NCBI GenBank assembly: GCA_034670305.1
Contig: JAXMNT010000015.1
Location: 1 to 64,000, forward strand
Direction: 5' to 3'
Source of the DNA: Deltaproteobacteria bacterium
GTDB taxonomy: Bacteria; Myxococcota_A; Polyangia; Polyangiales; Houyiibacteriaceae
Length of the DNA stretch: 64,000 nucleotides
Shown: positions 1 to 64,000 of the stretch, one piece after another
Layout of the letters: every line of letters starts with the position of its first letter
How positions within the stretch are numbered: the stretch's first letter is position 1
Made by a program: the position numbers and the translations under genes
The notes under the pieces: generated by a model
Told to the model about the DNA's origin: nothing
Databases searched by the model: none
Seen by the model: only the letters and a program-made list of their open reading frames with translations

Positions 1-21
1 GCAGGGCGTTCTCGCAGCCTG

Positions 22-55
22 CCCCTTGCCCCTGCCCTTGCCTTTGCCCTTGCCC
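22..55 (-). repeat. (GGGCAA)n-type hexamer tract, G-rich on minus strand
   Basis: + strand reads ccccttgcccctgcccttgcctttgcccttgccc. Confidence 0.85.
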
Positions 56-172
56 GCGGATCAGCGGTCAGATCGCTTGATCAGCGCGACGAGCATCGCG
101 ACGACCTGCTCGAGGTGGGCGAGAGCGGCACTCCGACAGGCGCGCATGCCGAGTTCCTGATATGGCGGGGGC

Positions 173-1380
<1,208 letters not shown>

Positions 1381-1384
<4 letters not shown>

Positions 1385-2199
1385 CCCGCATCGACCACGC
1401 ACTCGCGCACGCCCGGGACGAAGGACGCGCCGCGCTCATCATCTACCTGTGTGCCGGAGATGCCCCGGGTGGGCTGGCGGGGACCGTCGAACTCGTCGTC
1501 GAAGCCGCCGACGCCGGCGCCGACATCGTCGAACTCGGGGTGCCGTTCAGCGATCCCACCGCGGACGGTCCCGCCATCCAGCGCGCGTCCCGTCGCTCGC
1601 TCGACGCCGGCACCACGCTCACCACCGTGCTCCAGACGATCGCCCAGATCCGCGACCGTCGACCCAACCTGCCGCTGCTCTTGTTCGGTTACTACAACCC
1701 GATCTACAGCTACGGCGAAGAAGCCCTGGTCCGGGATGCGGCCCAAGCGGGCGTCGATGGCTTTCTCGTGGTCGACCTTCCGCCCGAAGAAGCCAAACCG
1801 TTTCACGCGCACATCGTGAAGGCGGATCTGTCGTACGTGCCGCTGCTCGCGCCGACCAGCACGCCGGAGCGCATCAACGAGGTGCGCCGGCTGGCGCGCG
1901 GGTTCGTCTACTACGTGTCCATGACCGGTGTGACCGGCTCGAAGGCGGCCGACCTGCCGGTGGCCGCCGAGCGGGCGCACGACCTCGCGGACCGGATGCA
2001 GTGTCCGGTCGCGGTCGGATTCGGGATCGCGACTCCGGAAGACGCCCGCATCGTGGGCGCGAAAGCGGATGGCGTCGTCGTGGGCAGCGCGGTGGTTCGA
2101 GCCATCGCAGAGAGCGCGGATCTCGAGAGCGCCAAGTCCGCTGTCCGCGCCATCGTCACCGGCCTGGCAACCGGGTGCGTGCGGGACTCGCTGGCGTGA
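1381..2199 (+). CDS. trpA: Tryptophan synthase alpha chain
   Basis: ATGA overlap with trpB stop; [35 protein letters not shown]. Confidence 0.97.
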
Positions 2200-2230
2200 G
2201 CCGGACCCATGTGCCCGTGCCGGCGCGCCG

Positions 2231-2851
2231 CTAGAGCACGCGCCGCGCGGCTTGCACGAACGCTGCAACGAGATCGAGATCCTTCACGCCCGGCCTGGAC
2301 TCCACGCCGCTGGCGACGTCGACGCGGGCTGGACGCACCGCTGCGATCGCCTCCGCCACGTTGTCGGGACCGAGACCACCCGCGAGTGTCAGCGAACGCT
2401 CGCGCGCAATGTCTCCCGCCAGCGCCCAGTCGAAACGAGTGCCCGTGCCGCCCGGCATCGCGCCGGGGACGCGGGCGTCGAGCAGCAATCGTTCGCCCGG
2501 GAAACGCCGGGCCGCCGCCACGTCGGCCGCCTCGGCGATCCCGCACGCCTTGTACGCGAACGGAAGCAGCGCTTCGACGTCGGCCGGGGACTCGTCCCCA
2601 TGAAGTTGTGCCCACGCGAACCCGATCGCTTCGCGCCGCGCCCGCACTTCGTCCAGTGGCGCGTCGACGAAGACACCCACGAGTTCGACCTGATCCGCGA
2701 ACGCCGCCACGATCCTGCGGGCGACCTCGAGTTCGATCCGCCGCGGCGTGCCCGGCCAGAAGTTCAGTCCGAGCGCGTCGACCCCCAAATCCACGCAGGC
2801 GGCGGCGTCCTCGAAGGTCCGCACCCCACACACCTTGACCTGCACCGGCAT
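2231..2851 (-). CDS. trpF: Phosphoribosylanthranilate isomerase
   Basis: VKVCG, QLHGDE, GGTG.RFDW, LAGGLGPDNV, VDVASGVE..PGVKD; start placed at ATG 2851. Confidence 0.96.
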   Translation of the reverse strand: MPVQVKVCGVRTFEDAAACVDLGVDALGLNFWPGTPRRIELEVARRIVAAFADQVELVGVFVDAPLDEVRARREAIGFAWAQLHGDESPADVEALLPFAYKACGIAEAADVAAARRFPGERLLLDARVPGAMPGGTGTRFDWALAGDIARERSLTLAGGLGPDNVAEAIAAVRPARVDVASGVESRPGVKDLDLVAAFVQAARRVL

Positions 2852-3053
2852 GCCCCCCTGTACCACCCATCACAGGGTCCGTCAGACCTCCACAGAGGAC
2901 TTTTTGGCCCAATGTTCCTCGGCCAAGCGCAGCAGAGCGGGGCACCTCGCCGCGACAGGGTTGCAAGGCAGTCTCTCCAACTCGACGAAGAACCCCCCAC
3001 GGCGAGTGCCCCTGCCCGTGACGCGGACAGGTCCGGTGCTATAGGACGCCCAA

Positions 3054-4934
3054 ATGACTCAAGCGACTCCCACGACGGACGTCCTCCGCGAGGCACTCGA
3101 CAGCGTCGTCATCCGCTTCTGCGGCGACTCCGGCGATGGCATGCAGTTGACCGGCGCCCAGTTCACCTCCGCCACCGCGCAGATGGGCAACGACCTCGCG
3201 ACCTTCCCGGACTTCCCGGCGGAGATCCGAGCCCCGGCCGGAACCACCTACGGGGTCAGTGGGTTCCAGATCCATTTCGCGGACCACGACATCCTCACGC
3301 CGGGCGACGCGCCCGACGTGCTCGTCGCGATGAACCCGGCCGCGCTGATGGTGAACCTGCCGCAGCTGAAAATCGGCGGTCTGCTCGTCGTCAACACCGG
3401 CGCCTTCACGAAGGGCAACCTGAAGAAAGCCGGCTACGAGAAGAACCCGCTCGAAGACGAGTCCCTCGCGCCCTACCGCTTGCTCGCGATCGACATCACC
3501 CGACTCACGCTCGAAGCGGTCAAGCCGTTCGAGCTCGGCGCCAAGTTCGGCGCACGCTGCAAGAACCTCTGGACCCTCGGGCTGATGTTCTGGCTCTTCG
3601 GCCGGGAGCGCGACACGACCACCGCGTGGCTCAAGAAGAAATTCGGATCGAAGCCGGACATCGCCAACGCGAACATCGCCGCGATGAACGCCGGTCACAT
3701 CTACGGTGAGACGGCCGAGCTCCCGCACGGCATCGGCATCTACCAGGTTCCGAAAGCCAGCCTCGAGCCCGGCACCTACCGCAACATCAACGGCAACGAA
3801 GCGACCGCGTGGGGCCTCGTCACCGGCTGCAAGCTCGCCGGCATCCCGCTCTTCTACGGCAGCTACCCGATCACCCCGGCGTCGAGCCTGCTCCACAACC
3901 TGGCGAAGCTGAAGCACTTCGGCGTCACCACGTTCCAGGCCGAAGACGAGATCGCCGCCGTGTGTGCAGCGGTTGGCGCGAGCTTCGGTGGCGCGCTCGG
4001 CATCACCGGCACGAGCGGCCCAGGCGTCGCGCTCAAGGCCGAAGCGATCGGACTCGCGATCTCCACGGAGTTGCCGCTCGTGATCTGCGACGTGCAGCGC
4101 GGCGGTCCCTCGACCGGCCTGCCGACCAAGACCGAGCAGTCCGACCTCTTCCAGGCGGTCTGGGGGCGCAACGGGGACGCGCCGCTCATCGTGCTCGCCG
4201 CGGCGACGCCCGGCGACTGCTACTACGTCGCGATGGAAGCGGTGCGGCTCGCGACCAAGTACATGACCCCGGTCGTGCTCCTCACCGACGGCTACCTCGC
4301 CAACGGCGCCGAGCCCTGGAAGATCCCGGACGTCTCCTCCTTCAAGCCGTTCCCGGTGAAGTTCCACACCGAGCAGAGCGAAGACTTCCACCCGTTCATG
4401 CGCCCCGATCCCGAGACGCTGGCGCGCGTCTGGGTCAAGCCTGGGACGCCAGGTCTGATGCACCGCATCGGCGGGCTCGAGAAGAACCAGAACAGTGGGC
4501 ACATCAGCTACGACCCGGACAACCACCACGCGATGGTGAAGTTGCGGGCGGAGAAGATCGAACGCGCCGCCAACGACTTCCCCGAAGCGACGCTCGATTC
4601 GGGCGAGGCGGGCAACGACATGGTCGTCGTCGGCTGGGGCTCGACCTACGGCTCGATCAAGCAGGCGGTGCAGCGCTCGCGCGCCAAGGGCCGCAGCATC
4701 GCGCACCTGCACCTCCGCAACATCTGGCCGCTGCCGCGCGGACTGCGCACGCTGCTTGAGAGCTTCGGCCACATCATGGTGCCGGAGATGAACAACGGAC
4801 AACTCGACTCGCTGCTCCGGGCGGTGCACCAGGTCGACGCGCAGGGTTTCCAGAAAATCGCGGGGCAGCCGTTCCGCATCGCAGAACTCGAAGCCGAGAT
4901 CGAACGCCGCTTCGACGGCATGGCCAAGGCGTAG
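3054..4934 (+). CDS. korA: 2-oxoacid:ferredoxin oxidoreductase alpha subunit
   Basis: GDSGDGMQLTG, FPAEIRAP, YPITPAS, QAEDEIAA, QRGGPSTGLPTKTEQ. Confidence 0.95.
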   Translation: MTQATPTTDVLREALDSVVIRFCGDSGDGMQLTGAQFTSATAQMGNDLATFPDFPAEIRAPAGTTYGVSGFQIHFADHDILTPGDAPDVLVAMNPAALMVNLPQLKIGGLLVVNTGAFTKGNLKKAGYEKNPLEDESLAPYRLLAIDITRLTLEAVKPFELGAKFGARCKNLWTLGLMFWLFGRERDTTTAWLKKKFGSKPDIANANIAAMNAGHIYGETAELPHGIGIYQVPKASLEPGTYRNINGNEATAWGLVTGCKLAGIPLFYGSYPITPASSLLHNLAKLKHFGVTTFQAEDEIAAVCAAVGASFGGALGITGTSGPGVALKAEAIGLAISTELPLVICDVQRGGPSTGLPTKTEQSDLFQAVWGRNGDAPLIVLAAATPGDCYYVAMEAVRLATKYMTPVVLLTDGYLANGAEPWKIPDVSSFKPFPVKFHTEQSEDFHPFMRPDPETLARVWVKPGTPGLMHRIGGLEKNQNSGHISYDPDNHHAMVKLRAEKIERAANDFPEATLDSGEAGNDMVVVGWGSTYGSIKQAVQRSRAKGRSIAHLHLRNIWPLPRGLRTLLESFGHIMVPEMNNGQLDSLLRAVHQVDAQGFQKIAGQPFRIAELEAEIERRFDGMAKA

Positions 4935-4943
4935 GAGCAGACG

Positions 4944-5936
4944 ATGACCGAGAAGCTGACCCGCAAAGACTTCGCCAGCGACCAAGAGGTCCGCTGGTGC
5001 CCCGGCTGTGGCGACTACGCGATCCTCGCTGCGATCCAGAAGACGTTGCCCGAAGTGGGCGCTTCACTGGAGACCAGCGTGTTCATCAGTGGCATCGGCT
5101 GCTCGAGCCGGTTCCCCTACTACATGAACACCTACGGGTTCCACACCATCCACGGGCGCGCGCCGGCGTTTGCGTCGGGCCTGAAGATCACCCGGCCGGA
5201 CCTCGACGTCTGGGTCATCACCGGCGACGGCGACGGACTGAGCATTGGTGGCAACCACCTGCTCCACCTCCTGCGACGCAACGTCAACCTTCAGCTCATC
5301 CTCTTCAACAACCAGATCTACGGACTGACCAAGGGTCAGTACTCCCCGACCTCCGACGTCGGCCAGATCTCGCCCTCGAGCCCGATGGGGTCGATCGATC
5401 AGCCGGTGGTGCCGGTCCGGTTCGCACTCGGCGCCAACGCGAAGTTCATCGCGCGCGGGTACGACGTCGACAAACGGCTCCCGACGCTCTTCCAGGCCGC
5501 GCACGCGTTCCAAGGCACCGGCTTCGTCGAAGTGCTGCAGAACTGCCCGGTCTTCAACGACGGCATCTTCGAGCTCATCACCGACCGCAAGCGCGGACCG
5601 GAGCACCGCCTCTGGGTGGAGCACGGCAAACCGCTCATCACCGAAGACGGCCAGAAGGGCGTCCGGTTGAACACGAACTCGTTCGCGGTCGAGGTCGTCT
5701 CGATGGAGGGCGTCGAGCCGAGCTCCCTGCTCGTACACGACGAGACGAACCGGAACCTCGCGTGGATGCTCTCGGACCTTCCAGGCATCAAGGCACTCGG
5801 CGTCTTGCTCCGCGAGACGGCCGCGCCGGTCTACGACGACGGGGTGCGCGCGCAGTTGGCCATGGCCAAAGAAAAACACGGCGACGGCGACCTCGACGCG
5901 CTGCTTCGGCAGGGCCACACCTGGTCGGTCGAGTAG
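4944..5936 (+). CDS. korB: 2-oxoacid:ferredoxin oxidoreductase beta subunit
   Basis: WCPGCGD, SGIGCSSR, GDGD TPP motif, NNQIYGLTKGQ; GGAG SD upstream. Confidence 0.95.
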   Translation: MTEKLTRKDFASDQEVRWCPGCGDYAILAAIQKTLPEVGASLETSVFISGIGCSSRFPYYMNTYGFHTIHGRAPAFASGLKITRPDLDVWVITGDGDGLSIGGNHLLHLLRRNVNLQLILFNNQIYGLTKGQYSPTSDVGQISPSSPMGSIDQPVVPVRFALGANAKFIARGYDVDKRLPTLFQAAHAFQGTGFVEVLQNCPVFNDGIFELITDRKRGPEHRLWVEHGKPLITEDGQKGVRLNTNSFAVEVVSMEGVEPSSLLVHDETNRNLAWMLSDLPGIKALGVLLRETAAPVYDDGVRAQLAMAKEKHGDGDLDALLRQGHTWSVE

Positions 5937-5958
5937 GGAACGCTAAGCACCGGCGTGA

Positions 5959-7002
5959 TCAATCGCCGGCCGGCCAGTTGCCGATCCACACGTTGCCGAA
6001 CCGGTCCCGCCGTGTGGGTGGGTTGGCCGAGGTCGCAACGGTGAGTTCGTCGACGAACACGTGGTTCGAGGGGGGCATCTCGCCCGACCACCACGAGAAC
6101 AGAAGCGCCGCGGGAACGACCCGGTCTGCCTCGCCCAGCGTCGGAAGGTCGGTGCGGTCGAAGAGCAGGTTGTCGTCGCGCCAAACGCGGAACCTCGCCG
6201 CTCCCATACCTGGGCGGTGGTTGAACCGAAGGTACACTTCGTAGCGCTCCCAGGTCTCGGTGGGAACCGGCAGCCCGTCGTACGACTCGTAGACACCGTG
6301 CCCTTCTTTGATGGTGCGGAATACGTCGGAGGGTCCACGCGCATTGGCGATCATGAAGTCGTTGTGTCCATCGAACGTACGCATCGGGCCTTCGGTGCGG
6401 ACCCGGACGAGGTACTGAAACGGCATCGCGGTGAACTGAAACGTCTCGGGCCAGCGCACATAGAACCGGACCCAGAGTTCGTCGCCCTCGCGCAGTACGG
6501 GGTCGAGCGGAACCGACGCGCCCCACTCTCCGAAGCCGCCCCCGTCCTCCGGTTCGATCGCCATTCGTGCGGCCTGGGCCCCTCGATACGAGTATTCCCT
6601 GGTGACCGTGGTTCTCGAGAAGGTGCGGGGCGGGGTGTCTCCGACCGGGTGCGACTCGAAGTCGTCGTGGAAGTAGGGGACCCAACCACCGCCCGCGTCC
6701 GGGCCTCCGTCTTCCGGTCCCGTCGAACCATCGTCGCGCCCAGAATCCTGACTCGCATCCGGGTTCCCCGAATCCTCGAGCCCCGAATCCTCGCTGCCTG
6801 AATCTTGGGGTCCTGCGTCGACCTCGCTGCAGTCACACGCCCCAAACCCTGTGCCGTCCGGCAGACACATCTGTGCGCCAGCGCACCGGCCCGGCCCGAT
6901 GCACTCGCTCGTTCGACCAGGCGTGCAGGTTCGAAACTCCGGCTCCGTCTTGCAGCCCACGGACAAAAGGCACGCGAGCGCCAACAGAGTTCGAGTCCAC
7001 AT
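5959..7002 (-). CDS. Lipoprotein: Cys-rich module, D/S/G linker, beta-sandwich (polysaccharide-lyase/lectin-like) domain
   Basis: Lipobox-like LSVGC after hydrophobic stretch; CTPG..C....C.G.Q.C.......GACDC; DDFES...W..YEV... pattern. Confidence 0.6.
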   Translation of the reverse strand: MWTRTLLALACLLSVGCKTEPEFRTCTPGRTSECIGPGRCAGAQMCLPDGTGFGACDCSEVDAGPQDSGSEDSGLEDSGNPDASQDSGRDDGSTGPEDGGPDAGGGWVPYFHDDFESHPVGDTPPRTFSRTTVTREYSYRGAQAARMAIEPEDGGGFGEWGASVPLDPVLREGDELWVRFYVRWPETFQFTAMPFQYLVRVRTEGPMRTFDGHNDFMIANARGPSDVFRTIKEGHGVYESYDGLPVPTETWERYEVYLRFNHRPGMGAARFRVWRDDNLLFDRTDLPTLGEADRVVPAALLFSWWSGEMPPSNHVFVDELTVATSANPPTRRDRFGNVWIGNWPAGD

Positions 7003-7136
7003 CCACCCAGAGTGTACGCGATTTCCAGGCTGCAGACCTTCTGCGCCCCCAACCGGGCCCGCGCACCTGCGACTTCGCGACTTCGCGTCCGTCGGCACTT
7101 CCGGCCGGGCCTCCAGAGGGGTACCGTCCGCACGTC

Positions 7137-8561
7137 ATGAGTACCGCCAGCGCGGATTCCCCCGCCGACACCCGCAGTTTCGTACGCAAGATCGACGACG
7201 CCGTCTTCGCGGTCGAGCAGACCGTCGTGGTCACGTTCTTGAGCGCGATGACCTTGATGGTCTTCATCGACGTCGTCGACCGACGCCTCACCGCACCCGA
7301 CAGCAAGATCGGCGAACTGCTCGCGCGGATCGGCGGCGTCGAGAACGAGGCCACGCGGGCGATGCTCGACGGAACGGTCGCGCCGATCCTCGGCGGCGTC
7401 GTGGGCTTTCTGCTGCTCGTGTTCGGGTTTGGCACTGTCTCGAAGGCCGAAAAGAAGTTCGGCGCGCCCACCTTCGTGCGCGCGATCGGCGCCGCCGCCA
7501 TGCTGGCGATGCTGGGCTGGATCATGACCGCGCAGCACGAGGTCGCGGACGAGTGGGGCGGCATGCGCCAAGCCCGTCTCTTCCCGAGCAAGTACTTCTA
7601 CTTGCTGCTCTACGCGCTGGTCGTCGTGCCGTGGACGCTGAAGCTCCTCCGCAACAAGCCGAAGGGGTGGGAGAAGCGGGTGCTGGGCTTCGTGGTGGGC
7701 GGCGGGCTGCTCGCGTACTTCGGACTCACCTACTTCCCGGACGAGTACTCGTGGTCGCTCGAGGTCTCCGGGATCATGCTGCTCTGGGTTGGTTCGCTCG
7801 GCGCCAGTGTGTGCGTGTACACCGGCAAACACATCCGGCTCGAAGCGCTCCAGAAGACGGTGCCCGGCAAGTTCCGGAAGTACGTCATCGCGGGCGGCTT
7901 CTTCGTGGCGGCCGGGTTCATCGGGTTCCTCGCGTACCTCGGCTACGACTACGTCGCGGCCCAGATCGAGTTCCACGCGGTGTTCGAGCAGACCGGCATC
8001 CCCGACTGGGTCGCGTCGATCGCGATCCCAGTGGCGTTCCTGCTCGCGGCGATTCGATTCGCCGGCGGCGCGGTGAGTGCGCTGCAGGGTGGGAGTTATG
8101 GGGTGTCGAAGAACGAGGAGTTGGCGGCGGCCGCGGCGGCGCTGGAGGAGTTGAAGGCGGGCGGGGCGGATGCGTCCGGTTCCGATTCTGATTCCGAAGC
8201 CGAATCCGAAGCCGACGCCGACACCGATGCCGACGCCGACGCCGAAGCCGAATCCGAAGCCGAAGCCGAATCCGACGCCGAAGCCGAAGCCGAGGCCGAC
8301 GCCGACGCCGAAGCCGACGCCGAAGCCGACGCCGACGCCGACGCCGACGCCGATGCCGACGCTGATGCCGACGCTGACGCTGACGCTGAGTCTGACTCTG
8401 ACGCTGACGCTGACTCTGACTCTGACGCTGACTCTGACGCTGACTCTGACGCTGAGTCTGACGCTGAGTCTGAGGCTGACGCTGACACTGACACTGACTC
8501 TGACGCTGAGCCCGACGACCCCGACGACTCTTCCGACGGGTCGAAGGGGGGTGCGTCGTGA
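7137..8561 (+). CDS. dctQ: TRAP transporter small permease (DctQ-like), extended, with long acidic tail
   Basis: Multiple TM segments, E......LWVGSLGAS......HIRLE motif; overlaps dctM start. Confidence 0.8.
8180..8510 (+). repeat. In-frame hexamer tract encoding (AD/AE/SD)n
   Basis: gccgac/gccgaa units followed by gctgac/tctgac units. Confidence 0.95.
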
Positions 8562-10306
8562 GTTCCGCGAAGAGGGATGGCGCGGCGCCCGACGAGGCCG
8601 CCGCCAAGGACGGGGGCAAGCCGCCGATCTTCTACCTCGTGCTCTTGCTCGCGCTCGGGCTTCCGCTGCTTGGCAAGGGCGGCGCGGTCGCCGGCGCGGT
8701 CATCGGGGCGGCGCTGCTCGGGGTGCCGCTCTTCGCCCTGATCGGGCTCATCACGATTCTCTGTTTCGTCCTGTTCAGCGACTACGACTCCGCGCGGCAG
8801 TTCTCGCCGATGGTCGAGCGCATGCGCGGGCTCATCGACCAGAAGAACCTGGTCGCCATCCCGCTCTTCATCATGAGCGGTGCGATCATGGCGCGCGGCG
8901 AGATCAGCAGCCGGTTGATCGACTTCGCGCGTTCGGTGGTCGGGTGGATTCCGGGTGGGCTCGGCATCAGCGCGGTGAGCGCGTGCGTCTTCTTCGCGGC
9001 GATCAGCGGATCGAGTCCCGCCACCGTCATCGCCATCGGCGCGATGATGGGCCCGGCGCTCGTGGACGCCGGATACGGCGAGCGGTTCAGCCACGGCTTG
9101 CTGACTTCCGCCGGTTCGCTCGGCATCCTGATCCCCCCTTCGATCCCGATGATCATCTACCCGATCGTCTACCAGGGCGAGGTCATCGAGACCGAGCTGC
9201 TCTTCGCGAGCGGCTTCGGTCCGGGATTGGTCATCGCCACGCTCCTTGGCGGCTACTGCATCGTGCAGGGCGTCCGCAACAAGACGCCCCGGGACGAGTT
9301 CTCGTTCAAGCAGGTCGGCGCGAGTTTCGTGCACGGTTTCTGGGCGATCATGTTCCCGGTGCTGATCCTTGGCGGCATCATCTTCGGGGTCTACACGACC
9401 GTCGAAGCGGCCGCATTCAGCGTGGTCTACGCGGTCGTGGTCGAGGTGTGGGTGCACCGCGCGATCAAACTCGACGACGTGCCCAAGGCGTTTGAAGAGA
9501 CCGGCATCTTCCTCGGCTCGCTCCTCGTCATCATGGTCATGGCACTCGCCTTCGACGAGTTCCTCCACGAGCGCGGCGTGCCCGAGATGCTCGTGCACTG
9601 GATGCGGTCGCTCGACCTCGAGCAGTGGCAGTTCTTGCTGTTGCTCAACGCGGTGCTCCTGGCCGTGGGCATGATGATGGACATCCTCAGCGCGATGTTC
9701 ATCTTCGTCCCGCTCCTCGCACCGGTCGCAGTCGCCATGGGCATCGACCCGCTGCACTTCGGCATCATCTTCATCGTGAACCTGGAGATCGGCTACCTGA
9801 CCCCGCCGGTCGGACTGAACCTCTTCGTCGCCAGCACGCTCTTCGAGCGACCGCTCGGGCACATCGTCAAATCGGTCCTCCCGTTCATCGCCCTGATGAT
9901 GATCGGCCTCGTGATGATCACCTACTGGCCCAAACTGAGCGTCGGCGTCGGCCACGTGCTCATGGGCCGCGACATGCCCGAGAGCTTCGGCCGCGATCCC
10001 GGCGCCGAACCCGACGAAGACCGCATCCCCTCGCTCCAAGAGATGATGGATGGTGCCGACGGCGATGGGGACGGCGACGGCGACGGCGACGACGGTGTGA
10101 TGAGCCTCGAAGAGATGATGCGAGAGGCCGAAGGCAACGCCGACGACGGCGACGGCGACGACGACCGCGTGCTCACCCTCGAAGAGATGATGGAGGAAGC
10201 CGCCGAGAACGCGGAAGAAGCGCAACAAGAGGAGGCCAACGAGCCCCCCAGCTCCATGCGCGTCCTCTCCCTCGAAGAGATGATGGAAGAAGCCGGCGTC
10301 GACTGA
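8558..10306 (+). CDS. dctM: TRAP transporter large permease (DctM)
   Basis: [51 protein letters not shown]. Confidence 0.95.
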
Positions 10307-10311
10307 GCCAC

Positions 10312-10532
10312 CGTCGGCGTCGGATTCGGCGTCGGCGTCAGCTTCGGCGTCGGAGTCGGAGTCGGATTCGGCTTCGGCTTCGGCTTCGGCTTCGGCGTCG
10401 GAGTCGGCGTCGGCTTCGGCGTCAGCTTCGGCTTCGGAGTCGGCTTCGGCGTCGGCGTCGGCATCGGAGTCGGCTTCGGCCTCGGCTTCGGCTTCGGCAT
10501 CGGATTCGGCTTCGGCTTCGGCGTCGGCTTCG
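10312..10532 (+). repeat. Intergenic (NNNCGG)n hexamer tract between convergent genes
   Basis: cttcgg/cgtcgg/agtcgg/attcgg units in constant 6-nt phase. Confidence 0.95.
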
Positions 10533-10588
10533 ACCGTCTCCATCCGCTTCGTCACGGGCAACACCGCCCCCCGCCCTCGTCACGCTGC

Positions 10589-12235
10589 TCAGTCGAGTTC
10601 GCGGTCGAACGCTTCGAGCCCCACGAGCCGCCCGTTCATCGTCGTCATGGGCGTCGTCATCGGCGTCGTCATCGGAACGACTTCGACCATGCGCGGGGGA
10701 TCCGGGTCGCGCTCCACCGCCATCGTCGGAGGCGTGGTCGTCATCACCGCCGTCTGCTGCGACGCGGTCTGCTGCATGGCGCTGACCATGCGCGGGCGCA
10801 TCGAGGGGCGCTCGACCATGCGAGGGGCCGCGATCTCGGGTGCCGCGACCATCTCGGTCGCGATCGGAACGGGCTGCGCCATCTCCACCATCGCGGGCGG
10901 ATCGACCTCAACGGGATCCGCGACCGGCTCAACCGTCGCTGCGGGCTCGAGCGTCGTCTCCGGCGGCGTCTCCGGCGGCGTGTCCGGCATCAGCAACGCC
11001 GAGCCCACGCCCACCCCCGCCCCGACCAGCACGATCGCCGCCACGATGAGCGGCGCGGGCAGACGGCGTTTGGGCGGCGCGACCATCAGGCTGCCGGGGG
11101 TCCGCGAGACGCCCGAGGCATCGATGTCGGAGACGCTGTCCAGCGAGCCCTGCATGCGCCCATGCATGTCGGTCGCGGAGACGTGGCTCGTCTCCTCCAC
11201 CAACTGGAAGGGCTGGGAGTTGTCGAGACCGCCCGAGTCGTCGCCCGAGAGCGTGACCTGAATGTTCTGGCGCATCTTCTCGAGCGCCACGCCACCCGCC
11301 GCCCGGACGAACTTGCCGATGTCGGTCGGAGAGGGGAGCTCGACGCCGCCCTTGCGCGCCGCCTCGCGCAATCGGAGCGCGAACTCCGATGCGGTGTCCG
11401 GCCGGTCGTCGACGCCGCGCTCGAGCGCCCAGAGCACCACCTCGCTCACTTGTTCCGGCACGTTCGACCGCACCTGGTGCGGCGGAAGAATCGGCATGTT
11501 CGCGACCCGCTCCATCGTCGCGAGCGGGTGCTCGGCCACGAAAAGGCGCTGGCCAGAGATCATCTCCCAGGCGACCACGCCGAGCGAGAAGAGGTCCGCC
11601 CGGCGATCGATCTGCTCGGAGCGAAGTTGTTCGGGCGCGCAGTAAGCGAACTTGCCCTTGATGCGGCCGGCGTCGGTCTTGGTCATGCGGAGCACCGCGC
11701 GGGCGACCCCGAAGTCGGTCAAACGCGCGCGGCCATCCACGCCGACCAGGATGTTCTGGGGAGACACGTCGCGGTGCACGATTTCGAGTGCCTCGCCGAT
11801 GGGGGTCGACGCTTCGTGCGCGGCATCGAGCCCCTGGGCCGCTTGCGCCACGAGTTCGATCGCGATGCCGAGCGGCACCACCCGCCGCACCTTGGCGGCT
11901 TCTTTCATGATGCGGCCGAGCGTCACACCGACCACCAGCTCCATCACGATGTAGAGCGCGCCTTCGGAGTCCCGCCCGAGATCGAGCGTCTGAACCACGT
12001 GCGGGCTGGAGATGTTCGCCGCGACCCGGGCCTCGTCGAGGAACATCGTGACGAACTCTTCGTCGTCCGCGAGCGTCGGCAGCATGCGTTTGACGGCGAC
12101 GAGTTTCTGGAACCCCGCCTCGCCGAGCACCCGCGCCGCATACACCTCGGCCATGCCGCCCGCCGCGATGCGGAACAGCAGCTCGTAGCGCCCCATGGTC
12201 CGGGGCGGTCCGTCTGCGCCAAGCGCCAAAGCCAT
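10589..12235 (-). CDS. Membrane-anchored Ser/Thr protein kinase
   Basis: GGMAEVY, VAVK, HRDVSPQN, DFG, GKFAYCAPE; TM segment then Pro/Thr/Met-rich tail. Confidence 0.95.
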   Translation of the reverse strand: MALALGADGPPRTMGRYELLFRIAAGGMAEVYAARVLGEAGFQKLVAVKRMLPTLADDEEFVTMFLDEARVAANISSPHVVQTLDLGRDSEGALYIVMELVVGVTLGRIMKEAAKVRRVVPLGIAIELVAQAAQGLDAAHEASTPIGEALEIVHRDVSPQNILVGVDGRARLTDFGVARAVLRMTKTDAGRIKGKFAYCAPEQLRSEQIDRRADLFSLGVVAWEMISGQRLFVAEHPLATMERVANMPILPPHQVRSNVPEQVSEVVLWALERGVDDRPDTASEFALRLREAARKGGVELPSPTDIGKFVRAAGGVALEKMRQNIQVTLSGDDSGGLDNSQPFQLVEETSHVSATDMHGRMQGSLDSVSDIDASGVSRTPGSLMVAPPKRRLPAPLIVAAIVLVGAGVGVGSALLMPDTPPETPPETTLEPAATVEPVADPVEVDPPAMVEMAQPVPIATEMVAAPEIAAPRMVERPSMRPRMVSAMQQTASQQTAVMTTTPPTMAVERDPDPPRMVEVVPMTTPMTTPMTTMNGRLVGLEAFDRELD

Positions 12236-12333
12236 ACGTCAGCGTAGCAGGTAGGGCGCCGCTGTACCGCAAGACCGCCGATCCGGCCGATCCGGGCGAC
12301 AACCTCGGCCCCATCCTGGCCCATCTGCGCCGG

Positions 12334-12804
12334 TCAGGGCGGGCAGCTCGGTCCGCCGGTCTGCCAGGCGCCATCGACACAGCGGCTCGTCGAGATGCAG
12401 CAGTCTCCGTAGCCGCACGCCTGGTCGGCCTGCTGACAGGGCGCGCCAGTCTCGGGGATCTGACCTGGGCACCCGTCGGGCCGCGTGGTCCCCGGTCCGT
12501 AGTTGCAGCGCCAGGTCGGCGGGCCGGGCGCCCAGTTGGGACCTGGGTCGATGCCGCCGCAGTAGCCCGTGGTGCCGCAGCTGCAGGTGCCTTCCGGGAA
12601 GGTGCACTCGGTGGCGGTCGCCGCATCGCAGTACCCGCCGCCCTGCGCGAACGACGCCGGGCACTCTCCCGAAGCCTGAGGCGTGGTGCCGTCGTTCTGG
12701 AGGCTCGTCGCGTTCCCCTCTCCGCCCGACGATGTCTCGTCCTCCGGAGACGAGGTCTGGCAACCGAAGAAACACACGACCAAAACAAGACGGGCGACGC
12801 GCAT
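12334..12804 (-). CDS. Small Cys-rich lipoprotein
   Basis: Signal ending FFGC; two CP....G..C....C modules. Confidence 0.65.
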   Translation of the reverse strand: MRVARLVLVVCFFGCQTSSPEDETSSGGEGNATSLQNDGTTPQASGECPASFAQGGGYCDAATATECTFPEGTCSCGTTGYCGGIDPGPNWAPGPPTWRCNYGPGTTRPDGCPGQIPETGAPCQQADQACGYGDCCISTSRCVDGAWQTGGPSCPP

Positions 12805-12852
12805 GCGTTTGCAGTACCAGCCGGATCGTCGCGGCCGCAAGCGTCTGCGGGT

Positions 12853-13617
12853 TCAACGCGTGGGTGGAGGCCCGACCAGATGCAGCGCGTACGGAAGTGG
12901 ACCACGCGGTGGCAGGTGCCCGGTCGGCCAACGCGCGCCGGTCGAAGGACCGCCGTCGAGGTTGAGGGCTTCTTCGCAGCCACCGGCCTGCAGCTGCGTG
13001 GCGAGTTCGAGCAAGGTCGGGCCCTCCCCTTCTTCCCCCGGCACGACGACGACCTCGAGCACCTGGCCGCCGCTCCGGATGCAGAGCGCGGTCCGCGCGG
13101 CGCGCCGGCCGCTCTCCGACTGGATGTTGATCTCGGAGTTCACGACGAGGCGCGGCCGGCCCTGAATGGCGAAGCGGGGCATCGCGGCTGGAACCTCGAA
13201 GATCTCTCCGTCGTGTTGTTCGAACCCCGCGTCACCGAACACGAGCACGCCACCGCCGAGCGAGCGGTCGTAGGACGCGACTTCGGCGCCGTCGACCACG
13301 AGCCACCCTTTCGGGCGCACTTCGCGATCGAAGAAGCCGCCGTTGACGACGACCCCTCGGCGGACCGCGGGCAGCCGGACGTTCTCTTCTTCGAACCGCA
13401 AGAGCGCGACGGAGACATCGGTTCCGAAACGCCACCGCGGCACGGTGGGCGGGGGCGCGACCAGCGGGGTGACGTTCGAGGGCGGTGGTTCGGGCTCTTG
13501 GCGGTGGACCTCGGGTTCGACGGCGCCGCCACAGCCGAACGAGCCCGCGAAGCACAGGGCAAGGACCCGCAAGGAGCGATGGATCGGCACTGGGGAGCGG
13601 CGGTCGGGAGACGTCAT
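12853..13617 (-). CDS. Phosphodiester glycosidase (NAGPA-like) family lipoprotein
   Basis: VNGGFF, RTALC, ALNLDGGPST motifs; start uncertain. Confidence 0.8.
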   Translation of the reverse strand: MTSPDRRSPVPIHRSLRVLALCFAGSFGCGGAVEPEVHRQEPEPPPSNVTPLVAPPPTVPRWRFGTDVSVALLRFEEENVRLPAVRRGVVVNGGFFDREVRPKGWLVVDGAEVASYDRSLGGGVLVFGDAGFEQHDGEIFEVPAAMPRFAIQGRPRLVVNSEINIQSESGRRAARTALCIRSGGQVLEVVVVPGEEGEGPTLLELATQLQAGGCEEALNLDGGPSTGARWPTGHLPPRGPLPYALHLVGPPPTR

Positions 13618-13681
13618 GCTAGAGAGGGTCGGCGAGTCGAAGCACGCGCTTCGAAAACAACGCCGCAGGACGAAGGATTCC

Positions 13682-14533
13682 ATGTCGCACTGGTACGAAG
13701 AAGAGTTTCAAGCCACCCGACTCTCGCTCGAGGTCACGAGGAGCGTCTTCAAGGGCAAGAGCGAGTTCCAGACCGTCGAGGTCTTCGACACGGTGGCCTA
13801 CGGCCGCGCGCTGGCGATCGACGGCGTGTTCATGACCAGCGAAAAGGACGAGTTCCACTACCACGAGCTGCTCTCGCACCCGGCGATGTTGACCGCGTCC
13901 GATCCGAAGCGGGTGCTGGTCATTGGCGGCGGCGACGGTGGCACGGTGCGCGAAGTGCTTCGTCATCCGGGCGTCGAGCAGTGCGTGATGATCGAGATCG
14001 ACGAACTCGTCGTGACCGCGTGCAAACAACACATGCCGATGATCGGAACCGCGTGGGACGACCCGCGCCTCGATGTGCGCTTCGCCGACGGCATCGACTA
14101 CGTGAAGAACTCGGACGAAGAAGCGTTCGACGTCATCTTGCTCGACGGCACCGATCCGATCGGCCCGGGCGAAGTGCTCTTCGGCATGCCGTTCTTCCGG
14201 GGCTGCAAGCGCATGCTCAAACCGGGCGGCGTGATGGCGCTCCAGTCCGAGACCCCGATGTTGATGCGCGACGTGTTCTTCGAGACCCAGAAGAAGCTCG
14301 GCGAGCTCTTCGAGAAGGTGCACCCCTACTTCGGGCCAGTGCAGCTCTACCCATCCGGGATCTGGAGCTGGACCTGGTGTTCGGACACCCAGGACCACCG
14401 CGCGCCGGACGAGACGCGGGCCGCGGCCATCGTGCCCGCCTGTACCTACTACAACCTCGACATCCACCATGGCGCGTTCGCGCAGCCGAACTACGTGCGG
14501 CAGGGCCTCGCGTCGCTTCGGGAAGAAGGCTGA
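13682..14533 (+). CDS. speE: Spermidine synthase (polyamine aminopropyltransferase)
   Basis: [32 protein letters not shown]. Confidence 0.95.
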
Positions 14534-15420
14534 TGCCAGGCGGCCTCGGCGCACCGAACGCACTCGACCGCGCCGCGCATCGTCGGAGCGACGAGGCATG
14601 GCTCACAGCCAAGATCGCCGACCCACAGTCGCAGTTCGTTCCGATCTGGCGCAACCGGTCGCTGGTCTCCGCGGAGCGGCCGCCGGTCATGGTCCGGACG
14701 GACGGTGAAGCGATCGCCACCGTGCTGGGCCGCCCGCCCCAGCTCGCGGACGTAGTCTTCTTGGGCGTGGACGGGGAGGTGGCGCACTTCGCGATCGACC
14801 TGAGCCCGCTCGACGAACCGGCATTCGAAGACGCCAAGTTCCGAGACTTGCGCATGGTCGGCGCGTTCATGGCGATGACCGAGTTCACGCCGCTGGCCTA
14901 CGCGCGTGGCATCACCCGCTTCGAACGGAAGACGAAGTTCTGCGCGGCGTGCGGCGGTGCGCTGACCACCACGCGCGCCGGGTTCGCCAAGCGGTGCGCG
15001 GGTTGCGACCAAGAGACGTTTCCGCGCGTCGACCCGGCGGTGATGATGCTGGTGACCTTCGAAGACCGCTGCTTGCTCGCGCGACAGGCGGGGTTCCCGC
15101 CCGGCATGGTCTCGGCGCTCGCAGGGTTCGTGGAGCCTGGCGAATCGGTCGAAGCCTGTGTGCACCGCGAAACACTCGAAGAAGTCAGCCTGCCGCTGCG
15201 CAACGTGTCGTACGTCGCCTCGCAGGGGTGGCCCTTCCCGCAGTCGTTGATGATCGGCTACCGATGCGAAGCCGAACACGACGCGTTCGCGCTCGACGAA
15301 GACGAACTCGAAGCCGGCCGCTGGTACACCCGCGACGAGCTGCGCACCCCGAAGGGGTTCTTCTACCCGCCGCCGATGTCGCTCGCGCATCGGTTGATCC
15401 AAGCGTTCCTGAACGAATAG
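14533..15420 (+). CDS. nudC: NAD(H) pyrophosphatase NudC
   Basis: FCAACG...CAGC zinc ribbon, FPRVDPAV, Nudix AGFVEPGE....[21 protein letters not shown] overlap. Confidence 0.95.
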
Positions 15421-15425
15421 CCAGA

Positions 15426-15563
15426 GCCTCGGCTTCGGCTTCGGCGTCGGCTTCGGCGTCGGCCTCGGCTTCGGATTCGGCTTCGGCGTCGGCTTCGGGA
15501 TCGGCGTCGGCGTCGGCTTCGGGATCGGCGTCGGCTTCGGCCTCGGCTTCGGCCTCGGCCTCG
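15426..15563 (+). repeat. Intergenic (NNNCGG)n hexamer tract between convergent genes
   Basis: cttcgg/cgtcgg/cctcgg/gatcgg units. Confidence 0.95.
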
Positions 15564-15566
15564 CCG

Positions 15567-15971
15567 CTACTCGTCGCGGACCTCGTTCACCGTGCCGTAG
15601 CCAGCGGTGACGAAGAGCGCCGTGCACGAGCCCTCGACGGTCGCGGTGTGCCAGACCCCGCGCGGGTTGATCGCGCCTTGGCCAGCCTTCATCGGGATCT
15701 CCGTCCGCACACCATCGACCTCCTGGATCAAGGTCATGGACCCCGCGATCACATAGACGAGCTCGGCGCCCTCGGGGTGCATCTCCCAGGTGCTCCAGTC
15801 GCTGTCGAAGGAGTGCACGGCGACCAAGCGGCCCTCCACCCCGTCCTCGGAGTGGTTCTTGCCGTAGGTCTGGTACCACTGTGGGGTGCCATCGAACGAC
15901 GGCAGGACGACGGCGGTGGCGCCGAGGCCGAGGTGGACGGGGTGTTCGCCAAGATCGAAGGGTTCGGTCAT
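15567..15971 (-). CDS. Cupin domain protein
   Basis: [16 protein letters not shown] and NPRGVWH cupin motifs. Confidence 0.9.
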
Positions 15972-16042
15972 GCGCGGAGCATACGTCGATCCAGGGGGCG
16001 GTTGAGGTTGAACCGCGGGCGGCGTTCTTGCACCGTGCGGGC

Positions 16043-17020
16043 ATGGGTAAAGCAGTACGGATTCAGGGATCGGGCGGACCGGAAGTGCTCTCGATCGAAG
16101 GCTACGAGTGTCGACACGCGGGACCCGGCGAGGTGCGGGTCTCGGTGGCCGCCGCGGGGTTGAACCGGGCGGACTGCCTTCAGCGGCGCGGGTTCTATCC
16201 GGCGCCACCAGGCGCACCCAAGGACATCCCCGGTCTCGAGTTCGCCGGGACCGTCTCGGACGTCGGCGAAGGCGCACGCTGGTCGGTTGGCGATCGGGTG
16301 ATGGGCATCGTGGCCGGTGGCGCGATGGCCACCGAGTTGGTCGTGCACGGCCGCGAGCTCATCCCGGTGCCCGCGAACTTGGAGTTGCACGCCGCCGCGG
16401 CGTTGCCCGAAGTGTTCGCGACCGCGCACGATGCGCTCTTCGGTCACGCGCGGCTGCGCATGGGCGAGACGGTGCTCGTGCATGCGATCGCGAGCGGGGT
16501 CGGCACCGCCGCGCTGCAGCTCGCGCACAGCGTGGGGGCCCGCGTGGTCGGGACATCGCGCTCGACCGAGAAACTCGATCGCTGCGCCGAACTCGGTCTG
16601 GAGTTCGCCGTGAACACCCGCTCGGGGTCGTTCGCGAAAGAGGTCGCCGCCCTCGCCCCAACGGGGTGCGATGTGGTCCTCGACACCATCGGCGCGAAGT
16701 ACCTCGAAGAGAACCTACAGGTGCTGGCCCGCCAGGGACGCATCGTGACGCTCGGACTGCTGGGCGGGGCCAAGGGCGAGATCAACCTCGGTGCGCTGCT
16801 GGCCAAACGTGCCACGTGGATGGGCTCGGTGTTGCGGGCCCGCCCGCTCGAAGAGAAGGCGGGCCTCGCCCAGATCTTCCGTCGCGAGATGGTGCCGCTC
16901 TTCGAACGGGGCGCGCTGGTCCCGGTGGTGGATGCGGTGCTGCCGATGGAGGAGGTCGCCGAAGCGCACCGGCGCATGGACCACAACGAGACGTTCGGAA
17001 AGATCGTCCTGACCTGGTAG
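16043..17020 (+). CDS. NAD(P)H-quinone oxidoreductase (zeta-crystallin/PIG3 MDR family)
   Basis: [36 protein letters not shown]. Confidence 0.92.
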
Positions 17021-17082
17021 GCGCGCTCCTGGCCGAGGCGAACTCGCTCGGTCCGAGCGGACGACCGGTGTACGGTGGCGCC

Positions 17083-17454
17083 ATGTGGAAGCTGATCCTG
17101 GTCGGATGTCTCCTCCTGAACGCGTGCGGCGGGGACGAACGGTACGCGGGCGCGGAGCACGCAGTGCGGCTGGCGTCGCGGGCGCTTGTGGACGTCGAGA
17201 CGAGTGGCGGCGAAGACCCTGACCTACAGCAGGCGCTTCAGGAGAGTCACGACTGGCTCGAGCCCGCCGAGACGGCGATCGAACTGTGGAGCGAGGGCGG
17301 CGACGTCGCGTTCGACCGAGTCGCGCCTTGCCTGGGGGTCGCGCTGACCTCGGTCCGTGAACGACTCGCGACCCTGGAGCGCGAGATCCCGCCATCCCTG
17401 GAACAAGCCGAAGCGGAGACGCTGCAAGCCAGCGAAGAAGGCTGTCAGCGGTAG
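17083..17454 (+). CDS. Small hypothetical lipoprotein
   Basis: MWKLILVGCLLLNACGG lipobox; helical acidic body. Confidence 0.65.
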   Translation: MWKLILVGCLLLNACGGDERYAGAEHAVRLASRALVDVETSGGEDPDLQQALQESHDWLEPAETAIELWSEGGDVAFDRVAPCLGVALTSVRERLATLEREIPPSLEQAEAETLQASEEGCQR

Positions 17455-17464
17455 CAACGGTTGG

Positions 17465-18379
17465 CTAGTGGCCGGCCGGCGGAACCGAGTCGCCGTTCTC
17501 TTTTTCGCGGCCGAACATGGTCGTGCCCGGCGGCACGGACTCGACGAGCCAGACGTTGCCGCCGATCACCGAGCCCTCGCCGATGACGGTGTCGCCCCCG
17601 AGAATGGTCGCGCCCGCGTAGACGGTCACGCGATCCTCCAGCGTCGGGTGCCGCTTGCTGCGTCCGCCCCGGCCCTTGGCCGAAAGCGCGCCGAGCGTCA
17701 CGCCCTGGTAGAGCTTCACGTCGCGCCCGATGACCGCGCTCTCGCCGATCACCACGCCCGTCCCGTGGTCGATGAAGAAGCGCTCGCCGATCTTGGCGCC
17801 CGGGTGGATGTCGATGCCAGTGCGGCTGTGCGCGTGTTCGGTGAGGATGCGCGGGATCATCGGCACCTTCATCGTCCACAGTTCGTGCGCGAGCCGGTAG
17901 GCGGTGATGGCCGCCACCGAGGGGTAGCTGAACACGATCTCTTCGATGCCGCGCGCCGCGGGGTCTCCGTCAAAGGCGGCTCGAAGATCGGTGTTGAGCA
18001 CCCGGCGGATTTCAGGGATCAACGCGAAGAGCTCGAGGACGATGTCCTCGCCCGCGCCGGGATCCGGACAGTCCCGACTCTCCCCGTGCCAGTGCTCGTA
18101 GGTGAGCGCGCGCTCGATCTGATCGAGCAGGATGTCGTGCGCGCGATAGAGGTGTTCGGCCAGCGCGTGCCGCAGGTTGTCTTGGGTGAGCTCGCGAGTC
18201 GCGAAGAACCCCATGTACAGCACCGGCTCGAGTTCCCGCAGCGCCTCGACGCAGCGCCGCTTGTTCGGCAGCGCGGCGCTCTCGAGGTTGTTGATGGGTT
18301 CGTCCGCATCCGCGTAGCTCTCGGCGATCGCGTCGATCGTCTCTTCGAGGGCTTTGTACTGGGTCGGGCGCTTGACCAT
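17465..18379 (-). CDS. cysE: Serine O-acetyltransferase (long EpsC-type)
   Basis: GDPAA, YRLAHEL, TGIDIHPGA.IG..FFIDHGTGVVIGE, KRHPT; start 18379 or 18385. Confidence 0.95.
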   Translation of the reverse strand: MVKRPTQYKALEETIDAIAESYADADEPINNLESAALPNKRRCVEALRELEPVLYMGFFATRELTQDNLRHALAEHLYRAHDILLDQIERALTYEHWHGESRDCPDPGAGEDIVLELFALIPEIRRVLNTDLRAAFDGDPAARGIEEIVFSYPSVAAITAYRLAHELWTMKVPMIPRILTEHAHSRTGIDIHPGAKIGERFFIDHGTGVVIGESAVIGRDVKLYQGVTLGALSAKGRGGRSKRHPTLEDRVTVYAGATILGGDTVIGEGSVIGGNVWLVESVPPGTTMFGREKENGDSVPPAGH

Positions 18380-18474
18380 GCCCATCACCTGTAGCGCCCG
18401 GTGACGGCCCGGCAAGTCGGGGCGGCGCAACGACCGGTCGTGCTTCGGGCGCGGCCTGCTAAAGCCCGGGCCAC

Positions 18475-19824
18475 GTGTCTGCCCTCCTCATTCGCGCGGA
18501 GCTGAAACCCACCCTGCGCCTGGCGTTTCCTCTGATCGTGCTGCAACTGGCCCAGTCGGCCATCGGGGCGGTGGGTACGGCGATCGTCGGTCGGGTCAGC
18601 GAGGCGGACCAGGCGGTCGTGGGGCTCGGCAACGCGCTCTACTTCGCGGTGACGGTGCTGGGACTGGGCCTGGTGCTGGGGTTCGACCCGTTGCTCGCGC
18701 AGGCGGTCGGCGCCCGCGAACATGGCCGGGCGCGGGGCCTGTGCGCGCAGGCCGGCTGGCTCTCGATGCTCGCCGGCATTCCGCTCGGGCTCGTGGTCGC
18801 CGCGATCGCATTCGCCATCCCCGCCTTCTGGCTCGAGGATGCGAGCGGTGTGATGTCGCGGGACTATCTGCTCGCCCGGCTCCCCAGCATCTTCCCCTTC
18901 CTCGCCGCCGCGGCCGCCCGCGCATACTTGCAGGCGACCGACTTCACCCGGCCTCTGCTCTGGAGCGCGCTCATCGCCAACGTGGTCCACGCGCCCCTCG
19001 CCTGGTGGCTCGCCATCGACTGCGAGATGGGCGCGGTCGGCACCGCATGGGCGGTCAGCATCGCGAACATGTTCATGGCCGGGGTGCTGGTCTTCGCCGT
19101 CTACGGAAAGCTGCAAGCCAAAGACGCGCCCTCCGAGATCCCGCTCGCACGACCGCATGGGCCCACGTTCCGCAAGGCGCTGCGGCTCGGCACGCCGCTC
19201 GGTCTTCAGCTCTTCGCGGAGGTCGGCGTCTTCACCATCGTCACCGTGCTCTGCCGCGTGCTCGGCGAGCGGGTGATCGCCGCGCACCACGTCGCCCTCA
19301 CCCTCGCGTCCCTCTCGTTTCAGATCACCCTCGCCATCGGCGCCGCCGCAGCGGTTCGGGTCGGCCACGCGGTGGGCAACGCAGACCATTCCGTGGGCGT
19401 GGATCTTCGACCGCGGTACGCGGGGTTGGCCGCGGTGGCTTCTGGGCTGACGATCAGCCTGACTGCGTCCATCCTCTTCGTGACGATCCCCGGCCCGCTC
19501 GCCTCCGTGCTGACCGACGACCCGGACGTCATCGCGGCGGCGGTGCCGCTCATCCTGGTGGCGAGCGCGTTCCAGTTGGTCGATGGCGCGCAGGCGATCG
19601 GCGCAGGCGCGCTGCGCGGGGCCGGCGACACGACCATGACCTTCTGGGTCAACGCGCTCGGTCACTACGCGGTCGGCCTCCCGGTCGGATTGGTGCTCGC
19701 GTTCGTATTCGACTGGGGCGCCGTCGGGCTGTGGTGGGGACTGAGCGCGGGTCTGAGCATGGTGGCGATCGCACTCGTGTACCGGTTCCACCGGCTGAGC
19801 CTGCGACCGATCCAGCGCGCCTGA
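18475..19824 (+). CDS. MATE family efflux transporter
   Basis: About 12 TM; LAFPL, QAVGA, RVGHAVG, FQLVDG.Q....GALRGAGDT. Confidence 0.92.
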   Translation: MSALLIRAELKPTLRLAFPLIVLQLAQSAIGAVGTAIVGRVSEADQAVVGLGNALYFAVTVLGLGLVLGFDPLLAQAVGAREHGRARGLCAQAGWLSMLAGIPLGLVVAAIAFAIPAFWLEDASGVMSRDYLLARLPSIFPFLAAAAARAYLQATDFTRPLLWSALIANVVHAPLAWWLAIDCEMGAVGTAWAVSIANMFMAGVLVFAVYGKLQAKDAPSEIPLARPHGPTFRKALRLGTPLGLQLFAEVGVFTIVTVLCRVLGERVIAAHHVALTLASLSFQITLAIGAAAAVRVGHAVGNADHSVGVDLRPRYAGLAAVASGLTISLTASILFVTIPGPLASVLTDDPDVIAAAVPLILVASAFQLVDGAQAIGAGALRGAGDTTMTFWVNALGHYAVGLPVGLVLAFVFDWGAVGLWWGLSAGLSMVAIALVYRFHRLSLRPIQRA

Positions 19825-19830
19825 CGGCCT

Positions 19831-21303
19831 CTACCTGTGGAGGCGGGTGGCCACGAGTGCGCCCCGAATCAGTTGCTCGCGGAGCATGCGCCGCAGCACC
19901 TTCTGGGAGCGACCGACCGGCAACGCCTCCACCTCGACGCACTCCCGCGGACGTTTGGATCCAGACAGGCGCGCTCTCAGAAACGCATCGAGGCCGCTGC
20001 GATCAAAGGTGGCGTCGGCGACGACGACCGCGACGACCTCTTCCCCGAGCACCGCGTCCGGCCGACCCACGACCGCGACCTCGCGCACGCCGGGGTAGGA
20101 CGCGACCACGTCTTCGACTTCCGCGGGATGCACGTTGTGGCCGCCTCGCAGAATCAGGTCCTTGGCGCGACCGACCAGGGTGAGTCGGCCTTCGCTGTCC
20201 ACGTGCCCGAGGTCGCCGGTGCGCAGCCAGCCTTCGAAGGGCGGTTCGCCTTCGTAGCCGTCCATCAGGTTGTCGCCGCGGACGAGGACCTCGCCAGCCT
20301 CCACCCGAAGTTCGACGCCCGGGACAGGCCGGCCGACGGTGCCCGGTGCGGGCGGGGCGGGCGGCGCGTCGAGGGTGCAGAAGGTGGCTTCGGTCAGGCC
20401 GTAGCCCTGACGGACCGGCGCACCGAGCCGACGTTCCGCGCGCAGGCGCACGTCTTCGGTCAGCGGCGCACCCGCGCTGAGCGCCCACTTCAAAGTGCCC
20501 CAGGGCCGCCCCTCCACCTCGGCCCAGCGCGCGAACATCGTCGGCACACCCGCCATCCACGTGACGCCCGCGCGGCGACACCGGTCAATGCTCCGCGACG
20601 CGTCGAAGTCCGGTTCGATCTCCACCCGCGCGCCCACCGCGAGCGGCGCGAGCGCGGTCATCCGGATGCCGAACGAGTGCGCGAGCGGCAGCGTCGCGAG
20701 GACCACGTCGTCGGGGCCGAGACCGAGTACGCCGGGCCGCTCCGGCGTACCCGCGAGCGCTTGCGTGTGCCGGAGAAGCGCCCGGTGGCCAATGCGCACG
20801 ATGCGCGCGTCGCGGGTGGTGCCGGAGGTGAAGAGCAACATGGCCACACCGTCGGGCGCGGGCACCGCCTGGAGCTCCGGATCGTCGACGGGTTCGGCCT
20901 GCGGATCGAACAACCGGTCCAGACGAAGGCTCTCGAGTTCGGCGCCGTGTTCAGCGACGTGCGCTTGGTCGACCAGCAGCAGACGAAGGGCCACCCGCTC
21001 CGCGTCGCGTGCGACCTCGGCGGCGGTGGCTCGGGTGGACAGGGGCACGACGGTCGCTCCGCGCGCCACGACCGCCAACCACGCCGCCACCACATCCGGC
21101 GACCCGTCCGCCAGCAGGCCGACCCGGTCGCCGGGCTGGACGCCGCGCGCGGACAACCCCTTGACCATGGCGGCGACGCGGGCCTCCAGCTGCGCGTAGT
21201 CGAGCGCCTCGTCGGCCGAGACGAGCGCGACGCGCTGGGTTTCGAACCGACAGCACTGGGCGTGTCTCCGAGCCGCATCCAAGATCCACGCGGCGACGTT
21301 CAC
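19831..21303 (-). CDS. Class I adenylate-forming enzyme (acyl-CoA synthetase)
   Basis: LFTSGTT, LPLAHSFG, GYGLTE, RTGDLG, R.KDLI.RGG.NV.P.EVE. Confidence 0.9.
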   Translation of the reverse strand: MNVAAWILDAARRHAQCCRFETQRVALVSADEALDYAQLEARVAAMVKGLSARGVQPGDRVGLLADGSPDVVAAWLAVVARGATVVPLSTRATAAEVARDAERVALRLLLVDQAHVAEHGAELESLRLDRLFDPQAEPVDDPELQAVPAPDGVAMLLFTSGTTRDARIVRIGHRALLRHTQALAGTPERPGVLGLGPDDVVLATLPLAHSFGIRMTALAPLAVGARVEIEPDFDASRSIDRCRRAGVTWMAGVPTMFARWAEVEGRPWGTLKWALSAGAPLTEDVRLRAERRLGAPVRQGYGLTEATFCTLDAPPAPPAPGTVGRPVPGVELRVEAGEVLVRGDNLMDGYEGEPPFEGWLRTGDLGHVDSEGRLTLVGRAKDLILRGGHNVHPAEVEDVVASYPGVREVAVVGRPDAVLGEEVVAVVVADATFDRSGLDAFLRARLSGSKRPRECVEVEALPVGRSQKVLRRMLREQLIRGALVATRLHR

Positions 21304-21394
21304 TCGCCGAGTGTGCGACGCGACAAACCCCGCCGCAATCGCAGGCAGGGTCGGTGTCGGGTCGGGTTCGACGGGCTTCGCCGTCTTGGGAGGC

Positions 21395-21583
21395 TCAGCC
21401 CGTGGCGCGTTTGAACACGAACATCACGACCTCTTCGTCGTGGTCGTCTTCGGGACTCTCGTCGCGGGTCATGCCCACGAGTTCCCACCCCTTCGCACCG
21501 CGCTTGTTGAGTTCTTTGAGAATGCCCGTGGTGGCCATGCCGTGGCCCCACTGGGTGGTGTAGATGTCGTACTCGAATGCCAT
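21395..21583 (-). CDS. Small DUF4177-like protein
   Basis: FEY...LN..G..GWELV...FKR pattern; GGAG SD upstream. Confidence 0.75.
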   Translation of the reverse strand: MAFEYDIYTTQWGHGMATTGILKELNKRGAKGWELVGMTRDESPEDDHDEEVVMFVFKRATG

Positions 21584-21615
21584 GGTGTTCTCGCTCCGTT
21601 GAGGTTGCGAGGGGT

Positions 21616-21645
21616 GGGGTATCCGCCCCCAAGGCGCAGCGTCAA
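21616..21645 (-). promoter_or_regulatory. Candidate sigma70 promoter for the DUF4177 gene
   Basis: TTGACG-18 nt-TACCCC on minus strand. Confidence 0.4.
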
Positions 21646-21713
21646 GCGTTTCTGTGGGTGGTCTCCGACGTCCAGACGCCGGCGACCTGGCACCGACCCC
21701 TCGCGGGCGATGA

Positions 21714-23447
21714 TCAGAACCGCACGGTCAGCGACGCACCGCCGAGGCCGAGGCCGAGCTCCGCGCTCGGACAGTCGAGATCGTCGAGGTCGAACGTGGG
21801 CGGTCCGAGGTCGATCGAAGGCGCGTCCACGTTCACGTCTGCGTCCACCGACACATCCACGCCAGGCACCGACGCGTCGGCGTCGAGGTCGGGGGCGTCC
21901 GCATCGAGCGCCGCAGAAGCCCGCTTCTTCAGCACGAGCGCGATGGTGAGCACCGTACCCACGACGACCGCGGTGGTGACCGCCAGTCCGATGCCCCAGT
22001 TGCCGAGGCGCCGTTGCTGCGCCTGCAGATCGAAGGCGACCTGTTGCTCTGGGGTGCAGCCACCCATGCCGCAACCGGCGTCGGGCAACATGACGTCGGG
22101 GGTCTTGGCTTTGAGCCGACCGACGAGGGCGACGAGTCCGGCCACCAGGACGGCGCCGCCACCGATGCTCGCGCCGAGCACGACCCCGAGCGAAGGTCCG
22201 GTCGACGGGGCGTCGACCTCCGGGGCCGTCAGATCGGGCGACCCGGCCGCGGCAAGCGCCGCACCGAAGTTCACGTCGGGGCTCGGCACATCGACCGTCG
22301 CGTCGGCCGCGACGTCGACTTCCATCTCATGGACCAGCCGTCCTCCGGCTCGGAATCCGATGGAGAGGGTTCCGACCGGCACCGCAAACGATCCCCCGAT
22401 CGCATCGAGCGGTACGGCGCGCCCGTCGACATCGATCCGAAGACCGGCGCGGACATGGGCCGCCAACGACGCATCGAGCCGGAGCGCCCCGGTCGGTCCC
22501 GTGAGCGCAATGTCTGCGCCCGCCCCCAGCTGGAAGTCGACGTCCGGTCGCGGGATGGCGAGCTCGCCGCCCGCCTCCAAGCGCACCGACCGCTCAAAAC
22601 GCACCCGGCCGTTTGCGCGGAACGCGACCGCGAGGTCTGCGCCGGCGCGCACCGCCAAACGGCGGCCGATCCAATCGAGCGGCACCAGTCGACCGTCGAC
22701 CTCGATCCGGAGTCCCGCGCGCACCTGGGCGGCGAGGGCGCCATCGAAGCGCAAGAACCCAACCGGCCCACTCACTTCGACCCGTCCCTCGATGCGGGCC
22801 GCGAGTTCGGGCGGCTCTGGGAGGGTGAAGTGGGCCGTCGCCTCGAGCCGCACCCGCTGCAGGTGCACGATCCGCGCGCCCATCCGCAGCGCGATGTCGA
22901 TGTCCGCACCCGCGCGCGCCGCGAACGGTCGGCCCACCCAGTCGAGGGGAACGGGCTGACCGTCGATGTCGACGCGAAGGCCCTGTCGGAGGAACGCCTC
23001 GAGCGAAGGCGGGAGTACGACGAACCCTACGCGGGCAGCCAACGCGGCGCGGGCGCGGGCCGCCAGCTCGATCGTCGCACTCGGCAGCCGCGCGCCGCCA
23101 TCGATCCGCGCCCGCAGTCGAGCGCCGATGCCCGGTCGTGGCGTGTCGGCGGCGAGGCCTTCGACGTCCAAGTAAGCCGAAAGCGCGGCTTGCAGCCGAC
23201 CCGATGCCTCGAGCGCGAGGCCCCAGCGAAACCGGGTGTCCGCGTTGGCTTCCAGCTCGAACGAAGCGGCGAAGTGAACCGCTGCCGCACACGCGCGTCC
23301 CTCGTCGAGATCCTGCTTGCCCGCGTCGTACTCCGAGCGGGCGCCGGCATCGTCAGGGCCCGCGTCCGCCAGCGCCGTGGCCGTCACGGTGCCCCATCCG
23401 AGCGCCAGCACGGCCGTTCGCACCGCGTTTCGCACGCCGGTTCGCAT
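21714..23447 (-). CDS. Secreted TPR-like protein with three PEGA-like repeats and C-terminal TM region
   Basis: Signal peptide; helical A..HF..SF...LE..GRL..A...Y; GLR(V/I)xxDGxxVPLD x3; start could be 23546. Confidence 0.6.
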   Translation of the reverse strand: MRTGVRNAVRTAVLALGWGTVTATALADAGPDDAGARSEYDAGKQDLDEGRACAAAVHFAASFELEANADTRFRWGLALEASGRLQAALSAYLDVEGLAADTPRPGIGARLRARIDGGARLPSATIELAARARAALAARVGFVVLPPSLEAFLRQGLRVDIDGQPVPLDWVGRPFAARAGADIDIALRMGARIVHLQRVRLEATAHFTLPEPPELAARIEGRVEVSGPVGFLRFDGALAAQVRAGLRIEVDGRLVPLDWIGRRLAVRAGADLAVAFRANGRVRFERSVRLEAGGELAIPRPDVDFQLGAGADIALTGPTGALRLDASLAAHVRAGLRIDVDGRAVPLDAIGGSFAVPVGTLSIGFRAGGRLVHEMEVDVAADATVDVPSPDVNFGAALAAAGSPDLTAPEVDAPSTGPSLGVVLGASIGGGAVLVAGLVALVGRLKAKTPDVMLPDAGCGMGGCTPEQQVAFDLQAQQRRLGNWGIGLAVTTAVVVGTVLTIALVLKKRASAALDADAPDLDADASVPGVDVSVDADVNVDAPSIDLGPPTFDLDDLDCPSAELGLGLGGASLTVRF

Positions 23448-23693
23448 GAGCGAAGCGGCCCCGCGGGTTCGATGCGTGCGGGGCGCAAACGGGTTGGTTC
23501 GGGCTGGATCATCCAGCCGCGTCGTCGTCGTCTCTAGCTTTCCCATGCCCACTTCTCCTCTGAGTCGCGGACCCCCCAAGCTGGCGTCCAGAGTCCCACG
23601 CGGGCTCGAACGTGGTCCAGTCCAATCGCGCCGAATGGATGCCGAAGGCTGTTCGGAACCCGAAGAAGCCAGGCGGCGGTTGTGGGAGTCGCC

Positions 23694-23759
23694 GTGCTGG
23701 CTCCGGGAACCGCAGGTGCTGGCTCCGGGAACCGCAGGTGCTGGCTGCGGGAGCCGCAG
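23694..23759 (+). repeat. Three tandem 22-bp repeats GTGCTGGCTCCGGGAACCGCAG
   Basis: Two exact copies (23694, 23716) and one with 2 mismatches (23738). Confidence 0.9.
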
Positions 23760-23814
23760 CGGTGGCCTCGGCATCGGCTCTCGACCCTCCGCAACCGACG
23801 CGGTATGTCGGCGC

Positions 23815-26034
23815 ATGCGCTTCCTTCCGATTCTGGCCCTCGTCCTCGCGTGTGGACCCGCCGGCACCCCGTCGATCGAACACCCGGAGGCTCCGGCCTC
23901 GGTAGCGGACCCAGCCTTCCTCGAGCAGTGGGCGGCCACTGGCGGATTCCGACTCGGACAGCCGACGGCGATCACGATCACACCCGATGGCAGCGAAGTG
24001 CTCTTCCTGCGATCCGGTCCCCGGGACTCAGAGCGGGATCTCTACGCGTTCGATGTCGCCACTGGAGAAGAGCGGGTCGTGCTCACCGCCGATCAGATCC
24101 TCGGCGGACAAGCAGAGACCTTGTCGCCCGAAGAGCGCGCGCTCCGGGAGCGCCTGCGCATGACCGCGAGCGGCATCGCGTCCTACACGCTGAGCCAAGA
24201 CGGGTCGAAGATCCTGGTGCCGCTTTCGGGCAAACTCTTCGTCGTCGATCGGAACGCCACCGAGAACAACGTGCGGGAGCTCCCGTCCGAAGGCGGCTAC
24301 GCCAACGACGCACAGTTCAGCCCGGACGGAAACCGCGTGGCGTGCGTTCGGGAGGGCGACGTCTACGTCATCGACGTCGCCGGCGGCACCCAGCGCAGAC
24401 TCACCACGCGCGAAGGCGACCAGCAGACCTACGGGCTCGCGGAGTTCGTCGCGCAAGAAGAGATGAGCCGCTACCACGGCACCTGGTGGTCGCCGGACTC
24501 GACAACGCTCGTGGTCCAACACAACGACTCGTCGGACGTCGAGACGCTCTACGCCAGCAACCCCATCGATCCCGCGGACCCACCGCGCGCCGCGCGTTAC
24601 CCGCGGGCGGGCACCAACAACGTCGTGGTGAGGCTCGCGTTGTTCCCCGTCGCCGGTGGAGACGCGCGCTGGATCGAGTGGGACCAGCAGACTTTCCCGT
24701 ACCTCGCCTCCGTGCGCTGGCCGAAAGAAGGACCGCTGACCGTCCTCGTGCAGGACCGCCGTCAGCAGGTCGAACAGATTCTGCGGGTCGATCCGGAGAG
24801 CGGGCAGACCACTCGGCTTCACTTCGAGCGGGACGAAGCGTGGCTGAACCTCGATCAGTCGGTGCCGCGCTGGATCGACGCCGAGCAGATGCTCTGGAGC
24901 ACCGAACGCGACGGTCAATGGCAGCTCGAGCGGCGCGGGCCCGAGGGCGCCAACACCCTCACCCACGCCACCCTCGGCTACCGCGAGCTGCTTCACGTCG
25001 AGACGAGCGACGACGGTCCGGAAGCGGTCTGGGTGGTCGCCTCTCGAGACCCGACCGAAGCCCACGTGTGGCGCGTGCCGTTCACGGGCGAGCCGACTCA
25101 GATCTCGGAGGGCGCGGGCTCCCACACCGGCACGTTCGGTGGCGAGACCGACGAAGGCCTCGTGTGGGTCCACACCTCCGACACCGTCGACGAGGGCCCG
25201 AAGTGGACGGTTCGGCGGGGCGCGGAGACCGTGGTCGGCACCCTGCGCTCGGTCGCCGAGACGCCCACGTTCACACCCACCGTTCAGCACCTGACCGTTG
25301 GCGAACGGGCCATGCGCGCCCTCGTCGTGCGGCCGCGCAACTTCGAACCCAGCCGGCGCTACCCGGTGTTGCTCTCGGTGTACGCCGGACCGGGCTACGC
25401 GAAGGTGCGCAAGGGCAAGTACCGCCAGCTGCGGGAACAGTGGCAAGCCGACCATGGGTTCATCGTCGTGAGCGTGGACGGGCGCGGCACCCCTGGGCGG
25501 GGACGCGATTGGGAACGGGTGGTGCGCGGCGATCTCTCGGCCATCGCGCTCGAAGATCAAATCACCGGACTGCGCGCGCTCGGCCAACACGTCGGCGAGA
25601 TGGACCTCTCGCGGGTCGGCGTCTACGGCTGGAGCTTTGGCGGGTACTTCTCCGCGATGGCGGTGATGCGCCACCCCGAGGTCTTCCGCGTCGGGGTCGC
25701 CGGAGCGCCGGTCGGTGACTGGCGGGACTACGACACCCACTACACCGAGCGGTTCATGGATCTACCGGCGCGCAACGAAGAAGGCTACGACGCAGCCTCG
25801 GTGCTGACCTACGCCTCGCAGCTCGAACGCCCGCTGATGATCATTCACGGGACGAGCGACGACAACGTCTACTTCGTGCACGCGCTGAAGATGCACGACG
25901 CGCTGATGCGCGCTGGGGCAGAACACGAGTTCGTGGTGCTCGCCGGGTCGACGCACATGGTGGCCGACCCCGAGGTCGCGCGTGCGCTTCAGGGACGCGT
26001 CATGCGGTTTCTGAGTTCGAACCTCGCGCCCTGA
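23815..26034 (+). CDS. S9B dipeptidyl peptidase IV family lipoprotein
   Basis: VLAC lipobox; QEEM, YPRAG, GWSFGG, DDNV, H catalytic triad. Confidence 0.93.
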   Translation: MRFLPILALVLACGPAGTPSIEHPEAPASVADPAFLEQWAATGGFRLGQPTAITITPDGSEVLFLRSGPRDSERDLYAFDVATGEERVVLTADQILGGQAETLSPEERALRERLRMTASGIASYTLSQDGSKILVPLSGKLFVVDRNATENNVRELPSEGGYANDAQFSPDGNRVACVREGDVYVIDVAGGTQRRLTTREGDQQTYGLAEFVAQEEMSRYHGTWWSPDSTTLVVQHNDSSDVETLYASNPIDPADPPRAARYPRAGTNNVVVRLALFPVAGGDARWIEWDQQTFPYLASVRWPKEGPLTVLVQDRRQQVEQILRVDPESGQTTRLHFERDEAWLNLDQSVPRWIDAEQMLWSTERDGQWQLERRGPEGANTLTHATLGYRELLHVETSDDGPEAVWVVASRDPTEAHVWRVPFTGEPTQISEGAGSHTGTFGGETDEGLVWVHTSDTVDEGPKWTVRRGAETVVGTLRSVAETPTFTPTVQHLTVGERAMRALVVRPRNFEPSRRYPVLLSVYAGPGYAKVRKGKYRQLREQWQADHGFIVVSVDGRGTPGRGRDWERVVRGDLSAIALEDQITGLRALGQHVGEMDLSRVGVYGWSFGGYFSAMAVMRHPEVFRVGVAGAPVGDWRDYDTHYTERFMDLPARNEEGYDAASVLTYASQLERPLMIIHGTSDDNVYFVHALKMHDALMRAGAEHEFVVLAGSTHMVADPEVARALQGRVMRFLSSNLAP

Positions 26035-26131
26035 CGCGGCTCTCGCCGCCAGACAGGAACCGCCGACGCCCTGGGACGGATGGGCGACGGCGGACGCATT
26101 TCGGGTCGAGTGAGGCTCGAGTCGGAGGCTC

Positions 26132-26201
26132 AGTCGCTATCGCTATCGCTCTCGCTATCGCTATCGCTATCGCGCGAGTCGCGCGAGTCGCGCAGTCGCT
26201 A
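26132..26201 (+). repeat. (TCGCTA)n hexamer tract plus short duplications between convergent genes
   Basis: tcgctatcgctatcgctctcgctatcgctatcgcta; gcgcgagtc x2. Confidence 0.85.
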
Positions 26202-27881
26202 TCAGTCGGACGGGTGGGAGTTGTGCTCTTCGGCGATCTGCTTGGCCATGTCTTCGAGCACTTCGCGACACTCGGCTTTGCCGCTGAGGTGTTCGAGAAG
26301 AATCGCGGATGCATCGACGAACGACTTCTCGTAGCCGAGCGCTTCGCGCACCCGCGTGGCGATGCGTTCCCGCCCCGCTTGAAGATCGTTCTCGAGCGCT
26401 TCGCTGTAGCGAAGCAGCTGCGCCTTGAGCTCGTCGATCTGCTTGCGGAGAGACGCTGCGTACTGCTCGCGCTCTTGTGCGCGCCGCTCGTAGTCTCCGA
26501 TGACGCTCGCCAGCGTCTCCACCCGCGCCTGTGCCGCGCCGAAGGCGCGGTGCAGTTCGGCGGTGTTGGCCGAGGCGAGCTGTTTGTTGATGTCGACGAC
26601 TTCGCGATCGGCCTGCGCACGGAACGCACCCAGGCGACCGGCCCGTTCTCGTTCGGCGAGTGCTTCGCGCATCGCGCGGCTCTCTTCGCCGGCGAGTTCT
26701 TCGACCTTGCGACCGATCTCTGCGCGCAGCGCGCGCCCGCGCTTTTCGATCGCTTCGAGTTTGCGAGAGTGACTGGAGAGTTCGCCTTCGAGTCGGGAGG
26801 CGCGCGCCGCGAGATCCCACATGCGGTCGGCGGCTTTGCGGATCGCATCCGGCGCTTTGCCGTTCGGGTAAGCCCGCGCGGTGGCGCGCAAGAAGTTGGC
26901 GGCGCGGCGGGACCACTCGACGACCCCGGCCGTGGGTGCCGGCGGGGGAGGCGGCGGGCCCTCGGGCTGCGAGCCGTCGTTGTTCTTCTGCATCTCCCAG
27001 ACGTTCGAGGGGAGCGCGCGCTGGAACCGCTTGAGTTCCTCTTGGAGATGGTGGCCGTCGCGAAACCGCTTCTCGGCCGACTTCTCGAGCAAGCGGAGGC
27101 AGATCATCTGCGCCTGTTCCGGCACGTCCTCGCGGTACTGACGGGGCGGCACCGGCGCCTGACTGCGCTGCATCTCGAGCAACGTGTCCCGGTCCGCGGA
27201 GCGGAACGGAAGTTTGCCGGTCATCATCTCGAAGAAGAGGATCCCAAGCGCGTAGAGATCGCTGGTCGGCACGGCGTCTTCACCCCGGGCCTGCTCCGGC
27301 GACATGTACTCCGGGGTTCCAAAGACGGCCCCCTTGGGCGCGAGACGCGGGTCTCGGGCCAGGGCGGCGAGCCCGAAGTCGAGGATCTTGACGAAGTCCT
27401 GTCGACCGCCGCGGCTGGTCAACATGATGTTGTCGGACTTGAGGTCGCGGTGCACCACCCCGAGGTCGTGGGCACGGGCAAGCGCTGCGCACATCTGCTC
27501 GAGGATGTCGACGGCGCGGGAAAAGGGCATCGGGCCCTTGGCGATCTCGGTCGAGAGCGCCACCCCCATCAGGTACTCCATCACGAGGTAGAGCTCGCCT
27601 TGTTCGGTCTCTCCCACATCGTGAATGTCGACGATGTGGGCGTGGTCCACCCGGTTGGCTGCGCGGGCCTCGCGAAGCATCCAGGCGCGAAGATGGGTCT
27701 CGCCGCGGAGGTCGGGGCGGATCAGCTTCAGCGCCACGACTCGGTCGATCAGCACATGGCGGGCGCGGTACACGACCCCCATGCCGCCCTCTCCGAGCCT
27801 CGCTTCCAGGCGATATCGGCCCGCCACGACCTTCCCCAAGTAAGGGTCACGGCTGCGCGGGGACGCTTGTCGCGGACTCAT
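26202..27881 (-). CDS. Cytoplasmic Ser/Thr kinase with C-terminal coiled coil
   Basis: GEGGMGVVY, HRDLKSDN, DFG, GTPEYMSPE; heptad-rich C-terminus, no TM. Confidence 0.95.
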   Translation of the reverse strand: MSPRQASPRSRDPYLGKVVAGRYRLEARLGEGGMGVVYRARHVLIDRVVALKLIRPDLRGETHLRAWMLREARAANRVDHAHIVDIHDVGETEQGELYLVMEYLMGVALSTEIAKGPMPFSRAVDILEQMCAALARAHDLGVVHRDLKSDNIMLTSRGGRQDFVKILDFGLAALARDPRLAPKGAVFGTPEYMSPEQARGEDAVPTSDLYALGILFFEMMTGKLPFRSADRDTLLEMQRSQAPVPPRQYREDVPEQAQMICLRLLEKSAEKRFRDGHHLQEELKRFQRALPSNVWEMQKNNDGSQPEGPPPPPPAPTAGVVEWSRRAANFLRATARAYPNGKAPDAIRKAADRMWDLAARASRLEGELSSHSRKLEAIEKRGRALRAEIGRKVEELAGEESRAMREALAERERAGRLGAFRAQADREVVDINKQLASANTAELHRAFGAAQARVETLASVIGDYERRAQEREQYAASLRKQIDELKAQLLRYSEALENDLQAGRERIATRVREALGYEKSFVDASAILLEHLSGKAECREVLEDMAKQIAEEHNSHPSD

Positions 27882-28047
27882 CGAATCGTTTGCCTCCCGC
27901 GGGGGTTTGATGGCTCCCGCATGCGCCGCGACTATACATAAGGACCCATCCCAAGCGGGGATTTTCCGGCCCGGAAAGGCCTGACTGTGGTCCCGCCCCC
28001 AGGAGGGGTATCCTGTGGTCATCCGTTTTCCAGTGGTTGGTTGGTGG

Positions 28048-29997
28048 ATGCGAGAGAGGAACCCCTTGGGCCAAACGCCGATCGGCCCCTACGAAATCGA
28101 ACGCCGCCTTGCACTGGGCGGCATGGCGGAGGTGTTCGTCGCGCAACGCCAGGGGCCGCACGGGTTCTCCAAGCGGGTCGCGCTCAAACGCATCCTCCCC
28201 CAGTTCGCGGGGGATCCGGACTTCGTCTCGATGTTCATCGACGAAGCCAAACTTGCAGCGCGCCTGCAGCACCCCAACGTCGTCCAGGTGTTCGACTTCG
28301 GGGAACACGGCGGCGAACTGTTCCTTGCGATGGAGCTGGTCTCCGGCACCAACGTCAACAAGCTCGTCCGAACCTCCACCCTCAAGCAGCTCCCCATCCC
28401 GCTGGACGTCGCCCTCTACATCGTCGCCCAGACCGCGGCGGCCCTTCGGTACGCCCACCACCTCACCGACGACCAGGGCGAGCCGCTGGGGTTCGTGCAC
28501 CGAGACGTCAGTCCGGCGAACATCCTCCTGACGGACACCGGCCACGTGAAACTCACGGACTTCGGCATCGCCATGGTTCGACAGCGCAACCCGCGGACCG
28601 AAGATGGGCATGTCCGCGGGAAGCTCGGCTACATGTCGCCCGAGCAGGTCATGGGCAAACCCATGTCGGACCGCAGCGACGTCTTCACACTCGGGAGCGT
28701 CTTCGCGGAGATGCTGATGGGCAGGCCACTCTTCGGGACCGGCAAGGAACTCGACGTGCTGGTGCGGATCCGAGACGCCGACATCGGCGCGCTCCACAAA
28801 GCGGAGGTGCCGCGCGACGTCGTGAAGATCCTCGAGGCGTGCCTCAACCGCGCGCCGGAACAGCGACCGAGTGCCCGCGAGCTCGGCGAGGTCTGCGACG
28901 AGGTCCGCCGGCGCAGAGGCATGAGCCACGGACCGGAGCGTTTGGTGCGTCTGCTCAAGAAGGTGGGACTCGTGGAAGGCGGCGTGTCGGAGCGACCGAG
29001 CCGACCGGCCGCGTTCGTCGACACCAGCGTCTTGAGCGCGGAAGCCGCGCGGCTGGTCGATGGGGTCGGGGCCACGAGTCCGGCGATCTACTGGGTGCGC
29101 CAGGAGGACAGCGAGGTGGGTCCGATGAGCTACCCGAAGCTCGTGGAACTCATCACCGCCGGCACGGTCGACCGCGAGACGTTTGTCCGGAAGGAAGGCG
29201 GCGCGTTCGAACCGGCGTTCGCGCTGCCCGAGCTCACGCGCTTCGTGACTTCGGTCGCGCTGCAGTGGCAGGCACTGGAGATCGAAGGCGCCGAACGCAC
29301 CGGCACGCTGCAGGGCATCCAGCTCGTCGGTCCGCTCTTCGAGATCATGCGGGACCGCCGCAAGGGCGTGCTGCATCTGTGGGAGGGCGAGCGGCGGAAG
29401 AAGATCTACTTCGTGGACGGCAAGGCCGAGTTCGTCGCTTCGACCGATCGACGGGAGTTGCTTGGAGAGCATCTGGTCGCATCCGGGCGCTGTCTGCGGA
29501 TGGAGATCGAGATGGCCCTCGCGCTCTTGCCCCGGTACGGCGGCCGGATCGGAGAAGCACTGGTGGGACTCGGCATGCTGCGGCCGGTCGAGCTCTTCCG
29601 TGCGATCAACGAACAGGTGCGCGAGCGGGTGCTCGAGGCGTTCCGGTGGCGGTCCGGCCGATGGGCATTCGTGGCCGACGTCGAGAGCCACGAAGAGACG
29701 TTTCCGATCGGCGGCACCCGCTTCACGCTGCTCCGCGATGCGGTCGCGCGGGCCCATCCAGACGAGCTGGAGGCCGCGCTGGCGAAGGACTGGGAGAAGG
29801 CGATCCGACTGGTGGAGACCCCGCCAGTCGCCGCCCGCGAGTTCGAGATGCCACGAAGCTGGATCGAGGGCCTCGCGCAGGTCGAAGGTGGGACGACCGC
29901 GGGCGCTCTGCTCAGCCGGGCGGTCACGAGCGGCGCCGATCTCTTCGATGTGTACCGCGCACTCTTCCTCGGCATGCGCACCGGTCTTGTCGCGTAG
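28048..29997 (+). CDS. Ser/Thr kinase with GYF-like and DUF4388 (PatA-N)-like C-terminal domains
   Basis: GGMAEVF, HRDVSPAN, DFG, GKLGYMSPE; YW....VGPMS; G.L.L....KKIYFVDG..LLGEHLV..F.W.SG.W.F. Confidence 0.88.
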   Translation: MRERNPLGQTPIGPYEIERRLALGGMAEVFVAQRQGPHGFSKRVALKRILPQFAGDPDFVSMFIDEAKLAARLQHPNVVQVFDFGEHGGELFLAMELVSGTNVNKLVRTSTLKQLPIPLDVALYIVAQTAAALRYAHHLTDDQGEPLGFVHRDVSPANILLTDTGHVKLTDFGIAMVRQRNPRTEDGHVRGKLGYMSPEQVMGKPMSDRSDVFTLGSVFAEMLMGRPLFGTGKELDVLVRIRDADIGALHKAEVPRDVVKILEACLNRAPEQRPSARELGEVCDEVRRRRGMSHGPERLVRLLKKVGLVEGGVSERPSRPAAFVDTSVLSAEAARLVDGVGATSPAIYWVRQEDSEVGPMSYPKLVELITAGTVDRETFVRKEGGAFEPAFALPELTRFVTSVALQWQALEIEGAERTGTLQGIQLVGPLFEIMRDRRKGVLHLWEGERRKKIYFVDGKAEFVASTDRRELLGEHLVASGRCLRMEIEMALALLPRYGGRIGEALVGLGMLRPVELFRAINEQVRERVLEAFRWRSGRWAFVADVESHEETFPIGGTRFTLLRDAVARAHPDELEAALAKDWEKAIRLVETPPVAAREFEMPRSWIEGLAQVEGGTTAGALLSRAVTSGADLFDVYRALFLGMRTGLVA

Positions 29998-30098
29998 CCA
30001 TGTTGGATGCGTCGCGCACACCCGTGTGTCGTGGCGGCCGGCCGTGCTAGACCGTTGCGGGTGCGCACCATGGACGTGAGCAAGGCGGGGTCGGCGCA

Positions 30099-30968
30099 GT
30101 GAAACCGGTCGGAGCGAGCAAGCCACACCGGACTGCCGGTGAGCCGGAGCTGCCGACGTTCTTCACCTTCGCGCGCGGCACCTCGCCGGTGCTGGTGGAG
30201 GTGCCCCACGCGGGACTCGCCATCCCGGAGTCCGTCCGCGGCGAGCTCCGCTCGCCCCTGCACAACGTGCTGCGCGATGCGGATCTGTTCGTGGACAAAC
30301 TCTACGACGGGGCACCTGGCGAAGGCGCGTCGATGCTCGTGGCGCTCACTTCGCGGTACGTCGTCGACCTGAACCGGGCGCCGGACGACGTGGATCTTCG
30401 CACCGTGCCGGATCACCCGGCGCCGCGTGGGGTGCAGAGCCGCGGCGTCGTGTGGCGGGTCACCACCGACGGCCGTCCGTTGCTCAAGCGGCCGCTGAGC
30501 TACGCGCAACTGCAGAGCCGGCTCGGGCGGTTCCACGGTCCGTACCACCACGCGCTTCACGCCGAGATGCAGTTCCTTCGAGCGCGCCACGGCTTCGCCA
30601 TCGGCCTCGCGGCGCATTCGATGCCGAGCATGGGGCGGGGACTCGGTGCACCGAAGCCGGTGCGCCGTCCGGACGTGGTGCCTGGTTCGCGCGGCGGCAC
30701 CTCGGCCGACCGCCGGGTGCTCGAGCTGGTCGAAGCACACTTCACCGACGCCGGGCTCTCGGTGCGGCACGACGACCCGTACCGGGGCGGTCACACCACC
30801 GCCCACTACGGCCGACCGCACGAGGGTTGGCACGTGGTTCAGATCGAACTCAACCGCGATCTCTATGTGGACGAGCGAACGTCCGAACCCAAGACGGGGA
30901 ACTTCGAAACGCTTCAGGCGGTGCTGACCGAGTTGGTCGGCAAACTTGGCCAACTCGACTTGCGGTGA
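30099..30968 (+). CDS. hutG: N-formylglutamate amidohydrolase family
   Basis: VPHAG, D.FVD.LY, SRYVVDLNR, HSMPS, PY.GG, QIELNR.LY. Confidence 0.88.
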   Translation: MKPVGASKPHRTAGEPELPTFFTFARGTSPVLVEVPHAGLAIPESVRGELRSPLHNVLRDADLFVDKLYDGAPGEGASMLVALTSRYVVDLNRAPDDVDLRTVPDHPAPRGVQSRGVVWRVTTDGRPLLKRPLSYAQLQSRLGRFHGPYHHALHAEMQFLRARHGFAIGLAAHSMPSMGRGLGAPKPVRRPDVVPGSRGGTSADRRVLELVEAHFTDAGLSVRHDDPYRGGHTTAHYGRPHEGWHVVQIELNRDLYVDERTSEPKTGNFETLQAVLTELVGKLGQLDLR

Positions 30969-31008
30969 CGGCTCGCTTCGCGAGACCTGCCTGACCCGCG
31001 TGACCGCG

Positions 31009-31050
31009 CTACCTGGCGACGGCTACTTGGCGACGGCTACTTGGCGACGG
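31009..31050 (-). repeat. Three tandem 14-bp copies of the gene end CCGTCGCCARGTAG
   Basis: ctacctggcgacgg, ctacttggcgacgg, ctacttggcgacgg. Confidence 0.9.
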
Positions 31051-31297
31051 GGGCTTCGTCGATGACGAGGCCCTCACCCGAACGCACTTCGAGCCGGTAG
31101 CGGCTGTTGGCGGTCTGGATGTAGTACACGTCGCGGTCGCAAAGTTTCAGAACCCGCTTCACCGGCGTCGTGACGTACTCGTGAAGACCGTCCGGAAACT
31201 CGATGACGACAACGGAGCCTTTGCGAGGTGGTCTCAGCAACCGTCCTACGACGGCTCGGCCAGGTCGTTTTCCGACCTTGCGCAACACTACCTCCAC
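31037..31297 (-). CDS. Small basic beta-rich hypothetical protein (86 aa)
   Basis: Clean ORF with YVTTPVKRVL...YYIQTANSRYRLEV; GTG start 7 nt after TAACTT. Confidence 0.7.
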   Translation of the reverse strand: MEVVLRKVGKRPGRAVVGRLLRPPRKGSVVVIEFPDGLHEYVTTPVKRVLKLCDRDVYYIQTANSRYRLEVRSGEGLVIDEAPVAK

Positions 31298-31304
31298 GAC
31301 GCTC

Positions 31305-31333
31305 AAGTTAGCACAGCGGCCAAGGGGGGCAAA
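31305..31333 (-). promoter_or_regulatory. Candidate sigma70 promoter (extended -10)
   Basis: TTTGCC-17 nt-TAACTT preceded by TGn. Confidence 0.5.
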
Positions 31334-31428
31334 GTCCTTCAGCAACAGTGGGAGGGGAACAGTCCAGTCGCAGGCTGGTGAGTCGATGGACGTTTGGGGA
31401 TTCGGCGGACCTGACGTATGGGATCGGC

Positions 31429-32145
31429 ATGGCATCGACGGCACCCTCGTTGAAACGGCCCGCCCCGCCGCGACTGGCCACGGTGGCCGTGGTGGCGATC
31501 TTGGGGTTGGCGCTGGGGGTGTGGGCGGTGCGGGCGACGATCACCCCGGATCGTCGGGCGCTGGAGGCGGGCGGGGAGCCGGGGGGCTTGGACTCCGAAG
31601 CCGCTTCTGAAGGCGCTTCCGCTTCTGAAGCCGAAGCCGAGGCCGAAGCCGAAGCCGAAGCCGAGGCCGAAGCCGAGGCCGAAGCCGAAGCCGACGCCGA
31701 AGCCGAAGCCGACGCCGAAGCCGAAGCCGAAGCCGACGCCGAAGCCGACGCCGAAGCCGAAGCCGAAGCCGAAGCCGAAGCCGAAGCCGAAGCTGCCGCC
31801 GCCTCCGCTGAGCTCCGGTTCGTGCGGGGACGGGTGGCGTACGTCCGCTGTGTGGGGGGCGAAGGGGCGGATGGGCGATGCCCCAGGGATCGGGCGCTCG
31901 AGGATGGGGCGTGGGCGGCGCTCGAGGGGCTCACGACCTGTGAGCCGAGTCTCGGGCCAGGCGAAGGGGATGTGCGGCTGCACTACCAGGGCGGGGTGGC
32001 GGAGCTGAGGTTTCGCGACGTGGGGGACACGCCCTACCCGCTGGCTCAACTTCGCCGGTGTCTGCTTCCAGGCATGACCTCGGTGCCGACCGTTCTGAAC
32101 GCGGATCCGCTGACCGTCTCGTTCCGATTCGAGCTGACCCGCTAA
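31429..32145 (+). CDS. Membrane-anchored protein: TM, (EA/DA)n linker, Cys-containing C-terminal domain
   Basis: Hydrophobic N-terminal helix, acidic hexamer-derived linker, ends VSFRFELTR (TonB-C/AgmX-like by eye). Confidence 0.65.
31624..31795 (+). repeat. In-frame (GCCGAA/GCCGAC)n tract
   Basis: Directly visible; encodes EAEAEA/DA. Confidence 0.95.
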
Positions 32146-32153
32146 CAGTACTG

Positions 32154-32196
32154 CTGCGGTTCCCACAGCCAGCACTGCGATTCCAGAGGCCAGCAC
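32154..32196 (-). repeat. Two diverged copies of the 22-bp repeat seen at 23694
   Basis: Minus strand GTGCTGGCCTCTGGAATCGCAG and GTGCTGGCTGTGGGAACCGCAG. Confidence 0.7.
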
Positions 32197-32300
32197 CGCG
32201 ACGCGGCAATCTGCCGCGGCATTTCGGGCCGGCCGCCGAACCACCGCGCCCACACCATTGGAACTGGCGCAGATCCCTCGCGAAGCCGGGGGCTCGGAGA

Positions 32301-32316
32301 CGGCATGGCATTCGCA
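32301..32316 (+). promoter_or_regulatory. Candidate sigma54 promoter of the sigma factor gene
   Basis: CGGCATGGCATTCGCA = GG-N10-GC; palindrome GCGGCA-ATC-TGCCGC about 100 bp upstream. Confidence 0.5.
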
Positions 32317-32361
32317 GTTGGGGGAGGCATCCCAACCCCTCTCCCCTTCTTGGAGCCCACC

Positions 32362-33174
32362 ATGCGCGCACAATCCTTCTCGGTCCCCACCTCCATGGAT
32401 CGCTACCGCGCGTCGCTCGATCGCATCGTCAAGCTGACGCCAGCCGCCGAACTCGAACTCGCCCGCCGGTTCACCGAAGGCGATGAGCGCGCCGGACACC
32501 AGCTCGTCGAAGCCAGCCTGCCCTTCGTCATCCGCGTCGCACGTGAGTACCGCCGCTGGGGCGTGCCGCTCGAAGATCTCGTGCAGCAGGGCAACCTCGG
32601 TTTGCTCAAAGCCGCCCGCAAGTTCGACCCCGCCAAGGAGTGTCGGCTCGTGACCTACGCGTCCTACTGGATCCGCGCGGAGATCCGCGAGTACGTGGTG
32701 CGCGCCTACCGCATCGTCCGGCTTGGCAGCACCCGCACCGAACGGCGCGCGATGCGGGCCTTCCGCCGCAAGGGGGTCGCCAACGCGAAAGAGCTGGCGG
32801 AGATCTCCGGCATGCCGCAGGCGCGCGCCGACAAACTCTGGCCGCTCCTCACCGCGTCCGACGTCTCACTCGACGCCGTCTACGACGACCGCCCCACCGG
32901 CAGCGACCGCCTCCCCGACCCGCACTGCGAAGACCCGGAGTCCTTGTGCGCGCGTCGAGAAGCGGTGAACGGCGTCCGTGCCGCGCTGGGTCCCGCGCTC
33001 GCGGAGCTGACCGAACGGGAACAGCGGATCGTGCAAGCCCGCATGCTGACCGACGAACCCACCACCCTCGAACAACTCGGCCAAGAGATGGGCGTCAGCA
33101 AAGAACGTGTCCGCCAGCTCGAAGTCCGCGCCAAAGGCAAACTCCGCGTCTCCCTCGCCGCCTTCGCGGCCTGA
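32362..33174 (+). CDS. RNA polymerase sigma70-family factor, RpoH-like (myxobacterial SigB/C/E type)
   Basis: DLVQQGNLGLLKAA.KFDP, RL.TYA.YWIRAEI, SLD, TLEQLG.EMGVSKERVRQLE; start 32362 or 32395. Confidence 0.92.
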   Translation: MRAQSFSVPTSMDRYRASLDRIVKLTPAAELELARRFTEGDERAGHQLVEASLPFVIRVAREYRRWGVPLEDLVQQGNLGLLKAARKFDPAKECRLVTYASYWIRAEIREYVVRAYRIVRLGSTRTERRAMRAFRRKGVANAKELAEISGMPQARADKLWPLLTASDVSLDAVYDDRPTGSDRLPDPHCEDPESLCARREAVNGVRAALGPALAELTEREQRIVQARMLTDEPTTLEQLGQEMGVSKERVRQLEVRAKGKLRVSLAAFAA

Positions 33175-33196
33175 GAGTCGGGAAATCGCCCGCGAA

Positions 33197-33561
33197 ACGG
33201 AACCGGAAGCGGAAGCGGAAGCGGAAGCGGTAGCGGTAGCGGTAGCGGTAGCGGTAGCGGAAGCGGAAGCGGAGTCGGAAGCGGTAGCGGCTTGGGAGTC
33301 GGTAGCGGCTTCGGTAGCGGCTTCGGATTCGGCTTCGGATTCGGATTCGGGGTCGGCTTCGGCGTCGGCTTCGGCATCGGCTTCGGGATCGGCTTCGGCG
33401 TCGGCTTCGGGATCGGCTTCGGATTCGGGGTCGGCCTCGGGGTCGGGGGTCGGCTTCGGCTTCGGCTTCGGGGTCGGCTTCGGCGCCGGCTTCGGGGTCG
33501 GCATCGGGGTCTCGGCTTCGATCCGTAAGGGCAAGGGCAAGGGCAAGGGCACGGGCAAGGG
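33197..33561 (+). repeat. Composite hexamer tract (GGAAGC/GGTAGC)n-(TTCGGC etc.)n-(GGGCAA)n between convergent genes
   Basis: Directly visible; CGG kept in 6-nt phase. Confidence 0.95.
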
Positions 33562-33563
33562 TG

Positions 33564-34853
33564 TTACCCCACGATCCCCAGCGCCACCGCCGCCGCGAGC
33601 AGCGCGCCGCACGCGAGCAGGCCCCAGAAGAAGAAGCGCATCATCGTGCCGAGCTCGGTGCGCAGCGCGTCCTGCTCGGCGCGGCGCACCGTCTCCTTGC
33701 CGAACGTCCGCTCGAGTTCGGCGCGGGCCTCGCGCCGCTCCTCCGCGTCCATCGGATCGGATCCGGCGAGGTGGTAGAGGTGGTGCTGCACCTCGTGGTC
33801 GATCGTCTCTTCGATCTCCGCGTCGACGTCGTACGGGGCCTCTTCGAACATGGAGCGAAAGGTCCGGTAGTAGAGCGTGATCTCGAACCGCACCGAGGTG
33901 AACGTCGGCCCGTCGTTGTCGTAGATCGGTTGGTAGCTCCCGAGCAGCGGTTCGCCGCCATCGTCGACCGCCGGCACCCCGTCCTCCACCACCAGCACGA
34001 GCCCGCCGACGTCGCGCGCGCGGTACACCTGGTCCGCGATCGCAACCGAGCGCTGCGAGAACGCGTCGAAGGAGGGGAACGTGGCCGAGTCTCGGTCGGC
34101 GTCCGCGAGCGGCGCCCACGATCCTTCCAACTCGCGCAGCGAGGGGGTCGGGAGATCGTGGATGGCTTCGCAGTGCCGGCACCGCACCGGCACGCTGCAT
34201 CGGAGTGGGTACGTGCGGTCCTCGTAGTGCGCGCTCAGCACGTCGATGAGATCGTCGGAGGCGTCCGAAAGCAGCCGCGCGAGTTCGGCCGGATCTCGGA
34301 GGCGGCCGCGGGTGGTGTGCATCGAGACGATGCCGAGGCCGCAGACGATCGCCGGCGTGATCGCCGCGGGTGGGTCGGCTTCGACGAACTCGAAGAGCGC
34401 GATCGCATCGACCACATCGACCGCGCGGCACTCGACTTCGAGCACCCCGTCGATCGGCGTGTCGAGACTCAGCAGCAGCGGCGCGGTTTCTTCTTCGTCC
34501 GGGTGGGCGGGGGTGAGCAGCGGTTCGAGCAGCGCGTCGGCCGCGGGGCGCGGAAGTCGTTTGCCGCAGTTGCGGCAGCGGTGCGGGGCCGGCCGTTCGC
34601 GCGCCAGCACGCCGCACCGCTCGGCGAGATCCCGGACCAGATGAAAGTCGCTGACCGGCAACGCATCGAGCGACGACACGCCATCGATCCGCACCGCGCC
34701 GCGATCGAACGCGTGGAAGAAGCGACCGGCGAACCGGCGGCGGCCACCGACCACATCGTCGGCGAAGGGCCGCTCCGGTAGCGCGAGTCGAACCTCGAGC
34801 GTCGAGCCGTCGACCCGGGTCAGCGTGTGGGTGAGCGCCGGTGCGACGGTCAT
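33564..34853 (-). CDS. Hypothetical protein: two CxxC, C-terminal zincin-like metallopeptidase domain, TM anchor
   Basis: CRNC, CRHC; LLGSY...ITLYYRTF...TIDHEVQHH (HExxH); hydrophobic C-terminus. Confidence 0.7.
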   Translation of the reverse strand: MTVAPALTHTLTRVDGSTLEVRLALPERPFADDVVGGRRRFAGRFFHAFDRGAVRIDGVSSLDALPVSDFHLVRDLAERCGVLARERPAPHRCRNCGKRLPRPAADALLEPLLTPAHPDEEETAPLLLSLDTPIDGVLEVECRAVDVVDAIALFEFVEADPPAAITPAIVCGLGIVSMHTTRGRLRDPAELARLLSDASDDLIDVLSAHYEDRTYPLRCSVPVRCRHCEAIHDLPTPSLRELEGSWAPLADADRDSATFPSFDAFSQRSVAIADQVYRARDVGGLVLVVEDGVPAVDDGGEPLLGSYQPIYDNDGPTFTSVRFEITLYYRTFRSMFEEAPYDVDAEIEETIDHEVQHHLYHLAGSDPMDAEERREARAELERTFGKETVRRAEQDALRTELGTMMRFFFWGLLACGALLAAAVALGIVG

Positions 34854-34905
34854 GTGCGCGCGTCCTCCCACGCGTCCTCGGGGGTCGTCCGGTGCACCGC
34901 GGCGC

Positions 34906-35652
34906 TCATCGGGGCGCGGCCTCGCGGATGGCCCGCACGGTCTCGTCGGTGGTGCCGCAGCAGCCGCCCACGCCCGCCACCCCGCCGGCGAAGGCGCGCG
35001 CCGCCCACGCGGGCACGTCGAAGTCTTCGGTGCCGACGTCGTCCGGGCGCCACGCCCCGGGAAGGATCGCGAACACCGGCACCGTGGCGACTTCGGACAT
35101 CGCGAGGGCCGCCTCGGCACAGGCCGCCGGGCTCACGCCACAGTTCGCCGCGATCGCGACTGCACCCGAAGCGCTGAGTGCCCGCGCCACCTCGTCCGGC
35201 GGCGGCGCGCCCGGCAAGAAGCAGAACGACGCGACCACCTCGAAGCCGGCCGTTCGCGCGGTGTCGATGGCGCGCAGGTGCGCCGCGAGATCGGTGAACG
35301 ACTCGATCAAGAGCGCCTCGACCCCCGTGTCTCGGAACGCGTCGATCGCGCCGGACAACGAACGCGCGCCCGGTCCCATCGATCCCCAGATCCGCGCGCT
35401 CCCGGCATCCCGATCACCCCACGCCCCGCGGGCGAGCGCGGTGGCCGCCTGCGCCAGCCGAGCGCCGTCGTCGCGCGCCGCGATCATGAACGTGTTCGTC
35501 TTCGTGACTTCGGCGCCCGCGTGAAGGTGCGCTTCGTGGAGCGCCCGCACGCGGTCCGGCGCGGTCCAGCAGAGCGCGTCGGTCGGCGCGCCGTCCGAGC
35601 CGAGCGCGGTGCCGATCGCGGCGTCGAGCACACGCGGAGGAACGAAGGTCAC
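34906..35652 (-). CDS. Short homocysteine S-methyltransferase family protein
   Basis: VLDAAIGT, H..AGA....TNTF, GSMGP, ANCG, GGCCGTT; start uncertain. Confidence 0.8.
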   Translation of the reverse strand: MTFVPPRVLDAAIGTALGSDGAPTDALCWTAPDRVRALHEAHLHAGAEVTKTNTFMIAARDDGARLAQAATALARGAWGDRDAGSARIWGSMGPGARSLSGAIDAFRDTGVEALLIESFTDLAAHLRAIDTARTAGFEVVASFCFLPGAPPPDEVARALSASGAVAIAANCGVSPAACAEAALAMSEVATVPVFAILPGAWRPDDVGTEDFDVPAWAARAFAGGVAGVGGCCGTTDETVRAIREAAPR

Positions 35653-35672
35653 GGTCGGAAACGAAGGAGCAG

Positions 35673-36782
35673 TCAGCCGCCCGGCATCGCGCCGTTCATG
35701 ATCCACTCGCGAATCGGTTCGAGCACCTCGGCCGGGAGACCGGAGTCGCTGGCGTTCTGCGGCATCGGACGACCGCAGTCGGGTTCCGACCCGAGTTTCA
35801 AGAAGAACGCGCTCATGTCGGGTTGGTTCGGGACGATCAGCATGCGGTCGGCAACCGTACTCGGGCACCCCACAAACTCCCGTTGTTCTGCGGGCTGGTT
35901 GACGAGGGCCATGAGCACCGCAGCCGGGTCGCAGTCGAGATCAGAGGGGCGGTCGCCATCCGCCACCGTTGGATCGCCGCACAAGTCGAGCTCTTGCAGT
36001 TCGGCATCCGGGCCGAAGTTGTCGTTGCCGTTGCCGAGATGACACGCGAGGCAGAGCGGCTCGATGACCTTCTCGAAGATGGAGTTCCAGTTCGGATCGG
36101 GTGGGTCGACCGCGCCCGCGCGGTAGATGCAGTCCACCGGTTGGAACACGTCGATGGTCTCGTCGCCGCAGTAGGTGCCCGCGCGGGTGGTCGCATCGGG
36201 CGGCTCGAGCGCACGCTCCACGACCGGAGAGCCGGAGGCGAGCCAGTTGCGCAGGATTTCACGACCTTCCGCAGTCTCGATGCCAGGCATGGGATCGACG
36301 TAGTCGTCCAGCAGAGTCCCAAAGGTGTCCGGCTGTAGGCCGAAGTAGTACTCGGTCTCGCCCTGGACCGACCCCTCGGGCGGCATCGAGCCGTCCTTCA
36401 CGGTGCGCCAGATCTCGTTTCGGAAGTCGTGCGTCCGTGTCTGGCTCTCGTACAGGGTCGCGAGGCGCGCGTCCGCGCTCGGGCAATCGTCTTCGTCGAT
36501 GCAGTCGCACCCTGGCTGACCGGGGAAACAGGCGATGGCCACGTCGAAGTCCAGGCCGCCCGGGGCGCCGCCGCGGGCTTCGCCAGTCGCGCCCGCGGTG
36601 TGACAGAAGCTCGCGTCGCTGCAGGACTGGTACAGCAAGGCCTGCCCCGCAGTCATGGGGACGCCCAGGTTGCCGGTCCGAGCTTCAAACACGATCTGGC
36701 CGGCGAGGGCTCGGTCCGGTTCGCCGATTTCGGGCACACAGGCAGCCATCCACAGGACCGGGAGCGCCAGCAGGATTCGCAT
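35673..36782 (-). CDS. Lipoprotein, putative c-type cytochrome
   Basis: MAAC lipobox; CLACH and CSDASFCH, each followed by a distal MP and a W..G. Confidence 0.7.
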   Translation of the reverse strand: MRILLALPVLWMAACVPEIGEPDRALAGQIVFEARTGNLGVPMTAGQALLYQSCSDASFCHTAGATGEARGGAPGGLDFDVAIACFPGQPGCDCIDEDDCPSADARLATLYESQTRTHDFRNEIWRTVKDGSMPPEGSVQGETEYYFGLQPDTFGTLLDDYVDPMPGIETAEGREILRNWLASGSPVVERALEPPDATTRAGTYCGDETIDVFQPVDCIYRAGAVDPPDPNWNSIFEKVIEPLCLACHLGNGNDNFGPDAELQELDLCGDPTVADGDRPSDLDCDPAAVLMALVNQPAEQREFVGCPSTVADRMLIVPNQPDMSAFFLKLGSEPDCGRPMPQNASDSGLPAEVLEPIREWIMNGAMPGG

Positions 36783-37008
36783 AGCCCGAAGCTTGTCGGC
36801 TCGGTCGGGCGAGGGTCAAGCCTTGGATGCGACGCGCCTTCTTCCGAGCCACGACCGCGACCGAACGCCGCCGGACCGACGACCATCGGCCCTTTCAATT
36901 GTGCAAGCACCCGACGATCCGAAGGCGCCCGCCCTCGATCGTATGGCCGACCGCCCACACGAGCGCCCGCGAACGTGCTTCGCGCCTAAAAACCAAGGCA
37001 AAACGTCA

Positions 37009-37024
37009 TGGTATGCAGATTGCG
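37009..37024 (+). promoter_or_regulatory. Candidate sigma54 promoter of the GGDEF-EAL gene
   Basis: TGGTATGCAGATTGCG matches TGGCAC-N5-TTGC spacing. Confidence 0.6.
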
Positions 37025-37036
37025 TACAAGTCTGCC

Positions 37037-39037
37037 GTGACGACCACCTTCACCCGCAACTTTCCCGCGCTGACCCAGAAGCAGCTCGACGAGACCGGAC
37101 GTCGTCTCAACCTTCCGGCCTCCAACGAGACCGAGTTGGACCGCCGGCGGATCTCCGCGGCGATCCTGACCTCGGTCGTGCTGGCGATCCCCGTCGCCAT
37201 CGAACACGTCGTGATGGACATGTGGCCCATCACCGTGGCGATCGCGGCGACGGCCGCACTCGGTCTCGCCATGTGGTGGGCCATCCGCCGAGGCGCCGAC
37301 GCCAAGCGGTGTGGCGAGGTCGCGCTCCTCGGACTCTTCGCCCTCATTCTCGGTGGGCTCGCCTACACCGGCGGCTTCCGACACGCCGGCGGCTGGCTCT
37401 GCGTGTTGCCCGTCGCGGCCACAGTGCTCCTCGGCCGCGCTGTCGCGACCCGGTGGACCGTGTTCACTGCCCTCGGGGCGGTCGCCTTCTACGCCGCGGA
37501 TGTCGCCGGTTGGGTGACGCCGCGCAGCGATGCCCAGACCCACTCGGGACACATTCTCGCTGGGCAGGTTGCCGCCATCCTCGTCATCGCGGGTTTGATG
37601 CATCTGTTCGCCCGCGCGCAGCGCGCGCTCCATCAGGCCGCGCTCGACGCCAACCGCGCACTCGAACAGCAGAAAGACCGGTTGCGCCTGCTGGCGCTCC
37701 TCGACCCGCTCACCGCGCTGCCGAACCGGCACCTCTTCGATCGTTGTCTGACCCGCGCGCTCGAGTGCAGCGGCGCGGCCGTGGTCTACATCGACCTGGA
37801 CGGTTTCAAAGACGTCAACGACAGTCACGGACACGCCGCCGGCGACGAAATGCTCCGCCAGGTCTCGGCCCGCCTCGAACGCCTCGTCGTGGGCAGCACC
37901 CCCGCGCTGGACGAATTGGATGGCCTGTACGTCGGCCCGCTCGTGTCTCGCCGCAGCGGCGACGAGTTCACGATCATGCTCCCGCGGCTCTCGCGCGCCG
38001 ACGTCGAGATGCTCTTGCCCCGGCTGCGCGCGATCTTCGCGCGCCCCTTCGGACTCCACGGTTCGCCGGTCCGTGTGCGCTGCAGCATGGGCGTCGCGAT
38101 GCTCGACCAGGGCGAGTCGACCGAGTCCGCGCTGTTGCGTTCGGACGCGGCGCTCTACCGCGCCAAACGCAGCCACACCGGCGGCGACGTCGCGTTCTTC
38201 GACGAAGCCGAGTACGCGTCCCAGCGGCGTGCCCGCGTCCTGCGCGAGGGCCTCCGGGGCGCCGCCACCCGTGGAGAACTCGAAGTCGTGTATCAGCCAC
38301 TGCACACGGTCGGCGGCCGACTCGTCGGCGCCGAAGCGCTCCTGCGTTGGGAGAGCCCTCTGCTCGGATCGATCTCGCCGGTGGAGTTCATTCCGATCGC
38401 GGAGGAGAGTGGCGTGATCGTGGACGTCGGCGCGTGGGTGCTGCAGCAAGCGTGTCATGAGGCGGCGAGCTGGCCCGGCGACGTGCGCGTCTCGGTCAAT
38501 GTCTCGGCCGTGCAGCTCGACGATCCCTCGTTTGTCCAGCGGGTCGCCAAGGCGCTCGCCTCCAGCGGGCTGCCAGCCGACCGGCTCGAACTCGAGGTCA
38601 CCGAGTCGGTCGCCGCGCGCGACCTCTCGTCGATGATCGACGTGCTCGACGCCCTTCGGGAGCTCGGGGTCGGCCTCGCGCTCGACGACTTCGGCACCGG
38701 CTACTCCTCGCTCGGCTACCTCCGAAAGCTCCCGGTGGAGCGCTTGAAGATCGACCGCTCGTTCGTGAACACGATGCTCGAAGACGAGAGCGACGCGGCT
38801 GTTGTCCGGGCCATCATCGCGCTCGCCAAGGCGCTTCGACTCGAAGTGTTGGCCGAAGGCGTCGAGACGGACGCGCAGCGCGACGCACTCACCCGCATGG
38901 GGTGCGATGAACTCCAGGGCTGGCTCCTGGGACGGCCCGCCCACGCATCCGCGATGTTGCGCCGCGCCCGGGAGGCGGTGGGCGCGGAGTGCTCGGGCGT
39001 GCGTCTGTCCGATCCCCCAGTGGCGATGGCCAACTGA
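37037..39037 (+). CDS. Membrane-bound GGDEF-EAL protein
   Basis: N-terminal TMs; DPLT.LPNR, DLDGFK.VND..GH, SGDEF; EALLRW, DDFGTGYSS, KIDRSF, EGVE; start 37037 (GTG) or 37013. Confidence 0.92.
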   Translation: MTTTFTRNFPALTQKQLDETGRRLNLPASNETELDRRRISAAILTSVVLAIPVAIEHVVMDMWPITVAIAATAALGLAMWWAIRRGADAKRCGEVALLGLFALILGGLAYTGGFRHAGGWLCVLPVAATVLLGRAVATRWTVFTALGAVAFYAADVAGWVTPRSDAQTHSGHILAGQVAAILVIAGLMHLFARAQRALHQAALDANRALEQQKDRLRLLALLDPLTALPNRHLFDRCLTRALECSGAAVVYIDLDGFKDVNDSHGHAAGDEMLRQVSARLERLVVGSTPALDELDGLYVGPLVSRRSGDEFTIMLPRLSRADVEMLLPRLRAIFARPFGLHGSPVRVRCSMGVAMLDQGESTESALLRSDAALYRAKRSHTGGDVAFFDEAEYASQRRARVLREGLRGAATRGELEVVYQPLHTVGGRLVGAEALLRWESPLLGSISPVEFIPIAEESGVIVDVGAWVLQQACHEAASWPGDVRVSVNVSAVQLDDPSFVQRVAKALASSGLPADRLELEVTESVAARDLSSMIDVLDALRELGVGLALDDFGTGYSSLGYLRKLPVERLKIDRSFVNTMLEDESDAAVVRAIIALAKALRLEVLAEGVETDAQRDALTRMGCDELQGWLLGRPAHASAMLRRAREAVGAECSGVRLSDPPVAMAN

Positions 39038-39088
39038 AGACCGTCCAGGAATCTCGCCACACACGGCACTGGAGGCTATCGTCCCGGC

Positions 39089-40348
39089 GTGTCGCGTTCG
39101 AGTTGGCCAGCACCGGGTGTCGTCGTGTGGGGGGAAGCCGCCGGCGGCGTACGTTTCGGCATCCGCACCCCACCGGGTGAGGTGGAAGCGGGCGGAAGCC
39201 TCTTGCTCGATTTGGTCTGCGAGAACCGGAGCCCACAACCCGTGTTCGTGTTCGGGTTCCAGCCCGGCTACCCGCGCTCTTTGCGGGTCTCGCCCCCGAA
39301 GGCCCACCGGCCGTTCATCCGGGTGTCCTTCGGCGATGTGAACGTGCTGCATCCGCCCGAGGCGTTCGTGCGGCTCTTGCCCTCGGCCACCATCACCACC
39401 ACGCTCGATCTCTCCTTCGCCTTCGACCGCCGCGGCGCGGGTTCCTGGGACGTGGCGTTCGCGTACGACGGAGTACGCGCGAGCGGACGCATGGAGCCCT
39501 ACGTCCCGGACCGCGAAGTCGGCACCGGTGTCGCACGCCTCCTCGTGACGACCGCGCGTTCGCTTCGCGAAGCCGGCATCGACGAGACCGTCGAAGAGGC
39601 GCTCGACGCCGCGTTGCTTGGTGGACACGCGGACACGGTCGACCGGCTGCGGCACTACGGCATCGGCGGCGCGAAGTTCGCGGCGAGGCGCGTCGCACGC
39701 ATCCTCTCCCCGGGTGGCGAATCGACCGTCGGCTGGCGCGCGCTCGACGCGCTCGCACTTCTCGGCGACTTCGGTCTTCAAGCGCTCATCGAGACCCGCA
39801 CCCAGTTGCCGCACGCCGAGACCGCGCTCGCATTCGGCGAAGCCTGGCTGCGTCACCGACGGGGCGATGGACCGGCCCCCGGCGATCTCCGGTTCTTCAC
39901 CCAGCTCGACCGGGTGGTGAGCCAACCCGATCAGCGCGGCAACTTCCTCGTGACCTGGACCCCGGTGGACTCGGAGATCCACGGCAGTCGGCGCCTGCAG
40001 CTCTTTGGCAACGGCGAACGCATCGTGACCGCGCGTCCCCCGGGCGCCGTCGTCGGCGCGACCCGCCGAAGTTTTCTCAACGCCATGCAGCTCCAAGCAG
40101 TGGTCGAAGCCCTGCGCTTCGGCGCGGTGTGGCTGTTGCGACCGCTCCGCGAGATGGGGCTTCCCGACGAACCGCGCCCCACCCTGGAAGTGCAGCTCGG
40201 TCTCGGGGAAGTGTTCTCGCGTCAGATCGCGATGTGGAACGGCGAGTGGCGCCTCGGCCCCGCGAGCCAGCTCGCCGAACTGCTCGACCGCTTGAGCCGC
40301 GACGCGTCGCCGGACTCGGTCATGCCGCCCGCGTACTCGCAGTCCTGA
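39089..40348 (+). CDS. Hypothetical protein
   Basis: 419-aa ORF with normal composition filling the gap; TATCGT 6 nt upstream; no recognised motif. Confidence 0.75.
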   Translation: MSRSSWPAPGVVVWGEAAGGVRFGIRTPPGEVEAGGSLLLDLVCENRSPQPVFVFGFQPGYPRSLRVSPPKAHRPFIRVSFGDVNVLHPPEAFVRLLPSATITTTLDLSFAFDRRGAGSWDVAFAYDGVRASGRMEPYVPDREVGTGVARLLVTTARSLREAGIDETVEEALDAALLGGHADTVDRLRHYGIGGAKFAARRVARILSPGGESTVGWRALDALALLGDFGLQALIETRTQLPHAETALAFGEAWLRHRRGDGPAPGDLRFFTQLDRVVSQPDQRGNFLVTWTPVDSEIHGSRRLQLFGNGERIVTARPPGAVVGATRRSFLNAMQLQAVVEALRFGAVWLLRPLREMGLPDEPRPTLEVQLGLGEVFSRQIAMWNGEWRLGPASQLAELLDRLSRDASPDSVMPPAYSQS

Positions 40349-40356
40349 TCGCGGGG

Positions 40357-42063
40357 TCAGAGATCGACGAGGAAGACGCCTCCCGTGGTGCCGGCGTGTC
40401 CCGGCGCGCCAAGCATGGCCCCCATCGAATCCAGATGCACCGAGGTGCCGACCAACGCCTCGGGATCGGCCGCATCGGGGACGAGACGCGCCACACGCAC
40501 AAACCGTCCACCCTCCAAGACGTACAACTGGGCGGCGCCTCGACGCACCCCGCCCGTGGTCGTACCTGGTGCACCCACGAGCAGCCGATCCCCATCCAGC
40601 GACACCGACGCACCGAACCCACCCACCCCGACGCCCGGCCCGAGCACCTGGATCTCTGAGAGTCCGGGCGTGAGGGAGAACACGTGGACGGACTCGTCGG
40701 CCAGACCAACCACCGCGTGGGTCGTCGAAAGCGCGACGCTGACGACGCCCGGCAGGGGCAGCCGGTCGAGTTCGGCCGCAGAGCCCACCTCGAAGAGCAC
40801 GATCGTGTCGGTGGCACCCACCAGGAGGCGTCCACCGGCCGCGTCGAGCGACCCGCCGAAACCCGCGAGCGGCAGCTGCCATCCGATCGTGACGGCGGTG
40901 CCGTCGTAGCGGTAGACCGCTTGGCCGGCGGAGTCCCCGATGAACAGATTCGAGCCGTCGTGGGTGAGCGACTCGCCGAACTGAGAGGTGGGTTCCAGGC
41001 TGCCTTGGAGACCGACGACGGTGGGCGTGAGGTCGTCCGCCCCGATGAGGTTCACGATGACCGAACCCGCCGCGCCCGAGTCGGGGCAGCCGAGAGCCAC
41101 GTGGCTGTTGGTCACCCGCACCGCGACCCCACAACGAAGCCCGGCCTCTCCCGAGAGGAACCGGCGGTCGGCCCGATCCCGCGTGATGTGCACCGCGCCC
41201 CCGTTCGGCGCGGTTCCGGTGGGGCTGCCCGAGTACCCGGGTTTGCCACTCATCGCGTAGCGCCCCATACGGTGCACCGATTCGCCGCGAAGCTCCCCCG
41301 CCACACCGCCCGGCGGTTCCTGCGGCATCGATCCCGCGAACACGCACTCTCCGGCCGCGAGGTCGCACACTCCGATCGTGCACGTGGGCGGACACATCGG
41401 ACCCGCATCCGCGCCACCGTCCGCGCCTGCGTCGGGTGGTCCCGCGTCGGTGTTCGGGAGCAGCTGGCAGCCGGTCTCTGGGACGCAGACCGAACCCGTG
41501 GGGCAGGATCCGTTCGGCCGGATCAAACAGGTCCCGGTCGCGCAGACCGCCGAAGCACAGCTCGCCGCTGGGGCTGGGCAATCGGTGTCGCGAGTGCACA
41601 TCGCCTCGCCGCATTCGGGTTCGTCACCCCGAACACACCCGGGCGGTACACACCGCCCCCCGAGACAGCTGGTCGCGGTCGCCGGATCCCCAGCCGCAGG
41701 ACACATGCGGCCTCGACACGCGCGCGACACCACGACCACCACACTCGTCGTGTCGCCCTGCACCCGCGCCACGGTCTGGCGCACCAGCACCACGTCCGAA
41801 CCGAGGTACACGAACACGTCGACCGGCAGGTTGCCCTCGCGGTCCGCTTCGAACGTCGCCACCCGAACCCCCTCGTGCCAAGGTCCCGCGTTCGCGTCGA
41901 GCTCCGCGCGAGACCCGGGCTGGGTCGGCAGCTCGACCACCATCCGGTCGAACTCCACCCCCGGCACCAGGTCGCTCCGCACGTCGACGAGCAACACGTG
42001 GGTCGGGTCCGAACACGCGGCGCAACACAACAGAAGCAAGAGGATCGAAGCACGGCGTCGCAA
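40357..42063 (-). CDS. Cys-rich lipoprotein with FG-GAP-like beta-propeller
   Basis: LLLLLCCAAC lipobox; DVRSDLVPGVEF; Cys-rich middle; FG.S....G..LLVGAPG repeats; start uncertain. Confidence 0.75.
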   Translation of the reverse strand: MRRRASILLLLLCCAACSDPTHVLLVDVRSDLVPGVEFDRMVVELPTQPGSRAELDANAGPWHEGVRVATFEADREGNLPVDVFVYLGSDVVLVRQTVARVQGDTTSVVVVVSRACRGRMCPAAGDPATATSCLGGRCVPPGCVRGDEPECGEAMCTRDTDCPAPAASCASAVCATGTCLIRPNGSCPTGSVCVPETGCQLLPNTDAGPPDAGADGGADAGPMCPPTCTIGVCDLAAGECVFAGSMPQEPPGGVAGELRGESVHRMGRYAMSGKPGYSGSPTGTAPNGGAVHITRDRADRRFLSGEAGLRCGVAVRVTNSHVALGCPDSGAAGSVIVNLIGADDLTPTVVGLQGSLEPTSQFGESLTHDGSNLFIGDSAGQAVYRYDGTAVTIGWQLPLAGFGGSLDAAGGRLLVGATDTIVLFEVGSAAELDRLPLPGVVSVALSTTHAVVGLADESVHVFSLTPGLSEIQVLGPGVGVGGFGASVSLDGDRLLVGAPGTTTGGVRRGAAQLYVLEGGRFVRVARLVPDAADPEALVGTSVHLDSMGAMLGAPGHAGTTGGVFLVDL

Positions 42064-42120
42064 AGCGTGCCTGAAGGGTACCCCCGCGAGCGCGGTCCCC
42101 GCCAGCGGCGGCGAGCCGCT

Positions 42121-42431
<311 letters not shown>

Positions 42432-42444
42432 CCGGGCCCCCCGA

Positions 42445-45333
42445 TCACGGCGTGAAGCGGATCCTCGACTGCGCGGACGCCACGACTTCCGCTTCGGTGA
42501 ACGGCACCTGTGTCACCTCGTTGTGGCGCCACCGCTCCATCTCGTTGCGGTGGAAGGGGCCGTCGGGATCTTCCGAGTTGCCTCCCGGAAGTGCGTTCCA
42601 TGCGGTGGGTCCGGTCGGGGACATCTCGACGACCAGGCGCTGCTGCGGCCCGCTGCCGTAGTCGATGCGCTCGAAGTCGAACACGCCGAAGTTCGACGCG
42701 TCGACCACGTCGCGGTCGCCATGGCGCGGGAACCCATCCGGGAACATCGCGTCGTCGGGGGTCGGAATGCTGAGCGGGTCGCTTCCGAGCACGCCGATCG
42801 GAATCACCGCGTCGAGTTGCACCGTGTGCAACCGACCCCAGCGCCAGTCGTCCATCGTCGCGGTGGAGAAGCGGGTCTCCAGCCACTCGAGCGCGGCGGC
42901 CATCGCGCGGACCACCCGGTCGCCGCGGGTCTCGACCGCGTCGGTCGAGATGTCGTCCCACAACACCGAGTCCATGCGGTCCGCCTCGTAGGTCGCGAGC
43001 GACTCCACGTCGGTGGCCATCAACACGATGGTCGTGCCGAGCGCGTTGCTGCGGCGGATCGACCCGTCGAGTGCACCGTCAGCGTGCAGGTCGAGTTCGT
43101 CGTCGAAGGTCAGGCGCATGAGGTGTCCCATCGCCACGTTGAAGATCGAGGTCGCCACGCTGTCTGCGATCGCGTCGGCGCTCGGTGTGCCTTCGACCGC
43201 CGCCGGCGTGTCGAACCGTTCCCACGCCGCCAGGCGCGTCGCGGCCGCTTCGATGGCGTCCATCGCGTCGGCGAACTCGGTCACCGCCGCGGTCAGGTCC
43301 GGGTGCATGCCCGGAGAGGTGCGTTCTTCGCTGGCGCGCGTGAGTTCCGCGAGCATCAGCGGCGTCAGGATGCGGCCGAAGGGGGAGACCGCGTCGTTCT
43401 GCAGTGCGCTCATGTCCTCGGGCGTGATGCCACCGGCGCTCACGAGCGTCTCCAATCGCTCGGTGATGCGCGCGATGCGGTTGCCCCGCGCGAAGTCGCA
43501 GCCGATGTAGAAGTCGTCGGCCGGGTCCGCCGCGTCGACACCGTCGAGCGCGTTGCCGTTCGCGGTCACGCCGACCGGATCCGCGTTCGCGGTCGCGATG
43601 AAGCCGGACTCTGGGTTGCGGCCGTGCGGAATGTAGCGCTCGTCCAGGTTCTCGCCGGTCCACTCCATCGTGCCGCGTCCATCGAGCACGTAGCAGGGCG
43701 AGGTGCCTTCGAGCGTCGCGGGGTCGTACGTCAACGCACCGGCCTGGCGGACCGGGATGCGCACGCTGCTCGTGTAGTCGATGTTGCCGGACGCATCGAC
43801 GGAGACGAGCGTCTGCCCGCCGACCTCGAACTTGCGGAACGCGGTGCGCGCGTCGTCCGCGTTCTGCGCCGTGTAGAGATCGAGGAACGCCGCCGCTTCG
43901 TTGCTCGGCTCGTTGCCGGTCCAGGCGATCGAGAGCGCTTGTTCTTTGCCGACCTCACACGGGGCCGCATCTTCCGCGGTGCAGGCCACTCGGCTGCCGG
44001 GCACGATGAGTCCGTGGTGCGGCACGAAGTCGAACGTCACGACGGTCTCGGCGCCCAGATCGGTGCGGATCGTCTCCGTGATCGTCTGAATCGGGACCTG
44101 TGCGCCGTCGAGCTCCACCGTCGCGGGATCGCCGGGCGTGATGAGCTCCATGTAGACATCGCTCACGTCGTAGCCGCTCGTCGTGAGCCCCCAGGCGATC
44201 TTGTCGGTGAATCCGAGGATCGACACGGGCGTGCCTGCGATCATCTGGCCGGCCACATCGACGTCGCCGCCGGCGCGCCGGGTGTTGACGTGGCTCATCC
44301 AGAAGAGCGGTGGGCTCGTGAGCGCGAGGTGCGGGTCGTTCGAGAGGATCGGCAATCCGCTCGCGGTGTGGTCGCCGTGCACGACCCAACTGTTGGAGCC
44401 TCGGAATCCGTCGCCGAACACCTTGGTGAACCGCGCCTCTTGACGCTCCGCAAACGCGAGCGCCCCTTCGAGGCTGCGCGCCGTCGGGAGCTGGAGACCC
44501 CGCAGGTCGCGGCCGGGCCGAATGCGCGCGCGCGACCCGCTGTCGGTGGTGACGTTCGGGAAACCGTCGATGTGGAAGACGTCTCGAGCGGGCCGCGTCG
44601 GGAAGAGGTCGTGGTAGGCGAGCGCCAAACGGGCGACGCGAGGATCGGGATCGTCTGCCGCGAAGTGTTCTCGCCAGCGCGCGAGCTGATCGGTGCGTGA
44701 GAGGTCGCTGAACGCATCGAAAGAAAGCGAGGCCGCCTGGAAACGCGCGATGGCCAACGTCTCCACCGGCTCCCACACCCGCAGGTTGTCCGCGTTGACG
44801 AGGTCGCTCACCCCGCGCGGCAAGGTCACCTCACCGTTGATCACCTGGTTGATGCGCACGTTGACGCCAGCGGCGTAGACCTCGAGCAGCTCCCGCTCTT
44901 CGGCGGGCAGCCCTGCGAGAATGGCTTCTGCGTTGCGGCCGTGTCCTTCGAACCGTGTGTCGGCGTCGGAGTCGATGAGCGACGGATCCAGAGACCCCGC
45001 GAACTCGGCGGTCCGGCCGGTGGCGGCGAGCCGAATGAAGTGCATCTGACCGAGGCGGTCGACCGCCTGGAGGTACCCCTGCGCCCGGATCGCGTCGTTC
45101 AGGTTCTGCGCGTAGATGTGCCACATGCCGCGTTCGTCGCGCACCGCGTCCACCGCGGCGCCCAGACCCGGCATGCCCACTTCTTCCTCGATGGGCAGCC
45201 CTTCGATGGTCGTGGGGTCGGCCGGGGCATCGACGCCTGCGTCCATGGGGCCGGCGGCGTCGTCGTCTCCGCACGCTCCGAGCCCGGCGAGCAGAAGCAC
45301 CATGATAGACGTCGAGCGCGCTGACTGGTTCAT
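42445..45333 (-). CDS. Penicillin acylase family (Ntn-hydrolase) lipoprotein
   Basis: RDERGMWHIYA, QGY..A.DRL.QM, GSNSWVV, NDPHL, TAN, W.WG.LH; LGAC lipobox. Confidence 0.92.
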   Translation of the reverse strand: MNQSARSTSIMVLLLAGLGACGDDDAAGPMDAGVDAPADPTTIEGLPIEEEVGMPGLGAAVDAVRDERGMWHIYAQNLNDAIRAQGYLQAVDRLGQMHFIRLAATGRTAEFAGSLDPSLIDSDADTRFEGHGRNAEAILAGLPAEERELLEVYAAGVNVRINQVINGEVTLPRGVSDLVNADNLRVWEPVETLAIARFQAASLSFDAFSDLSRTDQLARWREHFAADDPDPRVARLALAYHDLFPTRPARDVFHIDGFPNVTTDSGSRARIRPGRDLRGLQLPTARSLEGALAFAERQEARFTKVFGDGFRGSNSWVVHGDHTASGLPILSNDPHLALTSPPLFWMSHVNTRRAGGDVDVAGQMIAGTPVSILGFTDKIAWGLTTSGYDVSDVYMELITPGDPATVELDGAQVPIQTITETIRTDLGAETVVTFDFVPHHGLIVPGSRVACTAEDAAPCEVGKEQALSIAWTGNEPSNEAAAFLDLYTAQNADDARTAFRKFEVGGQTLVSVDASGNIDYTSSVRIPVRQAGALTYDPATLEGTSPCYVLDGRGTMEWTGENLDERYIPHGRNPESGFIATANADPVGVTANGNALDGVDAADPADDFYIGCDFARGNRIARITERLETLVSAGGITPEDMSALQNDAVSPFGRILTPLMLAELTRASEERTSPGMHPDLTAAVTEFADAMDAIEAAATRLAAWERFDTPAAVEGTPSADAIADSVATSIFNVAMGHLMRLTFDDELDLHADGALDGSIRRSNALGTTIVLMATDVESLATYEADRMDSVLWDDISTDAVETRGDRVVRAMAAALEWLETRFSTATMDDWRWGRLHTVQLDAVIPIGVLGSDPLSIPTPDDAMFPDGFPRHGDRDVVDASNFGVFDFERIDYGSGPQQRLVVEMSPTGPTAWNALPGGNSEDPDGPFHRNEMERWRHNEVTQVPFTEAEVVASAQSRIRFTP

Positions 45334-45407
45334 GGGCGCATTTGTGTCATGGAGTGGTCCGCCCGTGCCAGTGCGGGGCTGAGCTTTCTCCCGCCGAAGA
45401 GAAGAAC

Positions 45408-46931
45408 GTGGCTGAAGACGACGAGACCGAAACGGCGGACGAGAGGGACGCCGGCAGCGATGAGACGGGGCGCGCCGCGTCTGGTTCGGCCGATTCCGAT
45501 GCGGAATCCGGTGCCGAGGGCGACGCCGCTGCCGACGCAGACTCAGGCAAAGAGGGCAAGGGCAAGGGCAAGGGCAAGGGCAAGGGCAAGTGGCTGGTTC
45601 CGCTCTTGGTCTATGTCGTGTGTGCGGGGGTGTACTGCGCGACGTTGACGGGGCGGGCGTGGGCGCCGAGTCCGGACAACCACTTCGTGCACCTCGCGGC
45701 GTCGTGGTTGAACGGGCAACTGCATCAGCAAGGGGACCCGCCCGGCAACAACGACTGGGCGTGTTACGACCGAGAGGAGCACGACTCCTGCCCGAACAAC
45801 CGCTGGCACTTCTCGGACTCGGACCGCTACCGCTGGTACGTCTCGTTCCCGCCCTTCCCGGCCGCCGTGATGGCGCCGATCGTCGCGGTCGCAGGCACGG
45901 ACATTCCGGACCGGTTGATCTGGGCGCTGCTCGCCGGCTTCGGACCGATGTTGCTGCTGCTCTTGCTCGGTCGACTCCGGCGGAGCGGCCGTTCGAAACG
46001 CACCCGCACCGAAGACCTCTTGCTCGTCGCGCTCTTCGCGTTCGGCAGCGTCTTCTACTACACGTCGGTGCAAGGCACGGTGTGGTTCGCGGCACATGTG
46101 GTCGCGGTCAGCCTGACCTTCCTCTACTTGCTCTTCGGCATCGACGCGCGGCGGCCCATCCTCGCGGGCATCGCGCTCGGCTGCTGCTTTCTCACCCGGC
46201 CCACCACCGCACTGCTCGCGATCTTCTTCGGACTCGAGCTGATGCGGGTGAACCGGCGGGCCGGCGCACCCTTCGACGAAGACGCGTACTGGCCCAAGCG
46301 GCTGTGGCAATGGGTCCGCGGCACCGACTGGAAACCGGCGTTGCGGACCGGCGCGCTCTTCTCCATTCCGATCCTCGTCTGCGGCGCGTTCGCGATGTGG
46401 CACAACCACGCGCGCTTCGAGGACTCGTTCGAGTGGGGCCACTCGTTCCTGCAGATGCGGTGGCGCCCACGCATCGAACGCTGGGGCCTGTTCAGCTACC
46501 ACTACTTCGCCAAGAACCTCGCGGTGTTCGGCGCCTCCACCCCGTGGCTGACCCTCGATCCGCCCTACCTGATCGTCGGCCGCCACGGCCTCGCCCTGTG
46601 GGTCACGACGCCGGCGATCCTGCTCGCGCTCTGGCCGAAGAAACTGACGCCGCTGATGATCGGGTTGTGGTGCGCCATCCTCCCGGTCGCGGTGATGAAC
46701 CTCTGTTACCAGAACAGCGGCTGGGTTCAGTTCGGCTACCGCTTCGCGCTCGACTGGTTGCCGCTGCTCTTCGTATTGCTCGCCCTCGGCGGACGACGTT
46801 TCCGGCTCGGATTCGTGGTGCTGTTGATCTGGTCGATCGCCATCAACGCTTTCGGCGCGTTCACCTTCGATCGCGCACACCAGTTCTACGACGGAGACGC
46901 CAGCCAGGACGTGGTCTTCCAACCCGATTGA
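45408..46931 (+). CDS. Polytopic membrane protein, possible GT-C-fold glycosyltransferase
   Basis: Many TMs; YVSFPPFPA, VWF.AH, FLTRP, QFGYRF.LD; N-terminal acidic stretch plus (KG)n. Confidence 0.65.
   Translation: MAEDDETETADERDAGSDETGRAASGSADSDAESGAEGDAAADADSGKEGKGKGKGKGKGKWLVPLLVYVVCAGVYCATLTGRAWAPSPDNHFVHLAASWLNGQLHQQGDPPGNNDWACYDREEHDSCPNNRWHFSDSDRYRWYVSFPPFPAAVMAPIVAVAGTDIPDRLIWALLAGFGPMLLLLLLGRLRRSGRSKRTRTEDLLLVALFAFGSVFYYTSVQGTVWFAAHVVAVSLTFLYLLFGIDARRPILAGIALGCCFLTRPTTALLAIFFGLELMRVNRRAGAPFDEDAYWPKRLWQWVRGTDWKPALRTGALFSIPILVCGAFAMWHNHARFEDSFEWGHSFLQMRWRPRIERWGLFSYHYFAKNLAVFGASTPWLTLDPPYLIVGRHGLALWVTTPAILLALWPKKLTPLMIGLWCAILPVAVMNLCYQNSGWVQFGYRFALDWLPLLFVLLALGGRRFRLGFVVLLIWSIAINAFGAFTFDRAHQFYDGDASQDVVFQPD
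45554..45590 (+). repeat. (GGGCAA)6 tract, in frame as KGKGKG
   Basis: Directly visible. Confidence 0.9.
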
Positions 46932-46975
46932 TGCGCGTCCCCATTCGGAGACAGCCTGTGTAGACTCGGCGCGCC

Positions 46976-49276
46976 ATGACCGCCCCGCTTCGTCCCACTG
47001 AACTTCGACACCGCACCGCGCCGACCTCCGAGCCCCTGCCCGACTGGGCGCTCAAGACATTCGAGGCGTACCTCCCTTACGTGCTCGGAGTCACCGAACC
47101 CGAACACGCACCGCTCGTGAGAGAGGCGACCGAACGTTTTGGCGCGTACGTGCAGGCCATCCCTGCCCACGAACGTGGGCGGGACGATCTGTGGACGTTG
47201 CTCATGTGGACCCGGGTGCACGGCACGTTCTTCGGCGGCTTGCCCGTCGCTCCCTGGCAACAATCTCCGGCGCGCCGAGAGCGGTTCATTCGCCGTTTCT
47301 ACGGAAGCGATCGAACCGCAGCCGACTGGGTCTTCGACAAAATCGTCTCCAAACTTCCTCTCCCACAGAGCCCCACCATTCGAGACCTCGCCAAGAGTCT
47401 GCGCGAGATGATGGGCCTCGCCTTCTACACGAACCCGAACGCGGATCCGATCACCGGCTACACCCGCGTCTGGGACCGGACCTATCCCGACCATCCGGAC
47501 GTCGACCTGGGCCGGCTGCGCGCCACCCGGCAGCCCGCGACCTTCGACCCCCGGGAGGTCGCCTCCGTGCACATGCAAGGCCACCCGTACGAAGTGCCGC
47601 GGCTCTTCGCGTACGACGGTCGGCCACGCGTGGCGGTGATCGGGTCCGGCGCAGGCGGCGCGGTGACGGCGGCTCGGTTGGCGCAGACCGGCAAGTACGA
47701 CGTCGCGGTGTTCGAGTCGGGTCCGCGGCTCAACCCCGGCCGCTACCCACTCGACACGCTCGTCGGCATGAGCCAGCTCTTCGAGTCCGGCCTTCTGACG
47801 TTGAGCAAGAACCTCGACATCCATCTGCTCCGCGGGCGGCTCGTGGGCGGCGGCACCGTGTTGACCTCCGGCCTGAGCGTGGAGCCCCGCGCCGAAACGA
47901 AAGACCTCTGGTGCGCGACCAACGGGCCACTCTCCATCGGAGTGAAACGCGACGCGTTCGACCTCGGGATCCAGAAGGTCTTCAAGCGCCAGGCGCTCGG
48001 CAAGATCGATCCGCGTGTGTACACGGACGCGTCGGATCTGCTCGGCGTCGGCGCGAGGAAGATCGGAGACACCGAACCGTGGGCGTTCGATCGCGACGTG
48101 CAGTGGAACAACGTGATGATGCGGCGCGACCAGCGGCCCGAGCCGACCCGCGATCAGAACGGCGACAGCTGCTTCGGCTGCGGGCTGTGCAACTACGGCT
48201 GCCACTTCGGCCACAAACTCTCGATGGACCTGACGTACATCTTGGATGCCGAGCGCGCCGGCGCCCGCATCCACCAGAACCTGCCGATCGAACGACTCGA
48301 AGGCCATCTCGAAGAAGGCGGCATGCGGGTGACCCACCTGGTGTTCGGGCGCGGGCTCGATGAACGGGTCGAGGTCGATCACGTCGTGCTCTCGGCGGGT
48401 GCGGTCGGCTCCCCCGCGGTGCTCCTGCGGTCCGAAGCCCACGACGGAAGTTGGGGCCGGCTGCCCGCGTTCCAGAACGATCACGTCGGCACGGGGCTCG
48501 GCTTCAACTACGGCTCGGGCGTGGTGGCGCGGTGGCAGAACGAAAGCGCGCGACCCGGGCACATGGGGTTCCAGATCAAGTTTGTCGCGACCAAGGGCGG
48601 CGACCCCGATTTCGAGATCCCGATCCCTGGCAAACCGGCCCACCGCGCGCGGTACGTGCTCGAGAACGCATTCGTACCGCCGGGGCTCATGAGCAACGTC
48701 GTGCCCGGAGTCGGCGCGGGTCACCGGGATTGGATGACGGACTACAAGAAGCTCGCGATGTGCGCGTCGACCATCGGTTCGCCGCAGACCGGCGTCATCC
48801 GGGGCGACCGAACGGTCGAGTACAAACTCAACCAGGCGGAGATGGACCTGAACCGCGACGCCCTCGCGGGGATCGCGCGACTCTACTTCGCGGCGGGTGC
48901 CAGCGAGGTCGGACTCGGCGGCATCCGGCAACCGCCCGAAGGCGGCGCGTCCGAGACCGACACTGGCCAAGGCCTGCGACTGCGTGCCGAGACCCACGGC
49001 GACCTGACCCAAGCCGAGCTCGCCGCCGCGCTCGAACCGGTCGTGTTCGAACCCGAACACATCATGCTCTCGAGCGCCCACCCGCAAGGCGGCCTCCGCA
49101 TGAGCGCCCACCTCGACGCAGGCGCGGTCGGCCCCGACTTTCGGCTGCGTGGCGCCCACAACCTACACGTCGTCGACGCCTCGCTCTTCCCCTCGACCAT
49201 CGTCGTCAACCCCCAGTGGACCATCGCCGCCCTCGCCGAAGTCGCGAGCGAAGCGATCGCACAGCAGCTCGGCTGA
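46976..49276 (+). CDS. GMC family oxidoreductase
   Basis: VIGSGAGG, VGGGTV, CFGCGLCNYGC, SAHPQGG.RM, VVDASLFP....NPQ.TI.ALA. Confidence 0.92.
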   Translation: MTAPLRPTELRHRTAPTSEPLPDWALKTFEAYLPYVLGVTEPEHAPLVREATERFGAYVQAIPAHERGRDDLWTLLMWTRVHGTFFGGLPVAPWQQSPARRERFIRRFYGSDRTAADWVFDKIVSKLPLPQSPTIRDLAKSLREMMGLAFYTNPNADPITGYTRVWDRTYPDHPDVDLGRLRATRQPATFDPREVASVHMQGHPYEVPRLFAYDGRPRVAVIGSGAGGAVTAARLAQTGKYDVAVFESGPRLNPGRYPLDTLVGMSQLFESGLLTLSKNLDIHLLRGRLVGGGTVLTSGLSVEPRAETKDLWCATNGPLSIGVKRDAFDLGIQKVFKRQALGKIDPRVYTDASDLLGVGARKIGDTEPWAFDRDVQWNNVMMRRDQRPEPTRDQNGDSCFGCGLCNYGCHFGHKLSMDLTYILDAERAGARIHQNLPIERLEGHLEEGGMRVTHLVFGRGLDERVEVDHVVLSAGAVGSPAVLLRSEAHDGSWGRLPAFQNDHVGTGLGFNYGSGVVARWQNESARPGHMGFQIKFVATKGGDPDFEIPIPGKPAHRARYVLENAFVPPGLMSNVVPGVGAGHRDWMTDYKKLAMCASTIGSPQTGVIRGDRTVEYKLNQAEMDLNRDALAGIARLYFAAGASEVGLGGIRQPPEGGASETDTGQGLRLRAETHGDLTQAELAAALEPVVFEPEHIMLSSAHPQGGLRMSAHLDAGAVGPDFRLRGAHNLHVVDASLFPSTIVVNPQWTIAALAEVASEAIAQQLG

Positions 49277-49283
49277 GCCAGGG

Positions 49284-49636
49284 ATTCGGATCGGCGGCTT
49301 CGGGGTCGGTGTCGGTGTCGGTGTCGGCGTCGGATTCGGGGTCGGCGTCGGCTTCGGGATCGGAGTCGGCGTCGCGGGATCGGAGTCGGCTTCGGCTTCG
49401 GCTTCGGGGTCGGCTTCGGGGTCGGCTTCGGAGTCGGCTTCGGGGTCGGCTTCGGCTTCGGCTTCGGCTTCGGGGTCGGGATCGGAGTCGGCGTCGAGTG
49501 ACAAACACGGGTAGGCAACCGCACATCCTCACCTTCGGATTCGGATTCGGATTCGGAGGGCACGGGCAGGGGCAAGGGCAAGGGCAAGGGAACCGCGCAT
49601 CCTCTCCTTCGGATTCGGACTCACGGGCACGGGCAA
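49284..49636 (+). repeat. Composite hexamer tract (NNNCGG)n ... (GGGCAM)n with duplicated sub-module
   Basis: ggtcgg/cttcgg/agtcgg units, then aaccgcRcatcctcWccttcggattcgga..gggcacgggca twice. Confidence 0.9.
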
Positions 49637-49695
49637 GCTCGATCCGATCTTTCCCGCCACTGGAATGAAGTCTTGGGTTCGCACGTACCCTTGGT

Positions 49696-50466
49696 ATGGC
49701 CAAGTCCACCCAGCCTGCGGGCATCCGTCGCGTCGCCCCGCCCACCGACGCCAAGGAGCCGCGGCTCGCTTCCGGATTGGCCGGCATCTGGGGTGCGCTC
49801 CTCACGCTGGGAAGTGGCGCGACCACCGTTGCGCTCGTCGAACACAACACCGAGTGGATCCCCGCCTGGGTAGTGGTCACGCTGCTCTACGGTGTCGGGT
49901 CCTGGGGTCTCTTGACGCGCAGGCATTGGAGCCGCGCGTTCGGCGCGGGGCTCTCGCTCTTCGCCGTGGCCGCGTGCGCCCAGTGTGTCTACGCCCTCGG
50001 CCCGCTTCCGACGACGCTGGTCGCCGGCGGCGTACACGTGGTGTGGCTGCTCCTGCTCTTCTTCGTCCGCAGCGCGCAAACCCGGCGCGAAGGACTGTCG
50101 ATGGTCGCCGCTTCGGTCGCGCTGATGCCCGCGGTCGGCTTCGCGCTCGCACCCGAGCAGACCGGCGGCGTCATGATCGCGGTGCTGGCCGGCGCTGGCA
50201 TCCTGCTGCTCGGCACCATGGGGCTCGCGCGCGGCCGCACCTGGGGCCTCTTGCTCGCGCTCGTCGGTGCGCCGGTGCTCGCGGTCAGCGTGCTGCACGC
50301 ACCGAGCCTCTCGCACTTCACCGGTCCGCACGCATTCGTCGGGCAACCGCTGCAGCCCTTGATGCTCGACGCGCTCGGCGTGGTCGCGGCCGCAGCCGCG
50401 GTCGGCGCGGTGCTGCCCTACCTCGTGCCGATGGTCCGCTTCCTCTTCCGCCCCCAGCCCGCGTAG
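49696..50466 (+). CDS. Hypothetical membrane protein
   Basis: About 8 hydrophobic segments. Confidence 0.75.
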   Translation: MAKSTQPAGIRRVAPPTDAKEPRLASGLAGIWGALLTLGSGATTVALVEHNTEWIPAWVVVTLLYGVGSWGLLTRRHWSRAFGAGLSLFAVAACAQCVYALGPLPTTLVAGGVHVVWLLLLFFVRSAQTRREGLSMVAASVALMPAVGFALAPEQTGGVMIAVLAGAGILLLGTMGLARGRTWGLLLALVGAPVLAVSVLHAPSLSHFTGPHAFVGQPLQPLMLDALGVVAAAAAVGAVLPYLVPMVRFLFRPQPA

Positions 50467-50533
50467 ATCCGGACCGGGTAGATCCAGACGGCGAAGCTCC
50501 GCACATCGAGCACCCTGGGCTCACGGGGCGACT

Positions 50534-51253
50534 TCAGTGGGCGTCGAAGTCGACGGTGAGCAGCGCACGCACTTCGTCTCGGAACGCGGCGTAGGTCACA
50601 CGCTCCCCCGGGGTGAGCGCGCGCGATTGGCGGCGGGGCACTTCCTGTGGCCGCTGCGGCGTCACCAACCACCAGCGCTTCTCCGTCCGCTCGGGAAGCG
50701 GCGCGGTGGGCTCCAACCAGTAGAGGAAACGCCCGCGCTTCGCGATCAATCGACCGCCCACCCACCGACCGTGTTCGGTCTGTTCCCACCGAAGCGGGCG
50801 CGGGTTGTATCGGGGACGCCGGTTGCGGACGCGCTGCCTGTACCGAAGCACCTCGTCGTCGTCGACGAAGAACTCGCCGCGCGAGTGGTGCACCCGCCAT
50901 CCACCACGCAGCGTCTCGCGGGCGCTCTGGCTGGGAAGCAGGTGCCCGAACACGACGTGCCGTCCCGCCAGGGTTCGCAGATCGAAGGTCTGGTAGATCA
51001 ACCCCTCGACCTCGGGCCACGGCTTGCCGGTGTGTCCGCGCAGCCATCGGTCGGCGGCCGACAACCGGTCCGCGAAGTGTTTGCAGATCGGTTCGAGCGG
51101 AAGACCGCGGACCACCTCTGGATCCGCCCGCAGTTCTCCCAACAAGACCCGCAGCGCGACACGCTGCTTCTTGTGAGACTGCCGACGCAAGTACTTGCAG
51201 TAGCCGACGCGCCCGCCTTCGATGACGGTGCGCGCAAGACGTTTCGTAGACAT
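50534..51253 (-). CDS. Basic hypothetical protein
   Basis: GAGG SD; Arg-rich; FADRL....RWL..H.GKPW..V......FD.RT.AGRHVVF.HL...FFVD. Confidence 0.75.
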   Translation of the reverse strand: MSTKRLARTVIEGGRVGYCKYLRRQSHKKQRVALRVLLGELRADPEVVRGLPLEPICKHFADRLSAADRWLRGHTGKPWPEVEGLIYQTFDLRTLAGRHVVFGHLLPSQSARETLRGGWRVHHSRGEFFVDDDEVLRYRQRVRNRRPRYNPRPLRWEQTEHGRWVGGRLIAKRGRFLYWLEPTAPLPERTEKRWWLVTPQRPQEVPRRQSRALTPGERVTYAAFRDEVRALLTVDFDAH

Positions 51254-51372
51254 GACCTCTCACCCCCGCGCCCGGTTCGCGCACCGCCATGGGTGCGCCG
51301 TGCGCCGGTCGCGATGCGCCCCGCGCGCCCGCATCGATGCGCAGCGCCACGGAACGACTCCTCACATTCAGC

Positions 51373-51406
51373 CGCGCGCGTTCCCGAAAAAACGGGAACG
51401 CACACG
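51373..51406 (-). other. 14-bp RNA hairpin with U6 loop in the leader of the 51253 gene
   Basis: CGUGUGCGUUCCCG/CGGGAACGCGCGCG; two G-U pairs work only on the minus strand. Confidence 0.65.
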
Positions 51407-51481
51407 ATCGGTTCAGGAGTGGTGCGTCTCTTCGAGCATCAGGCAGCGGAACCTAAACACGCGAACGAACGCGTCAACCCT

Positions 51482-51742
<261 letters not shown>

Positions 51743-51756
51743 TCCGCGCACCACGG

Positions 51757-53043
51757 CTACTCTTCTTCGGTCTCGCCCCTCAGCTTCGCCAGCCGCGTCC
51801 GGATGTGCGCCTCGAGCCCGCTCTGCGCCGGCTCGTAGTACCGGCGCCCGACCAGCTTTTCCGGCAAGTAGGTCGCGCCCTCGGCGTACCCGCCCTCGTC
51901 GTGCGGGTAGCGGTAGCCCTCGTGGTAGCCCCACTCCTTCATCGCTTCGGTCGGCGCGTTGCGGAGCGACATGGGCACGGGCAGCGCGCCGAACTGCTGG
52001 ATGTCCGCGCGGGCGGCCTTGAACGCCGCGTAGCTCGCGTTGGATTTGGCCGCGATGGACAAGTAGGTGCAGCACTGGGCCATGGCATGCATGGCTTCGG
52101 GCAAGCCGAGCCGGGCCAGCGCCTGGTCGGCCGCGATCGCGAGCTGCAGCGCGCGTGGGTCCGCGTTGCCAACGTCTTCGCTCGCAAAGATGATGAGCCG
52201 CCGCATGACGAACCGCGGATCTTCACCGGCGTCGAGCATGCGCATCATCCAGTAGAGCGCGGCGTCGGGGTCGGAGCCGCGCATCGATTTGATGAACGCG
52301 CTGACGACGTTGTAGTGCTCCTCGCCCGCCTTGTCGTAGAGCAGCGGCTGGGTGTCGAGCGCCGCTTGGACCGCTTCCGCATCGACCACGCGACCGTCGG
52401 CCGCCAGGGCTTCGAGCATCGTGAGTGCGCGTCGCACATCGCCGCGGCTGGCGAACGCGATCGCGGTGAGCCCTTCGTCTTCGACCTTCGCGTCCGGCAC
52501 GCCGTTCGGATCGGTGAGCGCACGGCGGAGCAGTTGCACGACGAGGTCCGGTGCCAGGGGTTCGAGACGGATGACGCGCGTTCGACTGAGAAGCGCGGCG
52601 TTCACGGCGAACGACGGGTTCTCGGTGGTCGCGCCGATCAACGTGACCGTGCCGTTCTCCACATGCGGCAGCAGCGCATCTTGCTGCGCTTTGTTGAAGC
52701 GGTGGATCTCGTCGACGAAGAGGAGCGTCTTGCGGCCGAGGCGCCGGCGCTCTTTGGCCGCGTCGAGCACTTTGCGAAGCTGCGGTACGCCGCCGAGCAC
52801 CGCGCTGAACGGTTCGAACGTGGAGGAGGTCTCGTGCGCGATGACGCGCGCAAGCGTCGTCTTGCCGGTGCCTGGTGGGCCCCACAGCAGGAGCGACGGC
52901 ACCTTGTCGGCGCGAATGAGCCGACCGAGCAACGCGCTGCTTCCGATGGCTGCGTCTTGTCCCACGACCTCCGAGAGGCGTTTCGGGCGCATGCGCTCTG
53001 CCAAAGGCGCGTCTGTTTCCGCCTGACGATCGAAGAGATCCAC
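51757..53043 (-). CDS. rarA: Replication-associated recombination protein A (RarA/MgsA)
   Basis: PLAERMRP, WGPPGTGKTT, DEIHRFNKAQQD, GATTENP, SAFIKSMRGSDPDA, SEDVGNADP. Confidence 0.96.
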   Translation of the reverse strand: MDLFDRQAETDAPLAERMRPKRLSEVVGQDAAIGSSALLGRLIRADKVPSLLLWGPPGTGKTTLARVIAHETSSTFEPFSAVLGGVPQLRKVLDAAKERRRLGRKTLLFVDEIHRFNKAQQDALLPHVENGTVTLIGATTENPSFAVNAALLSRTRVIRLEPLAPDLVVQLLRRALTDPNGVPDAKVEDEGLTAIAFASRGDVRRALTMLEALAADGRVVDAEAVQAALDTQPLLYDKAGEEHYNVVSAFIKSMRGSDPDAALYWMMRMLDAGEDPRFVMRRLIIFASEDVGNADPRALQLAIAADQALARLGLPEAMHAMAQCCTYLSIAAKSNASYAAFKAARADIQQFGALPVPMSLRNAPTEAMKEWGYHEGYRYPHDEGGYAEGATYLPEKLVGRRYYEPAQSGLEAHIRTRLAKLRGETEEE

Positions 53044-53049
53044 CGCGGG

Positions 53050-53079
53050 AGCCTTCGGCTTGGTCGAGAGCGCTGTCAA
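53050..53079 (-). promoter_or_regulatory. Candidate sigma70 promoter of rarA
   Basis: Perfect TTGACA, 18 nt, AAGGCT, 6 nt, GTG start. Confidence 0.5.
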
Positions 53080-53337
53080 GCGCATCGACGCGCCGAAACG
53101 GAGCACGGCGAAGCACGGACGTCAGCAGGACGAGGTTCTGGGGGTGACCGCCGGGTCCCATCGAGCGCAGCACGGACCAGATCGCATCGGGTGTGGCCAA
53201 TCGACCCGCCAGCGCGACATCCATGTCCGGGCGCTGTGGTCAAAACTACGCAGCATCGGCGTGCTGCATGCTGAACATGCGACTGCGTGGGTGTGCGATC
53301 TGCGGGGATCGTGGCCCTGCATGGACCTCACTCTCCA

Positions 53338-53353
53338 TGGCATGCGGGTTGCA
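53338..53353 (+). promoter_or_regulatory. Sigma54 promoter upstream of the PilZ gene
   Basis: TGGCATGCGGGTTGCA, near-perfect -24/-12 consensus. Confidence 0.75.
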
Positions 53354-53423
53354 GTTCCCCAAACATCCACACCCGCGACACCCAACGTCGCGGCGACCTT
53401 CGTGGTCTCACCCGTACCGACCC

Positions 53424-53825
53424 ATGCATCTGCTTCACCTCGTTCACGATCACCAGCGACTTCTCGTGAAGTCGGACATGGTCCCGTTGAGCGCGACCGA
53501 GCGGACGTGCTTGAACGCGCTGGCCCAGGCATTGGGGTCTTCGGAAGACGTGCGACGGGACGCGCCCCGGGTGGACACCCGGCTCGAAGTGCAACTCGCG
53601 AACTGCTGCGCATTCGAAGCCGCGCTCGTGCGCGACATCTCTCGAGGCGGCTTCCGCGTGTCGACGACCCTGCGCGCACGCGTCGGAGAGCGTCTGACGC
53701 TTCACGCGCGGAGCGAAGCACAAGAAGAGTTCCTGTTCCCGGTCCGAGTGGTCTGGCACGACGGCGACGCACTGGGCCTCGAGCTCATCGGCATGCCGAC
53801 CTGCACCCTGCGCCGCGCCGCCTAG
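53424..53825 (+). CDS. PilZ domain protein
   Basis: RxxxR (RDAPR) and DxSxGG (DISRGG), RVVW....GLE. Confidence 0.85.
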   Translation: MHLLHLVHDHQRLLVKSDMVPLSATERTCLNALAQALGSSEDVRRDAPRVDTRLEVQLANCCAFEAALVRDISRGGFRVSTTLRARVGERLTLHARSEAQEEFLFPVRVVWHDGDALGLELIGMPTCTLRRAA

Positions 53826-53945
53826 AGCCCGCCCACGCCGCTGACCAAGCTTCAAGGGCAGCCACTTCGCAAACCAGGCGCTCGGCTTCAGCACTCTGGC
53901 TTGTGGGCCTCGAGCCGCCAAGCGAAGCCAGCCGCGCCGCCTGAC

Positions 53946-54530
53946 TCACCGCCACGCGAAAAGCGCGTCGACGCTGGTGGGGTCGAGGAGCGCGGGGGCG
54001 AGTTTGACCTGCGCGCTCACACCGGCGTGGGCGAAGAGCCCCACACCGCCACCCTCGAGCAGCGCTTGCCACCCGGGCGAACCGACCACGAAGGGCGCCC
54101 CTTCGAGCCGCAGCCGGACGAATCCGTCGGTGCGGTCCATCACCCGGATCCGTCCGTTCGCACGCATCGACGCGCGCCACAGATGCGGCACCAGCCGCGC
54201 CAGGTGCGAGAGGCTCTTGCCGAACGCGCGCTGCCAACTCCGCTGCAGATGCGCGAGGCGCCCCGTCGTGAGCTGATCGATGATGACGTCGCGCCCAGTC
54301 GCGACCACACGTTCCCGACCGACCTCCCTCATCCAGAGATCGATGAGCGCGGACCACGCGCTGGCCGGCACCCATTTTGGCAGCGGGTCGAGTGACTGCG
54401 CGAGCGCAGGCCGGTCCTCGGCAAGCGTACGAATGAGCGCATCCCAGCGTCCTTCTTCGAGCAAGTGCTTGCGCACCGGGTACGCGATGATCCCGAGAAT
54501 CGCCGGCTCCAGATCGGGGCGCCCGTTCAT
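53946..54530 (-). CDS. Hypothetical protein (myxobacterial small-ligand-binding-like)
   Basis: 194-aa ORF; WVP...W..L.D pattern; family uncertain. Confidence 0.6.
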   Translation of the reverse strand: MNGRPDLEPAILGIIAYPVRKHLLEEGRWDALIRTLAEDRPALAQSLDPLPKWVPASAWSALIDLWMREVGRERVVATGRDVIIDQLTTGRLAHLQRSWQRAFGKSLSHLARLVPHLWRASMRANGRIRVMDRTDGFVRLRLEGAPFVVGSPGWQALLEGGGVGLFAHAGVSAQVKLAPALLDPTSVDALFAWR

Positions 54531-54570
54531 GCGCGACTCAGGGTGTGGGCGGATTGCCGCACGGGCCGCG

Positions 54571-55107
54571 TCAGCCCTCGGGGTGGGCGGTCAGAGACGA
54601 GAGGTACTCGCCGAGTGCGTCGCTGACCGTCAGGAGGTTCGGCGTGATCTGGCGGACGAAGAAGCGCTCCACCGTGTTGGAGACCGGCGTGGCGATGAGC
54701 TCTGGCACCATCGGTACCCGGCTGAGGTCGATCTTGATCTCGCCCTGGATCTCCACCCGCGTGCGACCGCCTTCGTCGAAGAAGCGGTTGGTCCCTTCGC
54801 ACCGGACGGCCTCTGGGAACGCGTGGCTGCGCAGTTTCCAATGGCAGATCCACTCGGTGTCGTCCCAGCGCGCGAAGTCGTGCCACGAGAGCACCGGCGG
54901 GAGAATCTTGGCCGCGACCGCCGGGATCTTGGCGGCGCCATACCAGACGTTCACGAGCTCCACGATCGGCGGCGCGTCCGTGCGGGACTCCACTTCGATC
55001 TTCCGGATCCGAGGCAACGCGCCCACCAGTCGAGGCATTTCGTCGCGGTACGCGCGGTAGACCCGGCTGCGGGGATGCTCGATGAGAGCGTCGGCCTCGA
55101 TGCGCAT
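54571..55107 (-). CDS. START/SRPBCC-like protein
   Basis: HPR..VY.AYRD..P.L...LP.I..IEV; W.D.A.WD; start 55107 or 55116. Confidence 0.75.
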   Translation of the reverse strand: MRIEADALIEHPRSRVYRAYRDEMPRLVGALPRIRKIEVESRTDAPPIVELVNVWYGAAKIPAVAAKILPPVLSWHDFARWDDTEWICHWKLRSHAFPEAVRCEGTNRFFDEGGRTRVEIQGEIKIDLSRVPMVPELIATPVSNTVERFFVRQITPNLLTVSDALGEYLSSLTAHPEG

Positions 55108-55153
55108 GCGGCGCACATAGCAGGCACCGCAGGGGTCGGCACGCCGAGGCCAT

Positions 55154-55194
55154 TAAACGAAACGAGCCCGCCCGACACATGGTCGGACGGGCTC
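55154..55194 (-). terminator. Rho-independent terminator of the large Cys-rich gene
   Basis: GAGCCCGTCCGAC-loop-GTCGGGCGGGCTC followed by GTTTCGTTT. Confidence 0.75.
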
Positions 55195-55209
55195 CAGAAT
55201 CGCGATCTA

Positions 55210-58146
<2,937 letters not shown>

Positions 58147-58476
58147 CACGTCAGACTCCTCCGTCGGCTGGTACGCATGCGGGCACGCAGACCTCCCCTG
58201 ACGGTCGATCGAAGCCCCCGGTCCATGCATAGCCGACGTGGGCGCTTGGAGTCAGCCCTGTGTGGTTTGATTCAATGCGAACGTGTGAAGCATCACCGCG
58301 CGAATCCTGCACACCCCGCGCTTCAACGCCTGCCGTTGGCGAGGGACGTTTGTCGTCTGAGGGACCTCCGGCCTGCCCTCCTGGCGTCCTCCCCGACTTC
58401 GCTTCGCGCGAAGAGCTGTGCACTTAGACGGTCTTCAACGCTTGAACAGCGCTCTCGACTGCGGGACGCTGGGTGC

Positions 58477-58869
58477 ATGGTCGATGAAGTCTTGGTGGAA
58501 CAGGCGCTGACCGCGCTGGGGTGGGAGACCACGCCGCACGGCAAACGCACGCTGCGATCCGTCCACGGGACCGGAGACGACGAAGTCGTCATCTACATCC
58601 GCCGCGACGACAACTGGCTCATCGGATCGGTGGTCCCGTTCCTGAGCACGCGCGGAGACAACTCCTTCGAGCTCGGCCGCTGGTTGCTTCGAATGAACCG
58701 CGACATGCACCAGTGCAAGTTCGCCTACGACGAAGACGGCGACGTCGTGCTCACGGTCGAACTCCCCACCGAGTCCCTGGACGTCGCCGAGATCGAAGCG
58801 GCCTTCGCCGCGCTGCTCGAACACGCCCAAGCCCACCGCGCCACCCTCCGCGCCGCCGCCGGCGCGTAG
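58477..58869 (+). CDS. YbjN/T3SS-chaperone-like domain protein
   Basis: LLRMN......KFAYDEDGDVVL.VELP...LD..E. Confidence 0.75.
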   Translation: MVDEVLVEQALTALGWETTPHGKRTLRSVHGTGDDEVVIYIRRDDNWLIGSVVPFLSTRGDNSFELGRWLLRMNRDMHQCKFAYDEDGDVVLTVELPTESLDVAEIEAAFAALLEHAQAHRATLRAAAGA

Positions 58870-58877
58870 GCCAAACG

Positions 58878-58935
58878 CGGCTTCGGCTTCGGCGTCGGCT
58901 TCGGCTTCGGCACCGGCTTCGGCTTCGGCCTCGGC
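58878..58935 (+). repeat. Short (TTCGGC)n tract between convergent genes
   Basis: Directly visible. Confidence 0.9.
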
Positions 58936-60093
58936 TCAGACCGTGTACGTCCCCTTCGGCGCAGGCAGCCTCCCCGACCCACCCTCGTTCACGGGCCCCT
59001 CGTACCAGGGCTTCTTCCGATGCGCCGCGCGGACCACGAACACCGCGACGAGGAAGCACACGAACTCGAAGAGCCAGCCCCAAAACGCCACCGACGAGTT
59101 CTTGCCGAACGAGCTGAAGCGCGGCTCGGGCGGGACCAGTCGGATCATCACGGTGTCGCCGACGTCGATCGTCTGGAAAGCGTTCCGATTGATCTCGTCT
59201 TCGAACGTGCGGTCCTCTCCGTCGGACCCGTTCGCGTACGCATACTCGCGGTACTGCACCGTCGCGTTGTAGTGGTGGTGGATCGAGCCCTTGCTGCCGC
59301 GCGTCGTCCAGTGATCCGTGTCGAGCACCGTCCCGACGCGGCTCGCCCCCTGCAGAACCCGCATCGCGTAGCCGTACACGCCGATCTGCGCCACGGCCAA
59401 GAGCAGGAACGCCCACGCTGCGGCGCCGAACATTCGGTTGCCCCGCTGGCGGTGTCGATCGGAGAGCGGTTCGGCCGACACGTGGATCGGATCGCCGGCC
59501 TCTCCCCGCATCACCCAACCGCGTTTCGCATCGCGGTACCCCCCGCCCGCCTGTTTGAGCTCCGGGTCGTAGCCGTGATCGAGGTGGCCTTCGACGATCA
59601 CCTGCTCGCCCGCGGAGAGTTCCGCGGTCCGAACCCGGTTGTGCCGGGTCGGCCAGTGCATCTTGTCGAGTTGGTCCACGAGCAGCACGTCGTCGTCCGG
59701 TTCGACCCGCACGCGTTCGCCGCTCTGGAGCTTCACATAGAACGGACGGGCCACCACCGAACGGCCCGCCTCCTTCCACTTGTGGGACCAGCTGTTCTTG
59801 TACTTGTGCTCCGTGCCGACCTGCTGGATCTCAACCCTGATCGCTTCCGTTTGGTCGAACGCCAACTCCACCACACCCGCGATGTACGCGTGGCCGGGCG
59901 CGAGGATGGCGTCGGGGTCGAACAGGGTGGCGGCGCGGCGGCCATGCATCCGGGCTTGAATCCCGCGCTTGATCGCGAAGCCGATGACGTACACGGCGCC
60001 GAGCATCGTCAGCCACACCAGCAGGTGCGCGGCCGGGGGGTCGATGTGACCGGCGCTGTAGAAATTGAAGTCGGCTCCGGAGAAATGAGACAT
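58936..60093 (-). CDS. Hypothetical membrane protein (3 TM)
   Basis: TM, beta-rich soluble domain, TM, beta domain, TM. Confidence 0.7.
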   Translation of the reverse strand: MSHFSGADFNFYSAGHIDPPAAHLLVWLTMLGAVYVIGFAIKRGIQARMHGRRAATLFDPDAILAPGHAYIAGVVELAFDQTEAIRVEIQQVGTEHKYKNSWSHKWKEAGRSVVARPFYVKLQSGERVRVEPDDDVLLVDQLDKMHWPTRHNRVRTAELSAGEQVIVEGHLDHGYDPELKQAGGGYRDAKRGWVMRGEAGDPIHVSAEPLSDRHRQRGNRMFGAAAWAFLLLAVAQIGVYGYAMRVLQGASRVGTVLDTDHWTTRGSKGSIHHHYNATVQYREYAYANGSDGEDRTFEDEINRNAFQTIDVGDTVMIRLVPPEPRFSSFGKNSSVAFWGWLFEFVCFLVAVFVVRAAHRKKPWYEGPVNEGGSGRLPAPKGTYTV

Positions 60094-60266
60094 CCGCTGC
60101 GGCACGACGCGAAGGGTACCCCAGGTCCGCGTCCGCGAGCCCCGCCCGGAGAAGAGGCCGCGGGTTCCACACCCGGCCATTCGATGGTACCCCGCGGTCC
60201 AGGCTGCGAAGTCGCAGCCCCAGCCTTTTCGGGCCCAGCCCTCGCTCGGGGGACCAAGGAGATCTC

Positions 60267-61478
60267 ATGCGCAGCGCCGTTCTATTCATCGTGTTGGCCA
60301 CGCTCATCGGCTGCCCCCCGCCCGGAGGCGGCGGCTCCCGAAACAGTGGCGGTGGTGGCGGTGGTGGCGGCACGAGCGGCGGCGACTCCGGCCAGCTGAG
60401 CAACCGGTGCGCGACCGCTCGGTTCGGTGCATCGAGCGCGGCGCTCCGGGTCCAGACGTTCTTGGGCGCCACCGCCCGCTTCACCAGTGCCACCTCCGAG
60501 CTGCAGGCGTCGCTGTTCAACCTGTGCCGCGGCGTCGGTGGATCGCTGGGCATGAGCGAGGCCGAACTCGCCGGGGACATGCGCGCCACATGCGACGCGG
60601 TGGCCGCAAAAGTACGCGAGGAGATTCGCCTCTACAAAGAGGAGTCGAACACCGAGATCCGCATCGTGACCACGCCGCCGCGCTGCGAGGTGAGCGTGGA
60701 CGCCTACGCCGGATGCGTCGCCGAGTGCGACGTCAACGTCCAGCCGGGCGAACTCGAGGTCCAGTGCGAAGGCGGAGAGATCTACGGCCAGTGCAGCGCC
60801 GAGTGTCAGGGCTCCTGCGAGGTCGAAGTCCAAGGCGCATGCACCGGCATGTGCGAAGGCAGCTGCCAGGGCGGCTGCACCGGCACCTGTCAGGGAACCT
60901 GCGAAGGGGCGTGCTCCTCGCGCGGTTCCGACGGTCAGTGCAACGGCACCTGCGACGGCACCTGCCACGGCACCTGCTCGGCCGGCTGTCAGGGCAGCTG
61001 CGAAGGTTCGTGCTGGGTCGAAGGCCAGGCCAGCTGCGAGGGCAGCTGTCGCGGAGGATGTTCGGTCGAGTACGAACGCCCGCAGTGCACCACCGACTAC
61101 ACGCCGCCGCAGGTCGACGCGGACTGCCACGCGTCATGCGACGCCCGCTTTCAGGCCGAAGCGCGGTGCACCCCCGGTCGGGTCGACGTGAACGTGAGTG
61201 GTGACGCCGCTGCCGGCGCGGAACGGCTCGCGCGGCTGCGCGCGGCGTTCACCCAGTTCGCCGAACTCGGGGTGCTCAAAGAACGCGCGCGTCGGGTGAA
61301 ACACGCGGGTGAAGAACTGGTCGCGAGCGCGCGTCGCCTCCGTGGTGTCGCCGAAGCCGGGGCCGGCGCCATCGCGTGCATCGCGGAATCCGCCCTCGTA
61401 CTGCCGAACGCACTCGCGTCGGTGAGCGTCAGCGTCGAAGTCAGCGTCAGCGTCAGCGCGTCTGCGACGGTGGAGTAA
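60267..61478 (+). CDS. Cys-rich lipoprotein with (CxGx)n repeats
   Basis: AGGAG SD; LIGC lipobox; long CxGx repeat run flanked by helices. Confidence 0.85.
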   Translation: MRSAVLFIVLATLIGCPPPGGGGSRNSGGGGGGGGTSGGDSGQLSNRCATARFGASSAALRVQTFLGATARFTSATSELQASLFNLCRGVGGSLGMSEAELAGDMRATCDAVAAKVREEIRLYKEESNTEIRIVTTPPRCEVSVDAYAGCVAECDVNVQPGELEVQCEGGEIYGQCSAECQGSCEVEVQGACTGMCEGSCQGGCTGTCQGTCEGACSSRGSDGQCNGTCDGTCHGTCSAGCQGSCEGSCWVEGQASCEGSCRGGCSVEYERPQCTTDYTPPQVDADCHASCDARFQAEARCTPGRVDVNVSGDAAAGAERLARLRAAFTQFAELGVLKERARRVKHAGEELVASARRLRGVAEAGAGAIACIAESALVLPNALASVSVSVEVSVSVSASATVE

Positions 61479-61480
61479 CC

Positions 61481-62167
61481 ATGCCGACCACCATGATCGT
61501 AGGCGGCAACCGCGGCATCGGGTTCGAGCTGGTGCGTCAGCTCCATCTTCGCGACCACCGCGTCATCGCCACGTGCCGCAAGTCCAGCGCCGCGCTCGAT
61601 GCGCTCACGACCAGCACCGAGGGCAAACACCCGGTGCAGTTGGAGGCCGGGGTCGACGTCACGAAGGACGACTCGGTGGCGGCGCTGGCCGAGCGACTGA
61701 AGGACCGAAAGCTCAACGAGCTCATCGTGAGCGCAGGCGTGTTGCGGCAGGAGTCGCTCGACAACCTGGACTTCGACTCCATCCGGTTTCAGTTCGAAGT
61801 GAACACCCTCGGACCGCTGCGGGTGATCGCGGGCGTGCGGCACCTGATGCGCGACGGCGGCAAAATCGGGATCATGACCTCGCGCATGGGGTCGATCACC
61901 GACAACACCTCGGGTGGTTCCTACGGCTACCGGATCTCGAAGTGCGCGGTGAACATCGTGGGCGTCTCCCTCGCGCACGACCTTCGAGACCGCGAGATCT
62001 CCGTGGTCATGCTCCACCCAGGCTTCGTGAAAACCGAGATGACCGGGGGCCGTGGCCACCTGGAACCCGAGGAATCGGCTCGACTCCTGCTGGATCGGTT
62101 CGCGGACCTCGACCTCGATGCGAGCGGCAGCTTCTGGCACGCGGACGGCGAAGAGCTCCCCTGGTGA
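61481..62167 (+). CDS. Short-chain dehydrogenase/reductase, CsgA (C-signal)-like family
   Basis: GGNRGIG, TSRMGS, YRISK (YxxxK), HPGFVKT.M, ends LPW; orthology to csgA not established. Confidence 0.9.
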   Translation: MPTTMIVGGNRGIGFELVRQLHLRDHRVIATCRKSSAALDALTTSTEGKHPVQLEAGVDVTKDDSVAALAERLKDRKLNELIVSAGVLRQESLDNLDFDSIRFQFEVNTLGPLRVIAGVRHLMRDGGKIGIMTSRMGSITDNTSGGSYGYRISKCAVNIVGVSLAHDLRDREISVVMLHPGFVKTEMTGGRGHLEPEESARLLLDRFADLDLDASGSFWHADGEELPW

Positions 62168-62239
62168 CCCCTGGGACTGCGCCGCCCAAGGGCTGGCGCA
62201 ATTGACCCGAACTCGGAAAGTGGCCAGGATGAAGGGACG

Positions 62240-62977
62240 ATGAACACCCGCTGGCTCCTCCTGGCCCCCATCGTGGCGGCCCTCGCATTCGCGAGCGAAC
62301 GAGGCCGAGCGGACGAGCCCGTGGTGGTGGTCATCGAGTCCAACTACGCGCAGCTCCAAGCCGGCACGATCCGCCGCCAGATCGAAGACGCTGGGCTGCC
62401 CGCACTCACCCTCGCGGAGGACGCCGCACGGGGCACCGACACGGTGACCATCGTCGTGGACGCGAGCGGCGACAGCGCGACGGTTCGACTGCGGGGCCAG
62501 ACCGCCATCGATGCCAGTTTCCGGCGCGGCAACCGCACCGCCGCCGCATGGCTCGCGGAGGACGTGGTCAACCTCGTCCGTCGCACCCGCCCCGCGGGCA
62601 CACACACCACGACACCCGTCGAGGTCGCGCGGGTTCCCGTCGGCGGCGAGGTCCTCGATCCCTGGTCCGATGGCCCCGCCCGTCCCCGGGCCGAGGCGCC
62701 GACGCCGCGCCACCGGAGCCGCACGGACACGGAGGTGCTCGATCCCTGGGGTCCCCGCAGAGCCGATGATCGGGCCCCACAGGCTGCGACGGCCGAGGTG
62801 CGCCGCGTGCCGCCGGTGGAGGTGCTCGATCCCTGGTCGGATGCGCCCTCTCGACCGACGCGCGTGCGTCCGGTTCGACGCGCGCCGGACCGCCCGCGTC
62901 CCGTCCAGAGCGAAGTGCTCGACCCGTGGCGCACCGAGCCCGCCGCTCGGTTGGCGCCGCCGCGACCGCACCGCTAG
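62240..62977 (+). CDS. Secreted hypothetical protein with four EVLDPW repeats
   Basis: Signal peptide, small globular domain, Pro/Arg-rich tail with EVLDPW x4. Confidence 0.75.
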   Translation: MNTRWLLLAPIVAALAFASERGRADEPVVVVIESNYAQLQAGTIRRQIEDAGLPALTLAEDAARGTDTVTIVVDASGDSATVRLRGQTAIDASFRRGNRTAAAWLAEDVVNLVRRTRPAGTHTTTPVEVARVPVGGEVLDPWSDGPARPRAEAPTPRHRSRTDTEVLDPWGPRRADDRAPQAATAEVRRVPPVEVLDPWSDAPSRPTRVRPVRRAPDRPRPVQSEVLDPWRTEPAARLAPPRPHR

Positions 62978-62987
62978 GACGGGGTCG

Positions 62988-63230
62988 ATGCGACCTCCTG
63001 CCCAGGCACTGCTCGACGTGCCCGACGACGACCTCGAGACACTGCTGCGCGCGGTGCACCGCGGTCAGATCGAGTTTCCTCTGACCCGAGCCACGCTGCT
63101 CAACTGGGGCAAGCACCGCCTGGCCGAGGATGGCGACCTGTTGGTCGGGCTCGACGAAGCCGGCCTTCGTGCGGTGCTCGCGGCGGTCCTGGCGGAACGC
63201 CGCCGCGGCCGCCCGACCTCCGCCGAATAG
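62988..63230 (+). CDS. Small helical hypothetical protein (80 aa)
   Basis: MRPPAQALLDVPDDDLETLLRAVHRG...AVLAERRR; good codon pattern. Confidence 0.65.
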   Translation: MRPPAQALLDVPDDDLETLLRAVHRGQIEFPLTRATLLNWGKHRLAEDGDLLVGLDEAGLRAVLAAVLAERRRGRPTSAE

Positions 63231-63346
63231 CCACCGTCCGCCGCCACCACCCAGGACGGGTGCCGAAGGGCCCTCTCGCGAAGCGCGCAGGGCCGTCGGG
63301 GGAGGGAACGCTTGGCGCGAACGCGCGGAGCCTCTACAACCCCCGC

Positions 63347-64000
63347 ATGGGAACGCGACCTGGGCAGCCTGAACTTCCGACCATCGACGTGCGCGAGCAT
63401 GGCGCCAGCCGTGGCGAGCGCGAGCAGACGATGGATCGTCGCTTGTTCATGCAGTTGCTCGTCGGACGCGCACCGGCGGGGGTGGACCCCCAGCGGTTTC
63501 ACGATGCGTTCGAGAGTGCGCTCGAAGACGAAAAGCGGCTGAGCGCGGTTGTCTACGCAGACGTCAGCGACCCGCGCGGCTTTGGCCTTCTGACCTGGAG
63601 CGAAGACCCGACGTACTTCGTGGAACACGTCCGGCCCATCTTCCGGCGGCAACACCTGCAGGAGCTCGAGATGCGTCCGGACATGACGATGTTCGGACGG
63701 ACCTACTCGGTCGGCTACGAGCAGAACCTGCCCTTCTGGCTGCTCCAGAAGCCCGTCGACACCGTCACCAACGCGGAGTGGCCCTGGGCGGTCTGGTACC
63801 CACTGCGCCGCCTCGGCGCGTTCAACCAGCTCGACGCCAAAGAGACCCGCGGCATCATGGGAGAACACGCGACCATCGGGCGGGCGTACGGCGCGCAGGA
63901 TTTGGCCCACGATGTTCGGCTCGCGTGCCACGGCATCGACCAGAACGACAACGAGTTCGTCATCGGGCTCGTCGGCAAGGAACTGCACCCGCTCAGCCAT
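63347..64000 (+). CDS. Chlorite dismutase/coproheme decarboxylase-family protein (partial, runs off window)
   Basis: Own translation: DRRLFMQL...WAVWYPLRR.GAF..L......IMGEH..IGRAY...CHGIDQNDNEFVIGL; absent from ORF track because it has no stop. Confidence 0.85.
   Translation, partial: MGTRPGQPELPTIDVREHGASRGEREQTMDRRLFMQLLVGRAPAGVDPQRFHDAFESALEDEKRLSAVVYADVSDPRGFGLLTWSEDPTYFVEHVRPIFRRQHLQELEMRPDMTMFGRTYSVGYEQNLPFWLLQKPVDTVTNAEWPWAVWYPLRRLGAFNQLDAKETRGIMGEHATIGRAYGAQDLAHDVRLACHGIDQNDNEFVIGLVGKELHPLSH

Follow-up and report, generated by a model that had tools for sequence, protein, structure and literature searches.

The window, that is, the whole stretch of 64,000 nt analysed at the start of contig JAXMNT010000015.1 of a Polyangiales genome, carries imperfect hexanucleotide arrays, the main module of which is (TCGGNN)n and the side modules of which are (GAAGCG)n, (GCGGCA)n, and (GGGCAN)n. 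The arrays were located with the use of TRF, regular expressions, and a layout of the sequence in hexamers, and the gene contexts given throughout are those of our own crude codon-likelihood gene caller. A string of five CGG triplets at 6-nt spacing matches the window 213 times, as compared to 0.02 matches expected from 100 shuffles. All seven intergenic tracts on which the original prediction was based were recovered at their positions, with CGG recurring every 6 nt on the + strand, and each of the variable triplets named there (CTT, CGT, ATT, AGT, GGT, GAT, AAG, TAG, CAG, CCT, and TGT) is present. Their assignment to gene 3′ ends also holds, as all seven begin or end 1-49 nt from a stop codon in our gene calls.

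Hexanucleotide arrays of the window

Four of the seven tracts (at 10312, 15426, 33197, and 58878) are, as proposed, in gaps between convergent genes, and a consensus scan of these gaps detected no terminator of the hairpin-plus-T-run type. The array at 10312..10532 (+ strand, about 36 TCGGNN units in which NN is CT, CG, AT, AG, CA, or CC, with two TCAGCT units) occupies the gap between the genes of DctM (stop at 10306) and a Ser/Thr kinase (stop at 10589). The array of 22 TCGGNN units at 15426..15563 (+ strand), indicated by TRF, regular expression, and hexamer layout, takes up the entire gap between a NUDIX gene (stop at 15420) and a cupin gene (stop at 15567), and that of about 10 TCGGCT units at 58878..58936 (+ strand; TRF and hexamer layout) spans the distance from the stop of a YbjN-like gene (58869) to the stop of the minus-strand gene 58936-60105. 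The fourth tract is composite. It starts 20 nt past the stop of a sigma-70 gene (33174) with about 16 GAAGCG/GTAGCG units (33194..33290, + strand), continues as a (TCGGNN) module whose higher-order period is 12 nt and whose phase slips by +1 near 33447 (33297..33520, + strand), and ends with AAGGGC repeated 5.8 times, with six G-runs (33527..33561, + strand; TRF), whose C-rich complement starts 2-4 nt past the stop (33564) of the minus-strand gene 33564-34853.

The hexamer layout revealed that several window tracts are such composites of differing hexamers. At 42108..42239 (+ strand), a (GCGGCA) module has a 42-nt higher-order period (3.1 copies, 90% matches in TRF) and is followed by about 23 TCGGCT/TCGGTG units with a +3 slip at 42330 (42240..42381, + strand) and by GGGCAC/GGGCAA repeated 5.7 times (42405..42437, + strand), the C-rich complement of which begins 13 nt past the stop of a minus-strand penicillin-amidase gene (42445). 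The (TCGGNN) array at 49292..49496 (+ strand, +2 slip at 49370) lies between tandem neighbours, 16 nt past the stop of a GMC-oxidoreductase gene (49276), and at 49534..49590 (+ strand) there are four TTCGGA units and then (GGGCAN) units with six G-runs, about 100 nt 5′ of the next + strand gene (49696). The last composite comprises 23.5 GGAAGC units (51482..51622, + strand; TRF and hexamer layout) and 20 TCGGCG/TCGGAT units with an 18-nt higher-order period (51624..51743, + strand), ending 14 nt before the stop of a minus-strand MgsA-type AAA+ gene (51757). The higher-order periods found by TRF within the window tracts are thus 12, 18, and 42 nt. The near-strict phase attributed to the tracts is contradicted by slips of +1, +1, +3, and +2 nt inside the tracts at 33197, 42121, and 49284, and while CGG does recur, the constant part of the main module is the 4-nt TCGG.

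Two further arrays, overlooked earlier, have CGG on the minus strand, which brings the + strand polarity of the window from seven of seven tracts to 7/9. The one at 8194..8517 reads on the + strand as (CCGANN)28 and then, from about 8361 to 8511, (CTGANN)23. It is coding (codon score upstream +78, stop 42 nt after) and gives the DctQ-type gene 7137-8561, in frame, an acidic C-terminal tail of (D/E)(A/S/T). The other, at 31627..31793 (the part matched by the CGG pattern is 31631-31792), is GAAGCC repeated 27.8 times on the + strand; a weak ORF (31483-32145) would translate it as (EA)n, with only a sub-threshold match to PARP repeats. Among the seven named and two added tracts, coding flanks are in frame in one.

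Arrays of G-runs also occur by themselves, as AGGGCA repeated 6.3 times in a divergent gap at 45553..45590 (+ strand), immediately 5′ of a + strand gene starting near 45588. The very start of the contig (1..55) is a short hairpin followed by CCCTTG/CCCCTG repeated 5.5 times with the C-rich strand as the + strand, and many contig ends of the assembly bear arrays of this type.

Abundance, placement, and orientation in the genome

In the whole assembly (105 contigs), 726 merged period-6 tracts add up to 129,276 nt, or 1.6% of the 7.93 Mb genome, with a median length of 165 nt and a range of 54-535 nt as assembled. About 116 kb of the ~984 kb of non-genic DNA (about 12%) is tract, and 180 of the 684 convergent gaps (26%) hold one. 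The claim of non-random placement is borne out by the genome-wide counts: the 693 classifiable tracts comprise 219 convergent, 382 tandem, and 92 divergent ones, as compared to 974, 3960, and 1006 of the 5940 adjacent gene pairs. In tandem gaps, 195 tracts are closer to the upstream stop and 79 closer to the next start, and the median distance of a tract start from a stop codon is 30-40 nt. Convergent gaps with a tract have a median length of 294 nt, of which only 96 nt is non-tract, vs. 70 nt for gaps without one; judged from these lengths, the tracts are pure insertions.

With respect to the adjacent genes the tracts have no polarity, either in convergent gaps (87 vs. 96) or in tandem gaps, where the CCGA strand is sense in 124 cases and antisense in 150. 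With respect to the assembly strands, the uniform polarity predicted from the window is reduced to a bias, as CGG is on the + strand in 334 tracts, on the minus strand in 289, and ambiguous in 103. The expectation of a replichore-type signal fared better, since orientation follows the local GC skew with an odds ratio of 2.5-2.9 (p about 1e-8 to 1e-10). The TCGG strand is the locally C-rich strand in 382 of the 623 oriented arrays (61%), and there is a dose response, concordance being 53% where |skew| is under 0.01 and 74% where it is at least 0.03. Skew-concordant arrays are slightly longer (median 179 vs. 163 nt, p = 0.049), and the bias is present both in convergent (OR 3.7) and in divergent gaps (OR 4.3). 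Coding arrays have no orientation bias (32 vs. 33), and gene-strand bias has no relation to skew in this genome (rho -0.08, p = 0.40, 114 windows). The C-rich strand is presumably the lagging strand, the tie between skew and replication being one that we infer. Both the density of the tracts and their strand bias are out of the ordinary for a bacterium.

The core positions are 98-99% fixed across 10,361 non-coding units with intact neighbours, while the entropy of the spacer is 1.58 bits at position 5 and 0.91 bits at position 6. A like fixation is seen in 1,164 coding units, where it extends to the wobble C of the NCC codon, and the unit spectra of non-coding and coding arrays nearly coincide. 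The core constraint is therefore not at the protein level but applies to arrays inside and outside genes alike, as a mechanism of array growth would predict. The 20-fold or greater difference between core and spacer variability in non-coding DNA goes beyond what simple neutral slippage with point mutation predicts, and sequence-specific recognition could explain it equally well. Of 100 arrays folded as DNA, 98 had a more stable TCGG than CCGA strand; the TCGG strand is no more structured than composition-matched shuffles (25/100), so any argument from hairpins rests on strand asymmetry and not on unusual stability. As RNA, the CCGA strand of all four window arrays folded is less structured than all or nearly all shuffles (z = +5.2, +2.0, +4.5, and +3.0), and the TCGG strand folds strongly in two of them (-92 and -78 kcal/mol, z = -6.2 and -4.7), with z about 0 in the remaining two.

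At orthologous loci of five relatives, a tract is missing from 23 of 26 3′ flanks, as would be the case for young and variable arrays. The tracts at the other three flanks, all in tract-rich genomes, are built of other units and follow the DctM and MgsA genes in relative G017, where both strand-checked cases are oppositely oriented, and the amidase gene in relative G057. A (CGGNNN)x10 pattern is present in 41 of 61 relatives, one of them a single-contig genome, and absent from 20, with counts from 1 to 8726, this genome having the highest. TCGG-core arrays with differing spacers were found in 30 of the 61 genomes, in several families of the order. The occurrence of the arrays across the order is thus patchy, with differing units.

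Origin of the arrays

We consider it probable, at roughly 0.6, that the tracts are not a discrete genetic system but hexanucleotide microsatellites, long simple-sequence repeats specific to this lineage that grew by slippage, are tolerated at gene 3′ ends, and differ in stability between the two strands. The missing gene polarity, breaks of frame, higher-order periods, absence from most orthologous flanks, and patchy occurrence together give the profile of such repeats; hence, of the original interpretation, non-random placement and orientation stand, while the discrete undescribed system does not. A near-invariant 4-nt core (TCGG/CCGA) with two free positions would have multiplied in place, most likely through slippage during replication, the hallmark of which would be length polymorphism, and through unequal exchange of blocks of one or several units. 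MutS1 is intact in this genome and was detected in 56 of the 61 relatives, so a loss of mismatch repair is not needed; the 6-nt loops may simply escape this repair. Arrays would persist where extra DNA is least harmful, namely straight after stop codons, chiefly between convergent genes, and would be tolerated in tandem gaps about 100 nt clear of the start of the next gene. Inside genes, the only tolerated reading would be an in-frame, acidic, disordered (D/E)(A/S/T/P) tail or linker. The TCGG strand can fold back by means of C-G pairs flanked by G-T or G-U wobbles, which the CCGA strand cannot do. This asymmetry may make the gain and loss of units dependent on replication direction, which would yield the excess of TCGG on the locally C-rich strand, and it would also account for the constancy of the core alone. 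The position of the arrays could nevertheless be selected, given the presence of tracts in 180 of 684 convergent gaps and of unrelated tracts at three orthologous flanks.

Such selection is the essence of an unlikely alternative, in which the arrays are 3′-end devices, serving as bidirectional terminators or insulators between converging transcription units, with (UCGGNN)n RNA predicted to form long G-U hairpins and (CCGANN)n RNA predicted to be unstructured, slightly C-rich, and accessible to Rho. The twofold enrichment over the convergent gene-pair share, the closeness to stops, the four terminator-free gaps of the window, the RNA folds (strong on the TCGG strand in two of four arrays, unstructured on the CCGA strand in four of four), and the recurrence of unrelated tracts after the same genes are consistent with it. 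Perfect hairpins (stem of 7 or more) also appear slightly rarer in tract-bearing gaps than in length-matched ones (10% vs. 17%), although this difference is small. A two-faced device should, however, prefer one face in tandem gaps, where the tracts have no polarity, and its length would hardly vary as widely as 54-535 nt, nor would it be dispensable at most orthologous flanks and in the 20 relatives that have no such arrays. Moreover, C exceeds G only about 1.2-fold on the CCGA strand, as computed from unit base frequencies, and the suggested Rho loading on the C-rich strand fits the CGG arrays weakly and fits better a separate (NTGCCC)n family. This family, which was not singled out in the original prediction, is represented by 317 (GGGCAN)n arrays genome-wide, 164 of them with six G-runs, and includes hundreds of copies in which a short palindrome after [G/C]TAG, just past a gene, precedes the repeats. 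The usual order on its C-rich strand is a stop codon, the hairpin, (NTGCCC) with about six C-runs, and then (CCGANN)n, and it might suggest that a mobile or repeat-synthesising system left the CGG arrays as its footprints, for instance if they were seeded by a hairpin-plus-(NTGCCC)n element landing beside TAG stops, or were written by a templated polymerase. A CGG tract is found within 150 nt of 157 G-arrays, of which 137 are on the strand of the tract and 107 are so ordered; TAG is the stop preceding 96 of 162 such arrays vs. 1535 of 5301 genes overall; and the genome contains 114 copies of a dispersed element of roughly 130 nt with the same core and 11 genes of Y1 (IS200-like) transposases. 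Such an origin is nonetheless quite unlikely, and we found no evidence of it for the CGG arrays themselves: a co-stranded G-array is near only about a fifth of the oriented tracts (137/623), the CGG arrays abut stops in either orientation with no common end sequence, the Y1 genes are flanked by inverted repeats of their own and adjoin an array only once, by chance, and the counts in relative G004 (458 (GGGCAN)x5 matches vs. one (CGGNNN)x10 match) indicate that the two families spread independently.

Very unlikely, in our assessment, is a lattice for a putative protein or enzyme that would recognise TCGG/CCGA at 6-bp intervals, with a part in organising the nucleoid or in signalling oriented to replication. 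It would account for conservation of the 4-nt core alone next to a free spacer, for the sharing of this core by 30 genomes with differing spacers, and for the link to GC skew, but no candidate protein emerged, concordance of orientation is only 61%, many relatives do without arrays, the same loci hold other hexamer modules (GAAGCG and GCGGCA), and the equal core invariance of coding arrays is what growth in place would give. Translation of the intergenic arrays, or their recent derivation from translated acidic C-terminal tails severed by new stops, is highly improbable. On the CCGA strand, one frame does translate every common unit as (D/E)(A/S/T/P), and genuine coding tracts exist, with 79 of the 726 in frame (47 C-terminal, 32 internal to genes, the array at 8194-8517 being an example), but the acidic frame is in phase with the stop of the upstream gene in 3/6 window cases, near the one-third expected by chance, and the tract at 49284 has no upstream gene on its CCGA strand. 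In tandem gaps that strand is as readily antisense as sense, and the out-of-phase junctions of non-coding tracts keep the frame in 22 of 98 cases, at about chance level, the other 76 slips breaking it; the invariant NCC wobble and over-used GAT are contrary to the codon usage of the genome. An artefact of short-read metagenome assembly is scarcely credible, even though the Logan contigs of four sequencing runs, all from one study that may have used the source sample, confirm the flanks but break at every tract; no run-contig piece among those listed spans 10309-10537 or the interiors 8242-8332 and 15456-15533. Depth in tract bins is hundreds of times that of the flanks because the words there are common to many arrays. 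The run contigs, however, enter the tracts by 30 or more nt at junctions identical in all four runs, every array has its own mosaic of units, coding arrays leave their genes in frame, and similar arrays are present in the 41 independently assembled relatives, including the single-contig genome.

Comparison with known repeats

Long simple-sequence repeats of prokaryotes (LSSRs, or VNTR-type microsatellites, with units of 5-11 nt) were reportedly surveyed by Mrazek and co-workers in 2007. The arrays described here resemble them in the head-to-tail arrangement of short, imperfect units, in higher-order periods, in lineage-specific abundance, in intergenic or in-frame genic location, and in a presumed growth by slippage that evades mismatch repair. 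They differ in their share of the genome (1.6%) and of its non-genic DNA (about 12%), in their presence in 26% of convergent gaps, in combining four invariant core positions with two free spacer positions in place of a single unit, in the ordered modules of composite arrays, and in an orientation bias tied to GC skew.

Structure-prone (CNG)n triplet repeats expand or suffer deletion in E. coli according to how they are oriented with respect to replication. The arrays described here are similar in that one strand can fold back by C-G pairs broken by mismatches while the other cannot, and in that their standing orientation is biased relative to the presumed direction of replication. Their unit is 6 nt, with wobbles flanking two C-G pairs, and the TCGG strand has no structural advantage over shuffled sequence. 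REP/BIME elements are palindromes headed by GTAG and are associated with RAYT transposases. The resemblance is confined to the hairpin-plus-(NTGCCC)n side family, with its palindrome after [G/C]TAG, its place just past genes, and its hundreds of copies, whereas the CGG arrays are direct repeats and the 11 Y1-transposase genes are bordered by other inverted repeats.

A full-text literature search returned no description of such arrays for Myxococcota. A tree-of-life survey of short tandem repeats (PMC12699852) found an enrichment of hexanucleotide repeats in the majority of prokaryotic phyla and a low repeat density in prokaryotes 'with some notable exceptions'. Rehm et al. 2015 described arrays of GGGNATC heptamers in Xanthomonas and of GGGGA(C/T)T in Nostoc; these number in the hundreds genome-wide, are enriched in intergenic DNA and scarcer between divergent genes, lie no more than 50 nt from a start or stop codon, follow a strand rule, and have a preferred copy number (PMC4692102). 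The (GGGCAN)n side family matches them in those traits, but its unit is 6 and not 7 nt, six G-runs and not four are preferred, and the strand rule is the mirror image, since after stops the C-rich strand is sense here, while in that paper the G-rich repeat is on the coding strand (PMC4692102). The main (TCGGNN)n arrays, unlike those of Xanthomonas and Nostoc, have no G-runs and cannot form quadruplexes. In marine Beggiatoaceae, intergenic direct repeats of the heptamer TAACTGA have a proposed and unproven regulatory role (PMC4679880). They are likewise short direct repeats abundant in one lineage, but they are described as short sets of an exact heptamer confined to intergenic DNA (PMC4679880), while the arrays of the present genome reach 535 nt, vary at two positions of each unit, and are also found in frame within genes.

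Hexanucleotide arrays of the window and their gene context

Arrays with CGG recurring every 6 nt are present at all seven places for which the original prediction claimed them, as found by TRF, a regular-expression scan and hexamer layout. Each has a period of 6 with 73-92% matches (TRF) and consists of uninterrupted head-to-tail copies of a 6-nt unit (TRF, hexamer layout). The pattern of five CGG at 6-nt spacing has 213 matches in the window vs. 0.02 expected from 100 shuffles. The main module, (TCGGNN)n as read on the + strand, was placed by all three approaches at 10312-10532, 15426-15563, 33297-33520, 42240-42381, 49292-49496, 51624-51743 and 58878-58936. Four of the seven loci are composites with extra hexamer modules, arranged along the + strand in a recurring order that begins with (GAAGCG/GTAGCG)n, (GCGGCA)n or (GGAAGC)n, continues with (TCGGNN)n and ends with (GGGCAN) with about six G-runs (GGG). 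Longer periods of 12, 18 and 42 nt occur inside the tracts (TRF).

The predicted phenomenon is real, but it was stated too strongly with respect to strictness and polarity. While the 6-nt periodicity of CGG was upheld by the regular-expression scan, its near-strict phase was not, as slips of +1, +1, +3 and +2 nt break the register. The + strand carries CGG in the seven listed tracts but not throughout the window, where two arrays with CGG on the - strand had been overlooked: one at 8194-8517, which a DctQ-type gene reads in frame as its C-terminal (D/E)(A/S/T) tail, and one at 31627-31793, of uncertain coding status. The flanks of all tracts are supported by Logan contigs from four runs of one study, possibly of the source sample, but the tract interiors are not, since these contigs end at each array; the lengths given for the window are therefore assembly lengths.

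The genes beside the tracts are ordinary and encode DctQ/DctM, a Ser/Thr kinase, a NUDIX protein, a cupin, a sigma-70 factor, a penicillin amidase, a GMC oxidoreductase and an MgsA-type ATPase, the gene of the last being closest to those of Myxococcales and Polyangiales MAGs. The proposed placement at gene 3' ends was borne out, each of the seven tracts lying 1-49 nt from a stop codon, with gene contexts and stop distances taken from in-house codon-likelihood gene calls. Four tracts lie, as proposed, between convergent genes in gaps devoid of a canonical terminator: no G+C-rich hairpin followed by a T/U run is present in these four gaps. The entire window has no match to Rfam 15 families at gathering score.

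Several other repeats were observed in the window. At the 3' end of the DctM gene (10034-10195) there is a 72-nt tandem duplication (2.3 copies, 77% matches) with short GAC/GGC runs, which probably encodes a repeated acidic C-terminal segment of DctM. In the convergent gap delimited by gene ends at 26034 and 26202, positions 26112-26199 hold (TCGCTA) x 6.7 combined with (TCGCGCGAG) x 3.4, a small composite whose units are unrelated to the TCGG family. A 22-nt repeat is present in 3.0 copies at 23694-23759 (95% matches), and a 14-nt repeat in 3.1 copies at 31008-31050 (96% matches). The 1529-aa open frame at 54280-58869 (+) overlaps a well-scoring MopE/lamin-tail-domain gene at 55210-58149 (-), and only its last ~130 aa (58477-58869, YbjN/CesT-like) look real; it is an example of how this G+C content, together with the arrays, gives rise to long ORFs that are spurious.

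Genome-wide abundance, coding status and strand asymmetry

The window makes up the first 64 kb of contig 15 in an assembly of 7.93 Mb, 68% G+C and 105 contigs. The agnostic lag-6 scan of this whole assembly, with neighbouring tracts merged, revealed 726 period-6 tracts that total 129,276 nt, i.e., 1.6% of the genome and about 12% of its non-genic DNA. Their length as assembled has a median of 165 nt and a maximum of 535 nt, and the commonest units are CCGAAG, CCGACG, CCGATG and CCGAAT. Convergent contexts hold 219 tracts (974 adjacent gene pairs), tandem contexts 382 (3960 pairs) and divergent contexts 92 (1006 pairs), and the remaining 33 are at contig edges. A tract is present in 180 of the 684 convergent gaps. 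The non-tract DNA of such gaps is of normal length (96 nt with a tract vs. 70 nt without), which indicates that the tract is a pure addition to the gap. In tandem gaps, 195 tracts are nearer to the upstream stop and 79 to the next start, the median distances being ~30 nt and ~100 nt, respectively.

Six-frame translations, codon scores of the flanks and counts of phase junctions rule out a coding role of the seven tracts. None of them is in frame with its coding flanks, and the open frame continuous with coding flanks that is typical of dipeptide repeats was found only for the array at 8194-8517. Genome-wide, 79 of the 726 tracts continue a coding frame (47 C-terminal and 32 internal) as A/D/E/S-rich repeats, while another 266 do no more than run open into a gene downstream, the frame differing from case to case, and were classed as upstream non-coding DNA. 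The frame is broken at 76 of 98 out-of-phase junctions of non-coding tracts, and the strand with the acidic frame bears no relation to the upstream gene (124 vs. 150), which also rules out that the tracts are fossil C-terminal tails. The rarity of frame continuation, the broken junctions and the indifference of the acidic frame to the gene together indicate that the seven tracts are non-coding.

The unit composition was determined for 10,361 non-coding and 1,164 coding units that have an intact unit on either side. For the CCGA positions, invariance amounts to 98-99%. There is almost no restriction on position 5 (A.55, C.24, T.18, G.04) and a partial one on position 6. Coding arrays follow the non-coding pattern, including the invariant wobble C and the heavy use of GAT, both of which run counter to the codon usage of the genome. 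The constraint on the core belongs, therefore, to the array process rather than to translation; of the frames of the arrays, proteins have just taken on the only harmless one.

The TCGG core is a quasi-palindrome when G-T or G-U wobbles are permitted. Computed RNA folding of the TCGG strand gave long hairpins in two of four window arrays (z = -6.2 and -4.7; +0.6 and -0.2 in the other two), and the CCGA strand was below nearly all shuffles in structure in all four (z = +2.0 to +5.2). As DNA, the TCGG strand is the stabler one in 98 of 100 arrays, but an unusual stability was rejected, since in only 25 of the 100 does this strand surpass shuffles of its sequence.

The orientation of the tracts is about even overall (334 and 289 in the two directions, 103 ambiguous). 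Its comparison with local GC skew, calculated with tracts masked, revealed a bias rather than a fixed polarity: TCGG is on the C-rich strand in 382 of 623 tracts (OR 2.5-2.9), and the stronger the skew, the higher this share, which climbs from 53% to 74%. The bias is seen in non-coding arrays (350 vs. 208) and not in coding ones (32 vs. 33), and it persists in the symmetric contexts, convergent (OR 3.7) and divergent (OR 4.3). Skew-concordant arrays are slightly longer. Gene-strand bias does not correlate with GC skew and was dropped as an independent marker of replication direction.

The (GGGCAN)n family and a dispersed element

The genome contains 431 (GGGCAN)n arrays, of which 114 are inside a dispersed element and 317 outside it; the latter peak sharply at six G-runs (164/317). 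They avoid genes, with only 7 arrays inside them. Arrays of this family, read as (GGGCAN)n or (NTGCCC)n, are present in the window at 1-55, 33527-33561, 42405-42437, 45553-45590 and 49557-49590. Unlike the CGG arrays, they are polar, their C-rich strand being the sense strand of the abutting gene, and for stand-alone arrays in convergent gaps this polarity amounts to 56 vs. 6. The (NTGCCC)n starts at a median of 24 nt past the stop codon. In front of the arrays there is often [G/C]TAG with a short perfect hairpin: a perfect hairpin is located between the stop and the array in 95 of 317 cases vs. 17 of 317 on the far side. The stop before the array is TAG in 96 of 162 cases, as compared with 29% genome-wide (1535 of 5301 called genes), a share that may itself be inflated by TAG-linked hairpin elements.

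The dispersed element, observed outside the window, is non-coding, ~130 nt long and present in 114 copies, one of them just upstream of a Y1-transposase gene in contig C63. It comprises four G-runs of the GGGCAN hexamer and a conserved hairpin ending with CTAG. In 67 of 78 cases it directly adjoins a TAG stop codon, the genes concerned being unrelated, and in appearance it is MITE- or REP-like.

The (GGGCAN)n family spreads independently of the CGG arrays, as exemplified by the related genome G004 with 458 (GGGCAN) matches and 1 CGG-array match. Downstream of the amidase gene and the gene at 33564, conservation of the (NTGCCC)n arrays was seen at none of eight loci in relatives. Of 210 contig ends, 150 have a GGGCAN/NTGCCC array within 200 nt and only 20 a period-6 tract; the G-rich family is the main breaker of this assembly.

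Origin of the arrays and comparison with known repeat classes

The (CGGNNN)x10 pattern is present in 41 of 61 related genomes, with a count of 8726 in the genome studied here; two others have 4140 and 2146, six have hundreds and twenty have none. The version with the TCGG core occurs in 30 of the 61, with differing spacers. Presence at orthologous loci, a check put forward with the original prediction, turned out to be the exception: among the 3' flanks of the seven window genes in five relatives, 3 of 26 are occupied (DctM and MgsA in G017, the amidase gene in G057), by units that differ from those of the window. For two of these, both in G017, the strand was compared and the orientation is opposite; 26 further MgsA loci of relatives have no tract. 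The DctQ-DctM junction (8194-8517 in the window; L093-L097 in relatives) is a recurrent site of hexamer arrays, each of the five relatives examined having a different low-complexity array there; in G004 and G057, a GGGCAN array of six runs is present there as well, its G-rich strand being the sense strand. Our full-text literature search found no account of hexanucleotide arrays in Myxococcota.

We favour, with a probability of roughly 0.6, the reading that hexanucleotide simple-sequence repeats have undergone an extreme outbreak specific to this clade, and that tolerance at gene 3' ends and a strand-asymmetric process have shaped the arrays. Loss of mismatch repair was rejected as the cause: mutS1 is intact here and present in 56 of 61 relatives, with no split between tract-rich and tract-poor ones. 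It seems unlikely, even when the two readings are taken together, that the arrays were selected for a role where genes converge or that their TCGG core is recognised. Also unlikely is the possibility that the core is read every 6 nt by some factor, perhaps the termination machinery or a dedicated DNA-binding factor, and that the arrays are selected as two-faced 3'-end insulators of converging genes. In its termination variant, the transcript may form a hairpin one way and an unstructured landing pad for Rho the other. The tracts were rejected as substitutes for terminator hairpins, since the difference in hairpin frequency between convergent gaps matched for length was small: 10% in tract-bearing vs. 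17% in tract-free gaps. According to a related reading, the hairpin-(NTGCCC)6 unit beside TAG stops may be a new REP-like mobile terminator that seeds arrays.

Bacterial genomes are usually poor in long microsatellites. With 1.6% of the genome, about one eighth of non-genic DNA and about one quarter of convergent gaps, the arrays make an extreme case for a free-living myxobacterium and a natural experiment on repeat origin, exclusion from promoters, recruitment as disordered acidic protein tails and the way in which replication direction shapes repeats. The core-plus-spacer anatomy and the patchy clade-wide spread provide handles for distinguishing slippage from selection. In practice, CGG and (GGGCAN)n arrays break short-read assemblies, and five of the six reading frames of arrays yield long spurious ORFs, a point of relevance to the annotation of Myxococcota MAGs.

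In comparison with known classes, the CGG arrays conform to long simple-sequence repeats in their head-to-tail unit within the 1-11 nt range and their length far beyond chance. Block growth and rapid turnover between lineages, also characteristic of this class, are indicated by the 12-, 18- and 42-nt periods, the 3 of 26 occupied flanks and the patchy counts among the 61 relatives. REP/BIME elements have a RAYT gene associated with them and are imperfect palindromes, ~20-40 nt long, whose head is conserved; in CRISPR arrays, repeats of 24-48 nt alternate with unique spacers that are similar in size. Neither description applies to the CGG arrays, which are direct repeats and not palindromes and have a 6-nt unit of which only 2 nt vary. 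Eleven near-identical Y1 (IS200-like, PF01797) transposase genes of 233-249 aa with HxH and Y motifs, located outside the window at 125984-126268 of its contig and on ten other contigs, each have their own long inverted repeats. These repeats are unrelated to the arrays, and a RAYT/IS200 link was rejected. A rut site consists of RNA, about 70-80 nt long or longer, that is rich in C, poor in G and devoid of structure; the RNA of the CCGANN strand is predicted to be unstructured but has a C/G ratio of only ~1.2, and (NTGCCC)n is C-rich and G-poor but only ~33 nt long. G-quadruplex arrays of the Xanthomonas/Nostoc type have at least four G3 runs with short loops and are dispersed between genes, close to gene ends. 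Judged by sequence, (GGGCAN)n alone, and not (TCGGNN)n, qualifies as a G-quadruplex array and is predicted to be capable of forming such structures. The G-run heptamer arrays of Xanthomonas and Nostoc (PMC4692102) resemble (GGGCAN)n, with the strand preference mirrored in the genome studied here.
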